Positions 1 to 64,000 of a stretch of DNA of 64,000 nt are shown piece by piece. The notes below the pieces were generated by a model that made no database searches, was not told where the DNA came from, and was given only the letters and a program-made list of their open reading frames with translations. Both the position numbers and the translations under genes were made by a program. Each line of letters starts with the position of its first letter. Within the stretch, counting starts at the first letter, position 1. Where the stretch lies: assembly GCA_044226015.1 (NCBI GenBank), contig JBGAHS010000001.1, positions 1,248,001-1,312,000 on the forward strand, read 5' to 3'. The stretch comes from Candidatus Obscuribacteraceae bacterium. Its GTDB lineage: Bacteria; Cyanobacteriota; Vampirovibrionia; Obscuribacterales; Obscuribacteraceae.

Positions 1-476
1 GTAAAAATCTTATCGGTTTCAACCAGCAAACTCCCAATTCGTCTTCTGTAGAGTCTTTTATCTTCGTCGCTCTTGCTCAATTCATAAAGAAAACAACTTC
101 TATTCAAGAGAAGTGTTACATGAGCCATAATTTGCCTAATTTGGATAGCAATCACTTCATCATCAAAAGCTAAGTAATTTGCTACTTTTGGACGTTTCCT
201 TTTCTTGGAAAAATCAGTTGGCGTATTGATCTCATCTGAGCTTGAGTCTTCATTTTCAGGACTCAGAACTTCATAGGAAATATGCCTAAATTCAGGCATG
301 CGAGCCACTTCCAATAGTTCTTCAACGTTCGCAAGGAGCTTATGCAAAAGTGGATTGAGCAACTTAATCCGCTCGGCAGGTTCTTCCTGCAATGCCCACA
401 GGGTGTACTTTAGAATCCACTCAATTTGCTCTATTGTTTCCTCTGTAGCAACATCACCATAGTTTTGCTTATTCAT
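1..476 (-). CDS. Putative immunity/partner protein of cassette 1 (runs off the window edge)
   Basis: Own translation MNKQNYGDVATEETIEQIEWILKY... is open to base 1. Its ATG overlaps the cassette 1 stop (TAATG). Confidence 0.6.
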   Translation of the reverse strand, partial: MNKQNYGDVATEETIEQIEWILKYTLWALQEEPAERIKLLNPLLHKLLANVEELLEVARMPEFRHISYEVLSPENEDSSSDEINTPTDFSKKRKRPKVANYLAFDDEVIAIQIRQIMAHVTLLLNRSCFLYELSKSDEDKRLYRRRIGSLLVETDKIF

Positions 477-1399
477 TATCTCCTCCCATTCGGTATCCAT
501 CGGGTAAAAGTTCTGTTCCAGAATCCTGTTTTGTACCAGTCTCCGCCGAGAGAAGGACAACCGGCCCTAGCCTTACATTCATCTACACATCTACGAAATG
601 GCCACCCTTGGGGACAATGTGTAGGCAGTTCTTTACCACAATCGTCGATGCATTTTTCTTCTACTTTTTTACATTTTGGGCTTAATGGGGTCCCCTCCCC
701 AGTTCCAGTGCGTGGACCGAACCTTGGACCCATGCTTCGCCCCATAGCATCCCAAAGATCAGTAAATGCGGGGCCAATTTCATGTCCATGTTCCTGTATC
801 CATTTTCCACCAATATAAATTGCCACTGCGCCACCGGCAACAATAATGATAACAGGAGCAACAACCACAGCCATACGACCATCAGGATCAATTTGATTAA
901 TGGGATCCGAATTCACATATTGGAACAGATTAGCCCCTGAAGTTTCTTGGATGATGTCTCTACTTATGAATCTAGCTAGAGTTGAGCTGTAACCTCTGTA
1001 TTCAGATAAGCTCAAAGACGCTCGCGCTTGAAAATAATAGCTTGTAAAAAGGAAGTCGGCAGCACTTGAGCCATTGATTTTAGTGACTTGGCCAAAAGGA
1101 TCGTAAGCGTATTGCGCTTCTATAGTAGTAGTGCTTGACACAGTTTTTGTCATCTCGCGTGTTGAGCTGAGGTGATCTGCTGTATAGAAGAAATTAGTGG
1201 AAGCTCCACTACTGAAATTAGATTGACCCAGTTTTAGAAATTGTTTTCCATTGTTGAGAGAGCCAGATGCATCTCTTTCTTCGCAACGAGTTTGCTCACA
1301 CCAAAGATGTTGTTTCGTCGACGTAACACTGCCACCCGTGCGCTCCTCAATTTTTGTGGCGCGCGAAAGTGCATCATACGAAAATTGGGTGATGTTCCC
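476..1399 (-). CDS. Orphan RHS C-terminal cassette 1; hydrophobic segment plus Cys-rich tip
   Basis: In frame from the conserved site (GNITQFSYD) through YDPFG, RFISRD and DPDG. Tip has CxxxC repeats. Confidence 0.85.
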   Translation of the reverse strand, partial: GNITQFSYDALSRATKIEERTGGSVTSTKQHLWCEQTRCEERDASGSLNNGKQFLKLGQSNFSSGASTNFFYTADHLSSTREMTKTVSSTTTIEAQYAYDPFGQVTKINGSSAADFLFTSYYFQARASLSLSEYRGYSSTLARFISRDIIQETSGANLFQYVNSDPINQIDPDGRMAVVVAPVIIIVAGGAVAIYIGGKWIQEHGHEIGPAFTDLWDAMGRSMGPRFGPRTGTGEGTPLSPKCKKVEEKCIDDCGKELPTHCPQGWPFRRCVDECKARAGCPSLGGDWYKTGFWNRTFTRWIPNGRR

Positions 1400-1529
1400 G
1401 GTGCAGGCAACTTGGATCCTCGATGTTTTCTGGTTGCGCTTGGTTTGGAGTATTTCGAGTGCTGCGTGTATTGCGACTGTATGCTATTCTTAAATCCAAA
1501 GGTCGCAGCAAGCAATAGGAGCGTAAAGT

Positions 1530-1991
1530 ATGACGAGATCAAGCTTGGAACAACGCTCTATACTGCCGACGCCCGCCGATATAGAAGTCGCTAAGGCTTC
1601 GGAACCGAAGATTTGGGACATGATTGCGGCGAAAAAATCACCGCCCAGATACACAGTTTCAGATAGCAGAGGCACTAGCATCGAGTTAAGCGAGGCCGTA
1701 TTTAAGGTGCTGCTGGAAGCACTTAGAGCGATGGCTTGTGGGAACGCAGTTATGCTGGCGCCGATTGAAGCCGAAGTGACAACACAACAAGCAGCTGAAT
1801 TGCTCAATGTGTCTCGTCCTTTTTTGGTTGGACTGCTGGAGCAGGGCAAAATTCCATTTCGCATGGTAGGCAGATATCGCCGAATCAAATATCAGGACAT
1901 CCTGGACTATCAGGCTCGCAGAAGTCACCGCCGCAAACAAGCAATGGGTGAGTTGGTTTCATAAGCGCAAGATCTTAAGCTTGGTTACTAG
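1530..1991 (+). pseudogene. Excisionase-like HTH protein (antitoxin of an HTH-PIN pair) with a premature stop
   Basis: TTQQAAELLNVSRPFLVGLLEQGKIPF motif. TAA at 1962-1964 is followed in frame by AQDLKLGY*. Confidence 0.75.
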
Positions 1992-1998
1992 ATAATTA

Positions 1999-2142
1999 AT
2001 GGACCACAATTCCGCTGTTGTCTACGACGCATGTGTGCTGTTTCCTGCGCCTCTACTTCATCTCTTGGTGGAGTTAGCAGCCGAGGCGCATGACGCCGGC
2101 TTGTTTAGAGCTAAATGGACTGCACGAATTCATGATGAATGA
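1999..2142 (+). pseudogene. PIN-domain toxin, truncated
   Basis: MDHNSAVVYDACVLFPAPL...FRAKWTARIHDE*; TGA falls where the family has Trp. Lies directly after the HTH gene. Confidence 0.7.
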
Positions 2143-2353
2143 AGTCGCCGGTGATGATGAGAAGCCTGTTGTCTTGAACGATACCAAAACTTTGGAAAGC
2201 TGATAACGAGAATGCCTTGCTCGCTAAGTGCTTTTCCTCAAGTGTGAAAACTCGCGTTCCATAACCGAGAATGCCACAACAACAGCGATTTATATATTAC
2301 TGCATCGTGAATTCCAATTTGCAATTTGCCATGTCCTGTTGTTCACGAGTAAA

Positions 2354-3445
2354 TCAGCCCTTTGGCAGATCAGATTCTGACAAAGATTGCCCGGACTGAA
2401 CCTTCTGCATGAATTTCTCAACCTCCACAGATAGAGCCTTGTACTTCAGTACGCGATTCATTTTCAAGATCCTCAAACTCTGTTTTTTACCGGCAGATAG
2501 ATTTGAATCATCAACAGAAATTTGATCATCCTTCGACAGAGCGAGCAAGTAATTCCTCAAAAAATTCAATACCAAATTGGTTTGACCCATGCTTAAAACT
2601 TGAAGAATGAAACCAAGGTCGATGTCTTTCGGATAGCAAACAGTTGAAGCGCAGATTGCACCTAAATGCACTTCTGCTTCAGGAAAATTATCTTCCAGAA
2701 GGCAAGCTTTAAGCATTGCTAGCTTTCCCCAGAAGAAAGCGAAAGGCAAAATCGTCCCAATAGGATTTTCTGCGAGAGAAAGCAAAATGCCTCCGCATCG
2801 CTTGGCTGAACCTGGCATTTCTTTGAGCAAGGAAAGCGAAATCAGATCATTCAGCATCATTTGCTTATAGGTGTTTACATAAGAAGAACTATCATCGACA
2901 AATTCCAATGCCTTTTCTAAATAATCTATAGCGAGAGTGACGCATTCGTTTGATCGTGGACCAGAGCGATATGATTGCTCTGTATAGAGCTGAGCAAGCG
3001 CTGTAAGCCACTTGAGTTGGTTAGTTGGATCAACAGATAGTCCCCTGGAAAAAAGCTTTTCGCTTATCTGTTCGTCGAATAACTGGTGAAATTTTGCAGC
3101 ATTAAAAATGATGGCAGCGTTTTCAGGGTTTCGTTCCAGAGCGTCCAGCCACAGAGCAGATATACTCTTGTAATGATCGTCATTTCTATCGAATGTTATC
3201 TGAGCTAGAATTTCAAGATTGGCACTAGTCTTGATCAACTCAGCTAGAAGTGCTGAGAATTTGGTTAAAGAGTTTTCGTCAGAAGAAACTCTCAAACATC
3301 CTAAAAGCGATATTTTCTGCAACAAAGTTGCACGCCCTGTTTCTAAGGCTGTTTCAATAGTCATTCTCTCGTTTTTTGATAGCTGCGAGCCTTGATTGTA
3401 GGAATAAAGCAGGACTGCTGTTGATTCCGGATCAGAAAATTGCAT
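2354..3445 (-). CDS. TPR-like helical protein, putative immunity; paralog of 20316-21155
   Basis: WLDALERNPENAAIIFNAAKF...DPTNQLKWLTALAQLY aligns with the 20316 ORF. Confidence 0.65.
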   Translation of the reverse strand: MQFSDPESTAVLLYSYNQGSQLSKNERMTIETALETGRATLLQKISLLGCLRVSSDENSLTKFSALLAELIKTSANLEILAQITFDRNDDHYKSISALWLDALERNPENAAIIFNAAKFHQLFDEQISEKLFSRGLSVDPTNQLKWLTALAQLYTEQSYRSGPRSNECVTLAIDYLEKALEFVDDSSSYVNTYKQMMLNDLISLSLLKEMPGSAKRCGGILLSLAENPIGTILPFAFFWGKLAMLKACLLEDNFPEAEVHLGAICASTVCYPKDIDLGFILQVLSMGQTNLVLNFLRNYLLALSKDDQISVDDSNLSAGKKQSLRILKMNRVLKYKALSVEVEKFMQKVQSGQSLSESDLPKG

Positions 3446-3551
3446 GGTACTTCTTCCAAATGCTACGTGAATATATTCTATGCCAGTCTTCTAATTAAGG
3501 ACAGATTCCTTCGGAATACGATTACCGCGAAAGGCAAGTGAATCCGATTCT

Positions 3552-4079
3552 CTATTGACCACTACCAGGTTCTCCTCGCTCCCATAGGGCATCAATGCAG
3601 TTTTTCCAGTGACTGCCTGGGAATTTTGGTTCGTTGGACCTCTTACAAGCCTCACCTTTGCCATGGCAGCAGCTAATACATTCTTGATACTGTTTTTCAT
3701 CTGGAGCTAAACCTTCAGGTCCCACCCAGTAAGCGCAGGCTGACTTGCATTTTTCAGTGTTGGTATCACAACATCCATGATCATCCTTCTTGCGATATAC
3801 AATCTTCATTTTCCGAGGATGTACCTTCAGCATGTGCTTGGAAAACCGTCGCACAATCATGTCTCGCATGCAGTTCGCTTGCTTCTGCGTTTCGCAGTGA
3901 ACAAGCGCGTCGTCTGCATATCTCGTGAATGGTACATCTGGGAAGCTTTTGGATAGCCAACTGTCGAACACGTGGTGCAAAACGATGTTACTCAACAAGG
4001 GTAAAATAACTGAGCCCTGAGGGCTTCCGCTCTTTCTTTCTTCCAATGTTCCATTCTGCTGAACACCACCACAAGTCAT
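3552..4079 (-). pseudogene. Group II intron-type RT fragment fused in frame to a Cys-rich RHS-type tip
   Basis: GSPQGSVILPLLSNI, RYADD and HPRKMKIVY motifs, then a CC-TN-KC..C..QY..CIS tip resembling cassette 8. Confidence 0.8.
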
Positions 4080-4186
4080 TCACCGATCAAAGACTGGTTC
4101 AAATGGTCCACGACTGAAACAAACACCATTCCTGTCATTTATTGCACGCACGCTGTGAAGCACGATAGGATTAAGAATATGTCACT

Positions 4187-4651
4187 TTAATGAAGTTCCA
4201 GCGCAAGCTGTCTTGATTTATGAGCCTTCATATGGATCAAAACCTTCCACTGCTTTCCGTCACGGGTCAGTTGCGCGCTCATAGATTCATAAATATGTTT
4301 ATTTTCTGGGGAAGTCGGAAATGGACTACGAAATTCCAACGGAAGATTTCCAATAGATTGAATACAAATGAGATTAAACATAGCGTTCTTGCTTTTTTTC
4401 AATGGTCTTATATTCTGCACTTTGCCTACTTCGTTGATCGAAAAAAAACACTGGCTTGAGGCTTCTTTAGCCGAGGTATCTATCTTTTCCGCACAAGCTT
4501 TTTGCACATTTTGAGCAAGAACATTCTCCATCTTGTGGTGCCAGTCCGCCCATGAAGGAGACTCATAAAAGGGCGCCGAAAGATCAGTGCTCCACGATGG
4601 TGTGATCACCGAGGCGGAAAAGAAAATGGCTAGAAGTGCTACGTTCCTCAT
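4187..4651 (-). CDS. Exported protein with a TonB-C-like domain; partner of cassette 2
   Basis: N-terminal signal-like stretch; FSINEVGKVQNIRPLKKS..PFP; 4-bp overlap with the cassette 2 stop. Confidence 0.55.
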   Translation of the reverse strand: MRNVALLAIFFSASVITPSWSTDLSAPFYESPSWADWHHKMENVLAQNVQKACAEKIDTSAKEASSQCFFSINEVGKVQNIRPLKKSKNAMFNLICIQSIGNLPLEFRSPFPTSPENKHIYESMSAQLTRDGKQWKVLIHMKAHKSRQLALELH

Positions 4652-5616
4652 GGCGTAACTTTCAATCTGATCTGTCGTGGAGGATTATATTCTTCGTAAG
4701 GCAGTCCTGACATAGTACGTGAGAAATTTTCCAGCAGCATGGAGTATTTCTCCCAGTCGGGTGTGGATCCCCGATGCGATGGAGGATCGTAATTTGGATC
4801 CTCAGGACTTTGAACTCCTAAGACTATTCCAAGAGCATGCCCTATCTCGTGAGCTAGATTGATTTTTGAGGGGCATTTGCGTCGTCGGTTGCCTTCAGAT
4901 GAATCATGGCCTAAGTGAATCATAATTGCCCCACCACTAAATTCTGTAGTCGAAGGAGCAGTTCCACCCTCAATGTCTTGCATAATGAAAATGTTTCGAT
5001 CTGAATTTTCCAAGAAGTCCATGACGCTGGGCATTTCCTTTTGGAGAGTTTGAAAATCGGAATTCATTTGATCATCCCCCGTCACCCAGAATTTCAATCC
5101 AAGTGGATCTGAAAATATAGTGGACATATTCCTTACATAGCCATAGAGATTGATGCCACCGCGTTCAGCGATTGGATCGCGGCTAATGAATCTTCCCAGC
5201 CCAGCATTATAAGCCCTATATACCGGCATGTTGAGTCCACTTCGAGCATGGGCATAATATCCAGCATACTGCATATCAGCTGACACGGAGCCACTCACGA
5301 AGGTTTCAGTCACCACACCATAAGGATCAAAGCCGTATCTAGTCTTAATGGCACCAGCTGAATCGGTGAGTTCTCTGCTAGAACCAAGGTGGTCGCGGGT
5401 GTAGAAATACTTCGGAGGCGTCCCTGAAGCGAAATTAGCCTGTCCCATAATAAAGAACTGCTTCCCATTGCTTAGACTGCCTGAGCCATCTCTTTCTTCG
5501 CAGCGTGATGAGCCGCACCAGACATGTTGCTTCGTAGAAGTGACACTACTAGCGGTGGTTTCCACAATCTTGACGCATCGGCTAGCCGCATCATACGAAA
5601 ATTGGGTGATGTTTCT
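4648..5616 (-). CDS. Orphan RHS cassette 2; HExxH zinc metalloprotease tip (M91-like)
   Basis: RHS core DHLGS, RFISRDP, DPLG. Tip LAHEIGHA...LENFSRTMSGLP. Confidence 0.85.
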   Translation of the reverse strand, partial: RNITQFSYDAASRCVKIVETTASSVTSTKQHVWCGSSRCEERDGSGSLSNGKQFFIMGQANFASGTPPKYFYTRDHLGSSRELTDSAGAIKTRYGFDPYGVVTETFVSGSVSADMQYAGYYAHARSGLNMPVYRAYNAGLGRFISRDPIAERGGINLYGYVRNMSTIFSDPLGLKFWVTGDDQMNSDFQTLQKEMPSVMDFLENSDRNIFIMQDIEGGTAPSTTEFSGGAIMIHLGHDSSEGNRRRKCPSKINLAHEIGHALGIVLGVQSPEDPNYDPPSHRGSTPDWEKYSMLLENFSRTMSGLPYEEYNPPRQIRLKVTP

Positions 5617-5651
5617 GGTGCAATTTGAATGGATTTCAGCGGAGCAAGAAG

Positions 5652-5780
5652 TTATTCACGCCTGCCCTCCGGGTAACAAGGACGCAATTCGACGACTACA
5701 CGCAGGCATGTTTGTAGGCAACGGTGATAAGCAAAACATTTCTGAAGCTTGTCGTCCAAGTCGCATTGCTGCAAGTGCAA
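5652..5780 (-). pseudogene. FimB/FimE-like tyrosine recombinase 5' fragment (copy A)
   Basis: Frameshifted ALAAMRLGRQ/FRNVLLITVAYKHA/VVELR; DNA homologous to 36965-37163. Confidence 0.7.
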
Positions 5781-5859
5781 TTTGTTAGCTCGTTCAGGTT
5801 GTTGTAGCCATAGGCTGTGTCCAGTACCTGGCTCAAGCGCTCTTGTAACTTACAGATTG

Positions 5860-6432
5860 TTAGCCAGCTTGTTTCTTGCCGTATTTCTTCTTTTGCTCAG
5901 TTCGCAATTCCTGGTCTAGAATATCACTTATCTGATCCAATCTAAGCTTCACATGTCTTTTTAAAACAGGTTCCGCATTCAGATAGACATTGCTGAAAAG
6001 TACATTAGCTTCCGTGAGTACTTTGTTGTAGTTGCATTCGGCAGAAACACGCTCATTTGAAAGCGGGACCATTTCTGGAATCTGCGCTTTGAGTGCAAGT
6101 GCCTGCGCAAACAATCTATCAGCTTTTTCTGTAATTTCTACAGGTGTCAGCAGTCTCTCTATTTTGTGTTCATTCTCGCGAACATGTTGCGTGATAACTT
6201 TGCGCACATATGGTTGATAGCCAATACCTTCAAGCCGGGCGAGTTGTTTCATTTGCTCGATTAGTATTTTGGGCATTCGAATCGAAATCAATTGCAACCC
6301 GGTAGCATCATCCAAAGCTTGTTGTTGCACTTCAGACGCAGGGCGTGCATGCTCCTCCGAAGCACCTAACTCTTTATTATCCCATCGCTCTGCATCTTCA
6401 TCAAATCGGCCAATGTCTTTCCTGCTAACCAT
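5860..6432 (-). CDS. CopG/BrnA-like antitoxin with a C-terminal extension
   Basis: WDNKELG...LQLISIRMPKILIEQMKQLARLEGIGYQPYVR ribbon-helix-helix pattern. Confidence 0.7.
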   Translation of the reverse strand: MVSRKDIGRFDEDAERWDNKELGASEEHARPASEVQQQALDDATGLQLISIRMPKILIEQMKQLARLEGIGYQPYVRKVITQHVRENEHKIERLLTPVEITEKADRLFAQALALKAQIPEMVPLSNERVSAECNYNKVLTEANVLFSNVYLNAEPVLKRHVKLRLDQISDILDQELRTEQKKKYGKKQAG

Positions 6433-6434
6433 GT

Positions 6435-6730
6435 TTAAAGCCTCACCGAGTATTTTTGGTAAATGCGTTCTTCGTTTTCATCAGGCTCATAAGCTGACTT
6501 GATCACAACTTCCAAAGCCGTCAGCTGAATGAAGACAATCTTCAAACGTCTGCCTAAGTCGTTCTCTGAGATGAACCATTGTGTTGGAGGATCGGTCCTG
6601 TGTTCTTCGCGATCGTCTAACATTGCAGATTTAGTTTGGTTGCCGAAGCACTGGAGAATATCGAACTGATCTACACCGTGACGATCACGTAGTTTCTTTT
6701 TTCGATTTCATTGCTAATTAGCAGTATCAC
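6435..6730 (-). pseudogene. BrnT/DUF4258-like toxin, frameshifted
   Basis: GTG at 6730 (VILLISNEIE); frameshift in an A-run near 6700; continues KLRDRHGV..DDREEHRTDPPTQWFISE..IKSAYEP. Confidence 0.6.
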
Positions 6731-6887
6731 GGACTCGCTCCTCGTATGTACAAGTCAATTAAGTCCGGCAGAATTTATGGCTCCTGCAACAATACCCTTT
6801 TTGGGTGCTTTTTTGGTAATCCCGGGCTTTCCACCTCGAATTTCAATTCATCGGTCTCTGCCGTTTGGATTTGAGACTCAAGTGCTT

Positions 6888-7016
6888 TAGCCGGGTTTTC
6901 TTGCGCGCGCAGGCAATACTGCAACGTCAAAATGTTCGGCCATGTGCAGAAAATCGGGGTTGATTTCTGGTTCGTATCGGTCGGCCCTTGTTACAACGCC
7001 TTTCGGATTGTCTGGC
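6888..7016 (-). pseudogene. istA: IS21 istA fragment, 3' part beyond the RIT insertion
   Basis: PDNPKGVVTRADRYEPEINPDFLHMAEHFDVAVLPARARKP continues the 10509-10951 fragment. Confidence 0.85.
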
Positions 7017-7143
7017 TTTTGTGTCCAAAGGAAATATGTGGCCGATTAGCGGCCGCACGGCTGTGCGGCTGGGGGAGCCCTTTGACCGCGGCACATAATT
7101 GTCAAAGTGAATTTAGCCAATTTAGCAAATCCTTGTCGTCACG

Positions 7144-8103
7144 TCATCGAGTATTTTGGCGGTGCTTCTCTTCCGATACAGGTGGACGACAAGCTTCAAG
7201 TGCGGCTGACTTCGAACGCATGCTGATCTCCGCATAACGGTTTGTTGTATCTAAACTGACGTGACCAAGCCAGCCTCGAATAACATTCATTTCTACACCT
7301 GATTCAAGGAGGTGAATCGCTGTCGAGTGCCTGAATACGTGGGGAGAGACGGATTTTGGTGTCCCATCAACTCGCTTTTTGGAAATTTCTGTGGTGTACC
7401 TTCGAACGATTTTGTAGATTCCAAATCGAGTCAGAGCGTTTCCCTTCCGAGATTGGAATACCGAAACGTCCGGTTCATGTCCTCGCTGCAAAAGCAGCTC
7501 CCGAAGCGCAGCTGCCGTTTCTGACCACAGCGGGCAGAGTCGCCATTTACCTCCTTTTCCATACAGTCTGACAAGTAACCGCTCTAGATCAATCTGGTCT
7601 GAACGCAAACTCGCAATCTCCTGCACTCTTGCTCCCGTGTTGTACATGAAGAGCAGAAGCGTTTTGTCCCTTAGCGACAAATTAGAATTGGCATGAGAAG
7701 AAGCGCTTTTCAAAATAACACCTACTTCCTCTTTCTCCAAAAAGAATGTTTCAGGCGGATGACATCGTTTGCTTCGAATTGCCGAGATTCGTTTGGCTTC
7801 TGCGACGAATTCAGGTGCTCGAAGCGCCAGATATTCGAAAAATGTATGGAGCACTGCAAGTCGCTGATTGCGCGTTCGCACTGAACATTTGCGTTTTTCC
7901 TCTAACCAATTCAGGAATTGCAGCACAAGCTCCATTGTAAAATGCCTTTCTTCCAACTTAGTTACTTTGCACTTAGCCTGCTGTGACGCATAGAGCAAGA
8001 ATATGCGGAGGCAATCGCGGTAGCTTTTTACAGTTGAAACACGCAGCCCTCGCTGCATTGGCAAGTAATCAACAAAAAAGGATTGTAAAATTAAGCCGAT
8101 CAT
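7144..8103 (-). CDS. ritC: Tyrosine recombinase, third gene of the RIT trio
   Basis: TGARVQE, HVFRHS, LGH..TNRY; 4-bp overlap with the upstream gene. Confidence 0.9.
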   Translation of the reverse strand: MIGLILQSFFVDYLPMQRGLRVSTVKSYRDCLRIFLLYASQQAKCKVTKLEERHFTMELVLQFLNWLEEKRKCSVRTRNQRLAVLHTFFEYLALRAPEFVAEAKRISAIRSKRCHPPETFFLEKEEVGVILKSASSHANSNLSLRDKTLLLFMYNTGARVQEIASLRSDQIDLERLLVRLYGKGGKWRLCPLWSETAAALRELLLQRGHEPDVSVFQSRKGNALTRFGIYKIVRRYTTEISKKRVDGTPKSVSPHVFRHSTAIHLLESGVEMNVIRGWLGHVSLDTTNRYAEISMRSKSAALEACRPPVSEEKHRQNTR

Positions 8104-9086
8104 TTCAATTCCTCCTTCAACACTGGGGAAGCAAATTTGTGGAAGCGATGATTCGCCTCGTTTAACAAGTCGGTGGTGATGGTCAAATAAACTGCAGTAG
8201 ACTCCAGGCTCACATGTCCCATGAAAACAGATAAGTAGAGTAATCTCTGTGACGGATTTGCTCCTTCTCGGTACCAGCGCAACAAAGTGTTGACGGCAAA
8301 TGAATGTCGCAAGTCATGCAAACGAGGTGCCATTTCACCTTCAGAAGAGCTGATCTGCATTTGTAGTACAAGCTGATGAAAGATTTGACTGATTGTGCAA
8401 GGATTGATCGGACGACGTTCCTTTCCTCGAAACCAGAAAACTGGATCCAAGCCAGCCGACTTGTTGCCACACTCGTCGATGAATTCATTTAAGCGCTGGC
8501 CAAGCTTCGGCCCCATAGGTACCAGACGCGTTTTAGAAAACTTGGTCTCCTTGATAATGAGGATGTTTTTCTCAAAATCCACGTGCCCTATTTTCAAACG
8601 AGATATTTCACCCACTCTTAATCCAAGTCCATAAATCAGGGCGAATATCAATTGGTACATTTTTCCCCGATTCAGAGCATTTGGTGCATCAGGCAGTCGA
8701 CCTGCCAAAAGCAAGATCTCTTTAACTTCTTCATGCTTTAGAATGTGAGGTCTCAGTTGAGCAACTGCACGACGGGATACGGCGCGAAATGGAGAAAGAG
8801 GTAGTATTTCCTGACTAACCATCCACTCAAAGAAACGTCGGACAACACCAACTAAATGATTGTAGCTGCGGGGTCGAGTCCGTGTTCTTGACGCTAAGAA
8901 GTTGTCCAAAAGTTCGGCAGTCAATTGCTCCATTGAGGAAACGCTGCATTCAACCAGATAGCGATCTAGCAGTTGAAGGGCGCGTTCTTCCGTATGGAAT
9001 TTCTTGCGTAGTGAGCGTTTGTATTGCAAGAATTGCTCAATCGATTTTGAAAGAGGACTCTTAAAACCTGTCCATTGACTATTCAT
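8100..9086 (-). CDS. ritB: Tyrosine recombinase, second gene of the RIT trio
   Basis: LGLRVGE, HDLRHS, MGH..TAVY. Confidence 0.9.
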   Translation of the reverse strand: MNSQWTGFKSPLSKSIEQFLQYKRSLRKKFHTEERALQLLDRYLVECSVSSMEQLTAELLDNFLASRTRTRPRSYNHLVGVVRRFFEWMVSQEILPLSPFRAVSRRAVAQLRPHILKHEEVKEILLLAGRLPDAPNALNRGKMYQLIFALIYGLGLRVGEISRLKIGHVDFEKNILIIKETKFSKTRLVPMGPKLGQRLNEFIDECGNKSAGLDPVFWFRGKERRPINPCTISQIFHQLVLQMQISSSEGEMAPRLHDLRHSFAVNTLLRWYREGANPSQRLLYLSVFMGHVSLESTAVYLTITTDLLNEANHRFHKFASPVLKEELK

Positions 9087-10345
9087 ACAAGATCCTCCCC
9101 GAGCCCGTTCGCTAGCTCTCGAAGGGACTCAAGATCTACCTTTGAGTATATTCGGGTAGAATCGGCTGAACGGTGACCAACATAATCGCCAATTTGCTTG
9201 AAGGAGAATTGTGCTTCCACAAGTCTTTGCACACACGTATGCCTCAGAGTGTGCGAGCCGCTTCTTGGGACATCGATACCGGCTCTCCGCAAATAATACG
9301 ATGTTCGACAAGAAACACCCTGCCACGTCAAAGGAGCGAGTGGTGCAAGAACATGGAGGAAAATATGTCGCTCAGTTGTTTTTGGACGATCCTTTTTGAG
9401 ATACTCAAGTATCGCATCGCCACAGACTTTGGAAAGCGGATAAGCAGTTGAATGGCCAGCCTTCCGTTCTGGAATTCGCAATCGCTCAGCCTTCCAATCG
9501 ATGTCATCCAACGTAATAGCCGCTACTTCACGAGCGCGCAGTCCGTATGTCACGAGTAACAGAAGGATTGCATAGTCGCGCCTTCCAACAGATGTTCGCA
9601 AATCAACAGACTCTAGCATAAGTCGGACTTGATCCCACGTAATCGACCTCGGATAATCAGCGTGCTTGTACTTTTGAGGAGACTCCAGCGCTGTGCTTAG
9701 GTCCCTGTCAATTAAGCGCTCCCTGTATAGATACCTCAATAAAACTCTCACTGCGCTCGTAACGCTAACGAGGCAAGATTTTCCCATTTGATCTTTGATA
9801 TCTACAACAAAGCCACTAAGTATGGCTGGAGAAAGCTCATTGACGTGCTTTACTTTTATTCGCTCTAAATAGGTTTGAAAGATACGCAAAGCATAATCGT
9901 AAAGACGCACCGTCCACTTGCTCAACCCTCGTTCATCTTGCAAGTACTTGAAGAACATGTCTGTGAACTCAAAGCTCGGTGCCGCACTGTAGCGAGTTCG
10001 AGTGATGCATACATAGTCGGGTAAGACAACCTTGATCATTTGTCGCAGTGGACCGCTAACTTCCTTCATTAGGGCGACTTGCCTGTATTTGCTTCGGTTG
10101 CTTTTACTTTGTTCTTGGTGACGAGCGAACTCCATGATGAAAGGTGGTAGATCCGAGATGCTCTTGGCGCCCCGCTCTTGAGCATAGTTGGCGAAATTGA
10201 TTAGTATTGGTACTCGACGTGTAATCGTTTTTGCAGAATAGCCTCTTTCTTCGAGCCATTTTACGTAAAGCTCGATGCTATCTGAAATCCAACACTGCTT
10301 TATTCGATCAACTGTTTGGGGTTTTAAGAAGTAGCGTTCTAACAT
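9083..10345 (-). CDS. ritA: Tyrosine recombinase, first gene of the RIT trio
   Basis: YGLRARE, HTLRHT, VGH..TRIY. Start moved to MLERYF (ATG at 10345), which has an AAGGAG RBS. Confidence 0.9.
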   Translation of the reverse strand: MLERYFLKPQTVDRIKQCWISDSIELYVKWLEERGYSAKTITRRVPILINFANYAQERGAKSISDLPPFIMEFARHQEQSKSNRSKYRQVALMKEVSGPLRQMIKVVLPDYVCITRTRYSAAPSFEFTDMFFKYLQDERGLSKWTVRLYDYALRIFQTYLERIKVKHVNELSPAILSGFVVDIKDQMGKSCLVSVTSAVRVLLRYLYRERLIDRDLSTALESPQKYKHADYPRSITWDQVRLMLESVDLRTSVGRRDYAILLLLVTYGLRAREVAAITLDDIDWKAERLRIPERKAGHSTAYPLSKVCGDAILEYLKKDRPKTTERHIFLHVLAPLAPLTWQGVSCRTSYYLRRAGIDVPRSGSHTLRHTCVQRLVEAQFSFKQIGDYVGHRSADSTRIYSKVDLESLRELANGLGEDLV

Positions 10346-10508
10346 GACAATCTCCTTTCGAAACGGTTCCGAAGAAGATATGCCGCAACCAAAGCAAAAA
10401 TTATGTGTCCCAAAACTCAATAGAGACTGACGCTTCTGCGTGCGGTCGCAACAAAAGGAACATAATCAAGAAGGGCACAAAAGCCAGATTATGTTTCGTG
10501 GAACATAA

Positions 10509-10951
10509 TCTGGCACGATCGCCTGCGGGCAACCGCCGAAATACTCAAACGCATGCGCTTGTCCTGTGCACCAGCTTTGAGCTGTTTCTCCAAAGAACAG
10601 CTCAGCATAAGAATAATTGCTTGCACCGAGTGTGCAGACAAAAAGTTTGGCATCGCGCGTCACTCCTGTTTCCGGATCGGTGATTGCGAGCGTGCCACCT
10701 GAAAAATCGGAGAAAGCTTTGTCACCACCGCTGTGGTCTTGCTTCATCGTCAGATTGCGTTCCGAAGACCAGCGCCGAAAATACTCGGTGAACTGTGTGT
10801 ACTCATAGCCATTTGGATTCTGTTGCTTGTATTCAAGCCACAACAGGCTCAGTGTCACACCTTTTCGTTTTCGCTCCTGGTAAACATGATCAAAATCAGG
10901 CAGTGGTCTCGCCTCTCGCTCGTTCTCTGTGAGCTTGGGATAAAGCAACAA
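10509..10951 (-). pseudogene. istA: IS21 istA transposase fragment, 5' part
   Basis: LLWLEYK..GYEYTQF..DFSG..LFVCTLGASNYSYAE..FGGCPQAIVPD. N-terminal HTH is not seen. Confidence 0.88.
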
Positions 10952-11122
10952 GTAGTTGCACAGAGCCAGGATGTAGATTCTTCTTCAGGGCAAGCCCTAG
11001 CAAGAATGCAGATTTCATCGAAATGGTCGTGCACGGCTGCACTGTTCGTATCAACCATGGATCGGATTTCACGCTTTTGGACCGAATACTTAGTTTCTTG
11101 TTTCTTTGCGGAAAGAAGAATG

Positions 11123-12274
11123 CTAATGCTTTTGAAACTCGATTTTGCGAATACGCCAGTAACCATCTATTTTCAGCAATACAAACGTGATTAAACCAAA
11201 ACTCTCTTTGAAGAAGCACTTGCTATCGACGAAAACCCTCACCATGTTGGGAAGCGACATCTGAATCTTAAATCCGGTAGGATTCATGATTCTTCTTCCT
11301 GTTTCAAGGTCAATAATGCATGGATCTAAACTCCTAACGGGCGCGGCATTACTTGTGGCGCGCTCTTGCTTCAGTGAATGCAGTATGAGTTCATTTGCTG
11401 ACGTTGCACCAAAAAGGCGTAACGCTGTCTTTCTATCCAAATTCTTCATCAGAACTTGATTAATAGAAATGTTAGGTGCTAGTACCGAGGAAAAATCTCT
11501 TGCGTCCGAGCGGGTTGCCACGATATCAAAAAACTCAACAATGCAGTCCATTGCGCTCGCCAAGGAGGCTCCCTTCTGGTCGATTTCAAGGCTGGTCAAA
11601 TCATTTCCACTGGTTGTTCTTTGAAAAGTGAGCGACACTGGAGTTCCGATTTTTAGCCATTCCAGATTGTAAACTGAAAGATATTTCTGTGCGTTCAAAA
11701 CTACAATCGTATTCGTAGAATCGAGAATTTCAATTTGGCTTATTTTTATATTTGAATTTTCTGCATCGGTCCTAATCGAAGCTATGACGCCGGATACAGC
11801 ATTTGGCTCAAGACTCTCAATTGTGCTATGAGGAAGGTAGTACGCAATGCCTGCTGACACCAACGAATAGTAAATAAGCAAAGATGTACGCTTTTTGGGA
11901 AAGTATTTGGTGACATAAACCACGGCTTCCGGCTCTTCGGCGTCTGCAAGTAAGCCGAAGAGCAAACTGTTAGCAAAAGTCGCATATACAGAAAAGATTG
12001 GCACAAAACAGTTTCGCTTAGGTGCTAAAAAAATTGCTACTGCAGAGCAAATGCTCCAAAATTGCAATGTATATAAAACGATGGTCGAAGATTCCTGCCA
12101 ACGAAGATTTGCCGCGATAACATACGTGGTGCCAGCTATTGGAGCGATAAGCATGTACCAGCAGTAAGCGCTACTTATTTTGGCTACTTTTCCTTTCCAT
12201 AGCTGCCATCCAGTGGCGAGAACGGGTAGCAATAAAGCCGCCCAGCCCAACAATGCTCTGACTATTGAATCCAT
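11123..12274 (-). CDS. Membrane protein; partner of cassette 3
   Basis: Start MDSIVRALLGW just after the cassette 3 stop; several hydrophobic helices followed by a soluble domain. Confidence 0.6.
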   Translation of the reverse strand: MDSIVRALLGWAALLLPVLATGWQLWKGKVAKISSAYCWYMLIAPIAGTTYVIAANLRWQESSTIVLYTLQFWSICSAVAIFLAPKRNCFVPIFSVYATFANSLLFGLLADAEEPEAVVYVTKYFPKKRTSLLIYYSLVSAGIAYYLPHSTIESLEPNAVSGVIASIRTDAENSNIKISQIEILDSTNTIVVLNAQKYLSVYNLEWLKIGTPVSLTFQRTTSGNDLTSLEIDQKGASLASAMDCIVEFFDIVATRSDARDFSSVLAPNISINQVLMKNLDRKTALRLFGATSANELILHSLKQERATSNAAPVRSLDPCIIDLETGRRIMNPTGFKIQMSLPNMVRVFVDSKCFFKESFGLITFVLLKIDGYWRIRKIEFQKH

Positions 12275-12290
12275 TCTTACGAGCCTTTTC

Positions 12291-13529
12291 TTAACCGTAA
12301 CCGAAACGAATGCCTTTTCCGTAATTTTTCGTATGGGGAATTCCTTCTGGATTCCAGGGGTGGTCAATGACAGGAGGCAGTGGTGACTTGCCCTTGCAAT
12401 CAGCAGGGTCTTCTGGTTCCGCGCCTGTCCCAGGTCCGCCTGGAGACCATGGGATAGAAGCCCCAGGAGCAAATCGATTGGGATACCCGATTCCAACTGA
12501 TTTAAGTAAATACGGCCATATTTGATTACTGGTAGTACCAGTACCGGTAACTCCTGGTACCAATTGATAAGGGTGCGGATGTTCCAGAAAGTACGCCTGC
12601 AATATAAAAGCCCGATGGATTAACTCATTTATTTGGGCGTCGGTTGCTTCGAGCGGTTCAGGATCTAATCCGCCCCATAGATTAGTTCCAGGCCGTTTAA
12701 CATCATTTCTAATCGTAACTCTCATGTTTCCAGTGAAATTAGAACCATACATTCCGTTAATGGCCCATTTTGTGCCATCGGTTCTTTCTATGTAGATTCC
12801 TGTATGGATGCTAAAAATGATGTTGTATAAATAAATCTTATCGAGCCCCATGGGGTCGATGGAGCTGATTGGGTTTCCATCCACGTAGCCATATAAATTT
12901 CCATTACCTTTGGGGTCTCTACTAAGCCATCTTCCTAAACCTGCGTTGTATTGCCGAAAGAGGGTTAAGTCGAACCCTGACCTCTGGTTTATGTACATCC
13001 CAGCATATTGAAAATCCGCGTCCTGACTGCCAGCAATCCGAGTGACCTGTCCATAAGGACTATAGCCATACTGAGCTTCTATGGTAGTGGTCCCACTGTT
13101 CGTCTTAGTCATTTCTCTTATGGACCCCAAATGATCCCCGGTGTAAAAGTAGGTGGTAGGCGTTGAGCTTGCAAAGTTGACCTGCCCCCCGTCAAAGAAC
13201 TGCTTTCCATTACTCAAGCTACCAGATATATCCCGCTCCTCGCATCTTGCTGTGTCACACCAAATGTGTTGCAGCGTCGACGTGACACTACCTGCGGTTC
13301 GCTCTTCGATCTTCGTAGCGCGAGAGAAGACATCATACGAAAATTGGGTGTTATTTCCCGAGCCCGGATAAGTAATCTGAATCAGCCTGTTTTCGGCATC
13401 CCAGGAGTAGGTGTTTGTTCCGTCGCTCGTCATATTGCCATTCGCGTCGTATTGCAGTGTTGCAGATGACGCCGAGTTGATGGTTATCGGATACGAATTG
13501 GTTGCCGCTGTGCCGCCGCCACTTGCCAC
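12291..13529 (-). CDS. Orphan RHS cassette 3, carrying extra upstream main-gene sequence
   Basis: 13331-13523 is near-identical to 29571-29763. DPMG is followed by a tip of unknown function. Confidence 0.85.
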   Translation of the reverse strand: MASGGGTAATNSYPITINSASSATLQYDANGNMTSDGTNTYSWDAENRLIQITYPGSGNNTQFSYDVFSRATKIEERTAGSVTSTLQHIWCDTARCEERDISGSLSNGKQFFDGGQVNFASSTPTTYFYTGDHLGSIREMTKTNSGTTTIEAQYGYSPYGQVTRIAGSQDADFQYAGMYINQRSGFDLTLFRQYNAGLGRWLSRDPKGNGNLYGYVDGNPISSIDPMGLDKIYLYNIIFSIHTGIYIERTDGTKWAINGMYGSNFTGNMRVTIRNDVKRPGTNLWGGLDPEPLEATDAQINELIHRAFILQAYFLEHPHPYQLVPGVTGTGTTSNQIWPYLLKSVGIGYPNRFAPGASIPWSPGGPGTGAEPEDPADCKGKSPLPPVIDHPWNPEGIPHTKNYGKGIRFGYG

Positions 13530-13597
13530 GTTGCCCGGAGTCGCACTAATGTATTGCGTTTCTCGCTTGTTTCATAATAGCCGACTTGGTAGCAATC

Positions 13598-14068
13598 TCA
13601 TTCATCACTGGTGCTGCTATTTACTAGAGCAAAGTAATGTTTGCCTTCCTGTTGCCCGCCATAGAATAGAGCGACAGTCGCTCCAGGAGTGAGACTCTTG
13701 CTCGTTATCAGAAATCCGTATTTTGTGAAACCATCCACTTCCACCAGATAGCCTTCTTTGACCTGCTTCACAACAGTTCCGCCATAGAGTTTCTCCCATT
13801 CCACTTTGCCGGGTTTGAACAGCTCGACCGGCAATCCCACGCTTTTTCGGTGGGCAAAAAGAGCAGAATGACAGGACAGGCACAGAACTGAGATAGGGTT
13901 GACTTCACCGGGTTTGTGCCACAAGTTATCGATACAGGCTCTACAGAATAGTACTGTATCGCTTGTGGAGCAATGATATGCATGTATCCAGAGAAAGCAC
14001 TGATAACAAATTGTCGGATCTGGCTCTTGTTCCCCAGGGGTACACATGATGCAAAAATTAGTTCTCAC
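13598..14068 (-). CDS. CxxC-rich protein; partner of cassette 4
   Basis: Four CxxC pairs then a beta-rich C-terminus; starts immediately after the cassette 4 stop. Confidence 0.55.
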   Translation of the reverse strand: MRTNFCIMCTPGEQEPDPTICYQCFLWIHAYHCSTSDTVLFCRACIDNLWHKPGEVNPISVLCLSCHSALFAHRKSVGLPVELFKPGKVEWEKLYGGTVVKQVKEGYLVEVDGFTKYGFLITSKSLTPGATVALFYGGQQEGKHYFALVNSSTSDE

Positions 14069-14069
14069 T

Positions 14070-14966
14070 CTAGGAAGCCTTCCTTAACGGTGGTCGAGGT
14101 TTGAATGGTTTTACGTTGTCTGGTTTGGGAGCCGGCTCTCCGCCATCTCCATCTGGGTTAGGCGGTTTGGGTGAGAAGTGGTTGGCGCAATCATTCAAGC
14201 ACTTGCCGTAGGCTCCCTCAACCGCAGTCAAGCAGTTCATTTTCCAAAACGGATTGTGCGGGCACTCATTTTCGCATTTCTTGTTTAGCTCATTTTTCGC
14301 CTTGTCACATGATGCCAGGCAACCTTCTAGGGTTCCCCTAAAATCAGGAAAAATTTTGACTTCGAAGTAAGCCCTTGCAACTTCTTTGCCCCTAACGAAC
14401 ATGTGTGCTCTCGTTAGCTCCCATCCACCAGCACTGGGAGCAGTTCCTAGTGGGTCGGTTTCTAAGGTCGGCGTGTTTTCTCCATACGAATAGAGGTTCA
14501 TTCCGCCATGCTCATCAATAGGGTCTCTATTTACAAATCTCGCAAGATTAGGATTATAAGCCCTGAATACCGGCATGTTAAACAAGCTTCTAGTGTGGAA
14601 GTAATACTCAGCATACTGAAAGTCAGCATTCTGACTGCCAGCCAGCTTGGTAGCTTGACCATAAGGGTCATATCCGTACTGAGCTTCTATTGTTGTACTT
14701 CCAGCAGCAGTCTTAGTCATCTCGCGAACAGAACCTAAGTGATCTGCGGTGTAAAAATAGCTTGCCCCTATGCCGCTGTCGAAATTAATCTGACCAAGTG
14801 CCAGCAATCGCTTGCCATTACTCAAACTACCAGTGCCATCTCTTTCCTCGCACCTAGCCGATCCACACCACAAATGTTGCTTTGTCGACGTAACACTGCC
14901 ACCCGTGCGCTCCTCAATTTTCGTGGCGCGCGAAAGTGCATCATACGAAAATTGGGTGATGTTTCC
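14070..14966 (-). CDS. Orphan RHS cassette 4; Cys-rich tip
   Basis: Conserved site, DHLGS, RFVNRDP, DPLG. Tip CLASC..CENEC..CLNDC. Confidence 0.85.
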   Translation of the reverse strand, partial: GNITQFSYDALSRATKIEERTGGSVTSTKQHLWCGSARCEERDGTGSLSNGKRLLALGQINFDSGIGASYFYTADHLGSVREMTKTAAGSTTIEAQYGYDPYGQATKLAGSQNADFQYAEYYFHTRSLFNMPVFRAYNPNLARFVNRDPIDEHGGMNLYSYGENTPTLETDPLGTAPSAGGWELTRAHMFVRGKEVARAYFEVKIFPDFRGTLEGCLASCDKAKNELNKKCENECPHNPFWKMNCLTAVEGAYGKCLNDCANHFSPKPPNPDGDGGEPAPKPDNVKPFKPRPPLRKAS

Positions 14967-15002
14967 AGGATTCTTCTGCAAAATCCTGGCTTTGTTACAA
15001 CG

Positions 15003-15350
15003 CTATGACCTGAAAGAAAGTACCACAAGGTAACTTAGTATTGAGTAGAAAATGAGAAGGATGATCCACAGCCAGCGTGGCGCTTTCGGATGGAAAATGA
15101 ATATAGCTGCAATTAAGTGTGTTGCTAACCACACAACGCGGCATGTAGCGGATGCTTGAAACCCTAGCACAAAGGTGAGGCAAACAGAAGCTGGATTGAA
15201 ATACCCAAGTAAATCTCCAAAAGCTATATTGCCAAAATGGTAGACCACTCCTGCACCTAATGCCGTGCCCAGGTAATTGCTTAAGAGTACAAACGCGAAC
15301 TTACTTAGCAAATTAGTTGGGGAGAATGATTGTTGTGTCAGCTTCTTCAT
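15003..15350 (-). CDS. Small membrane protein; partner of cassette 5
   Basis: Hydrophobic ORF starting 5 bp after the cassette 5 tip stop. Confidence 0.55.
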   Translation of the reverse strand: MKKLTQQSFSPTNLLSKFAFVLLSNYLGTALGAGVVYHFGNIAFGDLLGYFNPASVCLTFVLGFQASATCRVVWLATHLIAAIFIFHPKAPRWLWIILLIFYSILSYLVVLSFRS

Positions 15351-15355
15351 ACTGC

Positions 15356-16300
15356 TTAGTGTATCGGCCAAGGTCCGGACGGAAGGGGATATTGAGGTTG
15401 ATTTTTGATGAATACGTCTTTGTTATCGTTTGGAGGGAAGTCTTTGAACAAAATGATCTGAGCACCTGGGTCACCAATTTCATATCCATATTTATTAAAT
15501 GCACCGGAGAGGCAATCACCTAGTTTCTTATCACAGTCCTTCCTTTTTCCACGCCTGCAGTCGTCTTTCTCTCCGGCCGCATTGTGTAAGCAGACGTCGT
15601 GATAGTAATAACACCAGTCTCGCGCATCCAAAGGGCGGCGTCATCCCTTCTGCCCTTCATGAGGAAATTTTCCGAGTTCGCCACCGATAGGATGTCCGCC
15701 GTTCGCTAGTCCTTGTCCTCCCCATTCTCCATAATTAAACTCGCGAAAATCAAACCCCTGCTTGTAAAATTGTCCCTCATCTTTAGGCATAAATCCAATC
15801 GGATCTGTGAGCTGGGTGGGACTATTAGCCACATAGGCGAACAGATTGACTCCGCCTCGCTCGCTTATGGGGTCGCGATTTATGAACCTTCCAAGCAAAG
15901 GACTATAGAGTCTGTAAATTGGTTTGCAAAGTTTGCTTCGCTGATGAATGAAGTAACCCGCAAACCGAAAGTCGGATTCCTCCAACCCGGAAATCTTCGT
16001 GGATTCACCAAATGGTGAATAGTAATACTGAGCCTGAATTACGCCTGCGCTATTTGTCATTTCTCGTACGGACTTGATGTGATCAAGGGAATATAAATAA
16101 TTCGTTGCACTAACACTTATGTTTAATTGAGCCAGTCCGAAGAACTCTCTTGTCAGGCTACCGAATGCATCTCTTTCATCTATCCAATCAGCATCACACC
16201 ACAAATGTTGCTTCGTCGAAGTGGCACTGCCAACGGTGCGCTCCTCATTACCGTGGCGCGCAGAGAAGTGCATCCATACGAAAATTAGACGGTGTTTCTC
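15356..16300 (-). pseudogene. Orphan RHS cassette 5; phospholipase A2-like tip, degenerate site, in-frame TGA
   Basis: YGEWGGQG...PLDARDWCYYYHDVC...CDKKLGDCL. TGA at 15641-15643 is in frame with both ORF halves. The site region contains indels. Confidence 0.78.
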
Positions 16301-16382
16301 CTGTTGAATCTGATTGGATTTCAGAAGATCTGGAAAGAGAGTCGGCTTAAGTCACCAACAAAGTTTCTTAAGTTCAATGTCA

Positions 16383-16527
16383 AGTCACTAATTTCGACTT
16401 GTCGACGACATGGGATTGATCCGTTCTCATCTTATTTAACTGCTGTCATCCAAAAACTTAGCCAAAACCCTTGCTTCCTTTCAACTGAAAACTTGATGAT
16501 TCGGGCGTCTAGATCCGGCGGTTTACC
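16383..16527 (+). mobile_element. IS66 tnpC C-terminal remnant
   Basis: SLISTCRRHGIDPFSSYLTAVIQKL, followed by a GGCGGTTTAC IS66-like end. Confidence 0.55.
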
Positions 16528-16779
16528 GAGTTAAAAAAACAAATTGATCTACGGTTAGATAAAGAATCGATGCCAGTGAGCACTGATATGTGTTTTGCAA
16601 TTCTCCTGCAAGTCACCGATGGCAGATAATCGTGCCACTTCTTATGGTGGCAGATTCTGTCCTCATCATTGCGTTAGCTTACGCATAAAAGCGGGAAAAT
16701 ATATAGAGGACTAACGACACTTTTATAATAGGAAAAGATCACATTCTCATTTGGCACCTCCCACCGGAGGAACAGCTTA

Positions 16780-17274
16780 ATGGCGACTCGCTCTAAACTT
16801 CTGTCCGGGAACATGCGCATGAACTCACAATATCTTACGACTTATAATTCCTGTTCAAAATATGAAGATTGCGGAACAGCAACGCAAAATCATGATGATT
16901 ACATAACAAAGACAAATTTTCACACAGAATTCATTAGAAATAAGTGGTTCAAATTTAGCTGCAAGAAATATGCAATTAAAAATGACCATTGCTACGAAAT
17001 GTATGCTGTGAGAATAACTTATGATGGGCAGCGAGCAATTTTTTCCCTCTATTCAGAGGAGGAAGAAATGTCTTTGGAAGCTTGCGTCGGAAGGGCTTCA
17101 GTCTACTCTAATAGAACCGTCGATGTGATTCCCAGATTGCTGCTTGAACTTCCAAAATATGACTGCTGGTTAGAGACTGGTTCTGAGGAAGGTATCGTAT
17201 CACTTGAGGCAAGTTCAGAGTTTGAAGGTAAGCTATCAGTTTTTGTAAGTCTCCCTGAGCTGGTAATTACGTGA
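16780..17274 (+). CDS. Hypothetical protein convergent with cassette 6; paralog of 38156-38839
   Basis: EEMSLEACVGRASVYSNRTVDVIPRLLL versus EVMVPIDQALSYARVHCGAAELIPRLLL. Confidence 0.6.
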   Translation: MATRSKLLSGNMRMNSQYLTTYNSCSKYEDCGTATQNHDDYITKTNFHTEFIRNKWFKFSCKKYAIKNDHCYEMYAVRITYDGQRAIFSLYSEEEEMSLEACVGRASVYSNRTVDVIPRLLLELPKYDCWLETGSEEGIVSLEASSEFEGKLSVFVSLPELVIT

Positions 17275-17381
17275 GCTGTTTGCCATTGGAAATTTCTGTG
17301 TGAAGGGCAAACAATGTCATCCTCCACCGATGGGACTGAGACAACCTCAATTGGAATTCGCAGGTATTTAATTCGTTGAAC

Positions 17382-18384
17382 CTATAGTTTGTAACCAGGA
17401 TCTCTAGGAAGTCTCCGAGGGGTTAGTCCCGGAAAATTCGGCAAATATTTAGATAGGGGTATGCCATTTGGATGCCGATCTTGTCCTTTCTTACAGGCGG
17501 CAACATCACTCGCGAAAGTAGCCTCGGCGTCATCCTCATAGACTGGTATCATTCCACAATTCATCTGCTTTCCCTTATTTATGAGATAGTTGAAGAAAGC
17601 TTTTAGCAAGCAGTAGTCAAAGCGCGAACGATATGTATCCGTAGGTTGGTCTAGCGAAGGGGCTCCGCCGCCGCCACCACCGCCGCCACCACCTCCGTCA
17701 TCGCAATCACCTTTGTCGTCGTCCTTCTCTTTGTCCTCGTCGTCCCCGCTATTGTGTGCTTCCCTGGATGAGGATTTGTTGGTGCGGGAGGTTCTTGTGG
17801 TTTTGACCTAGGAACTGGCATGGGACGAGTCATTAGCGGTGGCACCCGCATGGCTATTGTCACCCATCCGCTGGAGTCTTTAGATGAAACTGGGTTATTG
17901 TCTACGTATCCATAAAGGTTTACCCCGCCGTTTTCGCCAATCGAATCTCGATTGATGAACTTAGCTCCGTTCGCATTGTAAAATCGTGTGACCGTTGCGT
18001 ACAAAGACGATCTTGAATTCAGGTAATATCCAGCGTAGTATTGAAAAATCGAGTCTCCGGAGCCTTGATTTTTGTTTTGACTCCGTACGGATCATAGCTA
18101 CACTGCGTAATCACGCCACCGGTGGCGTCAATCATTTCTCTGATACTTCCGGGTGAAGCATCCAAAGTGTAGAAGTAATTACTTCCAACTCCGCTCACGA
18201 AGTTCCTTTGTCCCAGAGCCAAGAATAGCTTTCCGGTGCTTAAGGACCCTGTTGCGTCTCTCTCCTCTACTCTTTCAGAGCGACACCACAAATGTTGCTT
18301 CGCAGACGTGACACTGCCAGCGGTGCGCTCCTCGATTTTCGTGGCGCGCGAAATTGCATCATACGAAAATTGGGTGATGTTTCC
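17382..18384 (-). pseudogene. Orphan RHS cassette 6 (frameshifted); Pro/Asp/Gly linker plus tip
   Basis: Split over three ORFs; near-duplicate of cassette 12 up to the poly-Gly run. Confidence 0.85.
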
Positions 18385-18618
18385 AGTGGGATTTGATTGG
18401 ATTTCAGACCAGCCGGAAGAGTGTTGCTTAGATCTTTTTTTGCCGCAAGGCATTCAAAATCCAGCTACAGCCAAATTGTCTGGGATGCATAACTTCGGTA
18501 ATTCAGCTTTGACGAAGATAGCTTATGTGAGCATATGTTCCGAGATTTCAATAATAAAAGAAATACTTGCGCAAAAGCGCTTTAACCTTGTAAATATAGT
18601 ATCTGTCAACAGTCGGAG

Positions 18619-18909
18619 CTAGTCATTTGAAAATGATTTGAAAGACGACAAGACCTGTTCTAGATTCTTGGGGCCGCAAGCCGCATTGAAAAATCCGTCT
18701 TCAACCCAACAGTGAAACCAATCTGTATCGGTAGTTTCCACTCTTAAATCAGCAAACTCTCTATTCTCCAAGTTTGTGTCAGTTAATCTTATTTTTAATC
18801 TCCAGCCCGGATTATCGAGAGTGGAAATTTCGATACCATAATCGTGCTCCCATTCACCATTGCATTGTGCGGAATACCATTCTTGTAGGTAATTTAACGG
18901 CGAATCCAT
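18619..18909 (-). CDS. Imm53-like immunity protein
   Basis: LQEWYSAQCNGEWEHDYGIEISTLDNPGW motif; GGAGGA RBS before the ATG at 18909. Confidence 0.85.
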   Translation of the reverse strand: MDSPLNYLQEWYSAQCNGEWEHDYGIEISTLDNPGWRLKIRLTDTNLENREFADLRVETTDTDWFHCWVEDGFFNAACGPKNLEQVLSSFKSFSND

Positions 18910-18934
18910 TACTAGTCCTCCATATACCAATCTT

Positions 18935-19954
18935 TTAGGGGCTGGCTGCATTTCCTGGAATTTCATCGGGGGTAGCTGGTCTGACGGATCCGTCAGGAAA
19001 TTGCGTGTGTGGTGTCGGAACATATTGTCCTGTTTCTTTATCATAATGTGGTCCACCCGTTAAATCGGTATGTTGCTGTTCGTCGAATCCAGATGGGTTT
19101 TGCGGGTTTTCAGTCCATGTTGCAGTGTGAGTTGTTTGCCCAGCAGCATTTGTCGACCAGGTGGAGTGCGGTCCAGCAGCTCCAGGCACAGGCCTAAGCC
19201 TGGGAGGTCTGGAACAAACAAAATTGGGGACCAGCTGACCAGCAAGATTACTCAGTCCTCCTGCAAAACCTCCTAATGCACCTAATCCAAGCCCGCCTAG
19301 TCCTGCGCCAGGTAGGGCTAGGACGCCCCCAGCCTCTATAGATATGGCGCCGCCAACTATCCCCCCGCCAAGCATGCCTGCTTCCATACCTGCTATGGCG
19401 CCAGAGTTAGCTGCCTGTCTAACCTGCGCCCAATCAACTAAACCAGTATGATCCGAATATCGGATTGGATTTCCACCAACATAAGCATAAAGATTGGTTC
19501 CGCCTGTTATGCCGATGGGATCTCTGTTGATCCATCGACCAATTGATGAGGAATACATTCGGAATAGTGCCATGTTCAATCCAGACCACTTATGGGCGTA
19601 ATAACTGGCGTACTGGAAATCGGCATCACCACTACCGGCAATTTTTGTGACTACCCCGTAAGGTCCATAACCGTACTGCGCAACGATTGCACCAGAGGAA
19701 TCAGTCATTTCCCTTATGGAGCCCAAGTGGTCTCGCGTGTAAGGGAAGCTAGCAGGAGTTCCGCTGGTGAAATTTACTTGTCCCATTGCAAGAAACTGCT
19801 TCCCATTGCTCAGGCTGCCGGATGCATCCCTTTCTTCGCAACGAGTTTGCTCGCACCACAAATGTTGCTTCGTCGAAGTGACACTGCCAGCAGTGCGCTC
19901 CTCAATTTTTGCAGCGCGCGAAAGTGCATCATACGAAAATTGGGTGATGTTTCC
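18935..19954 (-). CDS. Orphan RHS cassette 7; glycine-zipper segment plus Ntox24-like tip
   Basis: GPHS..NPQNPSGFD..GGPHYDKETGQYVPTPH..VRPATPDEIP; followed by Imm53. Confidence 0.8.
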   Translation of the reverse strand, partial: GNITQFSYDALSRAAKIEERTAGSVTSTKQHLWCEQTRCEERDASGSLSNGKQFLAMGQVNFTSGTPASFPYTRDHLGSIREMTDSSGAIVAQYGYGPYGVVTKIAGSGDADFQYASYYAHKWSGLNMALFRMYSSSIGRWINRDPIGITGGTNLYAYVGGNPIRYSDHTGLVDWAQVRQAANSGAIAGMEAGMLGGGIVGGAISIEAGGVLALPGAGLGGLGLGALGGFAGGLSNLAGQLVPNFVCSRPPRLRPVPGAAGPHSTWSTNAAGQTTHTATWTENPQNPSGFDEQQHTDLTGGPHYDKETGQYVPTPHTQFPDGSVRPATPDEIPGNAASP

Positions 19955-20315
19955 TGGGTGGATTTTTTGAACGATAGATTCATCTTTAGAAAAGATGAGT
20001 CGTGATCCAAGAAGCTTTGGATTGACACCATTCAAGGTGCCCATGGACAAGGCTTAATCTCTCCGCCGCTCGCAGCGTTTTCGCCTATCCAGAGCGTAAA
20101 GCTCTCCCCGCGACACTTGTTGGTTAAAACACCGCGCTGCTTATAGTAGTCCGCAAAAATTCTTCTATAACGAGCGGCTGAAGCACGGCGACCAGGATCG
20201 CTTTGCCCCGTGACTCCGGAAGTGGTACTCGACTAACTCGCGCTTCACCGGAGTGATACTATTCGCGGTGCGTGGCCGAATTCTTGAAGACGGAGAAATG
20301 CTTGAGGAATAGCTT

Positions 20316-21155
20316 GTGGATCACGAATTCCGCACTTTCTATGCGTTGAGGGACTATTTTGATTTGGAACAATTTTCAGTCTGTAATTCCTCCTGTCCAT
20401 TTACACAGAGACGTTTTATAATAGGATTGTGTAGGGATTTGCCTTGTTTTGGACCATTGCACGTGAGGTACGATATGGATGATGATTTCACCGTTATGCA
20501 AATTGGTTTGAATCTGTCTTTGGCTAAAGCTAGAGCTATGAAGAACACTTTAAGTGGAACAGCCTGCGCCGAGGAGCTTGAAAAAAGACTTATGTTGGCA
20601 GGCTTTTTTGAAAATAGATCGGTTCGTGATGAGCGGTTTCTGGAAGAATTTGCTGCTCAACTAATATTTTTGATCGAGAACTATCCAACTCGGAAGATTC
20701 ATCAGTTTCTATTTTTCTCTCATTGCTCGACGGCGTACAACAAAGTAAAACGACGCTGGATGAATGTCGTAAATTCAAATCCTAACAACTTAGAAGTACT
20801 CGATAACGCTGCTAGTTTTTGCAGCTTATGGAGTCCTAGAACTGCTGAAAAAATTTATCTTCAGGCCGAATCAATCGATAGCAATAATCCTCACTGGGCG
20901 TTCGCCCTAGCTGAGTTTTATTTGCGACATGCGAAGTGCAAAATAAGTCAACGAGATCCTTTGCTTAACAAAGCAGTGAATACACTAGAGCGCCTATTCT
21001 CAATTTTAGAGGAGCGAGGATGCGAAAATTTTAGACTTGGATCTCTCAATACGATGCTGCATGAGCTTGAGAGCTACTCAAATCGTGCAAGTCTGTCCCA
21101 CAGAATATTCCTTTTAACAAACAGGCTCACTTCACTTAAATCCAGAACAAGTTAA
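20316..21155 (+). CDS. TPR-like protein convergent with cassette 8; paralog of 2354-3445
   Basis: WMNVVNSNPNNLEVLDNAASF...DSNNPHWAFALAEFY. Start codon uncertain. Confidence 0.6.
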   Translation: MDHEFRTFYALRDYFDLEQFSVCNSSCPFTQRRFIIGLCRDLPCFGPLHVRYDMDDDFTVMQIGLNLSLAKARAMKNTLSGTACAEELEKRLMLAGFFENRSVRDERFLEEFAAQLIFLIENYPTRKIHQFLFFSHCSTAYNKVKRRWMNVVNSNPNNLEVLDNAASFCSLWSPRTAEKIYLQAESIDSNNPHWAFALAEFYLRHAKCKISQRDPLLNKAVNTLERLFSILEERGCENFRLGSLNTMLHELESYSNRASLSHRIFLLTNRLTSLKSRTS

Positions 21156-21297
21156 TCAGCTGAAACTGTATGAGCAGGTACGCTACTGCTCACACAGCCA
21201 GCGCAATGGTGCATTTGTCATTTCTGAGCGTGAGGAGTCTCAATATTCTCCAATAAAGTTCGCCTTGCTCTACAAAATAGACAGGAGTCCAATATCT

Positions 21298-22156
21298 TCA
21301 GTGCCATCTGATACCGAACTCTCGAAAAATGTCGTACCATGGAGGATTGGCAAAAACAAACCCCTGAGATACAGTCAAAACGCAATCCTTGTATACCCCC
21401 GAGCATTTTGAGATGCAAGTGTCATATTGTTCCTTATCGATACAGCCACTGTCGAAAAGCTCCCGACATAGGTTTATGCATTTATCCCTATTGGTTAGAC
21501 AGCAAACTCTCGTACTACAGTTCGTAAATCGATCAGGGCGTCTAAATGCTCGAGCAGAGGAAATCGAGAACGAAACGGAGGTGCTACAGGCACCGGAAGT
21601 ACAAGCAGGCGTTGGGCTTCCAATTGAACCCAAAAGTCCCATTGAATCAACTTCTTCAATTGGTTCATTTTCTGCATAACAGTAAAGATTTGCTCCTCCG
21701 TTTTCAGCAATCGGGTCCCGATTGAAAAAACGACCGAAATCAGAATGATAATTTTCTGAAAACTAATAAATTCAGTGTAGTCCTTGGATGCAGGTAATAA
21801 CCTGCATACTGAAAATCTGCATCTGAGCTTCCAGCGACTTTGATAACTGTTCCGTATGGAGCATAGCTATACTGGGCTTCTATTGTCATGCCACTCACGC
21901 TCGATTGCGTCATTTCGCGCACAGAGCCTATATGATCGGCAGTATAAAAGAGGCTTGTTGGGGTAGCGCTGATGAAATTGGCCTGACCAAGTCCCAAAAA
22001 TTGTTTACCATTGCTCAAGCTGCCAGACGCATCTCTTTCCTCGCATCTCGCAGAGTCGCACCACAGGTGTTGCTTCGTCGAAGTAACACCTGTGGTGCGC
22101 TCTTCGATTTTTGTGGCGCGCGAAAGTGCATCATACGAAAATTGGGTGATGTTTCC
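21298..22156 (-). pseudogene. Orphan RHS cassette 8 (frameshift near 21750); Cys-rich tip
   Basis: Site and core in one frame; GRFFNRDP..DSMG and tip CCLTNRDKC..CISKC in another. Confidence 0.85.
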
Positions 22157-22307
22157 GGTCGGATTTGATTGGATTTTAGAGGTCTTTAATCACCATTTTT
22201 TTTTCGAAACTCCATTGCGGTTAGACTGGGTGACGAAACTGAACCACCAAATCCTATTCGAATTGAACCACCACTGGTAAGGGCACCATCACCGCTATCC
22301 CATTGCT

Positions 22308-22634
22308 TTAGTGACCGCCGAAGATTGCTTCATACCAAAATTTATTCTCATCTCTAAACCATGACTTGTTTTCGTCGGTACACAGACCAGACAGCGATTG
22401 CATTTCCGTTGAATAACGGAACATAAGTCCAATCAGGTTTCTCAGGCTGTCATCATCTAAGGTGTTTTCTTCTAACTGAAGTTCAACTTGATTGGGCACG
22501 CCCTGTAGCGGCTTTCCCGGAAGAACAGAAATCGATTTTACACCCCTAAGCTGCTTTAATCCGTGGAAAAAAAGCTCTTCGTCAAGTTGAGAGAACCACC
22601 TCAAGGGCTCAGGAACGCTAAGGACATAACTCAT
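22308..22634 (-). CDS. Putative immunity protein for the Ntox37-like toxin
   Basis: Starts 2 bp after the cassette 9 stop; FSQLDEELFF..LRNLIGLMFRY..NKSWF..FWYEAIF. Confidence 0.7.
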   Translation of the reverse strand: MSYVLSVPEPLRWFSQLDEELFFHGLKQLRGVKSISVLPGKPLQGVPNQVELQLEENTLDDDSLRNLIGLMFRYSTEMQSLSGLCTDENKSWFRDENKFWYEAIFGGH

Positions 22635-22636
22635 AA

Positions 22637-23683
22637 TTATCTCCGAACACCATTAGGATAAACGTTAGTATAACCACCACCGGGTTCTTGCACATCCCAA
22701 TGAGGTCCGCCATGAGCATTAGGAGATCCTTCTGGTCCAGTCGGTACCCAAACATTGCCGCTTGCATCTTCCCAGCCGTAGCCTGACCCATTGGGATTTT
22801 TTACCCAGTTTGGACCACCTTTGGGCTCTTCGTACCCAGTCGCTGGATGATTCGCTGGATTACCAGGAGCTTTTGGACCATTAGGATCGTGTGCATTGTC
22901 AGGTGGCTTCATGCAGAGGGTGTTCGGCAAAATACCTTGCGCTGGCTTGTAGCCAGCTAGTTGTCCAGCCAAATTGCTAAGTCCTCCAGCGAAGCCGCCT
23001 ACAGCACCAAGACCTAATCCCCCCAACCCAGCTCCTGGGAACGCCAAGATCCCACCTGCTTCGATTGAGATTGCACCTCCTGCAATACCGCCAGCAACCA
23101 TACCGGCCTCGATTCCTGCAACGGCCCCTTGGTTGGCAGCTGATTGGACTTGCCCCCAGTCAATCAAACCAGTTGGATCTCGCCGTGAAATCGGATTGCT
23201 CCCTGCGTAAGCATAGAGATTCGAACCACCTGCAATTCCAATGGGGTCCCTGTTAACGAACCGCCCACGAGTGGGCAGGTAAGCTCTGTAAGAGGGCAAC
23301 AGTAAACCGCTCCTGGGGTGAGCATAATAACCCGCGTACTGCATGTCGGCATCACCACTCCCCTGGGTCTTGGTTACTTCACCATATGAAGAATAGCCAT
23401 ACTGGGCAACGATAGCGCCAGCGCCATCAGTCATCTCCCTGATACTGCCAGGCGGATCATCCTTGGTGTAGTAGTAGCTAGTGCCACTACCACTTGTGAA
23501 GTTCCTTTGCCCCAAGGTGAAGAATTGCTTTCCATTGCTCAAGCTCCCCGACGCATCTCTTTCCTCACACCTTTGCGTCCCGCACCAAAGATGTTGCTTC
23601 GTCGAAGTGACACTGCCTGCAGTGCGCTCTTCAATCTTCGTGGCGCGCGAGAGTGCATCATACGAAAATTGGGTGATGTTTCC
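22637..23683 (-). CDS. Orphan RHS cassette 9; glycine-zipper segment plus Ntox37-like tip
   Basis: DPNGPKAPG..GWEDASGNVWVPTG..HGGPHWDVQ..NVYP. Confidence 0.82.
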   Translation of the reverse strand, partial: GNITQFSYDALSRATKIEERTAGSVTSTKQHLWCGTQRCEERDASGSLSNGKQFFTLGQRNFTSGSGTSYYYTKDDPPGSIREMTDGAGAIVAQYGYSSYGEVTKTQGSGDADMQYAGYYAHPRSGLLLPSYRAYLPTRGRFVNRDPIGIAGGSNLYAYAGSNPISRRDPTGLIDWGQVQSAANQGAVAGIEAGMVAGGIAGGAISIEAGGILAFPGAGLGGLGLGAVGGFAGGLSNLAGQLAGYKPAQGILPNTLCMKPPDNAHDPNGPKAPGNPANHPATGYEEPKGGPNWVKNPNGSGYGWEDASGNVWVPTGPEGSPNAHGGPHWDVQEPGGGYTNVYPNGVRR

Positions 23684-24108
23684 AGTGCGTGAGGACTTGA
23701 TCTCGCTGATGAAATGAGGTCAATGCACTAAGCAAAAGTCGGAACATGTGCCGTGCTGCAAAAGAAAAATGATCTGGTGCTAGCGGGTGCTTGACTGTTA
23801 TCTTGCAGGTTCCTTAGGTGTCTGATCACTTTTAATTCTTAATTCAGCTTAGTCTGCTGCTTTGCAGATACGCCTCAAACACAATTATTTTTTTTGCGCG
23901 TAGCCGCATCCTCGGTTCTTTCAGGTTGTCCTAACAAACCTTGTCTATTACTCTATTACTAGAGCATGGAAATCATTTCTTCCTCGTTCAGTCTATAGTT
24001 CTTTGATCCTTGCGTACGCAGACGCAATTCGACGACTTTTGAAACACGCATAGCATGCCTATAGTCAACAGTGATAAGCAAAAAATCTCTGAAGCTTTGC
24101 TACAAGAG
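23658..24108 (-). repeat. 451-bp inverted repeat, left copy
   Basis: Reads as the reverse complement of 31436-31886; no mismatch seen by eye. Confidence 0.92.
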
Positions 24109-24182
24109 CCAGGTCTTTTACTTCAGCTTGAGTCAAATTCTAGAGCTCTTCGATCAAGATCTGTATGTTTAATCGGTGCCAA
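24021..24182 (-). pseudogene. FimB/FimE-like recombinase 5' fragment (copy B)
   Basis: PIKHTDLDRRALE/LTQAEVKDLALVA/FRDFLLITVDYRHAMRVSKVVELR with frameshifts. Confidence 0.75.
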
Positions 24183-24367
24183 ATTTTTTAGCCGAAAATG
24201 GTGTTTGAAGAGATATGCGGTTTGAAATAGGCGAAAACAACGGTCAGATGGTTCAAAGTCAAAGATAGCTGAGAACAGTCCTTTTCGGCTATCTTTATGT
24301 AGAGACAGAGGTTAATGGCTCTAATCTTTGCAAAGAAATTCTTTCTATAGGGAGAAGGGTGACATTG

Positions 24368-24781
24368 TCATAAAGCCACTCTGATAAATACTTTCTGATT
24401 CATCCTATCAACCAATTCACATGCGGATTTGAGATCAGTAAGTATTGTCAGAACTGATTTGTCAGTATAGTTACGAGCTATTACAGGATCGTATTTCTTC
24501 CATTGCTTGACCAAACTTTTTAACTCTTCCTTACTAGCTCTCCATAGAAAGTTGACCACGTCGGCAGGTATTTGGTATAGCCAAACGGTCTCCGCAACCG
24601 AAGTGTATAAGATCGGAATTGCATCCTCGTCATACTTAGTGCGAGTTACGATGGATAACAGGCTAGCCACGTTCGCTGGCATTAAATCGGGGATCAGTAA
24701 TTCCCCTTCTTTCTCAGAAAAGCCAGGGTGCTCACACCTCCGCTTAGCAGAAGCAAGTGTTCCGACAAGTATGTGTGTCAT
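24368..24781 (-). CDS. Hypothetical protein, possibly an orphan immunity protein
   Basis: 137-aa ORF MTHILVG...KVFIRVAL; its ATG is back to back with the RHS ATG at 24783. Confidence 0.55.
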   Translation of the reverse strand: MTHILVGTLASAKRRCEHPGFSEKEGELLIPDLMPANVASLLSIVTRTKYDEDAIPILYTSVAETVWLYQIPADVVNFLWRASKEELKSLVKQWKKYDPVIARNYTDKSVLTILTDLKSACELVDRMNQKVFIRVAL

Positions 24782-24782
24782 A

Positions 24783-27700
24783 ATGCCCAAAATAGAAGAC
24801 CCAACCTTCGATACTGATGGTACAAAGTGGATCACCGCAGCCGCACTCAACTCTGAGACCGACGGCTATTTCATGATTCCGTCAGATCAAATGAGCGCTG
24901 CGTGGACTTTGCTTGATGCTGACCAGGCAAAAGCAATTTGGGGAAAGGGTTACGCTCTGCTTCCTCAACAATTCAAAACACCAAATTGCCCCAAATCACC
25001 TTGTACAACAGGCTGCAGTTGCCCAGTAAATGGGATGCCGAAAGCTTCAGCTTTTTCTATGAATGCCACACTCAATATTGTGGATACGCCGCTGTCTTAT
25101 TCGCCACCAATTGGTCCAGACATGGGCGTGGTCGTTAATTACAATTACAACGAAGCTGAGCAACCCTCAAATTTCACCTTCACAAATCTTGGGCATAACT
25201 GGAGCCTGAATTGGCTCTCTTATCTCACTATTGATAGCACTGACCCCATTCATCGAATAGTGAAAGTGAGAGTTAGAGGCGGCGGTTATGAGCAGTACAC
25301 CGAGCCATTTGGGAACAGAAATCCTTATTCTCTTGCGATTATTGCAGAAGTAAACAATGCAGGAGTAATAAGTTGGGAACGACGGATGCCTGACGGAAGC
25401 GTCGAAAAATACGAAAGAAAAAATGCTGCCGGAGACACCTTCTTTCTTACCCAGGTTGTTGACCCTCAGAACAACGCAGCCGTTCTGTCTTACTCATCCA
25501 ACACAGTTACAGATCCAGGCTATTTCCGCCTGGCTTCAATTACTGATGCCTGTGGCAACTCTCCGATGACGGTGACATACGATTCAAACAGTTCAACAGA
25601 CCCCGGCTATTACAAGGTTACCAGCGTTGCCGATGGCTTTGGCCGCTCTGCCAGCTTTGCATACAGCTCTGACAAAAGCCAATTGCTCAGCATTACCGAT
25701 GCGGTTGGAAACCAGTCAAAATTTTCCTATCAGACTGACACGGACTCAACCTTTATAAACCTTATGGTCACGCCCTACGGATCTACTGGATTCTATCGGT
25801 ACACACCAGCGGGTGCGACGGGAGCCGTGCCGGAAGGAATGACGTTCACACTACCAGATGGTTCAAGCACACGAATTGAAAATTGGTTGGGCGAACTCAA
25901 ATATACTTATTTTTGGGATAGAGAAGCCTCTGAGATGTATCCGGACGATGCATTCAACAATGTCTACACGCACTGTCAGACTACTCGCTGGCTGTACACA
26001 CCTAATTCCGTTCAGACATCTATCCCTAGTTGGACCAGAAAGCCACTGGAAGCACCCGTAAGCTATTACTTTCCGGGTCAGACTGGCTGGAACCAAATTT
26101 CTGGTGGATTTGTGCGTGTCCAGCAGATGTCGCAACAACTGGTTCCCATTAAGAACACGATAACTATTGGCGGAACAATTACCGCAGGAAATATCATCAA
26201 GGTAGAACTCGATGATCTTGGTCTCCCCGAGGGACTTACACAGGTTTCTTACACGGTTGTTGCGGGAGACACGACAAGCACAATAGCTGCGGGGTTGGTT
26301 CAGAGTATAAACAATTCGACGCCCTTGCAAGCCTTTGGAATCACCGCCACTTCCGTGGGCAACGTAGTGACAGTTAGTTCCCTTACACCAAATGACTTTG
26401 ATAGCAGCAAATTTGTTAATAAGTCAGGAGCGGTAACTGAGACTTTGACTTTTACCACTGGAACCAATCGAGTTCAGAACTTCACTTGTAGTGGAACCGC
26501 TACGGCGGGGCAAGTCTACGCGATAACAGTCACTGACTCCACCTTGCCTGGTGGTTCACAAACTATTAGCTACACCGTTCAAACTGGAGATAGCAACGCC
26601 GATATAGCTCAAGCGCTGTCACTTGGCGTAAATGCAAATGCAAACCTTCAAGCTTCGAAGATTTCGTCTGCATGGAGTAGTGCCTTCTATATTGGAGTTG
26701 GACAAACACCTTCAAGTACAGCCAACCCTGTGATTGGTGTTCAGACAAATTCAACCAGCAGCACCACGTATTCTGGCACCGTTAATGGTGCTGCAAGCGC
26801 TAACTTTAGCAGTGCAACCAGTGCTCATGGTCTAGTTAAGGCAAATTACAACCTCTACACTGACGTTGGCAATCCGAACCCTACTGCGATAATCGATCAA
26901 TTAGGAAGACGACTAGACATCACTTATGCGGCAAACGACATTGACGTAATCAAGGTCCTCGAAAATGCGGCGCTGCATTCAAGCCTGGTTGGCTATTGGA
27001 CGTATGGAACCGTTCCACATAAGCCGACCGCTGCCTACGATTCATCACTGCAGCACACTCTCTACACCTACCAGAGTAACGGCGAGCTGGCTACCGTAAC
27101 AGACCGAAACGGAGCCACCACAACCTACAATTACAACGCCAACAGTTATCTCAGCTCCATCGATGGACCATTAAGTGGCAACCAGGACGTGACTACATTC
27201 TCCTTCTACGGGTATGGTCTGCCAAGCTCAATCACAGACTCTGAAGGCTACACGCTCAACTTCTCTTACGACGGTTTGAACCGTTTAACCAGCACTGCGT
27301 TTCCTGATGGCACCACAGAAGACACCAGATATAATCGGCTCGATGCTGTAATGATGTCTGACCGTATTGGCCGGTGGACTCAGCGAACCTACGACAGCAT
27401 GCAGAATTTGGTCTCCGAGGTTGACCCGCTTGGACGACAAACGAAGTATTGTTGGTGCCATTGTGGTGGTCTGGCATCATTGACTGACCCTGCAGGCAAT
27501 ACCACAAAATGGCATCATGACCTGGAAGGTCGCGTTATTCAGAAGGAATACGCTGATGGTTCTCATTACGACTACGTCTATGAAACCACAAACAGCAGAA
27601 TCGCTTCAATTTCTGATGCCATTCAGCCGACTCCGCAAAGCACCATTTTCACCTACAACCTGAATGATTCTGTTGCCGTCAAGCGCTATGCCAATGCCGT

Positions 27701-30680
27701 GAACGCAACATCTCAAGTTGTGTCTGCATTCGACCCATACTTTGACCGTCCGCAATCGATTTCTAACGGCTGGGGACAATACAATTACAAATACTACCCT
27801 TATTACAAGGACGCGTTCTTCAACCCTGATAATGGCTGGACATCAATTGTTGTTGGCGGCATCCCCGAGGTGCCGAACGCGACAGACACCATCAGTATTG
27901 TCTTCTACAGCTCTAACCTCGCGGGAGGACAATATACTTTCAATTACACGGTTCCTGCCGGTGATGTTGGAAACACGAATCAGCTAGCAACGCATCTTTC
28001 AGCTGCTATCGATGCTGATACGACTTTGAACAATGCGGGAATCAATCCTAGCCTCAGCAGTAATTTTGTAATTCGAATTCACAACCAAACTGTGGACCTT
28101 CGGGTGGCACCGACGGCGACTGGCGGAACCATTGTCACCTGTGGCTCAGGCAAGCTGAGCGATGTCACTAACACTGTGATTTCTAACTCGCAAATTTCCT
28201 ACGGGTACGATGGCGAGGGCAGAACTCAAGCCAGGCTCATCAATGGAGGAAACAATCAATCCAGGTGGACCTTCGACGCGATGGGTCGAGTCACCACAGA
28301 GCTCAATCCATTAGGTACCTTCAACTATGCCTACATCGACAACACAGCGGGCTCTTCAAAGGGTGTAAATCGACTCGCCTCGATTACTTACCCGAACAGC
28401 CAGGTTACAAATTTCAGTTGGCTGCCGAACATCGGCGACCAGCGCTTACAACAAATTTCGAATCTAAGTCCGAGCGCGACTACCTTGTCGAAATTTGCCT
28501 ATGCCTACAATTCCGCCGGTGAAATCACGCAATGGCAGCAGCTGCAGAATAGCGTCAATACCCACCTCGGGCTGGCTTATGATAATGCTGGGCAGCTGAT
28601 TACAGCAGTTTCTGATTCGGGCACTCTGTTCAAAGCATACATAGCCGGAACGCCTCACGCAGGCGATGTCGTCTCAGTTACTGCCTATGATGCATCGCTG
28701 ACCGGCACGACGCCGGTTGGCCAAGAGACTGCATCTTATACAGTTGTCGGCGGTGACACATCGGCGACCATCGCCACAAATCTTGCTAGCGCAATTACTT
28801 CCGTGATGGGAACGAATCTGGGTCTGAGCGCATCAGCCAGCGGCAAAGTTATTTCCATAACTACATCAGCTACCCGTGCAACGCAATTCACTTCCGCGGT
28901 CAGCGGAGTTGGTGCCACGGATACCATCATCATGGACCGTGGTCAGCCAAGCGGCAACCGACACAGCCAGCTCTACTATGCCTATGATTGCGCAGGCAAT
29001 CGCACCGGGGTGCAAGGCGACAGCACTGGCAGCTTCGGAGCTGGCGGTCTGAACACAAACGCCACAGCCTATGGCTACAACAACCTGAACGAGCTAACAA
29101 ACTATGCTCCCGGTGGTCCAATCAGATTTGAAGGAAGCACCACGAACCCGATCATTTCTGCGGTGGCAAATGTCACGAAAACGGTCACCGTTACGGGCTC
29201 GGTTACTGCTGGCGACAAATTGACGGTTAGTGTCCATGACCCTGCCATCACAGCCGGAAAGGACATCACCTACACGGTTGTCGGAGGCAACACAACTACC
29301 GATATTGCGACTGGCTTGAAAAATCTAATCAATGCCGACTCTACCCTGTCTTCGCTAGGCATCACTGCCACTTCAAGTGCTAACGTCTTGACCATTACAT
29401 CGACTTCAGCCAACAAGACAATGTACTCGGCGAGCAAGAATACTGGAGCTAGCGAAACACTGACTCTCAACGCCTCAGCCTCGGACACTGCGCTAATCAG
29501 TCCTTCGACTGCATTCAGCTCAAACCCGAAGCTTGCATTGAGTTCGAATACTGTTAAGGTAACGGCTAAGAGTGGCGGCGGCACAGCGGCAACCAATTCG
29601 TATCCAATAAGCATCAACTCGGCGTCATCTGCGACACTGCAATACGACGCGAATGGCAATATGACGAGCGACGGAACAAACACCTACTCCTGGGATGCCG
29701 AAAATAGGCTGATTCAGATTACTTATCCGGGCTCGGGAAATAACACCCAATTTTCGTATGATGCACTTTCGCGCGCAACGAAAATCGAGGAGCGCACTGC
29801 TGGCAGTGTCACTTCGACGAAGCAACACCATTGGGCGGGACTGCAAAAACGTGAGGAGAGAGATGGAGCAGGAACTTTAACAAATGGCAAGCTTTTCTTT
29901 GCAGCTGGAGAAATTAGCTTCGTAAGCGGAGCAGCATCAAATTGCTTTTTCACGCAAGACCATTTGGGCTCAACCAGAGAGTTTACTAGCTCAATCGGAG
30001 GAACTTTTAGCGTTCAAGCTGTCTACGCCTATTCTCCCTATGGGAATGCCGTTAAAGTCGCTGGCAGCAATGACACCAATTTCCAATTCGCAGCGATGTA
30101 CACAAACTTGCGCTCTGGAGTTGTGCTCACTTTAAAGCGCGAATTTTCACCAACATTGGGGCGCTGGCTCAGCCGCGATCCCCTTGGCGAAATAGTATCC
30201 AATAATCTTTTTGATTATGCAGACAACAATCCGGTATTATTTGTTGATGTTTTGGGACTAGCACCGATTACCGGTCCCACCGTAATCGGTCCCGCTTGCC
30301 CCATAAAAGGAAGAGATCCTTGCGCAGATCTACTGGCAAGTATGGCAAGCCGAATTTCTCAAATAAACCATGAAGTTGAATTGATGTATTCGGACCCTGG
30401 AGACTTGTTCCATTTGGCTTATGCTACTCCTAATCCTGCGAAAACTGGACACCGATATACTTATTTCGGACACGCTATGGAAATTGAAAACTACCAAACC
30501 AGTCTTGGTAAAAGTTATAAAAAAGCTGTCGAGATGGGATGTTTAGGCATACCCACGTCTGAAGTAAAACGAGCGCTAAATGCGGAGATTCCTATGATGC
30601 CTGCGGGCGAAACTGAGCTTCACTTGTCTGGAAACGAACTGAAAGCAGTTATGAGAATGCTCAGTGGCGGAAAGAAATAA
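24783..30680 (+). CDS. Main RHS/YD-repeat protein, apparently 5'-truncated, with five inserted repeat domains and a C-terminal tip
   Basis: YD repeats, DHLGS, GRWLSRDP, DVLG. Begins at KIEDPTF..ETDGYF..IWGKG. The ORF part at 24507-24782 shadows the antisense gene. Confidence 0.9.
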   Translation: MPKIEDPTFDTDGTKWITAAALNSETDGYFMIPSDQMSAAWTLLDADQAKAIWGKGYALLPQQFKTPNCPKSPCTTGCSCPVNGMPKASAFSMNATLNIVDTPLSYSPPIGPDMGVVVNYNYNEAEQPSNFTFTNLGHNWSLNWLSYLTIDSTDPIHRIVKVRVRGGGYEQYTEPFGNRNPYSLAIIAEVNNAGVISWERRMPDGSVEKYERKNAAGDTFFLTQVVDPQNNAAVLSYSSNTVTDPGYFRLASITDACGNSPMTVTYDSNSSTDPGYYKVTSVADGFGRSASFAYSSDKSQLLSITDAVGNQSKFSYQTDTDSTFINLMVTPYGSTGFYRYTPAGATGAVPEGMTFTLPDGSSTRIENWLGELKYTYFWDREASEMYPDDAFNNVYTHCQTTRWLYTPNSVQTSIPSWTRKPLEAPVSYYFPGQTGWNQISGGFVRVQQMSQQLVPIKNTITIGGTITAGNIIKVELDDLGLPEGLTQVSYTVVAGDTTSTIAAGLVQSINNSTPLQAFGITATSVGNVVTVSSLTPNDFDSSKFVNKSGAVTETLTFTTGTNRVQNFTCSGTATAGQVYAITVTDSTLPGGSQTISYTVQTGDSNADIAQALSLGVNANANLQASKISSAWSSAFYIGVGQTPSSTANPVIGVQTNSTSSTTYSGTVNGAASANFSSATSAHGLVKANYNLYTDVGNPNPTAIIDQLGRRLDITYAANDIDVIKVLENAALHSSLVGYWTYGTVPHKPTAAYDSSLQHTLYTYQSNGELATVTDRNGATTTYNYNANSYLSSIDGPLSGNQDVTTFSFYGYGLPSSITDSEGYTLNFSYDGLNRLTSTAFPDGTTEDTRYNRLDAVMMSDRIGRWTQRTYDSMQNLVSEVDPLGRQTKYCWCHCGGLASLTDPAGNTTKWHHDLEGRVIQKEYADGSHYDYVYETTNSRIASISDAIQPTPQSTIFTYNLNDSVAVKRYANAVNATSQVVSAFDPYFDRPQSISNGWGQYNYKYYPYYKDAFFNPDNGWTSIVVGGIPEVPNATDTISIVFYSSNLAGGQYTFNYTVPAGDVGNTNQLATHLSAAIDADTTLNNAGINPSLSSNFVIRIHNQTVDLRVAPTATGGTIVTCGSGKLSDVTNTVISNSQISYGYDGEGRTQARLINGGNNQSRWTFDAMGRVTTELNPLGTFNYAYIDNTAGSSKGVNRLASITYPNSQVTNFSWLPNIGDQRLQQISNLSPSATTLSKFAYAYNSAGEITQWQQLQNSVNTHLGLAYDNAGQLITAVSDSGTLFKAYIAGTPHAGDVVSVTAYDASLTGTTPVGQETASYTVVGGDTSATIATNLASAITSVMGTNLGLSASASGKVISITTSATRATQFTSAVSGVGATDTIIMDRGQPSGNRHSQLYYAYDCAGNRTGVQGDSTGSFGAGGLNTNATAYGYNNLNELTNYAPGGPIRFEGSTTNPIISAVANVTKTVTVTGSVTAGDKLTVSVHDPAITAGKDITYTVVGGNTTTDIATGLKNLINADSTLSSLGITATSSANVLTITSTSANKTMYSASKNTGASETLTLNASASDTALISPSTAFSSNPKLALSSNTVKVTAKSGGGTAATNSYPISINSASSATLQYDANGNMTSDGTNTYSWDAENRLIQITYPGSGNNTQFSYDALSRATKIEERTAGSVTSTKQHHWAGLQKREERDGAGTLTNGKLFFAAGEISFVSGAASNCFFTQDHLGSTREFTSSIGGTFSVQAVYAYSPYGNAVKVAGSNDTNFQFAAMYTNLRSGVVLTLKREFSPTLGRWLSRDPLGEIVSNNLFDYADNNPVLFVDVLGLAPITGPTVIGPACPIKGRDPCADLLASMASRISQINHEVELMYSDPGDLFHLAYATPNPAKTGHRYTYFGHAMEIENYQTSLGKSYKKAVEMGCLGIPTSEVKRALNAEIPMMPAGETELHLSGNELKAVMRMLSGGKK
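29718..29763 (+). other. Expression-locus copy of the putative cassette recombination site
   Basis: Core CACCCAATTTTCGTATGA at 29744-29761 is identical in 11 orphan cassettes. Confidence 0.7.
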
Positions 30681-31317
30681 ATTGAAAGGACTCGAGGCAA
30701 CTATCGCTCAACTTTACGATTCCTTCGCAGAATATAGGCAAGGAAACATGAATTTGAGCAAGAGGCTCAAAAACATTAGCAACTCCGAAATATATCAGTA
30801 TGCCTCAGATGTGATAAATATTGCGGAGGTGGACGAATATCTGCATTACCTCCCGCGAATTTTGGAGTGTGCTACGGAATCTCAATGGCAGTTAGGGGAC
30901 ATCTTTCAAAATATCGGTATCTGTCTCCATTTTGGAACTGTAAGTTCTGAGCAAATTTCAACTTTGCGAGAATTCTTGCTGGAATGGTGGAGAATTCAAA
31001 TCCAGTCCCCTTGCACGATTACAACAATTTCTCCGATTGCTGAATTCTTGATAGACCTCAACCGAGGATTTGACGATTTAGAATGGCTTCTAGAGGTATG
31101 GACCGCTGAAAATAGCGATAACGCCTTTGCCAATCTTAGTGGAATGATCTATACCGCAGTGATGCATAAGGCATTATTTTCTGAGGAATTGAGCAGGCAA
31201 ATAACTCGATGGTTGAGTTGTGAATCTACTAGAAGTTGGATTGCTTTTGGAATGCAACAATACAGTGGACAGCCGTGGTGTAGCGAGTTAGTAGAAAATC
31301 TCAGCTACATCTCCTAA
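30664..31317 (+). CDS. Putative immunity protein of the main RHS tip
   Basis: Overlaps the RHS stop; helical protein with YLHYLPRILE. Confidence 0.7.
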   Translation: MAERNKLKGLEATIAQLYDSFAEYRQGNMNLSKRLKNISNSEIYQYASDVINIAEVDEYLHYLPRILECATESQWQLGDIFQNIGICLHFGTVSSEQISTLREFLLEWWRIQIQSPCTITTISPIAEFLIDLNRGFDDLEWLLEVWTAENSDNAFANLSGMIYTAVMHKALFSEELSRQITRWLSCESTRSWIAFGMQQYSGQPWCSELVENLSYIS

Positions 31318-31435
31318 TGAAGCAGGGGGTGGGTTGGCGAGTTTAATTGTGGAAACTGGGGACTAACGACGATGCAAACTCACACTTTAAGAATTCCCGT
31401 GTGCGGAGGAAATAGGCGCGACGACATCCAGCACA

Positions 31436-31886
31436 CTCTTGTAGCAAAGCTTCAGAGATTTTTTGCTTATCACTGTTGACTATAGGCATGCTATGCGTGT
31501 TTCAAAAGTCGTCGAATTGCGTCTGCGTACGCAAGGATCAAAGAACTATAGACTGAACGAGGAAGAAATGATTTCCATGCTCTAGTAATAGAGTAATAGA
31601 CAAGGTTTGTTAGGACAACCTGAAAGAACCGAGGATGCGGCTACGCGCAAAAAAAATAATTGTGTTTGAGGCGTATCTGCAAAGCAGCAGACTAAGCTGA
31701 ATTAAGAATTAAAAGTGATCAGACACCTAAGGAACCTGCAAGATAACAGTCAAGCACCCGCTAGCACCAGATCATTTTTCTTTTGCAGCACGGCACATGT
31801 TCCGACTTTTGCTTAGTGCATTGACCTCATTTCATCAGCGAGATCAAGTCCTCACGCACTGGAAACATCACCCAATTTTCGTATGA
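31436..31886 (+). repeat. 451-bp inverted repeat, right copy; includes recombinase fragment copy C (31436-31523) and the cassette 11 site
   Basis: Reverse complement of 23658-24108. Identity ends exactly at the 3' end of the 18-bp core. Confidence 0.92.
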
Positions 31887-32787
31887 CGGCTTCGGAAAGT
31901 GCATCAAAATTGTAGAGACGACCGCCGGGTCCGTAACGAGTACTAAAAGCTTCGTCTTTCGGGGCAAGGGGAGGTGCGAAGCTCGTGATGCGTCCGGGAA
32001 CGTGACCGCTCAATTCTTTGCACTGGGACAGACGATAGGCGGCAGCTCCTGCTATTACACAGTCCGGCACGACGGCTCCAAGTGCGAGATGACGAACAGC
32101 ACCGGCACCATTGTCTGGCAGCAGAGCTTTGATCCTTATGGACTTCCGACGACAATAATCAACACCACCGCTGGTGACTTCGGTTATTGCGGTTACTACG
32201 TGCATAGTCGTTCAGGGCTGAATTTAACACGCACAAGGGCCTATAGTGCCAGCCTTGGCAGATTCATCAACCGTGATCCGATTGAGGAAGCCGGGGGCGT
32301 GAATCTTTATGCATACGTTGCAAATGACCCGGTGGAATGGTCAGATCCGTCCGGACATAACCCACTTGCAGGACTATTGGTGGGTCTCAGTCCGGAGGGT
32401 GCAGCAGCATTGGCTGGTGCGTTAACGGCGCTTGGAATTGCTGGGAACTGGCTGCAGAACAATGCCCAGCAGTTAGGCAAGAATATCGGCGATTTTATGA
32501 ATCAGATGGGTAAAAACCGCGCCGATAAAGACCAAGAGCGCGAGGAAAAGCGCGGCAAAGCGGCTAAGCCGAAAAAATGTGATCGAAAACCGAACTATCA
32601 GAATACGCCTCAAGGGCAACAAGCGCAGAACGCACAAGCGGAGGCAGCCAAGCAAGCTGCGGAACAGGCAACCGGGCAGGAAATGACACCTGATCAAGAG
32701 AGACAATTTCACGATAACATTAGTCATCAGGATCTCGGGTTCGAGGATCTGGTTGGTGAAGCGACGCGCATTCTAAACGGAAACTGA
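31861..32787 (+). CDS. Orphan RHS cassette 11; divergent core, helical tip
   Basis: GNITQFSYDGFGKCIKIVE..., RFINRDP, DPSG. Tip AQNAQ..DQERQFHDNIS. Confidence 0.85.
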   Translation, partial: GNITQFSYDGFGKCIKIVETTAGSVTSTKSFVFRGKGRCEARDASGNVTAQFFALGQTIGGSSCYYTVRHDGSKCEMTNSTGTIVWQQSFDPYGLPTTIINTTAGDFGYCGYYVHSRSGLNLTRTRAYSASLGRFINRDPIEEAGGVNLYAYVANDPVEWSDPSGHNPLAGLLVGLSPEGAAALAGALTALGIAGNWLQNNAQQLGKNIGDFMNQMGKNRADKDQEREEKRGKAAKPKKCDRKPNYQNTPQGQQAQNAQAEAAKQAAEQATGQEMTPDQERQFHDNISHQDLGFEDLVGEATRILNGN

Positions 32788-32788
32788 C

Positions 32789-33262
32789 ATGCCAAAAATC
32801 GGTCCAGAATATTACGGCGCAGTCAGCCTGCTTTTCATGAGCGAGAGTTCCGATCCTAGTGAAATCACTAAGTTACTAGGGACTGCTCCTACCGAAAGCT
32901 GGAGGAAGGGAGACCATCCAACTGGCAGCTTTAAGCGTAAGCAGTCGACCTGGCGATTGAAGAATCCAAAGGAAGACACCTACCGCCAATTAGAGAGCGA
33001 GATTATTTATTGGTTGGATTTTCTGCGTGATAGGCAGGAGCCCTTAACGCAGGCGAGGCTCCTCGGCTGGAGCTGCATCTTAGACTGCTTCATCTCAGCG
33101 CCAAGCACCATTACGCTGAACTTCACTGCCGATAAGTTGCGACTGTTAGCTGAGATCGGTGCCGATTTGTCAATCAACTGTTTTCGAACAACTCCAGAAC
33201 GATTTGAAAGGGGACTAAGGCAAAGTAAGCGATCTAGGCAAGTTGGTGGGAACAGTGATTAG
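32789..33262 (+). CDS. DUF4279-like immunity protein
   Basis: DPSEITKLLGTAPTESWRKGD..STWRL; starts 1 bp after the toxin stop. Confidence 0.7.
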   Translation: MPKIGPEYYGAVSLLFMSESSDPSEITKLLGTAPTESWRKGDHPTGSFKRKQSTWRLKNPKEDTYRQLESEIIYWLDFLRDRQEPLTQARLLGWSCILDCFISAPSTITLNFTADKLRLLAEIGADLSINCFRTTPERFERGLRQSKRSRQVGGNSD

Positions 33263-33422
33263 ATCTATAGCGATGGGCCGGGCCCGGCAACAATAGCCAG
33301 TTCTCATGGTCCTGAGAAGAAAAAGATTCGTTGTGCCGAGAAGGCGCTAGGATGTGTGCCTAGTAGACAAACTCGCGGCTGCGGCGACGATTGCTGCCGT
33401 TAAGGCTGGGAGGACGCGTGTC

Positions 33423-33700
33423 ATGGGTTGGTATTCTTTGGCAAAAATAACCTCAACTTTTCCCACCGAGGCGGACATGCCATTTCCCCGTCTGGTCGAG
33501 GAAGCGATTGTCCTTGTTGAGGCCGCCAATCTGCCTGAGGCGCACACAAAGCTCCAACACAACTGAGTTTAGCAGTCGGTGAGACGTTAGAGGTTGTGTA
33601 CATTTCGGATTGGGGAGGTAAACCATTTTTTGCCGCCACTTAGCTTGAATTCTTTCCGTTTCGCATGCTTCCCAGATGGGATGTATAAAGTGACGCACCA
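33423..33700 (+). pseudogene. Possible DUF4288-like remnant
   Basis: MGWY...VEEAIVLVEAANLPEAHTK followed by an early stop. Confidence 0.3.
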
Positions 33701-33883
33701 TTGCTTTTATCGCCGCTAAATGTTGTTTGTTCATCAAAGGGCTAATACCTCCAACTGACATTGACAATTTTCTTTGTTCACTTCTGAGTATCCGTCCGCC
33801 ACGGGACGTGGTTGTTAACCTCCGTGAAAATATGAGATCACTATTGTGTTAGTGATACTGAGTTTGTGATGATTGACAGTTTG

Positions 33884-35458
33884 CTAAGTGATGAAGCTCG
33901 TGGCTTTCTTCCAACGATCCGGAAGGAATTGATCAATCTCAGACAACTTTGTCTGATTGATCTTGGCGAAGACATCAGCCAAGTATTCAACGGGGTTCAA
34001 TCCATTCCGCTTTGCCGAGGCTATCAGTGTGAAGTGTATTGCAAGGGCTTTGGCTCCTGCTTCAGACCCCGCAAACAGGAAGTTCTTTCTAGACAAAACG
34101 AATTGTTTGATTTCGCGTTCCGAGGCATTGTTATCGACTTCGATCTCCGGATTTTTAAGAAAGCGCGTAAGAGCTCTCCAGTGATTCAAAGAATAGTTAG
34201 CAGCCTCGGCCAAAAGATGGCTGGGCGAAAACAATTTCTTGTTTTTAGAGTGAATGTGCCGAAGCTCTCTCATCAATGGCTTCGAGAATCTTCGGCGAAG
34301 CGCGAGTCTGGCATCCGGGCTCAGCTTCTTTCCCCGTTTCTCAATTTTGTAAATGCGCTCGTAAATGTCGAGCATCTTTCCCGCAATCTCCAATTCCATG
34401 ATTTGAGCGTTGAAGATTCTGCGCCTGGCGTGTGTGTTGCAGCCAGCTTCAGTGGCGCCATTACCGAGTTCATCCTTCTCGAACAGGGCATCGAAACCAC
34501 TGGCCGCATCAGCTTGAATGATGCCAAAGTAGCCTTTGAAGAAATCTTTGTTTACTTGGAAATTAAGTGACTTCGAATAGAGGAAAGCCACAAGCTTATG
34601 CGAGGTGTCGCCGCGGCACACAATCATTTTGCTTCTCCGAATCTTTTTCATGTTGCTGGGAGTTCGGTCTTGAACTTTGATTTGGGTTTCATCGGTTTGT
34701 ACTACTCTGGATTTCAGAATCTCGCGTTTGATCAATTCGTAGAGAGGTTCAACTGCCAGCGACAATGCGATGAACCAGTCGCACTGTGTAGAGCGAGGAA
34801 TCGGAATAGAATCCCGAGCAAACTTTTTCTCTTGTCTGAAGTTTGGCAAACCGTATTCAACCTTGTCGCTGACAATTTGCGCCAGAAGAGTAGGACCAGC
34901 GTAACTGCCAGGAATTGGCAGTTCGGGCTTATGGGCTTTACGAATATACTGTTTGCATTTTGGGCACGCTCTTGTTTCCTGCTGGTGCTCGATGTGCTTC
35001 AACGAACGAAGTATGGTTTCAAGTTCGTGGGTGACTTTGTTGCAAACGAATTTTGTTTCGACGTTACAGTTAGGGCAAATTCTCTCACTATCGGGAACCA
35101 GGTGCTGCGTGATTTCATCAACGGGAAGATCGGCCAACGCTGTGTCTCGAACCAGCTCGTCATCATTTCGTTGTCTACGGTCCGAAACTGTCGGCGCTGG
35201 TCTAGGATTTCTTCCTTCTGATTTGCTGCCGAATTGACTCCGATCTCTATTTTTCTTTTTTGCAATTAGCAAGTCTAGTTTCTCTTGGACCTGTGAAAGC
35301 TGGCGCAAGAGTTCTGCGTTGCCTTCGAGAGCAGTCTGCAGAGTTTTTTGCATCTCTGAAAGCTGTTTTTTTAGTAGCTCATTTTTTTCGCGCTCGGCTT
35401 GGAAGAGCTGTTTGAAGTCTGATTCGATTTCTGGTTCGGATTCTGGCAATGCGAGCAC
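33884..35458 (-). CDS. tnpC: IS66 transposase TnpC
   Basis: Coiled coil, FGSKSE, zinc finger, TDET, CNTHARR, DNNASEREIK. Confidence 0.95.
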   Translation of the reverse strand: MLALPESEPEIESDFKQLFQAEREKNELLKKQLSEMQKTLQTALEGNAELLRQLSQVQEKLDLLIAKKKNRDRSQFGSKSEGRNPRPAPTVSDRRQRNDDELVRDTALADLPVDEITQHLVPDSERICPNCNVETKFVCNKVTHELETILRSLKHIEHQQETRACPKCKQYIRKAHKPELPIPGSYAGPTLLAQIVSDKVEYGLPNFRQEKKFARDSIPIPRSTQCDWFIALSLAVEPLYELIKREILKSRVVQTDETQIKVQDRTPSNMKKIRRSKMIVCRGDTSHKLVAFLYSKSLNFQVNKDFFKGYFGIIQADAASGFDALFEKDELGNGATEAGCNTHARRRIFNAQIMELEIAGKMLDIYERIYKIEKRGKKLSPDARLALRRRFSKPLMRELRHIHSKNKKLFSPSHLLAEAANYSLNHWRALTRFLKNPEIEVDNNASEREIKQFVLSRKNFLFAGSEAGAKALAIHFTLIASAKRNGLNPVEYLADVFAKINQTKLSEIDQFLPDRWKKATSFIT

Positions 35459-35657
35459 CTTCGGCTGATTGCCTAATTATGATCCATGATGTATCTAAAG
35501 GACAGAGGAGGCAGCAATCAATTTGAGGAGATCAGCGAGATTTCATTTAGCCATCATATCTGGTGGCTAAAATATCGAGACGTTGCAATTCAGGTTCTGA
35601 TATCGTTATATTATGTTTCACTCCTCGTTTCGTCAAAAGCTTATGAATAGGCAATTT

Positions 35658-36074
35658 TCAGCGAGCCAGAGTTTTCACAAGTACTTTTGGGGTAGTCCCA
35701 GCCTTTCGATCCCGGTGAGGTTGGCGATATCGTTTTAGCCGTTTTACAGAGGCAGTGTCTATTCCTTCAAGAAGCATGATCAGATCCGCGCGCTCAATTT
35801 GAACTGGTTCGTACTCCCCATTGACGAACTTAACTTCTGGAAATTGGAAAGTTCCAGACTCAAGCCGCTTAGAATAAATAGCCCAGCCATCCAGGTCCCA
35901 CCACAATATCTTGATGAATTTGCTACGCCCTCCGTGAAAGATGAACAGGCTTCCGGAATATGGGTCTTCAGCGAAGTGATTGCGTGCAAGTTCAAGCAAC
36001 CCATCAAACGAACGCCTCATGTCGGCTGGTTTTGTGCAAACAAAAATGCGAGTGGCTGGAGTAAGTTGAAACAC
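35658..36074 (-). CDS. tnpB: IS66 accessory protein TnpB
   Basis: PADMRRSFDGL..KILWWDLDGW..KRLESG. Confidence 0.93.
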   Translation of the reverse strand: MFQLTPATRIFVCTKPADMRRSFDGLLELARNHFAEDPYSGSLFIFHGGRSKFIKILWWDLDGWAIYSKRLESGTFQFPEVKFVNGEYEPVQIERADLIMLLEGIDTASVKRLKRYRQPHRDRKAGTTPKVLVKTLAR

Positions 36075-36089
36075 TTTGAATTCTCCGTT

Positions 36090-36665
36090 CTATTTATGCT
36101 CGACAGGTTTGCTGTTACGTAATCCGTTAATTAGTCGCACGATTAGATCCACTGATGCGGTATTGCTACAAGAAATGCATGTGCCATCGATTAGTGTTAC
36201 TAGAATCGTTTCGTCGAGAGACTTTACTGGTTCCGAAGACGGTGGGGAGTTACCCGATATCTCCACTGGAATGAAGGCTGGGGGCTGAACTGCTTGCCCA
36301 GTTTGCGCCGGTCTTCGTCCGAGCTTGGTCTGCCAGTAGTGCAAGGAACCACTGGTAATCCCATGCTCTTTGCAGAAATCCCTAATGCTGCCACGATATT
36401 GCTCCAAGTCAGAAAAGATTTGAGTCCAATATTTGGTTCGGGATTTAAGTTGTGAGGGGCGGTTCTCCCCGATGCTTATTTCTGATTCGAGTCCTTTTTC
36501 TTCATCGCGCCTGCGGAGTTCTGCTCGCCAAAATTGAAATGTATTTGGCGATATGTTTTCAATTGCGCAAAACTTTTTGAATGGCAGTTGGCTCGCTTGA
36601 AATTTCTTCAATATCTCGCGCCAGTATCGCTCCCTTTCGGGATCCACCCTTCGTTTCTTTCTCAT
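36090..36665 (-). CDS. tnpA: IS66 TnpA with two HTH-like repeats
   Basis: FCAIENISPNTFQFW and FCKEHGITSGSLHYW, then FIPVE. Confidence 0.85.
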   Translation of the reverse strand: MRKKRRVDPERERYWREILKKFQASQLPFKKFCAIENISPNTFQFWRAELRRRDEEKGLESEISIGENRPSQLKSRTKYWTQIFSDLEQYRGSIRDFCKEHGITSGSLHYWQTKLGRRPAQTGQAVQPPAFIPVEISGNSPPSSEPVKSLDETILVTLIDGTCISCSNTASVDLIVRLINGLRNSKPVEHK

Positions 36666-36846
36666 CCCATTCCTTAACCAAACCAGAATCGCACGATTCC
36701 TGAACCGGCTTCGATTCTTTGCTAATGCTTGTTTGTTCCGACAACAGTCAATCACTTCGGTACTCTTGTCGCGAACTTCTTTATCAAATCATTTTTGCGC
36801 AGATGCCTCTACCACGCTCCACCTCGGACGGATACACTTCTGAAGC

Positions 36847-36877
36847 AAAGATAGCCGAAAAGGATTCGGCTATCTTT
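36847..36877. promoter_or_regulatory. 13-bp perfect hairpin upstream of the recombinase fragment
   Basis: AAAGATAGCCGAA-AAGGA-TTCGGCTATCTTT; a degenerate copy lies at 24261-24296. Confidence 0.55.
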
Positions 36878-36964
36878 TCCTTTGCACTGGTGTTTTCGCA
36901 TATTTCAAACCGCATATCTCTCCAAACACCATTTCGGCTAAGCTGAAATGGAAAATCGAGAAAT

Positions 36965-37163
36965 TTGCCACCGATGAAACAAAAAAACCTTGATCGAAGA
37001 GCTCTAGGAAGCTGAGGTAAAAGACCAGGCACTTGCAGCAATGAAACTTGGACGACAAGGCTTCAGAAATGTTTTGCTTATCACCGTTGCCTACCGACAT
37101 GCCATGCGTGTTTCCGAGGTTGCCGAATTGCGTCCTTCTCACCCGGCGGTTTGGCGTGAATAA
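36965..37163 (+). pseudogene. FimB/FimE-like recombinase 5' fragment (copy D, best preserved)
   Basis: EVKDQALAAMKLGRQGFRNVLLITVAYRHAMRVSEVAELRPS matches box I of catalytic-domain-only tyrosine recombinases. Confidence 0.8.
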
Positions 37164-37198
37164 CTTCTTACTGCGCTGAAATCAAGACTTCTCCCACC

Positions 37199-38167
37199 GG
37201 AAACATCACCCAATTTTCGTATGATGCACTTTCGCGCGCCACGAAAATCGAGGAGCGCACTGCTGGCAGTGTCACTTCGACGAAGCAACATGTATGGTGT
37301 CGCTCTGAAAGAGTAGAGGAGAGAGACGCAACAGGGTCCTTGAGCACCGGAAAGCAATTCTTGGCTCTGGGACAAAGAAACTTCGTGAGTGGAGTTGGAA
37401 GTAACTACTTCTACACTTTGGATGCTTCACCCGGAAATGTAAGAGAAATGATTGACGCCGCTGGCAGCGTGATTGCGCAGTATAGCTATGATCCCTACGG
37501 AGTCAAAACAAAGATCCAAGGCTCCGGAGACTCAGATTTTCAATACGCCGGATATTACCTGAATTCAAGATCGGCTTTATACGCAACGGCCACACGATTT
37601 TACAATGCGAACGGAGCTAAGTTCATCAATCGAGATTCGATTGGCGAAAACGGCGGTGTAAACCTTTATGGGTACGTGGACAATAACCCAATTTCATCTA
37701 AAGACTCCAGCGGGATGGGCACAATAGCCATGCGGGTGCCACCGCTAATGATTCCTCGTCCCATGCCAGTTCCTAGGTCAAAACCACAAGAACCTCCAGC
37801 ACCAACAAATCCTCATCCAGGTAAGCACAATAACAGCGGGGACGACGAGGACAAAGACAAGGACGACGACAAAGGTGATTGCGATGACGGAGGAGGCGGC
37901 GGCGGTGGTGGTGGCGGCGGTGGTGAGCCAGGAGAGGGCAATCCAGGGTCTTCTGATGATGACGACGTTGTTCGAAAATGTATCTTAAGACAGATCGCCA
38001 AAGCTGCCGGTCAGAGAACCATCGTAAAAATGGTTTACCCCAATAACAAGGGACAACGATGGAACGATGTTAATCAAAATAAGGCTTTTTCGAAAATTGA
38101 TTACAAGCTTCAGGTAAACATTGGGCTATGTCTTCGTGGAATTAACCCTGACGCATTAGGGCAATGA
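37199..38167 (+). CDS. Orphan RHS cassette 12; Pro/Asp/poly-Gly linker plus tip
   Basis: In frame from the site; KFINRDS, DSSG. Confidence 0.85.
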   Translation, partial: GNITQFSYDALSRATKIEERTAGSVTSTKQHVWCRSERVEERDATGSLSTGKQFLALGQRNFVSGVGSNYFYTLDASPGNVREMIDAAGSVIAQYSYDPYGVKTKIQGSGDSDFQYAGYYLNSRSALYATATRFYNANGAKFINRDSIGENGGVNLYGYVDNNPISSKDSSGMGTIAMRVPPLMIPRPMPVPRSKPQEPPAPTNPHPGKHNNSGDDEDKDKDDDKGDCDDGGGGGGGGGGGGEPGEGNPGSSDDDDVVRKCILRQIAKAAGQRTIVKMVYPNNKGQRWNDVNQNKAFSKIDYKLQVNIGLCLRGINPDALGQ

Positions 38168-38839
38168 ACTCTGTTCCGTCAATAGTGGGGTTATTCTAAA
38201 TTCCCATGCTCTCGATGCTTCGTCCGAACCAATGGAAAAGTCAACAAGGTCAACCTCATCACCGTATTTTCTAATTGCGGCAAGAGCCTCTTCTATGTTC
38301 GTTCTAGGAATGAAGTATCGAATTGTGGAAGCTCCAATCAAACAGCTCTCTGCATCCAGCACCAAATCTATCGTGCTTTCATTTGCTTCGCCTTTTACTT
38401 GTTCAAGTGTAGAACCGCACGGACTCATCACGTTTATCATTGAATACAGCTTGAGTAAGGAGCTATCTTCGTTTAGATATGGCGCGAGAAGCAATCGAGG
38501 AATTAATTCTGCTGCACCGCAGTGAACTCTTGCGTAGGATAGTGCTTGGTCAATTGGAACCATCACTTCTTCGACAGGGGTCCACAAGTGGCACCGCCCA
38601 TCTGCAAAGGATAGTTCCATAGCGCGCAAGTATTCTTTCTTTGTAGGACCTCGATACTCTTCATCAGAACTCTCCATTTTGAAGGAGATGCGATTTAGTT
38701 CTCTTTGAAAATTAATGACGTACTTGCTTTTTGTTTCTAGTCCTGCATGAAAGGAATGAACCAATCCTGATTCTTTGAATCTAAAAAAGGACGCGTAGTT
38801 CTTGACCAAGCTGTCGAAGATACCTTCTCTTAAGTGCAT
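38156..38839 (-). CDS. Hypothetical protein convergent with cassette 12
   Basis: 227 aa; 3' ends overlap by 12 bp; paralog of 16780-17274. Confidence 0.65.
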   Translation of the reverse strand: MHLREGIFDSLVKNYASFFRFKESGLVHSFHAGLETKSKYVINFQRELNRISFKMESSDEEYRGPTKKEYLRAMELSFADGRCHLWTPVEEVMVPIDQALSYARVHCGAAELIPRLLLAPYLNEDSSLLKLYSMINVMSPCGSTLEQVKGEANESTIDLVLDAESCLIGASTIRYFIPRTNIEEALAAIRKYGDEVDLVDFSIGSDEASRAWEFRITPLLTEQSSLP

Positions 38840-39386
38840 GTTGTTTCACCGATTTCTGTAAGAAGTACATCGTCTGCGACCTTCAAACGACTCTTGTCTT
38901 TGGTTGAGCGTGTTGGCACTCTCTTGCATGCTTGTGTTATGCCCCGCATTCAATTTAGTTGAACGCTTGACTCGGGTGGAACTTATTTTGAGAGACTCAC
39001 CTGGCTCAAAAAGGCAAGGATAAAGCAATATTTTTGATCTTGTTTCTCTGGATCTGTTGACGCATGTTTGCCTGCGTGTGCTCTTCCGGCTATGCCCCTG
39101 TTGAGAGCTCTGTTCTCAGGCAACTACTATTGGGTAGTGTGTAAAAAGTAAAAGACTGCATGAAGACAAACAATTGTCCAAGTCTGCATTAGTGGGATAT
39201 GATTCAACTTTGACGCTCAGGTGATAAACATGTTTAAGATCAGGCGCTGGCAGTATTGGTGAGGGAGGACATGTTAATGTAAGTGTTCTGCTTACTCGAA
39301 GTCGGCAAAAAATCGTTGCGCCGAGTGATTGCACCGAGGAGGAAAAAGTCAAATTCAAAAGGCTGTAGATTCGATTACGCAATCAA

Positions 39387-39660
39387 TCAAGCAACAGGTT
39401 CTTGATGAAATTTACTCACTTCATCCTCAATAATATCCTCGGACTGCTCTAAGCGGCGGCTTAGCATTGCGACTTCCGCATTCAATCGCTTGATCTTTTT
39501 CGCTTCAGCACTCTCCTTCGGTCCACGCTTTCTCGGCTCCAGGGACCTCTGTGCTCGATCAGCTCGCCGCTTCTGCAAAGTGGCAGCGTAAGTTTTGGAG
39601 AGCGCGGAAAAGCTCAACCATCTCCTGTGTTGCTCCAAGATGCAACGGCATTCGAATTTC
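39387..39660 (-). mobile_element. IS3-family OrfA-like remnant
   Basis: LEPRKRGPK..KIKRLNAEVAMLSRRLEQSEDIIE coiled coil; degraded. Confidence 0.5.
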
Positions 39661-39830
39661 CTTTCTAAGCTTTAGAAGATTCTCCTTGAGTCTGGCTAAT
39701 GGCGTCTCAAGTTTCTTACAGCCAAAATCGCAAAACGGAATTTAAAGAGCCTCAATTAATCGTCTAAAGAACTTCAGAATACTCTAGCCCAGAGTATTTA
39801 ACAACCTCTGAAATCCATTCAAATTGCACC

Positions 39831-40817
39831 GGGAAAAACACCCAATTTTCGTATGATGCACTTTCGCGCGCCACGAAAATCGAAGAGCGCGCTGCTGGCA
39901 GTGTCACTTCGACGAAGCAACATGTATGGTGTGGAACGGCTAGATGTGAAGAAAGAGATGCGTCGGGAAGCTTGAGCAATGGCAAGCAATTCTTCTCAAC
40001 AGGACAAGCTAACTTAAGTGGTGGCACTCCGACAAAGTTCTATTACAACCGAGACCACCTCGGCTCCATACGGGAGCTAACTGATTCAACTGGAGCCATT
40101 AAGACAAGATACTCTTTTGACCCTTATGGTCAGGTTGCAGAGACATTTGTGGCAGGCAGCATCTCGGCTGACATGCAGTATGATGGGTATTATGTGCATG
40201 GAAGAAGTGGACTCAATATGCCGGTCTACAGGGCTTATAATGCTGCTCTTGGTAGATTCTTCAATAGAGATCCCATCGACGAAAAAGGCGGTTTGAACTT
40301 GTTTGCTTACACGCTGAGCAACCCTGTAGGATTTACAGACCCTTTGGGATTGGAATGCCCAAAAGGACCACTAGTAGACGCTATCGTCAAAAAATTCGAA
40401 ATGGCTAAAGCCTTGCAAAAGAAAACGTCCATGGGCGGACTTGAAACTGGTGGCATAGGTGTATGGAACAATGGCAAGTTTACTACCTTTAAATGGGGAA
40501 CACCAACAACCTCATCGTCTTTCATCCTGGATACGTTTCCCGGCATGACTGATGTAATTCAAAATCATTTAAAAGTGCCTCCTTTGACTGATGCTGATTT
40601 AGAGAACAACCCTTCCATGACCGCAATGGAAGATGTTCAAAAGTCCGTTGATAATTCGAGCCGTTTGTGGACATTAGGATCTGATGGCGATATTACGATG
40701 TACAATGGAACCACTCATACGGGACAATGTACTGTACAAACTTGTATTTACGATAGTGCAGGTAATTTTAAACGCGAGTGCAAAGCCGATTGCACTAAAA
40801 TGGGCAGTGCTCATTAG
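39831..40817 (+). CDS. Orphan RHS cassette 13; possible JAB/MPN-like tip
   Basis: DHLGS, RFFNRDP, DPLG. Tip ETGG..IQNH..PS...ED is a degenerate JAB pattern. Confidence 0.82.
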   Translation, partial: GKNTQFSYDALSRATKIEERAAGSVTSTKQHVWCGTARCEERDASGSLSNGKQFFSTGQANLSGGTPTKFYYNRDHLGSIRELTDSTGAIKTRYSFDPYGQVAETFVAGSISADMQYDGYYVHGRSGLNMPVYRAYNAALGRFFNRDPIDEKGGLNLFAYTLSNPVGFTDPLGLECPKGPLVDAIVKKFEMAKALQKKTSMGGLETGGIGVWNNGKFTTFKWGTPTTSSSFILDTFPGMTDVIQNHLKVPPLTDADLENNPSMTAMEDVQKSVDNSSRLWTLGSDGDITMYNGTTHTGQCTVQTCIYDSAGNFKRECKADCTKMGSAH

Positions 40818-41278
40818 ATTTGTCCGTCGTGAATAATCTCGATGCCCTTTATCCAATCATGTTTTCCTATAATTAGGACGCGCCTAAAGCCCAGCCTTTT
40901 CAGAAAATCAAGAATGCTTTCTTGATTCTGATTAAATAACTCCAGGGCAAAATTTACTTCGACAACAATGATGTTTCTCGAAGAAGAATTGTTTTCTATC
41001 AATTCAAGAATTTGCTGTCTGCGATAACAATTTACACTGTTGCCATTTTTCATAGGTCCTAGAGGGGTGCTGTTACCTAGTAATTCCCTATAGCAATCAA
41101 TTCCAAAAAAGCTAAAGCGGCGGTCTGCTACCGCTTGAACTCTAACCACCTCTTTTATTGATTTTTTGTCTTTGTGATAACCAACAGTAATTAAACTCTC
41201 TGGGCGAGAGGCAATTGCACTGTTTGGAAAAATAAATTGAGATATACAGTAGAACAATAAAATTACAAGCAATTTCAT
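40814..41278 (-). CDS. Exported protein convergent with cassette 13
   Basis: Signal peptide MKLLVILLFY..AIA; stop codons overlap by 4 bp. Confidence 0.6.
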   Translation of the reverse strand: MKLLVILLFYCISQFIFPNSAIASRPESLITVGYHKDKKSIKEVVRVQAVADRRFSFFGIDCYRELLGNSTPLGPMKNGNSVNCYRRQQILELIENNSSSRNIIVVEVNFALELFNQNQESILDFLKRLGFRRVLIIGKHDWIKGIEIIHDGQI

Positions 41279-41764
41279 TATTGAAAATTCCTACCAATTA
41301 CACTAATCCTCAACCAAAGAGCTCTGTCTGGTTCCACTAAATTTGGTCTCCTTATATTATAGAACCGAACCATCCTGTGTCCGTAAAATAGTGACGTATA
41401 TGATGGCAAAAACGAAAAACTTGGCTTGCTGAAGTTGGCTTGATTTGGTTTGTTGAAAGCGAATCTCCCTCTGTGCCAATAAAACTTGAGATACTTACCA
41501 CACAGAATTTTGAGTAGCGAAAAACTTGAAGAAGCACTTTAAATTGATTGAGGAAGAGAATTGTTCTTTGAATAACTATTCAAACCTAGCCGAACTGGTC
41601 AAGAACTTCTGTGAGTTGCTTTGTTCTCTCCATGATCCCTAAATAAAATTCGAAAATGGCGGTGCCACCGGAAGGCGTTGAGATGCTCAGCATGAGTTCT
41701 CTTTCCAGTTTTTTTTCAACCGTAAAAGGAATGTTCTTGAGCCACTGCCTTAGGAGGACATATT

Positions 41765-44700
41765 CTAGTCGAGTGAGTTTATCCAGAAATCGCGACCCCA
41801 GAGGCGCGTCATTTTAGCGTCTTTGCCTTCAAGGTCCTGAATGTATTTTTCGGATCGAAGCAGTTGCTTCTCATCACCCAGCACCATGTAAAAGCCGTTC
41901 TTTAGCTGTGAAGATTTTGTGCCGAGCCCAGGTAGAATTTTTCCGTACTCGATGGGCAAAGCTTCTTGCAATTGATTCAGGATGTCCGATTTCTTGCGCA
42001 AGTCGAGCAGCGACTGGCGGAATTTTCGAATAATCTCAGGCGTGATTCCATCAGCTATGTCATCAGACATCTTCTCGGCTCGCGTTTCGAATGACATGCA
42101 CGCTCGTGATCTCATGTTCTGTGAAATCGCAGTGTCTAGAAGTTTTCTGCTTATCTTTGCCTTCTTAACCTCATTTGCTGTGAACTTATAGAGGTCTGGA
42201 ACTGAAGGTATTTTGTCTGCGTGATACATTATGTTCTTTGCTGGTGACCATAGAGAACCATTGCTGTAGGCTAATCCTGCTGCCCATGTTCTGTTGAATA
42301 GACTTTCCGAACCGCTTCCACTTAGAGTGTTGATTGCCAGTCCATTCACCAGCGATTGTTCTCTGACATCTTCATAAGATGTGGTATCCGCGCAGTTCGC
42401 AACCATTCCTTGTTGCAGATTTGGGTAAACGAAGCCCACGAGTGTCGAGGAGCCTGCGAAGCCAGATCGCTCTTTTACTCGCTGTAGGATCAGGTCTTCC
42501 TTTGCATAGTTTTGTTTGGTGAAGGCATTAGAATTCAGGTGAAATACAAGATTGTCGATATCCTCTTTTAATGCGTCTTGTGTTTGATGTGAACCCACTA
42601 CCGAGAGTCGCGCTCCACTTCGGCAGAGAAGCAGCTGTCTCAATTCATGCAGTTTTCTCAAGGTGTCATCAGGATTTGCCTGCAAGTCTGCGCTCAGCTC
42701 TGCACAAAGAGTTTTTACGTCTTTAGTCAATGCTTCATCTGGAACATCATCAAGATCCATCATGAGGTCAAAGGCGGCGTCGCTGACGATATTTCTTGTT
42801 TGATTGTCTAGTGCGTCGAAAGCTTTTGCGAGCCGCTCGATTTTCTCGGGTTGACTCGCCTTATGTTCAATCTTCTTGTTGCTCAGGTCTGACACAATAG
42901 ATTTGATTTCTGCTCTGCTTAGGTCGTTGCAACTCTCGCCTAGCTGATTCATGAAATTTGAGAACGCTTCTTTTATCGATTTTGGTGCATAGCTCTTCAG
43001 TCGCCACTTCACGCGTTGAATGTTATGTGCGCAGGTCAGGAAGCATCTCGTGTTTAGATTTAGTGCTTGCTGATATCGATATGCTGCAGACACACCATAT
43101 TCCCAGCTGTTTTCGTGAGAACTGTTTCGGACTGCTCGGTAGCTTGAAACTTCTTGCTCTAACAAGTCTTGTATTCTGGCAAGATTTTTTGAACTCCAGT
43201 TTGGCTGATGCAGTAAGCGCTCGATCCACTTAACTGCGCTTTTCGATTCTTCAGCCGTTGTACCGCCAGCATTGAGCTTGAGCTCGTACCTGTTATCGTA
43301 GGGGTTGGTGTCGAGGTATGCACTCAAATAATAAATTTCATTCTTTCGAAGCTGCTCCGCCTCGTCTGCCGTATATGCGCGGTCGCCATCGATGAACCCT
43401 GTTTTCGTTAGCAAAGCTGGTAGCAGTGCTACATAGATGAGGTCTTCTTCTGGAATGGAGTCGAGCCTGAGCGCTAAAACCGTTGACCCCGAATTTACAT
43501 TGTCGAAGTACGAGCGCACAATTGGCACAGAATCTAATATGCGGTCGTTAGTAAATTTGAGTTGATCGTCTTTGCTTAACGGCGGCGCATCGACCAGTTT
43601 GATGTCGTCTGAATTTATTTGCGAACTGTCAAGGTCTTTTGTGACTCTGTCATAGTCGTCTTTGTACCGAGTCAGCGCGAGCTGCTCGTCCTCAGTTTTA
43701 TAGACTTGCATGAGGCGTTTGGTCTCGACTGCAATTCTCTCTTTGGTTTCACGTTCGATTTGAGGCGCTGCAGATGAGTCTGGCACCGTGCCGAACACGC
43801 AAGGGTTTGTGGAAAGTAGACCCCATTTCGAGAGGTAGTCTGTCCAAATGTTCTTGTCTAATTTTAGCTCTGCAGCAATGTCTGAAAATTCTTGCTTGGA
43901 AGTCAGATTGCGTTTAAAGCCACCACGTCTTTCCAGATCGATGAATTCATTCATGAGAGTCGCACTTATGTTGCGCTCACCGAAAGGCGGCGGAGTATTT
44001 ACCATTTTTCGGTAATATCGTTGATTCTCAATGAGGCTTGCTTTTACTCTATTGTTGAATGCAAGCAATTCTGCATCGCTCGGTTTCCAATTTGCTATTT
44101 TCAGGAACTCATCCTTAATCACATTTCTGTAGCGACTGAGATCTTCCCGGTTCATATGATATTGATCAATGTCGTAAATCGAAATGTAAATCGGGTTTCC
44201 AATTAGCGCATCGGTCCAGCCTCCACACCCGGTAGCGCCACTATTGACTCTTGCAGTTTTACTATCGACGAACATTTTGTAGAGAGGCGAGCCAGGACCA
44301 GACGCAAAAGCCGAGAGAAAGAGGTCGAGTAAGATGGCTTCTTTCTCGCTGAGATTCAACGTAGAGGGCCAGACAAATTCGATAAGTCCTGATTGTCTGT
44401 CATTCTTTTCGGGCCATTTGATGAATTCGATGTCGCCGTCTTTCCAGGTTTTTGCTGGCGGGAAGACTGGTATATCGTTGTTTGCATCCTTAGCTTGCAA
44501 GGCAAGATTGCTGCCCTTTTCCTGGTTCAGGCTGAGCAAAGATTTGTTTAGCTGAGAGAGGCATTCTGCCAGAGAAAGCTCTGATGGAACAGCTTCAATC
44601 ATTCCCATATTGCTGAGAAGGTAATGACTTTTATGAAAGGCTCTTATTTGTTCTACGCTAAGCTGCCTGATTCCTTCAGGAGAGCCTCCGGCAACCGCCG

Positions 44701-45658
44701 AAAGTGGGTGATTTGGACCGTATAGCACTTCTGTCATTCGTTCCCAGAGCACATTCATTTGCCGCTGAGAGGTGCTCATCATTTCGTTGTAAACCGTGCC
44801 GCCCTCTTCCAGTGACAGTTTTCCACTGCTGTCTTTTCTTACCTGGAAATTTCGGACTTCGCGACGAATCTCCTCGTCTTGATAGTCGGGGTTCAAGAGC
44901 AGATCCAAATATTCGTGCACTGTATTGTGGAAGGTACTCGGCTTTGCAGATGTGTTGAAGTGATAGTAAGTTCGCCACTGGTCAGTCGCTGCGCTTTCCC
45001 TGACCAGCATGAGGTCTGATTGGCTGCCATGTCGCCGCGCCTTATTTCCTTTTCCGAGCAATAGATGTTCTTGCGTGTGAGGTGCGCCACTCTTATCGGT
45101 GACGATTGTATTCACCCAGAAGAAAGCCTGTGGCGCTGTTTCGATGCGCAAAAAGTCCAGAGTAAAGCCAGTTTTGATGTGTCGAAATCGAGCACCGACA
45201 ACCTTTTCGGAGTCGTTCAAATAAACGGCTCGGGGTTGGAATCCGTTGAGGACTTGATTCTCTTGCAAATTTTGCAGCGTTTTATCATCGTCAGCTGTGT
45301 CTGACAATTCCGTTTTTGACGCACTTTCTTTTGCAGACTTTATCGCTTTCTTGTAACGGTGTTTGTAAGACTCCGCAACTCGCTGTTCCTTTGAATTGCC
45401 AGCACCTGTGTTGTTTTCATCCAGCGGTACAAATGTATCGCGTTTCGTTTCTGAGGCGATTACCTCGTGTTCAGCAGCGCTTTGTCCCCGGATTTGCGCT
45501 TCCTCTAGTTGAGCTGATGCGTCTTGTGCATATGTAGCTAGTTGGAGGCTCTGGCTTAAAAGCAGAGCGCTGTAAAACACCGAAAGTGCTTTTCGTTTTT
45601 GTCTTTCAATCACTATCACAACTCGCAGCTCGGTGGATCTAGTGCAGCAATCCAGCAA
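41765..45658 (-). CDS. M16 (insulinase/PreP-like) zinc metallopeptidase, probably exported
   Basis: HTQEH inverted zinc motif, GTVYNEM. True start is probably a few codons downstream. Confidence 0.88.
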   Translation of the reverse strand: MLDCCTRSTELRVVIVIERQKRKALSVFYSALLLSQSLQLATYAQDASAQLEEAQIRGQSAAEHEVIASETKRDTFVPLDENNTGAGNSKEQRVAESYKHRYKKAIKSAKESASKTELSDTADDDKTLQNLQENQVLNGFQPRAVYLNDSEKVVGARFRHIKTGFTLDFLRIETAPQAFFWVNTIVTDKSGAPHTQEHLLLGKGNKARRHGSQSDLMLVRESAATDQWRTYYHFNTSAKPSTFHNTVHEYLDLLLNPDYQDEEIRREVRNFQVRKDSSGKLSLEEGGTVYNEMMSTSQRQMNVLWERMTEVLYGPNHPLSAVAGGSPEGIRQLSVEQIRAFHKSHYLLSNMGMIEAVPSELSLAECLSQLNKSLLSLNQEKGSNLALQAKDANNDIPVFPPAKTWKDGDIEFIKWPEKNDRQSGLIEFVWPSTLNLSEKEAILLDLFLSAFASGPGSPLYKMFVDSKTARVNSGATGCGGWTDALIGNPIYISIYDIDQYHMNREDLSRYRNVIKDEFLKIANWKPSDAELLAFNNRVKASLIENQRYYRKMVNTPPPFGERNISATLMNEFIDLERRGGFKRNLTSKQEFSDIAAELKLDKNIWTDYLSKWGLLSTNPCVFGTVPDSSAAPQIERETKERIAVETKRLMQVYKTEDEQLALTRYKDDYDRVTKDLDSSQINSDDIKLVDAPPLSKDDQLKFTNDRILDSVPIVRSYFDNVNSGSTVLALRLDSIPEEDLIYVALLPALLTKTGFIDGDRAYTADEAEQLRKNEIYYLSAYLDTNPYDNRYELKLNAGGTTAEESKSAVKWIERLLHQPNWSSKNLARIQDLLEQEVSSYRAVRNSSHENSWEYGVSAAYRYQQALNLNTRCFLTCAHNIQRVKWRLKSYAPKSIKEAFSNFMNQLGESCNDLSRAEIKSIVSDLSNKKIEHKASQPEKIERLAKAFDALDNQTRNIVSDAAFDLMMDLDDVPDEALTKDVKTLCAELSADLQANPDDTLRKLHELRQLLLCRSGARLSVVGSHQTQDALKEDIDNLVFHLNSNAFTKQNYAKEDLILQRVKERSGFAGSSTLVGFVYPNLQQGMVANCADTTSYEDVREQSLVNGLAINTLSGSGSESLFNRTWAAGLAYSNGSLWSPAKNIMYHADKIPSVPDLYKFTANEVKKAKISRKLLDTAISQNMRSRACMSFETRAEKMSDDIADGITPEIIRKFRQSLLDLRKKSDILNQLQEALPIEYGKILPGLGTKSSQLKNGFYMVLGDEKQLLRSEKYIQDLEGKDAKMTRLWGRDFWINSLD

Positions 45659-46952
45659 TTGCTGCAGAGAGATAGCTGGCCATCGTGCCGCAGATGAGAG
45701 CCTTTACTCCCAATCGAGCCAGGTCGGCTCTTCTTGATGGTGCGATCTCCCCAATGCCACCAACCTGAATTGCAATAGAGCTGAGGTTAGCAAATCCACA
45801 AAGAGCAAAAGTCGCAATTGCTTCGGCTTGTGGACTCAATTTCGCTACACCGGTAGTTGCGGCATCTTTTATCATGGCTGAAAGGTCAGTGTAAGCAACA
45901 AATTCATTGAGCACAATCTTCTGACCCATTAGCTTTCCTACTATTGGTGCATCAGCCCATGGTACCCCGAGCATCCAGGCTATTGGTGCGAAGGCCAGAC
46001 CGAAAACGTCGAAAAGTTTCAAGTTGTCTAGATGTATTCCGATTGAAGTAAGATTTAACCCGGCTTTGAAAAGTAGTAAACCGAAAAAGCCCAGTACTTT
46101 GTCCGTTAGTGCAATTAACGCAATAAATGCAATTAGCATGGCCACTACGTTTAAGCCAATGCGTAATCCATCTGACGCACCATGGGCGGCGGCATCAATT
46201 AGATTTGCATTTGTCTTTTCTACGTGTACCTGAACTTTTCCTTTTGTCTGAGACTCTTCTGTTTCAGGATAAACAATTTTCGAAATGACGAGAGCGCCGG
46301 GCGCCGCCATGATACTCGCTGTGAGGAGGTAGGAAGCTTGAATGCCCATTCCTATGTATACTGCCAACACACCACCTGCAACACAAGCCATAGAGCCGGC
46401 CATGGATGCAAGCAATTCCGATTTTGTCATGGAAGGTACATAGGGTTTGATCAGTAGTTGAGCTTCTACCTGACCCACGAAAACTGATGCGGCGTTTGAG
46501 AGCGCTTCTGCTCCGCTGGCTCCCATAATAAAAGCGACGACCTTAGCAACAATTTGCACGACCTTCTGCATCAAGCCGAGATAGTAAGAGATGCTCACCA
46601 GGCTTGATACAAAGATGATTGTTGGAACGACGCGGAAAGCAAAGATGTAGTTGGCTCCGGGTCCGAAGAGTTCGACCAGTTTGTCTGGTTTTGTCACCAG
46701 AGGTCCAAAGACGAATCCTGCACCCTCATCAGAGAAGTGCAAAAGTTGCGTGATGAAGTCACCGACGTTTCTGAAAATTTCCTGCCCAATTGGTATTTTC
46801 AAAACGAAAATCGCAAGGCAAAGTTGAAGAACTATGCCACTTCCTACAAGGCGTAGATTGATAGCTTTGCGATTGTTCGACATCAAAAACGCAAGACCAA
46901 AAATCGCTGCAATACCGAGTAAACCGACGAGCCTTGACGGTTCGAAGTGCAT
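45639..46952 (-). CDS. nupC: NupC/CNT-family nucleoside transporter
   Basis: FVGQVEA, NEFVAY, FALCGFAN motifs. Confidence 0.93.
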   Translation of the reverse strand: MHFEPSRLVGLLGIAAIFGLAFLMSNNRKAINLRLVGSGIVLQLCLAIFVLKIPIGQEIFRNVGDFITQLLHFSDEGAGFVFGPLVTKPDKLVELFGPGANYIFAFRVVPTIIFVSSLVSISYYLGLMQKVVQIVAKVVAFIMGASGAEALSNAASVFVGQVEAQLLIKPYVPSMTKSELLASMAGSMACVAGGVLAVYIGMGIQASYLLTASIMAAPGALVISKIVYPETEESQTKGKVQVHVEKTNANLIDAAAHGASDGLRIGLNVVAMLIAFIALIALTDKVLGFFGLLLFKAGLNLTSIGIHLDNLKLFDVFGLAFAPIAWMLGVPWADAPIVGKLMGQKIVLNEFVAYTDLSAMIKDAATTGVAKLSPQAEAIATFALCGFANLSSIAIQVGGIGEIAPSRRADLARLGVKALICGTMASYLSAAIAGLLH

Positions 46953-47052
46953 TAGCTATCTCCTTTTGGGTGACGGTCAAAAAATAAATAAGCAAGCCCA
47001 GGACAGTATTTGTCGTTGCTCTGGAAATGAATTTCTAAATTGCTGGCAATCA

Positions 47053-49200
47053 TTATTGACCCGGTGGAGGTGCCGATTGGGGTTGGGTCTGTTGCATCAT
47101 ATTCGGTGCAGCCGGAGGTGCACCAGGTTCGGGGGCTCCCTGAAAATCAGGTGCTGGCTGCGGAACCGGAGTGGCTCCTGGGCTTGCTTCTGGATTCTCT
47201 TCGCCGCTGTTTGGCTGCAATGGTACAAGTTTTGGAATGCCCGGACCGAGTGTGTCAGGGGTGTCACCACTCTTTTCGCCATCAGCGCTTCGGACTGCTC
47301 TGGGCGTCGGGTCCATGAAGGTGCCAGCAGGCGTTGGGTGCGATTTGTAATAAGCTTCCATGAACTGGCGCCAGATTTTCGCCATTACAGTCCCGCCAGT
47401 CACGTTGTGACCCGGTATGGGTTCGTTCTCGTCGTTTCCTCCCCAGACTACAGTTACTGTGTCTGGTGTGAAGCCCGAGAACCAAATGTCTTTTCCAGCA
47501 TCAGCAGTTCCTGTTTTACCTGCTACTGCGCGGTCAGCTAGCTTGGCTTGTGTCGCGGTTCCTACTCTTACGACGTCCTGGAGAATGCTGACCAATTCGG
47601 CTACAGCCTCTGACTCAAACGCCTTGTCGTAGCGTGATTCGAATGATTCGATTACTTGTCCTCTGGTATTCTCAATTTTTCGAATGACCTGAGGATGCAC
47701 CGCGATGCCACCACGAGCAAACGTTGAATAGGCGCCCGCTAGTTCAAGAGGTGAGACCGCTGAGCTGCCCAGAGCAAGCGAAAGATTCGGGTCGAGTTTG
47801 GAAGTTATGCCCGCCAATCTTGCTGTTTCAATTACGCTCTGTATGCCTACCGCCTGAGCGATTTTCACTGATGGAACGTTGCGCGATAGAGTTAGTGCTC
47901 GTCTTAGAGTGATTCTTCCCATAAATCTATGGTCGAAATTTTTCGGCTGCCAGAGTGGAAGTCCCCAGCCCTGTTTGATTGAGAATGGTGAGTCGTCGAT
48001 TGTGCTATCAGGCGTAAACATTCTCTTCTGGAATGCAGTTAAATACACAAACGGTTTGAAGCATGAGCCAGCTGTGTGTGGATTGGTCGCACGGTTCCAC
48101 TGGTTTTTCCAGTAGTTGCCGACACCACCTACGATGGCAACTACTGCGCAATCTTTGACTTGAATGCAGACTAACGCACCTTGCGTCACACCTTTGGGTG
48201 CCTTTGAGATGCCTTCGTTGAGCATCTTTTCGCCGAGTTCTTGAATGCCCGGGTCCAGGTTTGTGAAGACCCTCAAGCCCTGCTTTCTCAGTTCTGCCTG
48301 GCTAAATCTGCCTCTAAGCTGATCAAGAACATAACTTACATAATAAGGATACTTTTGCAGCGGATTGACGCCCTTCTTGAAAGCAAGCTTTTCTTTCATT
48401 GCGGCGTCAGCTTGTCCCTTTGTTATGTAGCCGTAGTCCACCATCTTGTTGATGATTTCATGCTGACGGTCGATCGCTGCCTTTCTGTTCTGTGGGTCTG
48501 CCAGCACCGATGGTGCCTGCACCAGACCTGCAAGATATGCTGATTGCGCCAGCGTGAGAGCGGCTGCCGAGCGATCAAAATAGCGAACTGCAGCGCGTTC
48601 GATGCCGTAGGCGCCGTTCCCGAAATAGACCTGGTTGAGGTACATTTCAAGGATTTTGTCTTTTGAATAGCGTTGCTCGATTTCAGCTGAAATGAATACT
48701 TCTTTGACTTTACGTCCCATTAGACGGCTTGTTTTCTCTTCATCGAAGAAGAGATTTTTCACAAGCTGCATGGTGATGGTTGAGCCACCTTCAACAACGT
48801 GCCCTGCTTGCATATTGACTAAAAATGCGCGCGCAAAACTCGTTGGGTTGAAGCCATGGTGCTCATAAAAATGGTGGTCTTCTGCAGCCAGCATTGCTTG
48901 CTGCATTTGTGGCGCCACCTGCGTAAGTGAAACTACTCTTCTGTCTTCGTCACCTTCTACGGTGCAGACAAGTTTGTCGTTGCGGTCGAAGACCTGAATT
49001 GCTTCAATCGGTTCATAACGTTCCAATATTGAAATATCAGGCAGGTCTTTGAGCTGTTGATAGACCATTGCGGCGCCGTAGCCTCCGCCCACCATGATCA
49101 CAAAGAAGAGCAGCAGCATCATTGTCTTTACGAAACGCCAGAAAGGACTCCGTTTTTTCGGAGTCCTCGTAACACGTTCTGGTTTGGTTCTTCTTGCCAC
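47053..49200 (-). CDS. Class A penicillin-binding protein (PBP1A family)
   Basis: AAEDHHF, GGSTITMQL, SCFK, SRN, KTG motifs. Confidence 0.95.
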   Translation of the reverse strand: MARRTKPERVTRTPKKRSPFWRFVKTMMLLLFFVIMVGGGYGAAMVYQQLKDLPDISILERYEPIEAIQVFDRNDKLVCTVEGDEDRRVVSLTQVAPQMQQAMLAAEDHHFYEHHGFNPTSFARAFLVNMQAGHVVEGGSTITMQLVKNLFFDEEKTSRLMGRKVKEVFISAEIEQRYSKDKILEMYLNQVYFGNGAYGIERAAVRYFDRSAAALTLAQSAYLAGLVQAPSVLADPQNRKAAIDRQHEIINKMVDYGYITKGQADAAMKEKLAFKKGVNPLQKYPYYVSYVLDQLRGRFSQAELRKQGLRVFTNLDPGIQELGEKMLNEGISKAPKGVTQGALVCIQVKDCAVVAIVGGVGNYWKNQWNRATNPHTAGSCFKPFVYLTAFQKRMFTPDSTIDDSPFSIKQGWGLPLWQPKNFDHRFMGRITLRRALTLSRNVPSVKIAQAVGIQSVIETARLAGITSKLDPNLSLALGSSAVSPLELAGAYSTFARGGIAVHPQVIRKIENTRGQVIESFESRYDKAFESEAVAELVSILQDVVRVGTATQAKLADRAVAGKTGTADAGKDIWFSGFTPDTVTVVWGGNDENEPIPGHNVTGGTVMAKIWRQFMEAYYKSHPTPAGTFMDPTPRAVRSADGEKSGDTPDTLGPGIPKLVPLQPNSGEENPEASPGATPVPQPAPDFQGAPEPGAPPAAPNMMQQTQPQSAPPPGQ

Positions 49201-49302
49201 GTCTCTGCTCTTTTAAGTGCGCAACTGACCTGAGGTCGAATTCATAAATGAACTGTTGGTACTTATAATATCTTGACGAGGCTCATTATATCCTAAGCGG
49301 CA

Positions 49303-50274
49303 TTAAGCACGCGGATGGCTAGAGAGGTAGATTCTCCGCAATCTTTCCAGGCTTACATGAGTGTAAATCTGTGTTGTGCTTATGCTTGAGTGACCTAGAA
49401 GGTCTTGCACTACTCTTAAGTCGGCTCCGCCTTCAAGTAAATGAGTTGCGAAACTGTGTCTCAAGGTGTGCGGCGTGATTAGCTTTGTCAGTCCAGCAAG
49501 ACGAGCATACTTCAACACGATGCGGTGAACCGAGCGAGTTGAGAGTGGTGTCGCCTGACGGCTAACGAAAAGCGGTTCTTCTGGTGCCGGGTTTGGTGCA
49601 TCGGGAGCAATGCTGGTTTTCTCTGCCAGAGCTCTTGCGTCCAGATAGCGTTTAAGGCAATCTGTAGCACCCTGATTGAGAAGCACAACGCGCTCTCTGG
49701 AACCCTTGCCCAGAACTCGCATTTCCATGCTTTCCAGGTTGAGGTCACCAACGCGAGCCGCACTGAGTTCGCTTACACGCATGCCAGTGGCATACAGCGT
49801 TTCCAGAATTGCTCGGTCACGCAGACGGCTGAGTGATTCCGCTGTTTCGTCGCCTTGCGGTATTTGTGTCGCATCGAAAAGCTTTTGGATTTCGTCGCGA
49901 TCAAGACAGGAAGGCAATCTTCTAGATAATTTTGGTCCACGAACAAGCTTCGAAGGATCTTCTTCGATGAGCTGCTCGCGGCGCAAGTATCTGCAAAAGC
50001 TACGTATCGCAGATACCTTTCGCACAACAGTTTGTCGGCTGTAGCGATCTTGAATAGATTGAATATAGTCCTTGAGCTTCTCGGCCTCCAGAGTACCAGG
50101 GGTTTTGATTCCCTCGTTGCTGGGTGGTCCGGGAAGTTCTCCTTCAATCAGTTGCTTTAGGTCGTTTACATACGCCCGAATCGTGTTTGCGGAATAATTC
50201 CGCTCGAATTCAAGATATTGGGCGAATTGGTCGAGCCATTGCTGGGGAATTTGTTGAACCTGGGGAGTGTCCAA
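49303..50274 (-). CDS. xerC: Tyrosine recombinase XerC/XerD
   Basis: YSANTIRAY, TGMRVSE, HTLRHSFATHLL, LLGHSSISTTQIYTH. Confidence 0.88.
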   Translation of the reverse strand: MDTPQVQQIPQQWLDQFAQYLEFERNYSANTIRAYVNDLKQLIEGELPGPPSNEGIKTPGTLEAEKLKDYIQSIQDRYSRQTVVRKVSAIRSFCRYLRREQLIEEDPSKLVRGPKLSRRLPSCLDRDEIQKLFDATQIPQGDETAESLSRLRDRAILETLYATGMRVSELSAARVGDLNLESMEMRVLGKGSRERVVLLNQGATDCLKRYLDARALAEKTSIAPDAPNPAPEEPLFVSRQATPLSTRSVHRIVLKYARLAGLTKLITPHTLRHSFATHLLEGGADLRVVQDLLGHSSISTTQIYTHVSLERLRRIYLSSHPRA

Positions 50275-50442
50275 GAGATGACGCTTTCTAGGCCTTTTCG
50301 GCGTGTCGAGTCAAGATCATTATAAAGTGCTTAAATGCTTTGTAAAGTAGAATTCGCAAGAAAGTTTCTGATATTCGAATGATTATCACCCCTTGGCATT
50401 GGGAATATTAAGGGTGGCAGTGCTTATGGGGATTCCGTCAAA

Positions 50443-50865
50443 ATGGTTACGGAGCAAGAAAGAGAAGAGCTGGGACGCTTAACAAATCAAAAGATGAAGG
50501 CGTACTCGCATCAGCAGCCTGAAGAGCTGCATGGCAACCCTGGGCGAATGACAATTCAAAATATTGAGAGTCTGAAGCATTCTCAGAAAAAGCGAGATAC
50601 GCAAGAAGCAAAGGTGAAGTTGCTTTTGGATCGAATGATGCTTTCGGTCACTACAAGCATTTCTTCGCTGTTTTCTTTGCCTGGAACCCGCGGCAAAGAA
50701 AATCGGTGTGAAGTCTATGGTCACAACCTTCCCTTGGGATCGAAGTGGTCAGGACCCTATCCGAAATGCCACGACTGTGGCGTCAAAATTACGGATTCAT
50801 CGCAGTTGCGAGGTTCTTTGCCCAAAGCAGAGCGGGAGCGATTCCGCGGTTACAGCGAAAAGTAG
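50443..50865 (+). CDS. Hypothetical protein with a C-terminal Cys/His zinc-binding motif
   Basis: CEVYGH...CHDCG. Confidence 0.65.
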   Translation: MVTEQEREELGRLTNQKMKAYSHQQPEELHGNPGRMTIQNIESLKHSQKKRDTQEAKVKLLLDRMMLSVTTSISSLFSLPGTRGKENRCEVYGHNLPLGSKWSGPYPKCHDCGVKITDSSQLRGSLPKAERERFRGYSEK

Positions 50866-50880
50866 GAACCGAATCAGGTG

Positions 50881-51066
50881 AAAGCCGTAGCTGCTAAAAA
50901 CCGTAGGTGGCAACCTGTAGCTGACAAAAGCCGTAGCTGACAAAAACCGTAGCTGACAAAAACCGTGACTTGTTAAAACCGTTTCTGATAAAAACCGTGA
51001 CTTGTTATAACCGTAGCTGGCAAAAAATGGAGCTGACAAAAACCGTAACTTGTTAAAACCGTATCT
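50881..51066. repeat. About 11 degenerate tandem 16-bp repeats (AAAAACCGTAGCTGAC)
   Basis: Direct reading; period is 16 bp. Confidence 0.85.
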
Positions 51067-51167
51067 GGTGTCATTGGTTTGTTGACAATTCTCTTGTTTG
51101 GGAATCGTCGAGCTGAAAAAGAGTTAACTCCGATTCAAAACTGGACGATGCAAATTTTTAAGGCTGG

Positions 51168-51198
51168 AGAGGGTGGTGTCATATAGGCACCACCCTCT
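51168..51198. terminator. Hairpin between convergent genes
   Basis: AGAGGGTGGTG...CACCACCCTCT. Confidence 0.6.
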
Positions 51199-51242
51199 GG
51201 GTTTTCATGTGAATAGCTGCGATCCAAAATTCGCACTTGCAG

Positions 51243-51932
51243 TTAGTTCTTATCGGGAGTTTTCGCAGGCTGTTTTTCCGAAGCTCCCTCCACTGTGGCT
51301 TCCGGAGTCTTCCCTGCGGTTAGCACACAAGTTTTGAGAAACTGTAAAAACGACTCTTCTGCCTTTGGGAATTCGCTTGCAGGTCCCATGATGAAAAAGA
51401 TCCACATGGCTTTCTGGACTTTACTGGAGACTGCTAAGCCCTTAAATTCCCTATCCTTCATGATGCCAGAGAATCTCTTGCCGTTCTTAGTTTCTTTTCC
51501 AACTGAAATCTTCAAATCCGTTTCAGCATAATTAGTAAACGCTCCCTTCCACGTATCCAGCGTGTTTCTTACCGCTACCAGTTCGAGTTCAGGCTGTGGG
51601 TCTGGAGAGAGATTGTCGTCTGGCAAAATGGTTGCGGTCATGAGGGGACCTTTGCCCGTTGACGAAGGTTTTCCTTCAAAGGCATACATCATTCCTGGTG
51701 AGCCAGGGTTCGGCATCTCACGTAGAGTGCTGCCCGCTGGTGCTGTGAATTCAAAATCATATTGCTTAAAAACTAGCTTTTGACGCTCACTACTCAGTGG
51801 TGTCGGGACTGCTTTCTTGAAAGCCTCCGCTCCATCTTTCTCAACTGCTGCATCTTCTTCCGGCGTAGCTGCGAACGCACTGGGGAGAAGCATGAGCATT
51901 GAAACGAGCAGTGAAGTAAAAGGTTTAGGCAT
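51243..51932 (-). CDS. Exported hypothetical protein
   Basis: Signal peptide ending in AFA; 229 aa. Confidence 0.75.
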   Translation of the reverse strand: MPKPFTSLLVSMLMLLPSAFAATPEEDAAVEKDGAEAFKKAVPTPLSSERQKLVFKQYDFEFTAPAGSTLREMPNPGSPGMMYAFEGKPSSTGKGPLMTATILPDDNLSPDPQPELELVAVRNTLDTWKGAFTNYAETDLKISVGKETKNGKRFSGIMKDREFKGLAVSSKVQKAMWIFFIMGPASEFPKAEESFLQFLKTCVLTAGKTPEATVEGASEKQPAKTPDKN

Positions 51933-52242
51933 GATTCACCATGTTTTGCGCTGGAAGTTAGAAGGAGCTTGCTGCTTGCTCTGTAGGTTTTCTTTTGCCG
52001 TAGATCATACACTGCAAAAGGTGTTGGAGGTCCACATCTTGCAGCTTACTGCTGTGCCTCGGCGGAGTTTCTCTTTTGCAACTCATTGAACTTGCAATGG
52101 AGATTCTATGCGAAGATTCAATTGGCTCGACTTGTAAAGTGAACCCTCTCTGAAGTCTCTGTTTACGACTGTGAACTGAAGCAAGCAAATGAAGTTTCCA
52201 ACTGAAAACAAATTCTTGTTGGAAGGCATAATAGTATGTGAT

Positions 52243-52341
52243 GGGGATGGAGCATCGCTGGTGTGGTGCACGGTCTTCAAAATCGTTGTGGGGCAGGTAA
52301 GAGCTGTCCTTGGTAGGTTCGATTCCTACGCGTCCCCGCCA
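52243..52341 (+). tRNA. selC: tRNA-Sec (anticodon TCA)
   Basis: Long D stem with TGGT loop, anticodon loop CTTCAAA, long variable arm, GTAGG-TTCGATT-CCTAC T arm, encoded GCCA end. Confidence 0.92.
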
Positions 52342-52444
52342 TCTTATTCAACCTTGTTTTGAATCCTCTTGGACAGCCCGACTAGCTTTCGGATAGTGTC
52401 AATGTCGCTGTGCGCCTGACTTCTTCAAGCTGCTTGATTCAAAT

Positions 52445-52960
52445 TTCAATCGATACCGACTAATTCAATTTCGATCTTCAACCGATACCGACTAATTCAA
52501 TTTCGATCTTCAACCGATACCGGTTGGGTTTTTGAAAGAGATGGGAAGAACCTGTTGATATCCGGTTGCCAACTGGGCTGTAGCTGCTGCTCCTGACCTC
52601 AATCCGTTTCCGATCTTCAACCGATACCGGTTGGGTTTTTGAAAGAGATGAGAAGAACCTGTTGATATCCGGTTGTCAATTAGAGCTTTGGCTGCTGCTC
52701 CTGACCTCAATCCGTTTCCGATCTTCAACCGATACCGGTTGGTTTTTTGAAAGAGATGGGAAGAACTTGTTGATATCTGGTTGCCAACTGGGGCTCTAGC
52801 TGTTGCTTTTGACCTCAATGCGTTTTCGATCTTCAACCGATACCGGTTGGGTTTTTGAAAGAGATGGGAAGAACCTGTTGATATCTTGTTGCCAACAGGC
52901 TGCGCCTCGTGCGTTTGGTCAAAATTCGTTTTCGATCTTCAAGCGATACCGCTTGCGTTT
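52445..52960. repeat. Four ~108-bp tandem repeats plus a partial fifth, preceded by short 32-bp repeats
   Basis: CGATCTTCAA starts at 52504, 52611, 52719, 52827 and 52933. Confidence 0.9.
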
Positions 52961-53317
52961 TTTATGAGGAAACTCCACCTTGTTCATTCTATGAAGTGCG
53001 AAACGGCGCGAGCTAATCCTACAGACAGTCGACAGCTGCCTTTGACATCGCGGTATTGGTGAAGCGCCGCTCAGGAAGCTAGAGTCAATACGTTAAGACT
53101 ATAAAGCTGTGTGAGCGGATTTTAAGCGAAAAGCTGCCTAGTAATAATGCGGTTTTGCGAACGATTATTAAAATTTCATGCTGCGATGCGGCAATATTGC
53201 CCCCAATATCTGAAGATTTGATTATTGACAATAGTTTGAAGTGATACGATAGACAACCATTCTTTAAATATAGAATGAGCTCACTTGCAGGCAAGAAGCA
53301 TATTTTCGAGGTAGTCA

Positions 53318-56300
53318 ATGGCTCTACAAGTTCCTGACCGCGTCAGTCTTTACGGCGTTGGTAATTCACGCTTTGCCAACCTTCCCGATCTCGCGGAAAT
53401 TCAGAAGGCGTCCTTTCAATGGTTCAAAAACGAAGGTCTAGGCGAAGAACTTCGTGCGTTCAGTCCAATCAAGGACTACACAGGAAGGCTTGAATTGCAC
53501 TTCTTGTCTAGTTACACCTTCGAGGACCACACGGAACCGAATAAGCCCAAGACGCCAGAGGAAGCTCGCGCATTAGACGCAAGCTATACGAAGAAGCTTC
53601 GCATCCAGATGCGTCTGGTTAACCGTGAACTCGGCGAAATCAAAGAGCAAGAAATTTATGTCGGTGATATTCCAATCATGACCGACCGCGGTACCTTCAT
53701 CATCAACGGTGCAGAGCGCGTTATCGTTTCGCAGATTGTTAGAAGCCCAGGCATCTACTACAAGCGCGAAGTTGACACCAACGGTAAACGTACTTTCAGT
53801 GCAACCTTGATTCCAAACCGTGGAGCATGGTTGAAGTTTGAAACTGACGTTAACGACGTTATTTACGTCAAAATCGACAAGAACCGTAAACTTCTTGCGA
53901 CAACTTTGATTCGCGCTCTTGGTTACAGCGATCTTGAAATGGAAACTTTGTTCCGCCACAAAGACTTCCTCAAGAAGACGCTTGATAAAGACACAACCAA
54001 GACTCGTGAAGAAGCATTGATCGAAGTCTACCGTAAGCTACGTCCTGGCGACCCGCCGTCAGTAGCCGGTGGACAATCTATTCTTGAAAGCAGATTCTTC
54101 GATGACAAGAGATACGACCTCGGCAAAGTTGGTCGCTATAAATTGAATAAGAAGTTGGCGTTGTCAGTTCCAGAAGCCAAGAGAACTCTGGGGCGTGAAG
54201 ATATCGTCGCTGCTGTTGACTACTTAATCGCATTGCACTACGACGAAGGTCAAGTTGATGACATCGACCACCTCGGAAATCGTCGTATTAGATCAGTAGG
54301 CGAATTGCTTCAAAACCAATTCCGCATCGGTCTATCTCGTTTGGAAAGAATCGTCAAAGAAAGAATGACATTGCAAGATGCAGATTCTTTGACACCGGCG
54401 AACTTGCTCAACACCAAGCCATTGGTTGCAGCGATTCGTGAATTCTTCGGTTCATCTCAGTTGTCTCAGTTCATGGACCAGACAAATCCTCTGGCAGAAT
54501 TGACGCACAAAAGAAGAATCTCCGCATTGGGTCCTGGTGGTTTGTCGAGAGAACGTGCTGGATTCGCCGTCCGCGACATTCACCCAAGCCACTACGGAAG
54601 AATTTGTCCGGTAGAAACTCCTGAAGGACCTAACGCAGGTCTTATCGGTTCGCTCGCTACACACGCTCGTGTAAATGAGTACGGATTCATTGAAACTCCA
54701 TATCACCAGGTCAAGAACGGTAATTTGACTCAAGAAGTTGTTTACCTGACCGCTGATGAAGAGGATCGCTACCGTGTTGCTCCTGGTGACGTGCCAGTAG
54801 ACGATAAAGGTAACTTCCTTATCGAAATGATTCCGGTTCGTTATAAAGCGGACTTCTTAACTACACATCCAGAACAAGTTGACTATGTTGGCGTAAGCCC
54901 AATTCAGATCATAAGTGTCGGAACCGCACTCATTCCTTTTATAGAACATGACGATGCTAACCGCGCACTGATGGGATCAAACATGCAACGTCAGGCTGTA
55001 CCACTGGTGCAGACTGAGCGCGCCTTGGTCACAACCGGAATTGAGAAGCACGCAGCGCGCGACTCAGGGATGGTTGTTTTGTCTGATGTCGAAGGTAAGG
55101 TCGAATACATTTCGGCTACCGAAATTCGCATTCGTACAAAAGATCGTCTGGCTAAGTACAAACTGGCTAAGTTCCAGCGTTCTAACCAGGACACTTGCTT
55201 GAACCAGCGTCCGCTAGTCAGACCTGGCGACGATGTTAAACCTGGTCAGATTATCGCTGACGGTGCTGCCACCAATGGTGGTGAACTTGCTGTAGGCCGT
55301 AACTTGCTTGTGGCGTTCATGCCATGGGAAGGCTACAACTTTGAGGATGCTATCCTCATCAGCCAGCGCCTTGTATATGACGATGTGATGACATCGATTC
55401 ACATTGAAAAATTGGAAATCGATGCTCGTTCGACCAAGTTGGGTCCTGAAGAAATCACTCGTGAAGTTCCAAACGTGTCTGAAGAATCGCTGCGTCACCT
55501 CGACGAAAGCGGCATCGTACGCGTAGGCTCACGTGTTTATCCAGATGACATTCTGGTCGGTAAGATTACTCCTAAAGGTGAATCTGAGCATCCGCCAGAA
55601 GAAAAATTGCTTCGCGCAATCTTCGGTGAAAAAGCACGTGACGTTCGCGACAACTCACTTCGTGTTCCACACGGTGAAGGCGGACGCGTCGTTGACGTTA
55701 AAGTATTCGATCGTGAAAAAGGCGACGAATTGCCACCAGTCGCTAACAAGGTTGTACGTGTCTACATCGCGCAGAAGCGTAAGATCTCTGTTGGAGACAA
55801 GGTTGCAGGACGCCACGGCAACAAGGGTATCGTAGCGAAGATTCTTCCAGTCGAAGATATGCCGTTCTGTCCAGATGGAACGCCAGTCGACATCGTGTTG
55901 AATCCACTGGGCGTACCTAGCCGTATGAACGTCGGACAAACATATGAAACCTTGCTGGGTCTTGCAGCCTACCTGACAGGACACAGATATGAAGTGCCAC
56001 CATTCGATGAAATGTTTGAACCAGAAGCATCCAATGCTCTTGTTCACCGTGAGATTCAGAGTGGCAAAGATGACTCCGGTTGGGAATGGGTTGGAAACGA
56101 CGGAAAGATCAAGATGTCCGATGGACGTACTGGTGATTTCTTCGACAACGCAGTTACCGTTGGAAAAATCTACATGATGAAACTCGTTCACCTTGTGGAC
56201 GACAAGATTCACGCACGTTCAACTGGACCGTACTCACTTGTTACCCAGCAGCCGTTGGGCGGTAAGGCGCAGTTCGGTGGACAGCGTCTGGGAGAGATGG

Positions 56301-56836
56301 AGTGTTGGGCACTCGAAGCGTTCGGCGCAGCATATTCATTGCAAGAAATGCTCACCATCAAGTCAGACGATGTGAACGGTCGTTCGAAAGCTTACGAAGC
56401 AATCGTTAAGGGCGAAAACTTGAAGAGACCAGGTATTCCTGAGTCATTCAAAGTTCTCGTACGAGAATTGCAATCGATCGGACTCGACGTATCTGTCGCG
56501 AAGAGAACCAAGGAAGGTGAGGTTGAAGTCGACCTCATGGCTGAGGTTGAAGAACCGAAACAACGCGGTCATAAGCGTGTTGGCGGCTTCGACATCGGAC
56601 TCGAAACTGCAATCGGTGAACTCACCGGTGGTGGTGGCGGTGTCTCCGCTGCGGTTGCTCTGAGCGAACGTGATGATATGCATGAAGATGAGGGTGACGT
56701 TGCTGACTCTGATACAGAGACGGAGACTGAAACCACTACCGCAAGAGACACAGTTGATTCTGCGGAATCAGTTGACTCTGACGAGTTCATGGACGATGCA
56801 GCCATCGACGATGAAGAGCCAAACATGGACATCTAG
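53318..56836 (+). CDS. rpoB: RNA polymerase beta subunit
   Basis: [35 protein letters not shown]; acidic C-terminal tail. Confidence 0.99.
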
Positions 56837-56865
56837 TCCATTCAAGTTTTAGAGTCGGGCGATGA

Positions 56866-58779
<1,914 letters not shown>

Positions 58780-58786
58780 GCGTCGA

Positions 58787-58815
58787 AAGGAAGCGGTGAT
58801 GCTCGCCGCTTCCTT
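58787..58815 (+). other. Intergenic hairpin between rpoC1 and rpoC2
   Basis: AAGGAAGCGGTGA-TGC-TCGCCGCTTCCTT. Confidence 0.55.
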
Positions 58816-58873
58816 CAACTAAGTTTTAATGGCATCGAATCAAACGTAACTTAAGTAAATTACTGAGGAAGCT

Positions 58874-61800
58874 ATGGCCAACGATAAAAAGGTACCTTTC
58901 GAGTTCATCAACACCACAGTCGATAAAAAGCGACTTGGTTCGTTGCTCTCGGAAATTTATGAGAAGTATGGAACATCCATCTCTTCTGAACTCGCTAACA
59001 ATCTGAAAGACCTGGGTTTCAAATTCGCCACCAAAGCTGGCGTTACGATTTCCATCGACGACCTTGATGTTCCCGCGACAAAGCGTGACCTCATCTCGAG
59101 CGCAGAAAGAGAAATCGATGAAGCTCACCGCAGATATGAACGCGGAGAAATTACAGAAGTAGAACGCTACAACAAGGTAATCGACACCTGGTCCGCTACT
59201 ACAGATGCGTTGACCAGAGAAGTAGTCGATAACTTTGACCGTTTGAACCCTGTATACATGATGGCGTTCTCTGGCGCTAGAGGTAACATCTCTCAGGTTC
59301 GTCAGTTGGTTGGTATGCGCGGACTCATGGCTGACTCTCAAGGTCAGATCATCGACTTGCCGATTAAAGCAAACTTCCGCGAAGGCTTGAGCGTTACTGA
59401 GTACATCATCTCCAGTTACGGAGCAAGAAAAGGTCTGGTAGACACAGCGCTTAAGACAGCTGACTCTGGATACCTCACCCGCCGTCTCGTAGACGTTGCT
59501 CAAGACGTAATCATTCGCGACCTCGATTGCGGCACCAAGCGCGGTATCATGATGCGCGCTATCGCAGAAGGCGAAAAGGTATTCGTTAAACTTGAAGAGC
59601 GCCTTCGTGGACGCTTCCTGACAGAAGACCTTGTTGATCCTGAAACAGGCGAACTGATTCATTCACACAAGGTGCTTATTGATCGTGCCTCAGGTGCGAA
59701 GATTGGTAAGACCGGGTTGAAAGAACTGAAGGTTCGTTCTCCATTGCAATGCGAAAGCCAATACGGCGTTTGCCAGAGATGCTACGGACACTCGCTGACC
59801 ACCAATAGACTCGTCGACACCGGCGAAGCTATCGGTATCATCGCAGCGCAATCAATCGGGGAACCCGGAACACAGCTAACCATGAGAACGTTCCACACCG
59901 GCGGCGCGGTTGCTGGCGGCGGTGGTCGTACTCAGGTTAAGGCACCATCTGCAGGTACAGTTTCCTTCAAGATTCAATCTCGTCAACACCGCACCAATTA
60001 CGGTGACGTTGTGGATCAGACAACTCGTGATGGTGTAATTACATTCTCAGGAAAGAAAGAAACATCCTTCAATGTTCCGGTAGGTACATTGTTGTACGTG
60101 AAGAACGGACAGGAAGTTGAAGCTGGTAAGGTTCTAGCTGAATTCGATCCACCAGGTCAGAAGAAAGCCCTCACAGAAAGAGCAACAAAAGATATCACCG
60201 CGAACATCTCAGGTCGTATCAGCTTCCAGGGCTTCCAGGCAGACGAAAAACGCGACCGTCAAGGTAACATCTCCAGAACGGCTAACCGTCCTGGTATCAT
60301 CTGGGTACTTGAAGGTGACGTATACAACTTGCCTTCAGGTTCGCACGTCGTAGTTAAAGACGGTCAGGAAGTGACCGCCGGCGACGTTCTGGCTGAAATC
60401 ACAATCACCACTGAGCACGGCGGGGAAGTTCGCTTCGGTGCTGACATGGAGACCGAGCAAGTTAAGAAGGGCAAGCATACCCTCACCAAACTTGTTAAAG
60501 GTAAGGAAGTAAACGTTGTAATCGCTTCAGTTGGTGCTGCCAACGCTAAGCTCGAAACTTCGAAGCAAGGCGCTTCGTGGAAAGTCGCGAAGAACAAAGA
60601 AGCTTACACCATCAAAGTGGTTAACGAAGAGCAAGTCGAAAACGGCAAAATCATCGCTGAACTCGTTGATGACGGTATCAACAGCGTCACCAGCGGTGGT
60701 GAAATCATTTATGATGGCGTCGAAACTGACGACCGTCGTGTGGTCACAAAAGCCGGTAAAGTTCTCTTCGTTCCTGAAGAAACACACTTCATCTCTAAAG
60801 ACGCAAGCTTGAAGATGAGTGAAACCGGTGAAGTCGTAAGTGCCGGTCAGGAAGTCGTCAAAGACGTATTCGCACACATGGAAGGTGTGATTGAAATCGT
60901 CGCTGATAACGACATCATTCATGAAGTCATCATTCGTCCAGCAGATGTGTTCACTCTCGAAAACATCGATGACCTCAAGGTTCGCGAAGGTGAATTGATT
61001 GAGCCAGGCACAGAAGTGTTGCCTAACGTCAAATTCGAAGACCGTCGCGTAGTTTCCTTGATGGAGAAAGAAGATGGTTCCACCCTGGTTCTTGTAAGAC
61101 CAGTTCAGGAATACTTCATCGAGCCACGCGAAGTGAAGTTCAAAGCCCGCAGCTCTGACGAGAAAATTGGTTTGCGTCCAGTAACACAGTTGCTCTTCCG
61201 TGACCGTGAAAAAGTCAGACATCTGCAAGGCGCTCAGCTGACCAGAACAAGTCTAGTTCTGCAGTTGATGGGTCAACTTCAGCAGCTCAAGGGACTTGTT
61301 GAAATCGGCGAAGAAGATATGAACATCGTTGTTCAAGAAAACATTCTGCTACGTCGTGACAGCGACCTTAACGTCACATTGCTCTCAGTAGTTCCTGGTG
61401 AAATCATTCCAGCTGGTGCACCTGTTGCCACCACGCAGGTACTGACCAAGGACGCTGCTCGTGTGCAGTTGTCCAAGGCTGACGAACGCCGCTTGCTGTT
61501 GATCACTGAAGAACAACAGTTCGTCCAGAAGATCAAGGGCGCTGCCTCGGTCAAGGAAGGAGATCTCGTTCGCGCCGGCGATCCGCTGTCGAAGTCGAGT
61601 GAGTCTGGATTGTCTGGACAGATCGTGAAGATCGAAACTGGCGAAGTCGTTGTTCGTCGTGGTCGCCCATACCTCATCGCTGCTAATACACAATTGCAGT
61701 GCGACGACGGCAATCTGGTACAGCGCGGTGACTTGCTAGCAACTCTGGTTTATGAACGTCAGAAAACCGGAGACATCGTACAGGGTCTTCCAAGGGTTGA

Positions 61801-62545
61801 AGAACTTCTCGAAGCTCGTAAACCGAAAGAAAACGCTGTGCTTGCTGAAAGAGGCGGCAGAGCCAAAGTCGTCACCGAAGACGATCAACATCGCCTTTAT
61901 ATGGTCTACAGCGAAAACATCGAAGAAGAAATCATCATTCCAGCTGGACTCAACATCATCGTTGAAGATGGCGAGGATATCGAGAAGGGCAAATCTCTTA
62001 CTGATGGACCACCGAACCCACACGACATCGTTCGCTTGATGGGCATCGGCGCAGTTCAGAAGTACCTCGTAGATGAAGTTCAGGCGGTTTACCGCTCACA
62101 AGGTGTGGAAATCGCTGACAAACACATCGAAGTAATCGTTCGTCAGATGACCAGAAAAGTTCGTGTTGATGATCCAGGCGATACAATTCTGCTTCCAGGT
62201 GAATTGCTTGAGCGTTACACCGCTGATAAGGAAAACGAAAAAGCAAATCAAGCCGGCATGCGCGCGTCACGATGTGATGATGTTCTGCTCGGTATCACCA
62301 AGGCAAGCTTGAACACCGAATCTTTCATCTCTGCTGCATCCTTCCAGGAAACAACAAGAATTCTCACGGAAGCTGCAGTCGAAGGAAAGAAAGACTGGTT
62401 GCGCGGCTTGAAGGAAAACGTGATCATCGGAAGATTGATTCCAGCTGGAACAGGTTTCCCTGGACACAGCTCGTTGCCTGAAGAAGAAGAGCAAGAAGAG
62501 GAAATCTATCCTCCAATCGGCGAAGGCAGTTTCACAACTCCTTAG
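58874..62545 (+). CDS. rpoC2: RNA polymerase beta-prime C-terminal subunit with a large SI3 insertion
   Basis: TADSGYLTRRL, GEPGTQLTMRTFH, long insertion, DIVQGLPRVEEL. Confidence 0.98.
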   Translation: MANDKKVPFEFINTTVDKKRLGSLLSEIYEKYGTSISSELANNLKDLGFKFATKAGVTISIDDLDVPATKRDLISSAEREIDEAHRRYERGEITEVERYNKVIDTWSATTDALTREVVDNFDRLNPVYMMAFSGARGNISQVRQLVGMRGLMADSQGQIIDLPIKANFREGLSVTEYIISSYGARKGLVDTALKTADSGYLTRRLVDVAQDVIIRDLDCGTKRGIMMRAIAEGEKVFVKLEERLRGRFLTEDLVDPETGELIHSHKVLIDRASGAKIGKTGLKELKVRSPLQCESQYGVCQRCYGHSLTTNRLVDTGEAIGIIAAQSIGEPGTQLTMRTFHTGGAVAGGGGRTQVKAPSAGTVSFKIQSRQHRTNYGDVVDQTTRDGVITFSGKKETSFNVPVGTLLYVKNGQEVEAGKVLAEFDPPGQKKALTERATKDITANISGRISFQGFQADEKRDRQGNISRTANRPGIIWVLEGDVYNLPSGSHVVVKDGQEVTAGDVLAEITITTEHGGEVRFGADMETEQVKKGKHTLTKLVKGKEVNVVIASVGAANAKLETSKQGASWKVAKNKEAYTIKVVNEEQVENGKIIAELVDDGINSVTSGGEIIYDGVETDDRRVVTKAGKVLFVPEETHFISKDASLKMSETGEVVSAGQEVVKDVFAHMEGVIEIVADNDIIHEVIIRPADVFTLENIDDLKVREGELIEPGTEVLPNVKFEDRRVVSLMEKEDGSTLVLVRPVQEYFIEPREVKFKARSSDEKIGLRPVTQLLFRDREKVRHLQGAQLTRTSLVLQLMGQLQQLKGLVEIGEEDMNIVVQENILLRRDSDLNVTLLSVVPGEIIPAGAPVATTQVLTKDAARVQLSKADERRLLLITEEQQFVQKIKGAASVKEGDLVRAGDPLSKSSESGLSGQIVKIETGEVVVRRGRPYLIAANTQLQCDDGNLVQRGDLLATLVYERQKTGDIVQGLPRVEELLEARKPKENAVLAERGGRAKVVTEDDQHRLYMVYSENIEEEIIIPAGLNIIVEDGEDIEKGKSLTDGPPNPHDIVRLMGIGAVQKYLVDEVQAVYRSQGVEIADKHIEVIVRQMTRKVRVDDPGDTILLPGELLERYTADKENEKANQAGMRASRCDDVLLGITKASLNTESFISAASFQETTRILTEAAVEGKKDWLRGLKENVIIGRLIPAGTGFPGHSSLPEEEEQEEEIYPPIGEGSFTTP

Positions 62546-62569
62546 TTCTATTCAAGTAAATAGACTTCT

Positions 62570-62595
62570 GAAAGCCCGCTGAAAAGCGGGCTTTC
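62570..62595. terminator. Intrinsic terminator after rpoC2
   Basis: GAAAGCCCGCT-GAAA-AGCGGGCTTTC. Confidence 0.85.
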
Positions 62596-62721
62596 TCATT
62601 TCCCCAAGTTTGCTTCTAAGCTTTCCAGATTTAGTTTGCTCTGGGACGATAGACATAGATTTGCCAGAGCGTTTCGTCTATCGCTTCTGCCCAAAATTGA
62701 AGACCTCGAGCGTGCCAAATA

Positions 62722-62940
62722 TCAAATAAGGGATTCCTGAATCTTCATGAGTAGTGTTCGAAGAGGCATATCTAGCATGGTGGCAAGTCTTCGTAGTGTT
62801 ATCTGCGGTGGCATGACTTTTCGAAGCAGAGCTGACCTCAACCTGGCGAAATCATGCGGATTCAGCCCGATTATGAACTCTAAGATGTCCGGATTTTGGT
62901 CTAGGACTGCGCTAAGCCTGGTATCACCGTTCATTTTCAA
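62722..62940 (-). CDS. DUF1858-like small protein
   Basis: MNGDTRLSAVLDQNP..ITLRRLA. Confidence 0.6.
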   Translation of the reverse strand: MKMNGDTRLSAVLDQNPDILEFIIGLNPHDFARLRSALLRKVMPPQITLRRLATMLDMPLRTLLMKIQESLI

Positions 62941-62949
62941 ATCTCCGTG

Positions 62950-63159
62950 CTATTGAGCTGCTACGTATTCACGCAGGTCGTTTATTAGAGAGTCGAGGTC
63001 ATCAATGTGGCACATGCTGTCGCAAACTGCTAGCTCTGTGTCTAGTATGCTCTCATCACACTCTTGTTCTATGTATACTCCGTGCTTTTCGAATATTTTC
63101 GGGGCGTCTGGAAACGCATCGAGAATGCTTTTCACGGTTGTTTCAATTGTTATGTCCAT
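62950..63159 (-). CDS. DUF1858/ScdA-N-like small protein
   Basis: TTVKSILDAFPDAPKIFEKHG..C..C..DLDSLINDL. Confidence 0.65.
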   Translation of the reverse strand: MDITIETTVKSILDAFPDAPKIFEKHGVYIEQECDESILDTELAVCDSMCHIDDLDSLINDLREYVAAQ

Positions 63160-63227
63160 GATTTATCACTCCTTTGTTTTGTTGAGCACTGAACTTTGCT
63201 GATGGCTGTTTGAAGCCATGCTCTGCC

Positions 63228-63446
63228 TCATGCAGCTGTTGTAAAAGTAGACGAACTTAAGAACTTTGTTTTCTCGCAGATGGAGTCATATTTCACGCAG
63301 TTGCAGGGCTGAAAAAATGCCTTTTCTGCAGAACATGACGGACAGACCCAAGCTTCAGGCAACTCATCCAGTGAGTTCGAGGATGCTGATGGCCTCGCGG
63401 TTTTGGACTCATGAATGTAATTACACAATGTGCATATGTACCTCAT
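63228..63446 (-). CDS. Rubredoxin
   Basis: YICTLCNY...LPEAWVCPSC; AGGAGG RBS. Confidence 0.85.
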   Translation of the reverse strand: MRYICTLCNYIHESKTARPSASSNSLDELPEAWVCPSCSAEKAFFQPCNCVKYDSICEKTKFLSSSTFTTAA

Positions 63447-63472
63447 GGTAGACCTCCTTTTGAATTAACGAG

Positions 63473-63494
63473 TTATGGACCTATATATCCATAA
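63473..63494. promoter_or_regulatory. Candidate Rrf2 operator
   Basis: TTATGGA-N8-TCCATAA in the divergent promoter region. Confidence 0.45.
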
Positions 63495-63577
63495 TACACC
63501 GGTTCTGAATTATGTCAATGCCGCAAAGCCTTATTTGATGGTATTCTGTATATAAAGGTAGATTTATTGGTAATTTT

Positions 63578-64000
63578 ATGTTGTCTCAAACAGCCGAATA
63601 TGCACTGCGGGCTATGGTTTATTTGTCTATGAAAGGTACGGCGGCAACCGGAAATGAAATTGCTGCGGCAACACGGGTTCCGGCAGGTTACCTACTCAAA
63701 CTTCTGAACTTGCTTGTAAGAGCCAAACTGCTCCAGTCTCAACGGGGCTTAGGTGGTGGTTTTGTCCTGGCCGTCCCAATGGAAGACGTTTCTCTGTTGG
63801 ACGTAATAGATGCGGTGGACCCTATCGAAGTGATTAAGACTTGCCCCCTGGGCATTGAGTCTCATGGATGCAATTTGTGCCCACTGCATCGGCGCTTATC
63901 AAAATCGATTTCAGACGTTAAAGAGAGCCTCGCCAGTGAGAAACTGAGTGAGCTTGTTAAAGAGGCAAAAAGCCCTGACTGCCAGAGTGTTCCTTTGACA
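63578..64000 (+). CDS. Rrf2-family regulator (runs off the window edge)
   Basis: Own translation MLSQTAEYALRAMVYL...SQRGLGGGFVLA...CPLG..LCPLH. Confidence 0.9.
   Translation, partial: MLSQTAEYALRAMVYLSMKGTAATGNEIAAATRVPAGYLLKLLNLLVRAKLLQSQRGLGGGFVLAVPMEDVSLLDVIDAVDPIEVIKTCPLGIESHGCNLCPLHRRLSKSISDVKESLASEKLSELVKEAKSPDCQSVPLT

Follow-up and report, generated by a model that had tools for sequence, protein, structure and literature searches.

The RHS locus in the analysed window (64,000 nucleotides of an Obscuribacteraceae genome, here G000) consists of an RHS body and a library of alternative tips with immunity-type genes, each tip starting at a fixed site. In the reading that we favour, at a probability of about 0.65, an arm-less recombinase swaps the tips by inverting a central segment that bears the body. 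This environmental bacterium holds, for one large predicted toxin, dozens of stored alternative ends that all start at one 18-base site. Since 2009 gain and swapping of RHS C-termini have been explained by homologous recombination, and in the passages of PMC2935791 considered here no integrase was known at that time to accompany Rhs.

In the proposed mechanism the enzyme would bind the conserved right arm of the site, and strands would be exchanged in a 7-bp core. If the body's site crosses over with any oppositely oriented one, the inversion would join the body in frame to that tip, with no DNA lost. Since body and integrase stand back to back between opposite tip arrays, inversion alone could reach every tip; one flip makes the other array the inverted one, so two inversions at most would bring any tip to the body, and no immunity gene would be lost.

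The 18-mer site and the tip arrays

An earlier note on this DNA had placed exact cores at 1374, 5591, 13333, 14941, 18359, 19929, 22131 and 23658 on the minus strand, and at 29744 (main gene), 31869, 37207 and 39839 on the plus strand. All 12 were found there (0.08 expected by chance; none of 100 shuffled sequences attained 12 copies). The degenerate copy that it had set at about 16271 exists, but its exact place is 16274-16291, with 4 mismatches. The genome-wide search that it had proposed extended the array past the window by five minus-strand sites on the left (C11:1239445-1247602, on the contig that carries the window) and added seven sites at a second RHS locus of the same contig (C11:81-101 kb). 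The exact 18-mer was not found in the 40 relatives searched, a point against the favoured reading. Six RHS orphans of a second sequence family, on contigs C3 and C13 of G000, begin at the identical 7-bp core and have a right arm related to that of the 18-mer sites, and eight other copies on C3 and C5 have synonymous variants of the core. The window array sits on the chromosome contig near rpoB.

The 7-bp core is identical in 24 of 24 copies and the whole 18-mer in 23 of them; base -1 and the left arm are variable. With its 7-bp core free of variation and its right arm conserved, the site reads as a shufflon sfx site does, and the strand cut would fall in the 7-bp core. Wobble positions inside the core are invariant as had been claimed: 5/5 core codons are monomorphic over 24 copies versus 0/46 conserved downstream codons (Fisher p=4e-7, for copies that are not independent). 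On the 3' side, however, the invariance does not stop abruptly, and synonymous identity falls from 1.0 to 0.83, about 0.6 and then 0.4 across the next 50 codons.

Twenty-one of 22 core-bearing orphans begin at the core. The loss of body similarity just upstream, described for eleven orphans, was located within about 10 bp of the core in 11 of the 12 window orphans (the degenerate one included); the exception is the 13333 cassette, where 173 bp of body similarity (97.7%) are retained upstream. The suggested in-frame fusion of tips agrees with the reading frame of the core, which is equal in all copies, and with 9 of 12 window orphan tips being open (296-353 aa); three are broken (16274, 18359, 22131). 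A named toxin domain scored above the cut-off in only one of the tips scanned, which counts against the favoured reading. Strain X2, which is independent, comes from another study and was compared through assembled contigs, has the same outermost right-array tip and flank, in contigs covering 39904-40854 (2 differences) and 40827-41400 (0).

Table 1. Features of the RHS locus in the window (positions of the window).
Feature	Position	Strand	Comment
Left-array tip, site 1374, open 305 aa	476..1393	-	
Left-array tip, site 5591, open 320 aa	4648..5610	-	downstream ORF 4187-4651
Three tandem tyrosine recombinase genes, passenger in left array	7144..10420	-	PF00589 matches
Left-array tip, site 13333, open 353 aa	12291..13523	-	173 bp RHS body (97.7%) precedes, inverted
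Left-array tip, site 14941, open 296 aa	14070..14960	-	downstream ORF 13598-14068
Decayed tip, degenerate site 16274	15641..16291	-	
Broken tip, site 18359	17651..18378	-	
Left-array tip, site 19929, open 337 aa, then Imm53 immunity gene	18619..19948	-	PF15580 E=9.5e-34
Broken tip, site 22131, frame stops after 136 aa	21298..22150	-	
Left-array tip, site 23658, open 346 aa, Ntox37, then 108-aa ORF	22308..23677	-	PF15535 E=1e-19
Left arm of 451-bp perfect inverted repeat, ending at the last base of the site	23658..24108	-	
RHS body plus current tip, 5'-truncated	24788..30680	+	RHS_repeat, Rhs_assc_core
Deletion junction	24788..24790	.	X2 contigs 9 and 10 both diverge from the window sequence here
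Crossover site of main gene	29744..29761	+	predicted; 7-bp core plus conserved right arm
ORF behind current tip, likely its immunity gene	30664..31317	+	position only; no Pfam match
Right arm of 451-bp inverted repeat, different tip beyond	31436..31886	+	
Right-array tip, site 31869, open 306 aa, then DUF4279 gene	31867..33262	+	PF14106 E=3.8e-15
IS66 element, passenger in right array	33785..36835	-	Pfam; 99.97% copy on C3
FimB-sized tyrosine recombinase fragment	37008..37136	+	shorter copies about 5680-5750, 24021-24097, 31445-31523
Right-array tip, site 37207, open 320 aa	37205..38167	+	
Outermost right-array tip, site 39839, open 326 aa	39837..40817	+	

The second locus and its integrase

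The supposed main gene of the window is an RHS body, but its 2057-aa ORF is homologous to the intact RHS of the second locus (C11:93101-100069) only from residue 95 (position 24788), with 79% identity from there onward. It lacks the first 336 residues of this paralogue, and a Peptidase_C39-like domain is found only in the paralogue, within these residues. About 5.6 kb of X2 are absent at the window junction; this segment holds a tip with a site, the integrase gene, two further genes and the N-terminal part of RHS. A contig of strain X1, which possibly is the source sample, crosses the junction with 0 differences. The window copy is crippled: a deletion has removed the recombinase gene, two genes upstream of the body and the N-terminal part of RHS, so that only the enzyme of the second locus, acting in trans, could shuffle it. 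The truncated body and the lack of the enzyme gene in the window count against the favoured reading.

The second locus has an intact layout: leftward tips, a site and a leftward integrase are followed by rightward genes A and B and the rightward RHS body, a site and rightward tips. The integrase-to-body part also occurs in X2, where a window-type body and the integrase (97%) lie together on one 8957-nt contig that runs from the junction on into the integrase gene. The intact PF00589 gene (C11:89522-90643) has its stop 47 bp from a site, whose left arm mirrors the right arm at 9/10 positions, compared with 3-5 at the other sites; the chance of that near-symmetry is about 0.02 over 24 sites and 12 registers. 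The Arm-DNA-bind_3 domain was not detected in this integrase. It is also missing in the six best homologues, present in 2/2 relatives scanned and carried by 107/120 homologues listed. A structure model of the integrase contains the core-binding and catalytic domains only, and the about 40 residues beyond the catalytic tyrosine form one helix and a low-confidence tail. This arm-less tyrosine integrase is the likely enzyme of the system, with enzyme and site paired from position only.

The FimB-like gene favoured at first as the enzyme gave way to this integrase. Its fragments are remnants that resemble a transposon-borne recombinase, and their full-length homologues show no RHS match in 19 loci of about 3 kb; in two of these loci the homologues have apparent transposase genes beside them. 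It is extremely improbable that another enzyme acts on a genuine site, be it XerC/XerD (49303-50274, C11:1055291), the three-gene element at 7144-10420, which we take to be a RIT-type element, or a lost FimB-like gene. All these candidates belong to the tyrosine recombinases and are found within the array or close to it, and four cassettes are preceded by FimB-like fragments, but the second locus has none of the candidates, and 9.5 kb separate the XerC-like gene, amid housekeeping genes, from the closest RHS core. The integrase departs from two further classes: from integrons, as it scored 20.5 bits with the IntI-family model TIGR02249 (cut-off 265), and from lambda/P4-type elements with an arm-binding integrase, as the arm domain is absent in the G000 enzyme.

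Relatives of the integrase in Obscuribacterales are mostly linked to RHS genes. An RHS core lies within 6 kb for 35 of the best 49 homologues (21 of the top 22), against a background of 2.5% of G000 within that distance of an RHS core; an RHS neighbour was found in 28/29 members of one integrase clade and 0/7 of another. In many cases an orphan of the same orientation, with a fixed boundary, follows the integrase directly. Conservation of the relatives' orphans drops sharply left of position -28 (17/30 orphans within -26 to -31), a boundary 28 bp upstream of the window-type site. As in lambda/P4-type elements, the integrase gene stands beside a fixed attachment boundary both in G000, at 47 bp, and in relatives, near -28. 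In a dyad scan the relatives' boundary did not stand out, ranking 7th of 240 registers in orphans, and enrichment of the AGAT[CT] motif in relatives was not significant (25/30 versus 27/42, p=0.06).

Such RHS-linked, co-oriented integrases with a fixed boundary suggest tip-delivering integrative cassettes as ancestors. In relatives the arm-bearing form of the integrase lies on small co-oriented cassettes with a tip, an immunity gene and cargo, which appear to enter RHS genes so that the old tip is displaced downstream. A single rearrangement would then have placed body and integrase back to back, and loss of the arm-binding domain would have left a simple-site invertase. We propose tentatively, at slightly less than even odds, that an Obscuribacterales integrase clade is specialised in RHS and delivers toxin-immunity ends as minimal integrative cassettes, and that here, with the arm domain lost and the enzyme locked back to back with the body, it makes an active, loss-free shufflon that offers as many as 18 choices at each locus, for clonal weapon switching in which every cell keeps all immunity genes. 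If true, this would show how an integrative element can turn into a shufflon, and the enzyme would be a candidate multi-site invertase, from a context unrelated to Rci, for genome-engineering use.

Inversion and other candidate modes of tip exchange

Site-specific tip exchange at the locus is well supported by the fixed boundary, the invariant core, the sfx-like anatomy, switches at the core and the linked tyrosine recombinase family. The 451-bp repeat has 100% identity through the last base of the 18-mer, followed by unrelated tips. X2 retains the upstream region 23658-24790 and differs at 10/43 positions in 23611-23653, with at most 17 further differences across the remainder of that 1237-nt piece. 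The 451-bp repeat is counted for exchange of material between opposite arrays, as are inverted body fragments (13351-13523, and a 39-bp exact piece upstream of the 5591 tip, where a recombinase fragment also lies) and the paralogy of the tips at 18359, 37207 and C11:1247602. The 18359 tip is 92% identical over 749 bp to the 37207 tip and 96% to a tip beyond the left edge of the window.

Of the modes considered, inversion is the most likely, but no inverted isomer was observed in the contigs compared. The earlier note had proposed site-specific switching, with inversion for left cassettes and excision or capture for right ones; the switching stands, but right-hand tips need neither excision nor capture, because a flip of the central segment makes them inverted relative to the body.

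Under an alternative that we consider unlikely, tip cassettes only integrate, entering at the site with the main gene as attB and the orphans, with their common left arm, as attR, much as the arm-bearing relatives seem to do; the divergent layout would be a relic of rare or single inversions, with no ongoing flipping. Integrase-orphan pairs of relatives are co-oriented in 32/35 cases, arrays that suit integration better than inversion, and 81-364 bp separate integrase and orphan match in 15 cases. The orphans, and only they, have a common left-arm motif reaching about -31, which would be superfluous for a pure inversion system and counts against inversion. An external origin is required for the 24 mostly unrelated C-termini, and no inverted isomers or alternative body-tip junctions were seen in assembled contigs of five runs (depth about 3-13), which drop minor forms. 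Against integration alone, 14/17 orphans at the window locus and 5/6 at the second locus are inverted relative to the body (19/23 over both loci are inverted and upstream), integrase and body are back to back at the second locus and in X2, the opposite array contains body fragments and an exact copy of the 451-bp piece, and the enzyme has no arm domain, with the motif-rich spacer of relatives reduced to 47 bp.

Homologous recombination probably also contributes in the shared coding region, as tip mosaics indicate. Two switches map to the site, but some lie downstream of the core. The sequences at C11:82887 and 1239445 have 926 bp upstream in common and are still alike about 70-100 bp past the site, and two tips are identical for 94 nt. 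These mosaics, the gradual fading of synonymous identity and three tips 92-96% identical over 720-750 bp agree with RecA-dependent exchange of classical orphan rhs type, the published model (passages of PMC2935791 and PMC3967940), under which gene conversion would have homogenised a whole stretch, most strongly at the end where the 18-mer lies, with the integrase as a bystander island. As a full explanation we regard it as very unlikely. It predicts core fragments of variable length, whereas 21 of 22 begin at one base; the exact match that starts at the core is 24 nt long in the median, compared with 522 bp at 95% in Salmonella (passages of PMC3967940); two switches map at the site itself; and the integrase clade follows RHS arrays over many genera.

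Comparison with known systems

The R64 shufflon (Rci, sfx, pilV), as described in passages of PMC11852207, resembles the locus in its constant N-terminus with alternative C-termini, its tyrosine recombinase beside the array, and its sfx sites, which occur in both orientations and combine a 7-bp core with a right arm that is conserved and a left arm that varies. A dedicated recombinase adjoins the array at the second locus and in X2, and is deleted from the window copy. In contrast to that description of R64, the cargo here consists of RHS tips and their immunity genes, the sites number 18 over 50 kb versus 7 in R64, and the constant region and recombinase lie inside, with tips outside on both sides. 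The enzyme, set against Rci by domain features only, would derive from arm-bearing integrases and has no extra C-terminal domain. The Rin shufflon of Bifidobacterium prophages (passages of PMC6109161) also has an arm-less tyrosine recombinase, predicted inversion and short asymmetric sites upstream of variable 3' segments. There, however, the recombinase and the constant gene flank the variable segments, the cargo is a receptor-binding protein of a prophage tail module, and isomers were seen in reads, but none in the contigs used here.

Orphan rhs-CT arrays with C-terminal displacement (passages of PMC2935791 and PMC3967940) similarly have a body with its current tip, silent tips and a small gene after each. 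The present arrays differ from those accounts in the fixed start, the inversion of most tips and the linked integrase clade; the orphans are not uniformly co-oriented and downstream, and their cores are not long, near-identical and of variable length. In Salmonella, recombination deletes the old immunity gene, a problem raised in passages of PMC3967940 that inversion switching, if true, would sidestep. Because the locus supplies a named candidate enzyme, a site defined to 18 bp and a link that holds across the family, the question of RHS tip swapping becomes open to test.

Integrase-like genes near Rhs loci of Snodgrassella and Gilliamella were suggested to aid Rhs capture (PMC5727410); the passages considered give no site, fixed boundary, inversion or test, and those enzymes are set against the present one by description only. 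The rAID of Bacteroidales (passages of PMC12247911) likewise place a tyrosine recombinase next to arrayed genes of interbacterial conflict, between which motifs are conserved, but are described as co-oriented orphan immunity genes, with no toxin gene rebuilt. Islands that enter coding genes, such as those with dusA-associated integrases (PMC4482086), share an integrase-specified site within coding sequence; in contrast to these, the incoming piece here would give a new, unrelated C-terminal domain and so alter the product.

Sequence and distribution of the proposed exchange site

The 18-bp site at which the RHS tips begin occurs 12 times exactly in the window, where 0.08 copies are expected, and all 12 positions listed in the earlier note were recovered. 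A degenerate copy claimed at about 16271 also exists, with four mismatches and at a slightly different position (table). A search of the whole 8.19-Mb assembly, which the earlier note had suggested, found 24 copies, of which 23 are exact and one has a single mismatch; every one is on the contig that holds the window (C11). The window's locus accounts for 17, five of them beyond the window's left edge, and a second locus with an intact RHS gene for the other 7. All copies encode the same stretch of RHS protein in identical frame, about 170 codons before the conserved core ends.

The seven bases CACCCAA are identical in the 24 copies, and the following eleven vary once; the base at -1 and all those further left differ between the body (the constant RHS part) and the orphans (tips without a body). 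The wobble invariance described earlier was borne out: five of five codons inside the site are monomorphic, compared with synonymous variants at all 46 comparably conserved downstream codons (p = 4e-7, the copies not being independent). Similarly, 21 of 22 orphans start at the site and lose body similarity there, as had been claimed for eleven orphans; the exception, at 13333, retains 173 bp of body at 97.7%. The R64 sfx sites are built in the same way: on either side of their 7-bp core, the right arm is conserved and the left arm varies (PMC11852207). On contigs C3 and C13, six orphans from a different family of RHS sequences also start at CACCCAA and have a related right arm, whereas eight further copies on C3 and C5 carry synonymous variants of the seven-base core. 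The exact 18-mer is absent from 40 of 40 genomes of relatives, and a degenerate pattern gave 26 single matches in JGI metagenomes, none in the RHS frame.

One site, namely the one adjoining the recombinase gene of the second locus, has a left arm that is the mirror image of the right arm at 9 of 10 positions (3–5 at the other sites; probability by chance about 0.02, with all sites and registers taken into account). In an early dyad scan, the preferred spacer was offset by one base (mean 5.4 of 11); the final register, which fits the invariant core and yields the 9/10 site, was picked after the data were seen, so the mirrored arms are supportive and not proof.

Of the window's 12 orphans, nine have reading frames that stay open for 296–353 aa and three are broken; their C-termini are mostly unrelated. 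One tip has an Ntox37 domain, and Imm53 and DUF4279 occur among the downstream genes. The domain scan found no named domain in most tips, and the label 'toxin' rests on a few domain matches and established RHS knowledge. Two left-array tips have about 70 glycine-rich residues in common past the RHS core, followed by different end domains; this stretch may be a second, later swap point. The left array also contains part of a reverse-transcriptase gene (RVT_1, E = 4e-15) and an ORF of 363 aa that has no Pfam match.

Coordinates of the described features (window positions unless a contig is named)
Feature	Location	Locus record
Degenerate site	16274	
Tips sharing a glycine-rich stretch	18935-19948; 22637-23677	
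Reverse-transcriptase fragment and 363-aa ORF	2354-4079	
Departure of X2 contigs	24788-24790	
Perfect inverted repeat	23658-24108; 31436-31886	
Current tip, uncovered in X2	30132-33451	
XerC-like gene	49303-50274	
Tandem array of ~16-bp units	50881-51083	
Repeats of 107-108 bp	52470-52962	
Second locus	C11:81-101 kb	
Tyrosine integrase of second locus	C11:89522-90643	
Two genes upstream of intact RHS gene	C11:90921-93123	L079:8921-11123
RHS gene of 70-kb contig	C2:19672-30149	L081
Integrase and orphan of relative G006	G006:C15	L017:1641-3675

The intact unit and its recombinase

The 2057-aa ORF of the window aligns to the second locus's 2322-aa RHS protein from residue 95 onwards and not before (79% identity). 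It lacks the N-terminal 336 residues found in the intact protein, including a Peptidase_C39-like domain and, by eye, an apparent signal peptide. Two contigs of X2, a run from another study that contains a related strain, depart from the window sequence at the same junction. One of the two, of 8957 nt (equated between two comparisons by length and depth), carries a window-type body, about 92–98% identical, and 4.65 kb upstream of it the second-locus recombinase gene together with its neighbouring site, 97% identical (48 differences over 1578 nt). The intact unit thus has two halves placed back to back: tips, site and integrase in one, and two genes, body, site and tips in the other; the window copy has lost about 5.6 kb. 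A contig of X1, a run that may be the source sample, crosses the junction with 0 differences. One of the two genes upstream of the intact RHS gene has no Pfam match, the other has Laminin_G_3 and Fn3-associated domains, and they are possibly surface partners of the RHS protein.

The integrase gene of the second locus has an intact catalytic set by alignment and ends 47 bp before a site. Its product lacks the arm-binding domain found in 2 of 2 relatives scanned. The six best database homologues also lack it and 107 of the 120 matches listed carry it, which makes the arm-less form a small subfamily; among 301 genomes of the class it occurs only in the source genome (G000) and one relative (G006), where an arm-degenerate integrase is divergent from a single orphan starting near the G000-type position. 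The structure model, of low confidence at residues 1–40, matches Xer, Brujita, Tn1549 and lambda integrases, and XerA was the sole match when solved structures were searched by sequence. Profile scoring ruled out an integron integrase. Homologues in viral contigs are distant (21 loci, 26–41% identity).

The split rpoB and rpoC genes and the names of related records assign the organism to the Obscuribacterales. The integrase family is present in 69 of 104 genomes of the bacterial family. An RHS core lies no more than 6 kb away from 35 of the best 49 non-self matches (and from 21 of the top 22), and 32 of these 35 are co-oriented, while only 2.5% of G000 is equally near such a core; the count follows score ranking without omissions, although related genomes are not independent cases and RHS matches were the reason for including some of the loci. 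In a tree made by a quick method, one clade has an RHS neighbour in 28 of 29 cases and its sister group in 0 of 7; the G000 and G006 enzymes lie on long branches and their pairing may be false. Typically, a relative's integrase gene stops 80–360 bp ahead of an orphan whose body similarity has a fixed starting point, which lies 28 bp upstream of the G000 site (within -26 to -31 in 17 of 30 orphans), and conservation across this boundary falls from about 90% to about 50%. Such a layout would be expected of a small element (tip, immunity gene, integrase) inserting into an RHS gene and displacing the old tip. That integration alone explains the exchange here seems unlikely.

Another enzyme acting on the site is very improbable. 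FimB-like fragments precede four cassettes, and a search of G000 gave 3 matches. The intact FimB-like gene for which the earlier note had proposed to search is represented in the assembly (92% complete) by fragments only, with none among 19 PF00589 matches, and full-length relatives have 0 RHS neighbours in 19 short loci; this candidate was rejected on both counts. The XerC-like gene was rejected as it scores as XerC/XerD and has housekeeping surroundings. It is best read, together with a three-recombinase element and IS66, as a bystander.

Exchange of tips

The 451-bp perfect inverted repeat stops at the last base of the site and is followed by unrelated tips. X2 retains the upstream region of the 23658 cassette and has another tip from five bases past the site (in a 1237-nt piece, with 10 differences in 43 nt and at most 17 elsewhere). 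The left array holds inverted pieces of the body, and near-identical tips are found in both arrays. The outermost right tip and its flank are unchanged in X2, as expected of an end beyond the reach of inversion. Neither an inverted isomer nor a second body–tip junction was seen in the five runs compared, all low-depth contigs; the search for reads covered 7 runs, contigs in every case. Joints that came up in these comparisons were accounted for by paralogous cassettes. The missing X2 coverage over the current tip hints at, and is not evidence of, another tip on the X2 body.

Synonymous identity past the site drops gradually (1.0, 0.83, about 0.6, 0.4), and the breakpoints of some mosaic tips lie 70–100 bp downstream, so homologous recombination or conversion is also at work. 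As the sole cause of the exchange, homologous recombination is improbable.

The layout, the site anatomy, the linkage, the arm loss and two switches at the site are shown directly. We suggest, with a probability of about 0.85, that the second-locus recombinase acts site-specifically on these sites, and we favour inversion, with some reservation, as the working mode. If the body's site recombined with an inverted one, body and integrase would flip together and the body would be fused to the tip at that site. One flip would bring the opposite array within reach, so excision would be unnecessary and all immunity genes kept; new tips could arrive via integration or homologous recombination. The earlier proposal of inversion with left cassettes and excision or capture with right ones is thus retained for inversion, whereas excision is not required.

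Related systems and neighbouring sequences

The system would work similarly to the R64 and Rin shufflons, but, judged by the sections of PMC11852207 and PMC6109161 on these, belongs to neither: the enzyme lineage differs, the layout is inside-out and the cargo is different. It also departs from the orphan rhs model, which, in the relevant passages of PMC2935791 and PMC3967940, involves homologous recombination with core fragments of variable length. Integrase-like genes near Rhs are noted, and left untested, in bee-gut bacteria (PMC5727410), and some Rhs clusters of Stenotrophomonas are flanked by integrases (bioRxiv 10.64898/2026.07.13.738213). The rAID arrays, as portrayed in part of PMC12247911, carry immunity genes only. 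Searches of the open-access literature found no RHS shufflon, and nothing was found there on Obscuribacter together with Rhs.

Two contig-end pairs (C13 end with C3 start, C3 end with C5 end; L082–L085) break inside RHS tips at matching positions. They are 89% and 95% alike, with the tips facing away from the break; each pair, if joined, would form a further divergent array, the centre of which the assembly lacks. The C13/C3 tip set has the 7-bp core in common with the site. Contig C2 (70 kb) is read as circular from a 140-bp terminal repeat. The site in its RHS gene, which encodes 2886 aa, has two mismatches, and a tyrosine recombinase of 200 aa is encoded 2.4 kb downstream of the RHS core.

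The window's tandem array lies between the XerC-like gene and the rpoB region. Upstream of rpoB are four to five copies of the 107–108-bp unit, each containing a short inverted repeat with a run of T behind it.

Follow-up and report, generated by a model that had tools for sequence, protein, structure and literature searches.

The window, that is, the whole stretch of 64,000 nucleotides analysed here (C11:1248001-1312000), comes from the genome of a Candidatus Obscuribacteraceae bacterium (G000; 8.19 Mb in 13 contigs, 92% complete), and the database relatives of the recombinases of this genome bear the names Candidatus Obscuribacterales or Melainabacteria. An rhs gene and a series of orphan Rhs tips occupy the first 41 kb of the window, the tips of the left array lying on the minus strand and those of the right array on the plus strand (Table 1). 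The rhs gene lacks the first ~320 residues, hydrophobic leader included, of the protein encoded in a second array on the same contig (array 2). Site starts in the left array are found at 1393, 5610, 13352, 14960, 18378, 19948, 22150 and 23677, with a decayed site near 16290 and five further sites beyond the left edge of the window. Three neighbouring tyrosine recombinase genes, which we take to be an RIT-like element, are inserted in the left array (7144-10420, minus strand), and a related set is present on C7 near 267.6-270.2 kb; the same array carries a reverse transcriptase fragment (PF00078) with a 363-aa ORF (2354-4079, minus strand). Elsewhere in the window rpoC is split in two, and upstream of rpoB there are a 16-bp tandem repeat and a 107-108-bp repeat of four to five copies (50881-51083; 52438-52962).

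Table 1. Features of the rhs locus, in window positions
Feature	Position	Strand	Remarks
Left cassette array	1..23677	-	holds Ntox37 tip and Imm53 gene
Stub A	5681..5779	-	70 bp from site 5591-5610
451-bp repeat, left copy	23658..24108	-	part of stub B, 343-bp tail, site 23658-23677
Stub B	24021..24295	-	intact 11-6-11 palindrome 24265-24292
Cut ORF upstream of stub B	24371..24850	-	left-array cassette remnant
rhs, 2057-aa frame	24507..30680	+	array-2 homology only from 24788; acceptor site 29742-29761
Deletion joint	24788..24790		central block (~4.6 kb in X2 and array 2) absent here
Candidate immunity gene of attached tip	30664..31317	+	candidate by position
451-bp repeat, right copy, inverted	31436..31886	+	stub C 31436-31523, tail, site 31867-31886
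Right cassette array	31867..41278	+	sites 31867, 37205, 39837
IS66 element	33788..36835	-	stops ~11 bp before stub D palindrome
Stub D	36847..37134	+	frameshifted 5′ third of FimB/FimE-like gene, ending at ELR
Stub D, damaged palindrome	36847-36877
Stub D, half-site in N-terminal codons	36932-36941
Cassette end between stub D and site	37135..37204	+	70 bp; contains partly conserved left arm
Cassette crossover site	37205..37224	+	conserved core and right part, in rhs codons NNTQFSYD
Orphan Rhs tip	37205..38167	+	open 320 codons from site
ORF after tip, candidate immunity gene	38156..38839	-	candidate by position only; no Pfam match

The cassette site pattern occurs 24 times on C11, three times with rhs sequence upstream and 21 times at the head of an orphan tip. 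All 21 orphans, distributed over two arrays, start at one base within NNTQFSYD, which bears out an earlier sequence-only reading of this DNA in which the array was said to rest on a fixed crossover site, and 19 of them stay open for 283-346 codons. Identity between orphan and rhs sequences is 2-4 of every ten bases from -60 to -11, rises to 6 of 10 across the ten bases immediately before the start, and is 9-10 of 10 over the first 30 bases past it. The left arms follow a loose 30-bp consensus, which is common to most cassettes (those of stubs A and D included) and missing at the site that adjoins the integrase of array 2. Tips in both C11 arrays diverge, pointing away from the rhs 5′ end, a layout of the kind that repeated inversion would maintain. 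The arrangement has the sequence features expected of a shufflon-like multiple inversion system: a repeated site stands inside the gene and before in-frame alternative C-termini, in both orientations. An integron-type attC hairpin at the cassette ends was considered and rejected: of the cassette sites one was folded, along with the rhs site, and z values of -0.3 and -0.9 were obtained for the site at 37205.

Three tips (18378, 37205 and C11:1247621) are 93-96% alike over their first ~720 nt, the tip at 37205 being 93-94% alike to the other two and the one at 18378 being frameshifted, and pieces of rhs (residues ~1470-1560) are found upstream of sites in both arrays (5780-5818; C11:100698-100836). 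More rhs cassette arrays lie at contig ends (C13:99700-105008, C3:1-5200, C3:410000-421271 and C5:263500-274600), and the cassettes of C13 and of the start of C3 have a common start point and are possibly two halves of one divergent array. In this third array (C13/C3) six cassettes begin at the point used by the C11 orphans and have an altered right part; no PF00589 gene is present on its contigs, which run into assembly gaps. At C2:20581-30146 there is a third long rhs gene, which has related accessory genes and behind which lies a 200-aa tyrosine recombinase belonging to a different subfamily. The exact cassette site was found in none of the metagenome contigs, and matches with two mismatches in 7 of 103 family genomes, with at most four in each.

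Four stubs, A to D, lie among these cassettes; they had been described as copies of a repeat that encodes the box I region of FimB/FimE-type recombinases. A blastn search with copy D against the whole genome recovers the other three: A (85% over 152 nt, E 3e-41), B (70% over 244 nt, E 5e-33) and C (82% over 79 nt, E 1e-15). The open piece of D (37011-37160) matches positions 9-46 of PF00589 at E 5e-4, although below the cut-off of that model, and matches NF007371 at E 2e-5, so that the assignment to FimB/FimE-like box I stands. NF007370 and NF007371 are what we take to be the FimB/FimE models, their source label being only tyrosine-type DNA invertase. Each of the four copies runs in the direction of a cassette and stops at one 10-mer encoding ELR, as the first description had it. 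The peptide quoted there is a composite: every copy has frameshifts, stops or deletions, and none reads through. Proximity to a site, put at ~75 bp, holds for A and D, which stop 70 bp before it, whereas B and C stop 343 bp before. B and D reach further 5′ than was first stated, to a palindrome and N-terminal codons, and A, which follows an exact 39-bp copy (5780-5818) of rhs 29063-29101, does not begin until ALAAM. Copy C is not independent, since it lies inside a 451-bp inverted and 100% identical copy of the B tail; both copies of this repeat coincide with contig ends in run X1, from which the window may have been derived, and a contig of run X2 passes the B copy unbroken, which points to a recent duplication. 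Run X2 is a 2016 sludge metagenome from a separate study, available as contigs only. In one of its contigs, position 24790 is joined to a further ~925 nt that end in a cassette start, so that stub B is part of a cassette tail, the cassette being an ordinary one of the left array.

Searched with a DNA profile made from 42 intact relatives, the genome gives six matches, namely A to D and two extra relics at other rhs loci, E (C4:23398-23591) and F (C11:102485-102591), the latter at the right end of the second rhs array. Each of the six relics has an rhs core no more than 9 kb away; the zone so defined makes up 3% of the genome, and the relics are spread over three loci. Of the catalytic set R-K-HxxR-H-Y the stubs keep only the box-I Arg, and a C-terminal profile search found no C-terminal half of the recombinase in either array or at C4. 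Two derivations of the stubs were set aside. An internal deletion in which A and D retain the last recombinase codons does not suit a tail that is also present on stubless cassettes, and the C-terminal profile led only to the RIT recombinases; a split gene with its other half elsewhere found no match in the genome. The suggestion that an intact copy may lie elsewhere finds no support for the stub family, of which no close gene is found among 19 PF00589 matches in this genome (92% complete, with gaps at other rhs arrays), but a different intact recombinase that plausibly serves the array is present. A protein search with the 41-aa stub gave no match at E 0.01, a result of little weight.

Intact relatives of the stubs are genes of 190-250 aa that are 45-60% alike to stub D and have PF00589 as their single domain. 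The nearest one with genomic context is at locus L136, and the nearest overall is P0125, which has no context and to which stubs B to E are 67-76% alike over the best-aligned piece. The stubs are the remains of the 5′ part of a gene for a FimB/FimE-like tyrosine recombinase of ~210 aa. The intact relatives score 130-164 bits against NF007370 and NF007371, whose cut-offs are 221-222, and because these scores fall below the cut-offs the family is FimB/FimE-like only and not a member of the curated invertase models.

Upstream of its genes the family has a palindrome whose arms of 11 bp are separated by a 6-bp spacer, and the first codons contain a third half-site. A matrix derived from 18 sites with spacer 6, and so leaning to that spacer, places the palindrome upstream of 21 of the 42 intact genes at spacer 6 and of 0-6 of the 42 at other spacers. 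In this genome its top two matches are relics E and B, and the fourth is F. Geometry and position together suggest that the 28-bp palindrome is the FimB-like enzyme's own target. The cassette site does not fit as a family site at any spacer of 4-12 bp, its left arm scoring -34 bits (stub D) and -28 bits (rhs) at the 6-bp spacer. L136 has two family sites around one cargo gene and has no rhs; this stretch (L136:7308-9135), in which a FimB-like gene is accompanied by two 28-bp palindromes flanking a 312-aa cargo ORF, resembles a small cassette-capture unit. At L034 the intact gene might be read as the resolvase of an adjacent transposon, which is less likely given that the family site lies past the transposon's far end; the arrangement looks as if the transposon had been inserted between the family site and the gene.

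Linkage of the stub family to rhs was assessed for 42 of the best 51 matches, with up to ~9 kb on each flank and many contigs shorter than this; nine rows were left out as short contigs or near-duplicates. An rhs core lies within 9 kb of 11 of the 42 intact relatives, so that the outcome named beforehand as telling against the first description, full-length homologs without any linkage to rhs loci, is not what is seen. None of the 42 intact genes has a co-oriented core starting within 800 nt downstream, two of them having less than 800 nt of downstream sequence. By these two counts the FimB-like family associates with rhs loci yet does not precede orphan tips; where family genes are linked to rhs they are mostly located behind a tip and its immunity gene. 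Two cassettes that have no stub carry ends 79-80% alike to the 70-bp tail of D, and the nearness of D to the site is thus the nearness to it of an ordinary cassette end. Stub relatives are nevertheless commoner near rhs than a random passenger would be (6/6 relics, 11/42 relatives).

The intact recombinase linked to the cassettes is of a different kind. Array 2 encodes a 372-aa tyrosine recombinase (C11:89522-90640, minus strand) that ends 46 bp before the innermost left site; two accessory genes and a full rhs run divergently from it. It keeps all the catalytic motifs (R, K, HxxR, H and Y). Neither PF13356 within it nor a remnant upstream of it was found that would represent an arm-binding domain, and the four closest database proteins (P0002-P0005, 54-59% alike) are likewise without an arm domain.

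In X2 such an integrase adjoins the window's own rhs. A contig of 8957 nt (depth 11.6) carries window rhs 24788-29092 and then runs for ~4650 nt to an oppositely oriented site, the matching rhs-to-site distance in array 2 being 4631 nt. Compared with array 2, the 8957-nt contig contains the site together with the complete integrase, showing 48 differences over 1578 nt without a gap, and the genes in between at ~80%; the rhs-bearing and integrase-bearing contigs were equated through their same length and depth and their consistent coordinates. Between the two arrays (L002:1449-3026 against X2) the integrase is thus 97% alike and the genes alongside are ~80% alike, which suggests recent copying between loci. 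Because the X2 contig joins the window rhs to integrase and site, the window array once had this arm-less integrase at its centre, and a central block consisting of the site, the integrase, two accessory genes and the rhs 5′ end has been deleted in G000. The linked intact recombinase is accordingly seen at array 2 in G000 and at the window rhs in X2, and is gone from the first array of G000.

One difference between the strains falls at a site. Upstream of the site at 23677, X2 is nearly identical to the window, and past it there are 10 differences in 45 bases, from which it appears that a different cassette is joined there in X2; this is the sole strain-to-strain change noted at a site, and it is seen in contigs only. 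At 90% likeness X2 gives no cover of 22164-23491 and 30132-33451, though a hole alone proves nothing.

The reading that we consider probable is that the stubs are passenger relics in cassette tails and that a separate, arm-less integrase swaps the Rhs tips by inversion. The integrase would recombine the site inside rhs with any oppositely oriented site on the left, flipping the segment between them, so that a new tip with its immunity gene would be joined to rhs and cassettes would shift from one side to the other. The stubs probably go back to a single ancestral event that truncated a FimB-like gene lying in a cassette tail, the product being copied afterwards along with the tails. The first array of G000, now without its rhs 5′ end, would be mainly a reservoir of tips and immunity genes. 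The enzyme itself is likely to be derived from the arm-binding integrases of tip-swapping elements in related genomes, elements that probably enter rhs at a fixed codon and push out the tip already there; without its arm domain it would have lost directionality.

Homologs of the integrase are present in 10 of 20 rhs-centred loci. A second set was composed of 40 loci from the top of the similarity ranking, loci taken earlier being left out; in these best 40 loci, 28 of 43 integrase-homolog matches have rhs within 9 kb and 7 of 43 have an orphan start less than 800 nt downstream. When G000's own integrase and the rhs-centred loci are included, 18 of 63 integrase rows have an orphan within 1500 nt downstream. 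Tandem units of tip, immunity gene and integrase are found at L040 and L042, and the relatives that were scanned or listed mostly have PF13356. Among 69 distinct cores in the relatives, 40 have rhs upstream, 23 start sharply at QITYPG and six are of other kinds, three of these six resembling the G000 start. The QITYPG start, seen in 23 of the 29 orphan-like cores, lies eight codons before the G000 start point; with this differing start in the relatives, only two loci, both from one species, link the integrase to the G000 site. In quick trees, the second of which was computed without five long rows, the integrases that precede orphans form three supported groups, and one group of 10 rows has no rhs link. 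The G000 integrase is a long branch of unsure placement, and its union with a clade of 14 rows is neither recovered nor rejected (p-AU 0.275); it has a C-terminal motif in common with exactly this 14-row clade, which is linked to rhs. The genomes of the relatives are kin and not independent. At L046 (1217-1528 and 10703-11710; genome G013) another simple tyrosine recombinase is found twice with its end some hundreds of bases ahead of orphan rhs pieces. The chances are slightly in favour of the wider proposal, in which integrase-driven tip swapping would be lineage-wide, mobile units with an arm-binding integrase entering rhs at a fixed codon and supplying it with a new toxin-immunity pair, and in which an arm-less descendant would have been domesticated in this species, between two divergent arrays, as an inversion switch over about twenty tips.

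A reading that can hold together with this best explanation concerns the FimB-like enzyme, which might be a second system tied to rhs, moving cargo in and out at its own 28-bp site behind immunity genes. Family sites do stand right behind rhs-immunity pairs at L034, L059, L063, L064, L075, L081 and L134, and likewise at relics B, E and F; a second family site occurs within ~5 kb at L055, L060, L061, L062, L063, L069, L075, L081 and L136, and the left arm of relic F is changed, as expected of a hybrid site. This is a tentative reading to which we give somewhat less than an even chance, for 31 of the 42 intact genes lack an rhs in the surrounding 9 kb, relatives on viral contigs are near rhs in 0 of 10 cases, 361 kb of rhs-centred loci yielded just three sites, and both kinds of gene favour islands.

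The common start points might instead be fossils of integrations by arm-bearing tip-swapping elements, the tips now being exchanged by RecA-type recombination between cores after one old inversion. Homologous exchange is the published model in the parts of PMC2935791 and PMC3967940 that bear on it, and several observations agree with it: relatives have tandem integrase-plus-tip units (L040, L042 and also L047), the cassettes have ~160 bp in common at 80-90%, and the left cassette at 13352 carries 171 bp of rhs upstream of its site. It is nonetheless an unlikely account of arrays that are both divergent on C11 with an intact arm-less integrase at the centre, of a strain difference at 23677 that begins no more than five bases from the site, and of tips that mostly remain in frame.

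That the stubs derive from the cognate shuffling enzyme, as the sequence-only reading proposed, with cassettes that formerly ended in a FimB-like gene and then the site, is improbable: all four stubs share the orientation of a cassette, A and D come to 70 bp from a site, all six relics are at rhs loci and the right part of the site has six bases in common with the family arm, but the geometry of the family site is a misfit, the right arm alone matches 1.2% of C11 positions, the six common bases are altered in the third array, no intact gene of the 42 stands before an orphan, the 70-bp tail of D is shared with stubless cassettes, and in X2 the central place of the array is taken by a different, arm-less integrase.

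The R64 shufflon (Rci, sfx, PilV) is alike in having alternative C-termini behind a fixed site within the gene and inversion as the likely switch, and its sfx sites, as characterized in portions of PMC11852207, likewise have a conserved core and right arm and a variable left arm. It differs in its cargo, which here is a toxin tip with its immunity gene (16 + 5 orphan tips), and in its layout, the constant part and the enzyme being placed here between two divergent arrays; the enzyme here is akin to arm-binding integrases. The FimB/FimE invertases resemble the stub family in size (~200 aa), in the single PF00589 domain and in being the invertase models that are its best NCBIfam matches; the family differs in scoring below the cut-offs, in having its own 11-6-11 palindrome over the gene's 5′ end and no fim switch, and, in the case of the stubs, in the loss of most catalytic residues.

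Rhs C-terminal displacement, as outlined in parts of Jackson 2009 (PMC2935791) and Koskiniemi 2014 (PMC3967940), shares with the present locus a full rhs followed by orphan tips and immunity genes, and differs from it in that a fixed start point and an integrase abutting the site are found here; displacement is there attributed to homologous recombination, with no integrase known to accompany Rhs in the relevant part of PMC2935791. Integrase-like genes near rhs arrays have been proposed to help tip capture in Snodgrassella and Gilliamella (PMC5727410), the available portion of which describes no site or crossover point. The Bacteroidales rAID (PMC12247911, in part) likewise have a tyrosine recombinase beside a cassette array and conserved intergenic motifs, but in the passages concerned they consist of co-oriented orphan immunity genes only, whereas the site here is within the toxin reading frame. 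Recombinases also adjoin polyimmunity loci in sections of PMC3482391, the arm domain and the mobility of integrases are treated in sections of PMC8138268, and further related literature includes portions of bioRxiv 10.64898/2026.07.13.738213. A search of titles and abstract openings, mostly of non-subscription literature, found no published defined site with an integrase for Rhs tips.

The system around the stubs is a well-supported candidate for site-specific toxin-tip switching. The return of an orphan tip to a full rhs is usually ascribed to homologous recombination, and here a defined site and a candidate enzyme are at hand, together with a natural deletion of the integrase block, which makes site-specific tip switching testable with one gene. 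The stubs matter chiefly as a pointer to a FimB-like family that is common and whose 28-bp site can be predicted. If the proposal is true, an integrase would have become a shufflon enzyme by loss of its arm domain, and the array would provide a new recombinase-site pair.
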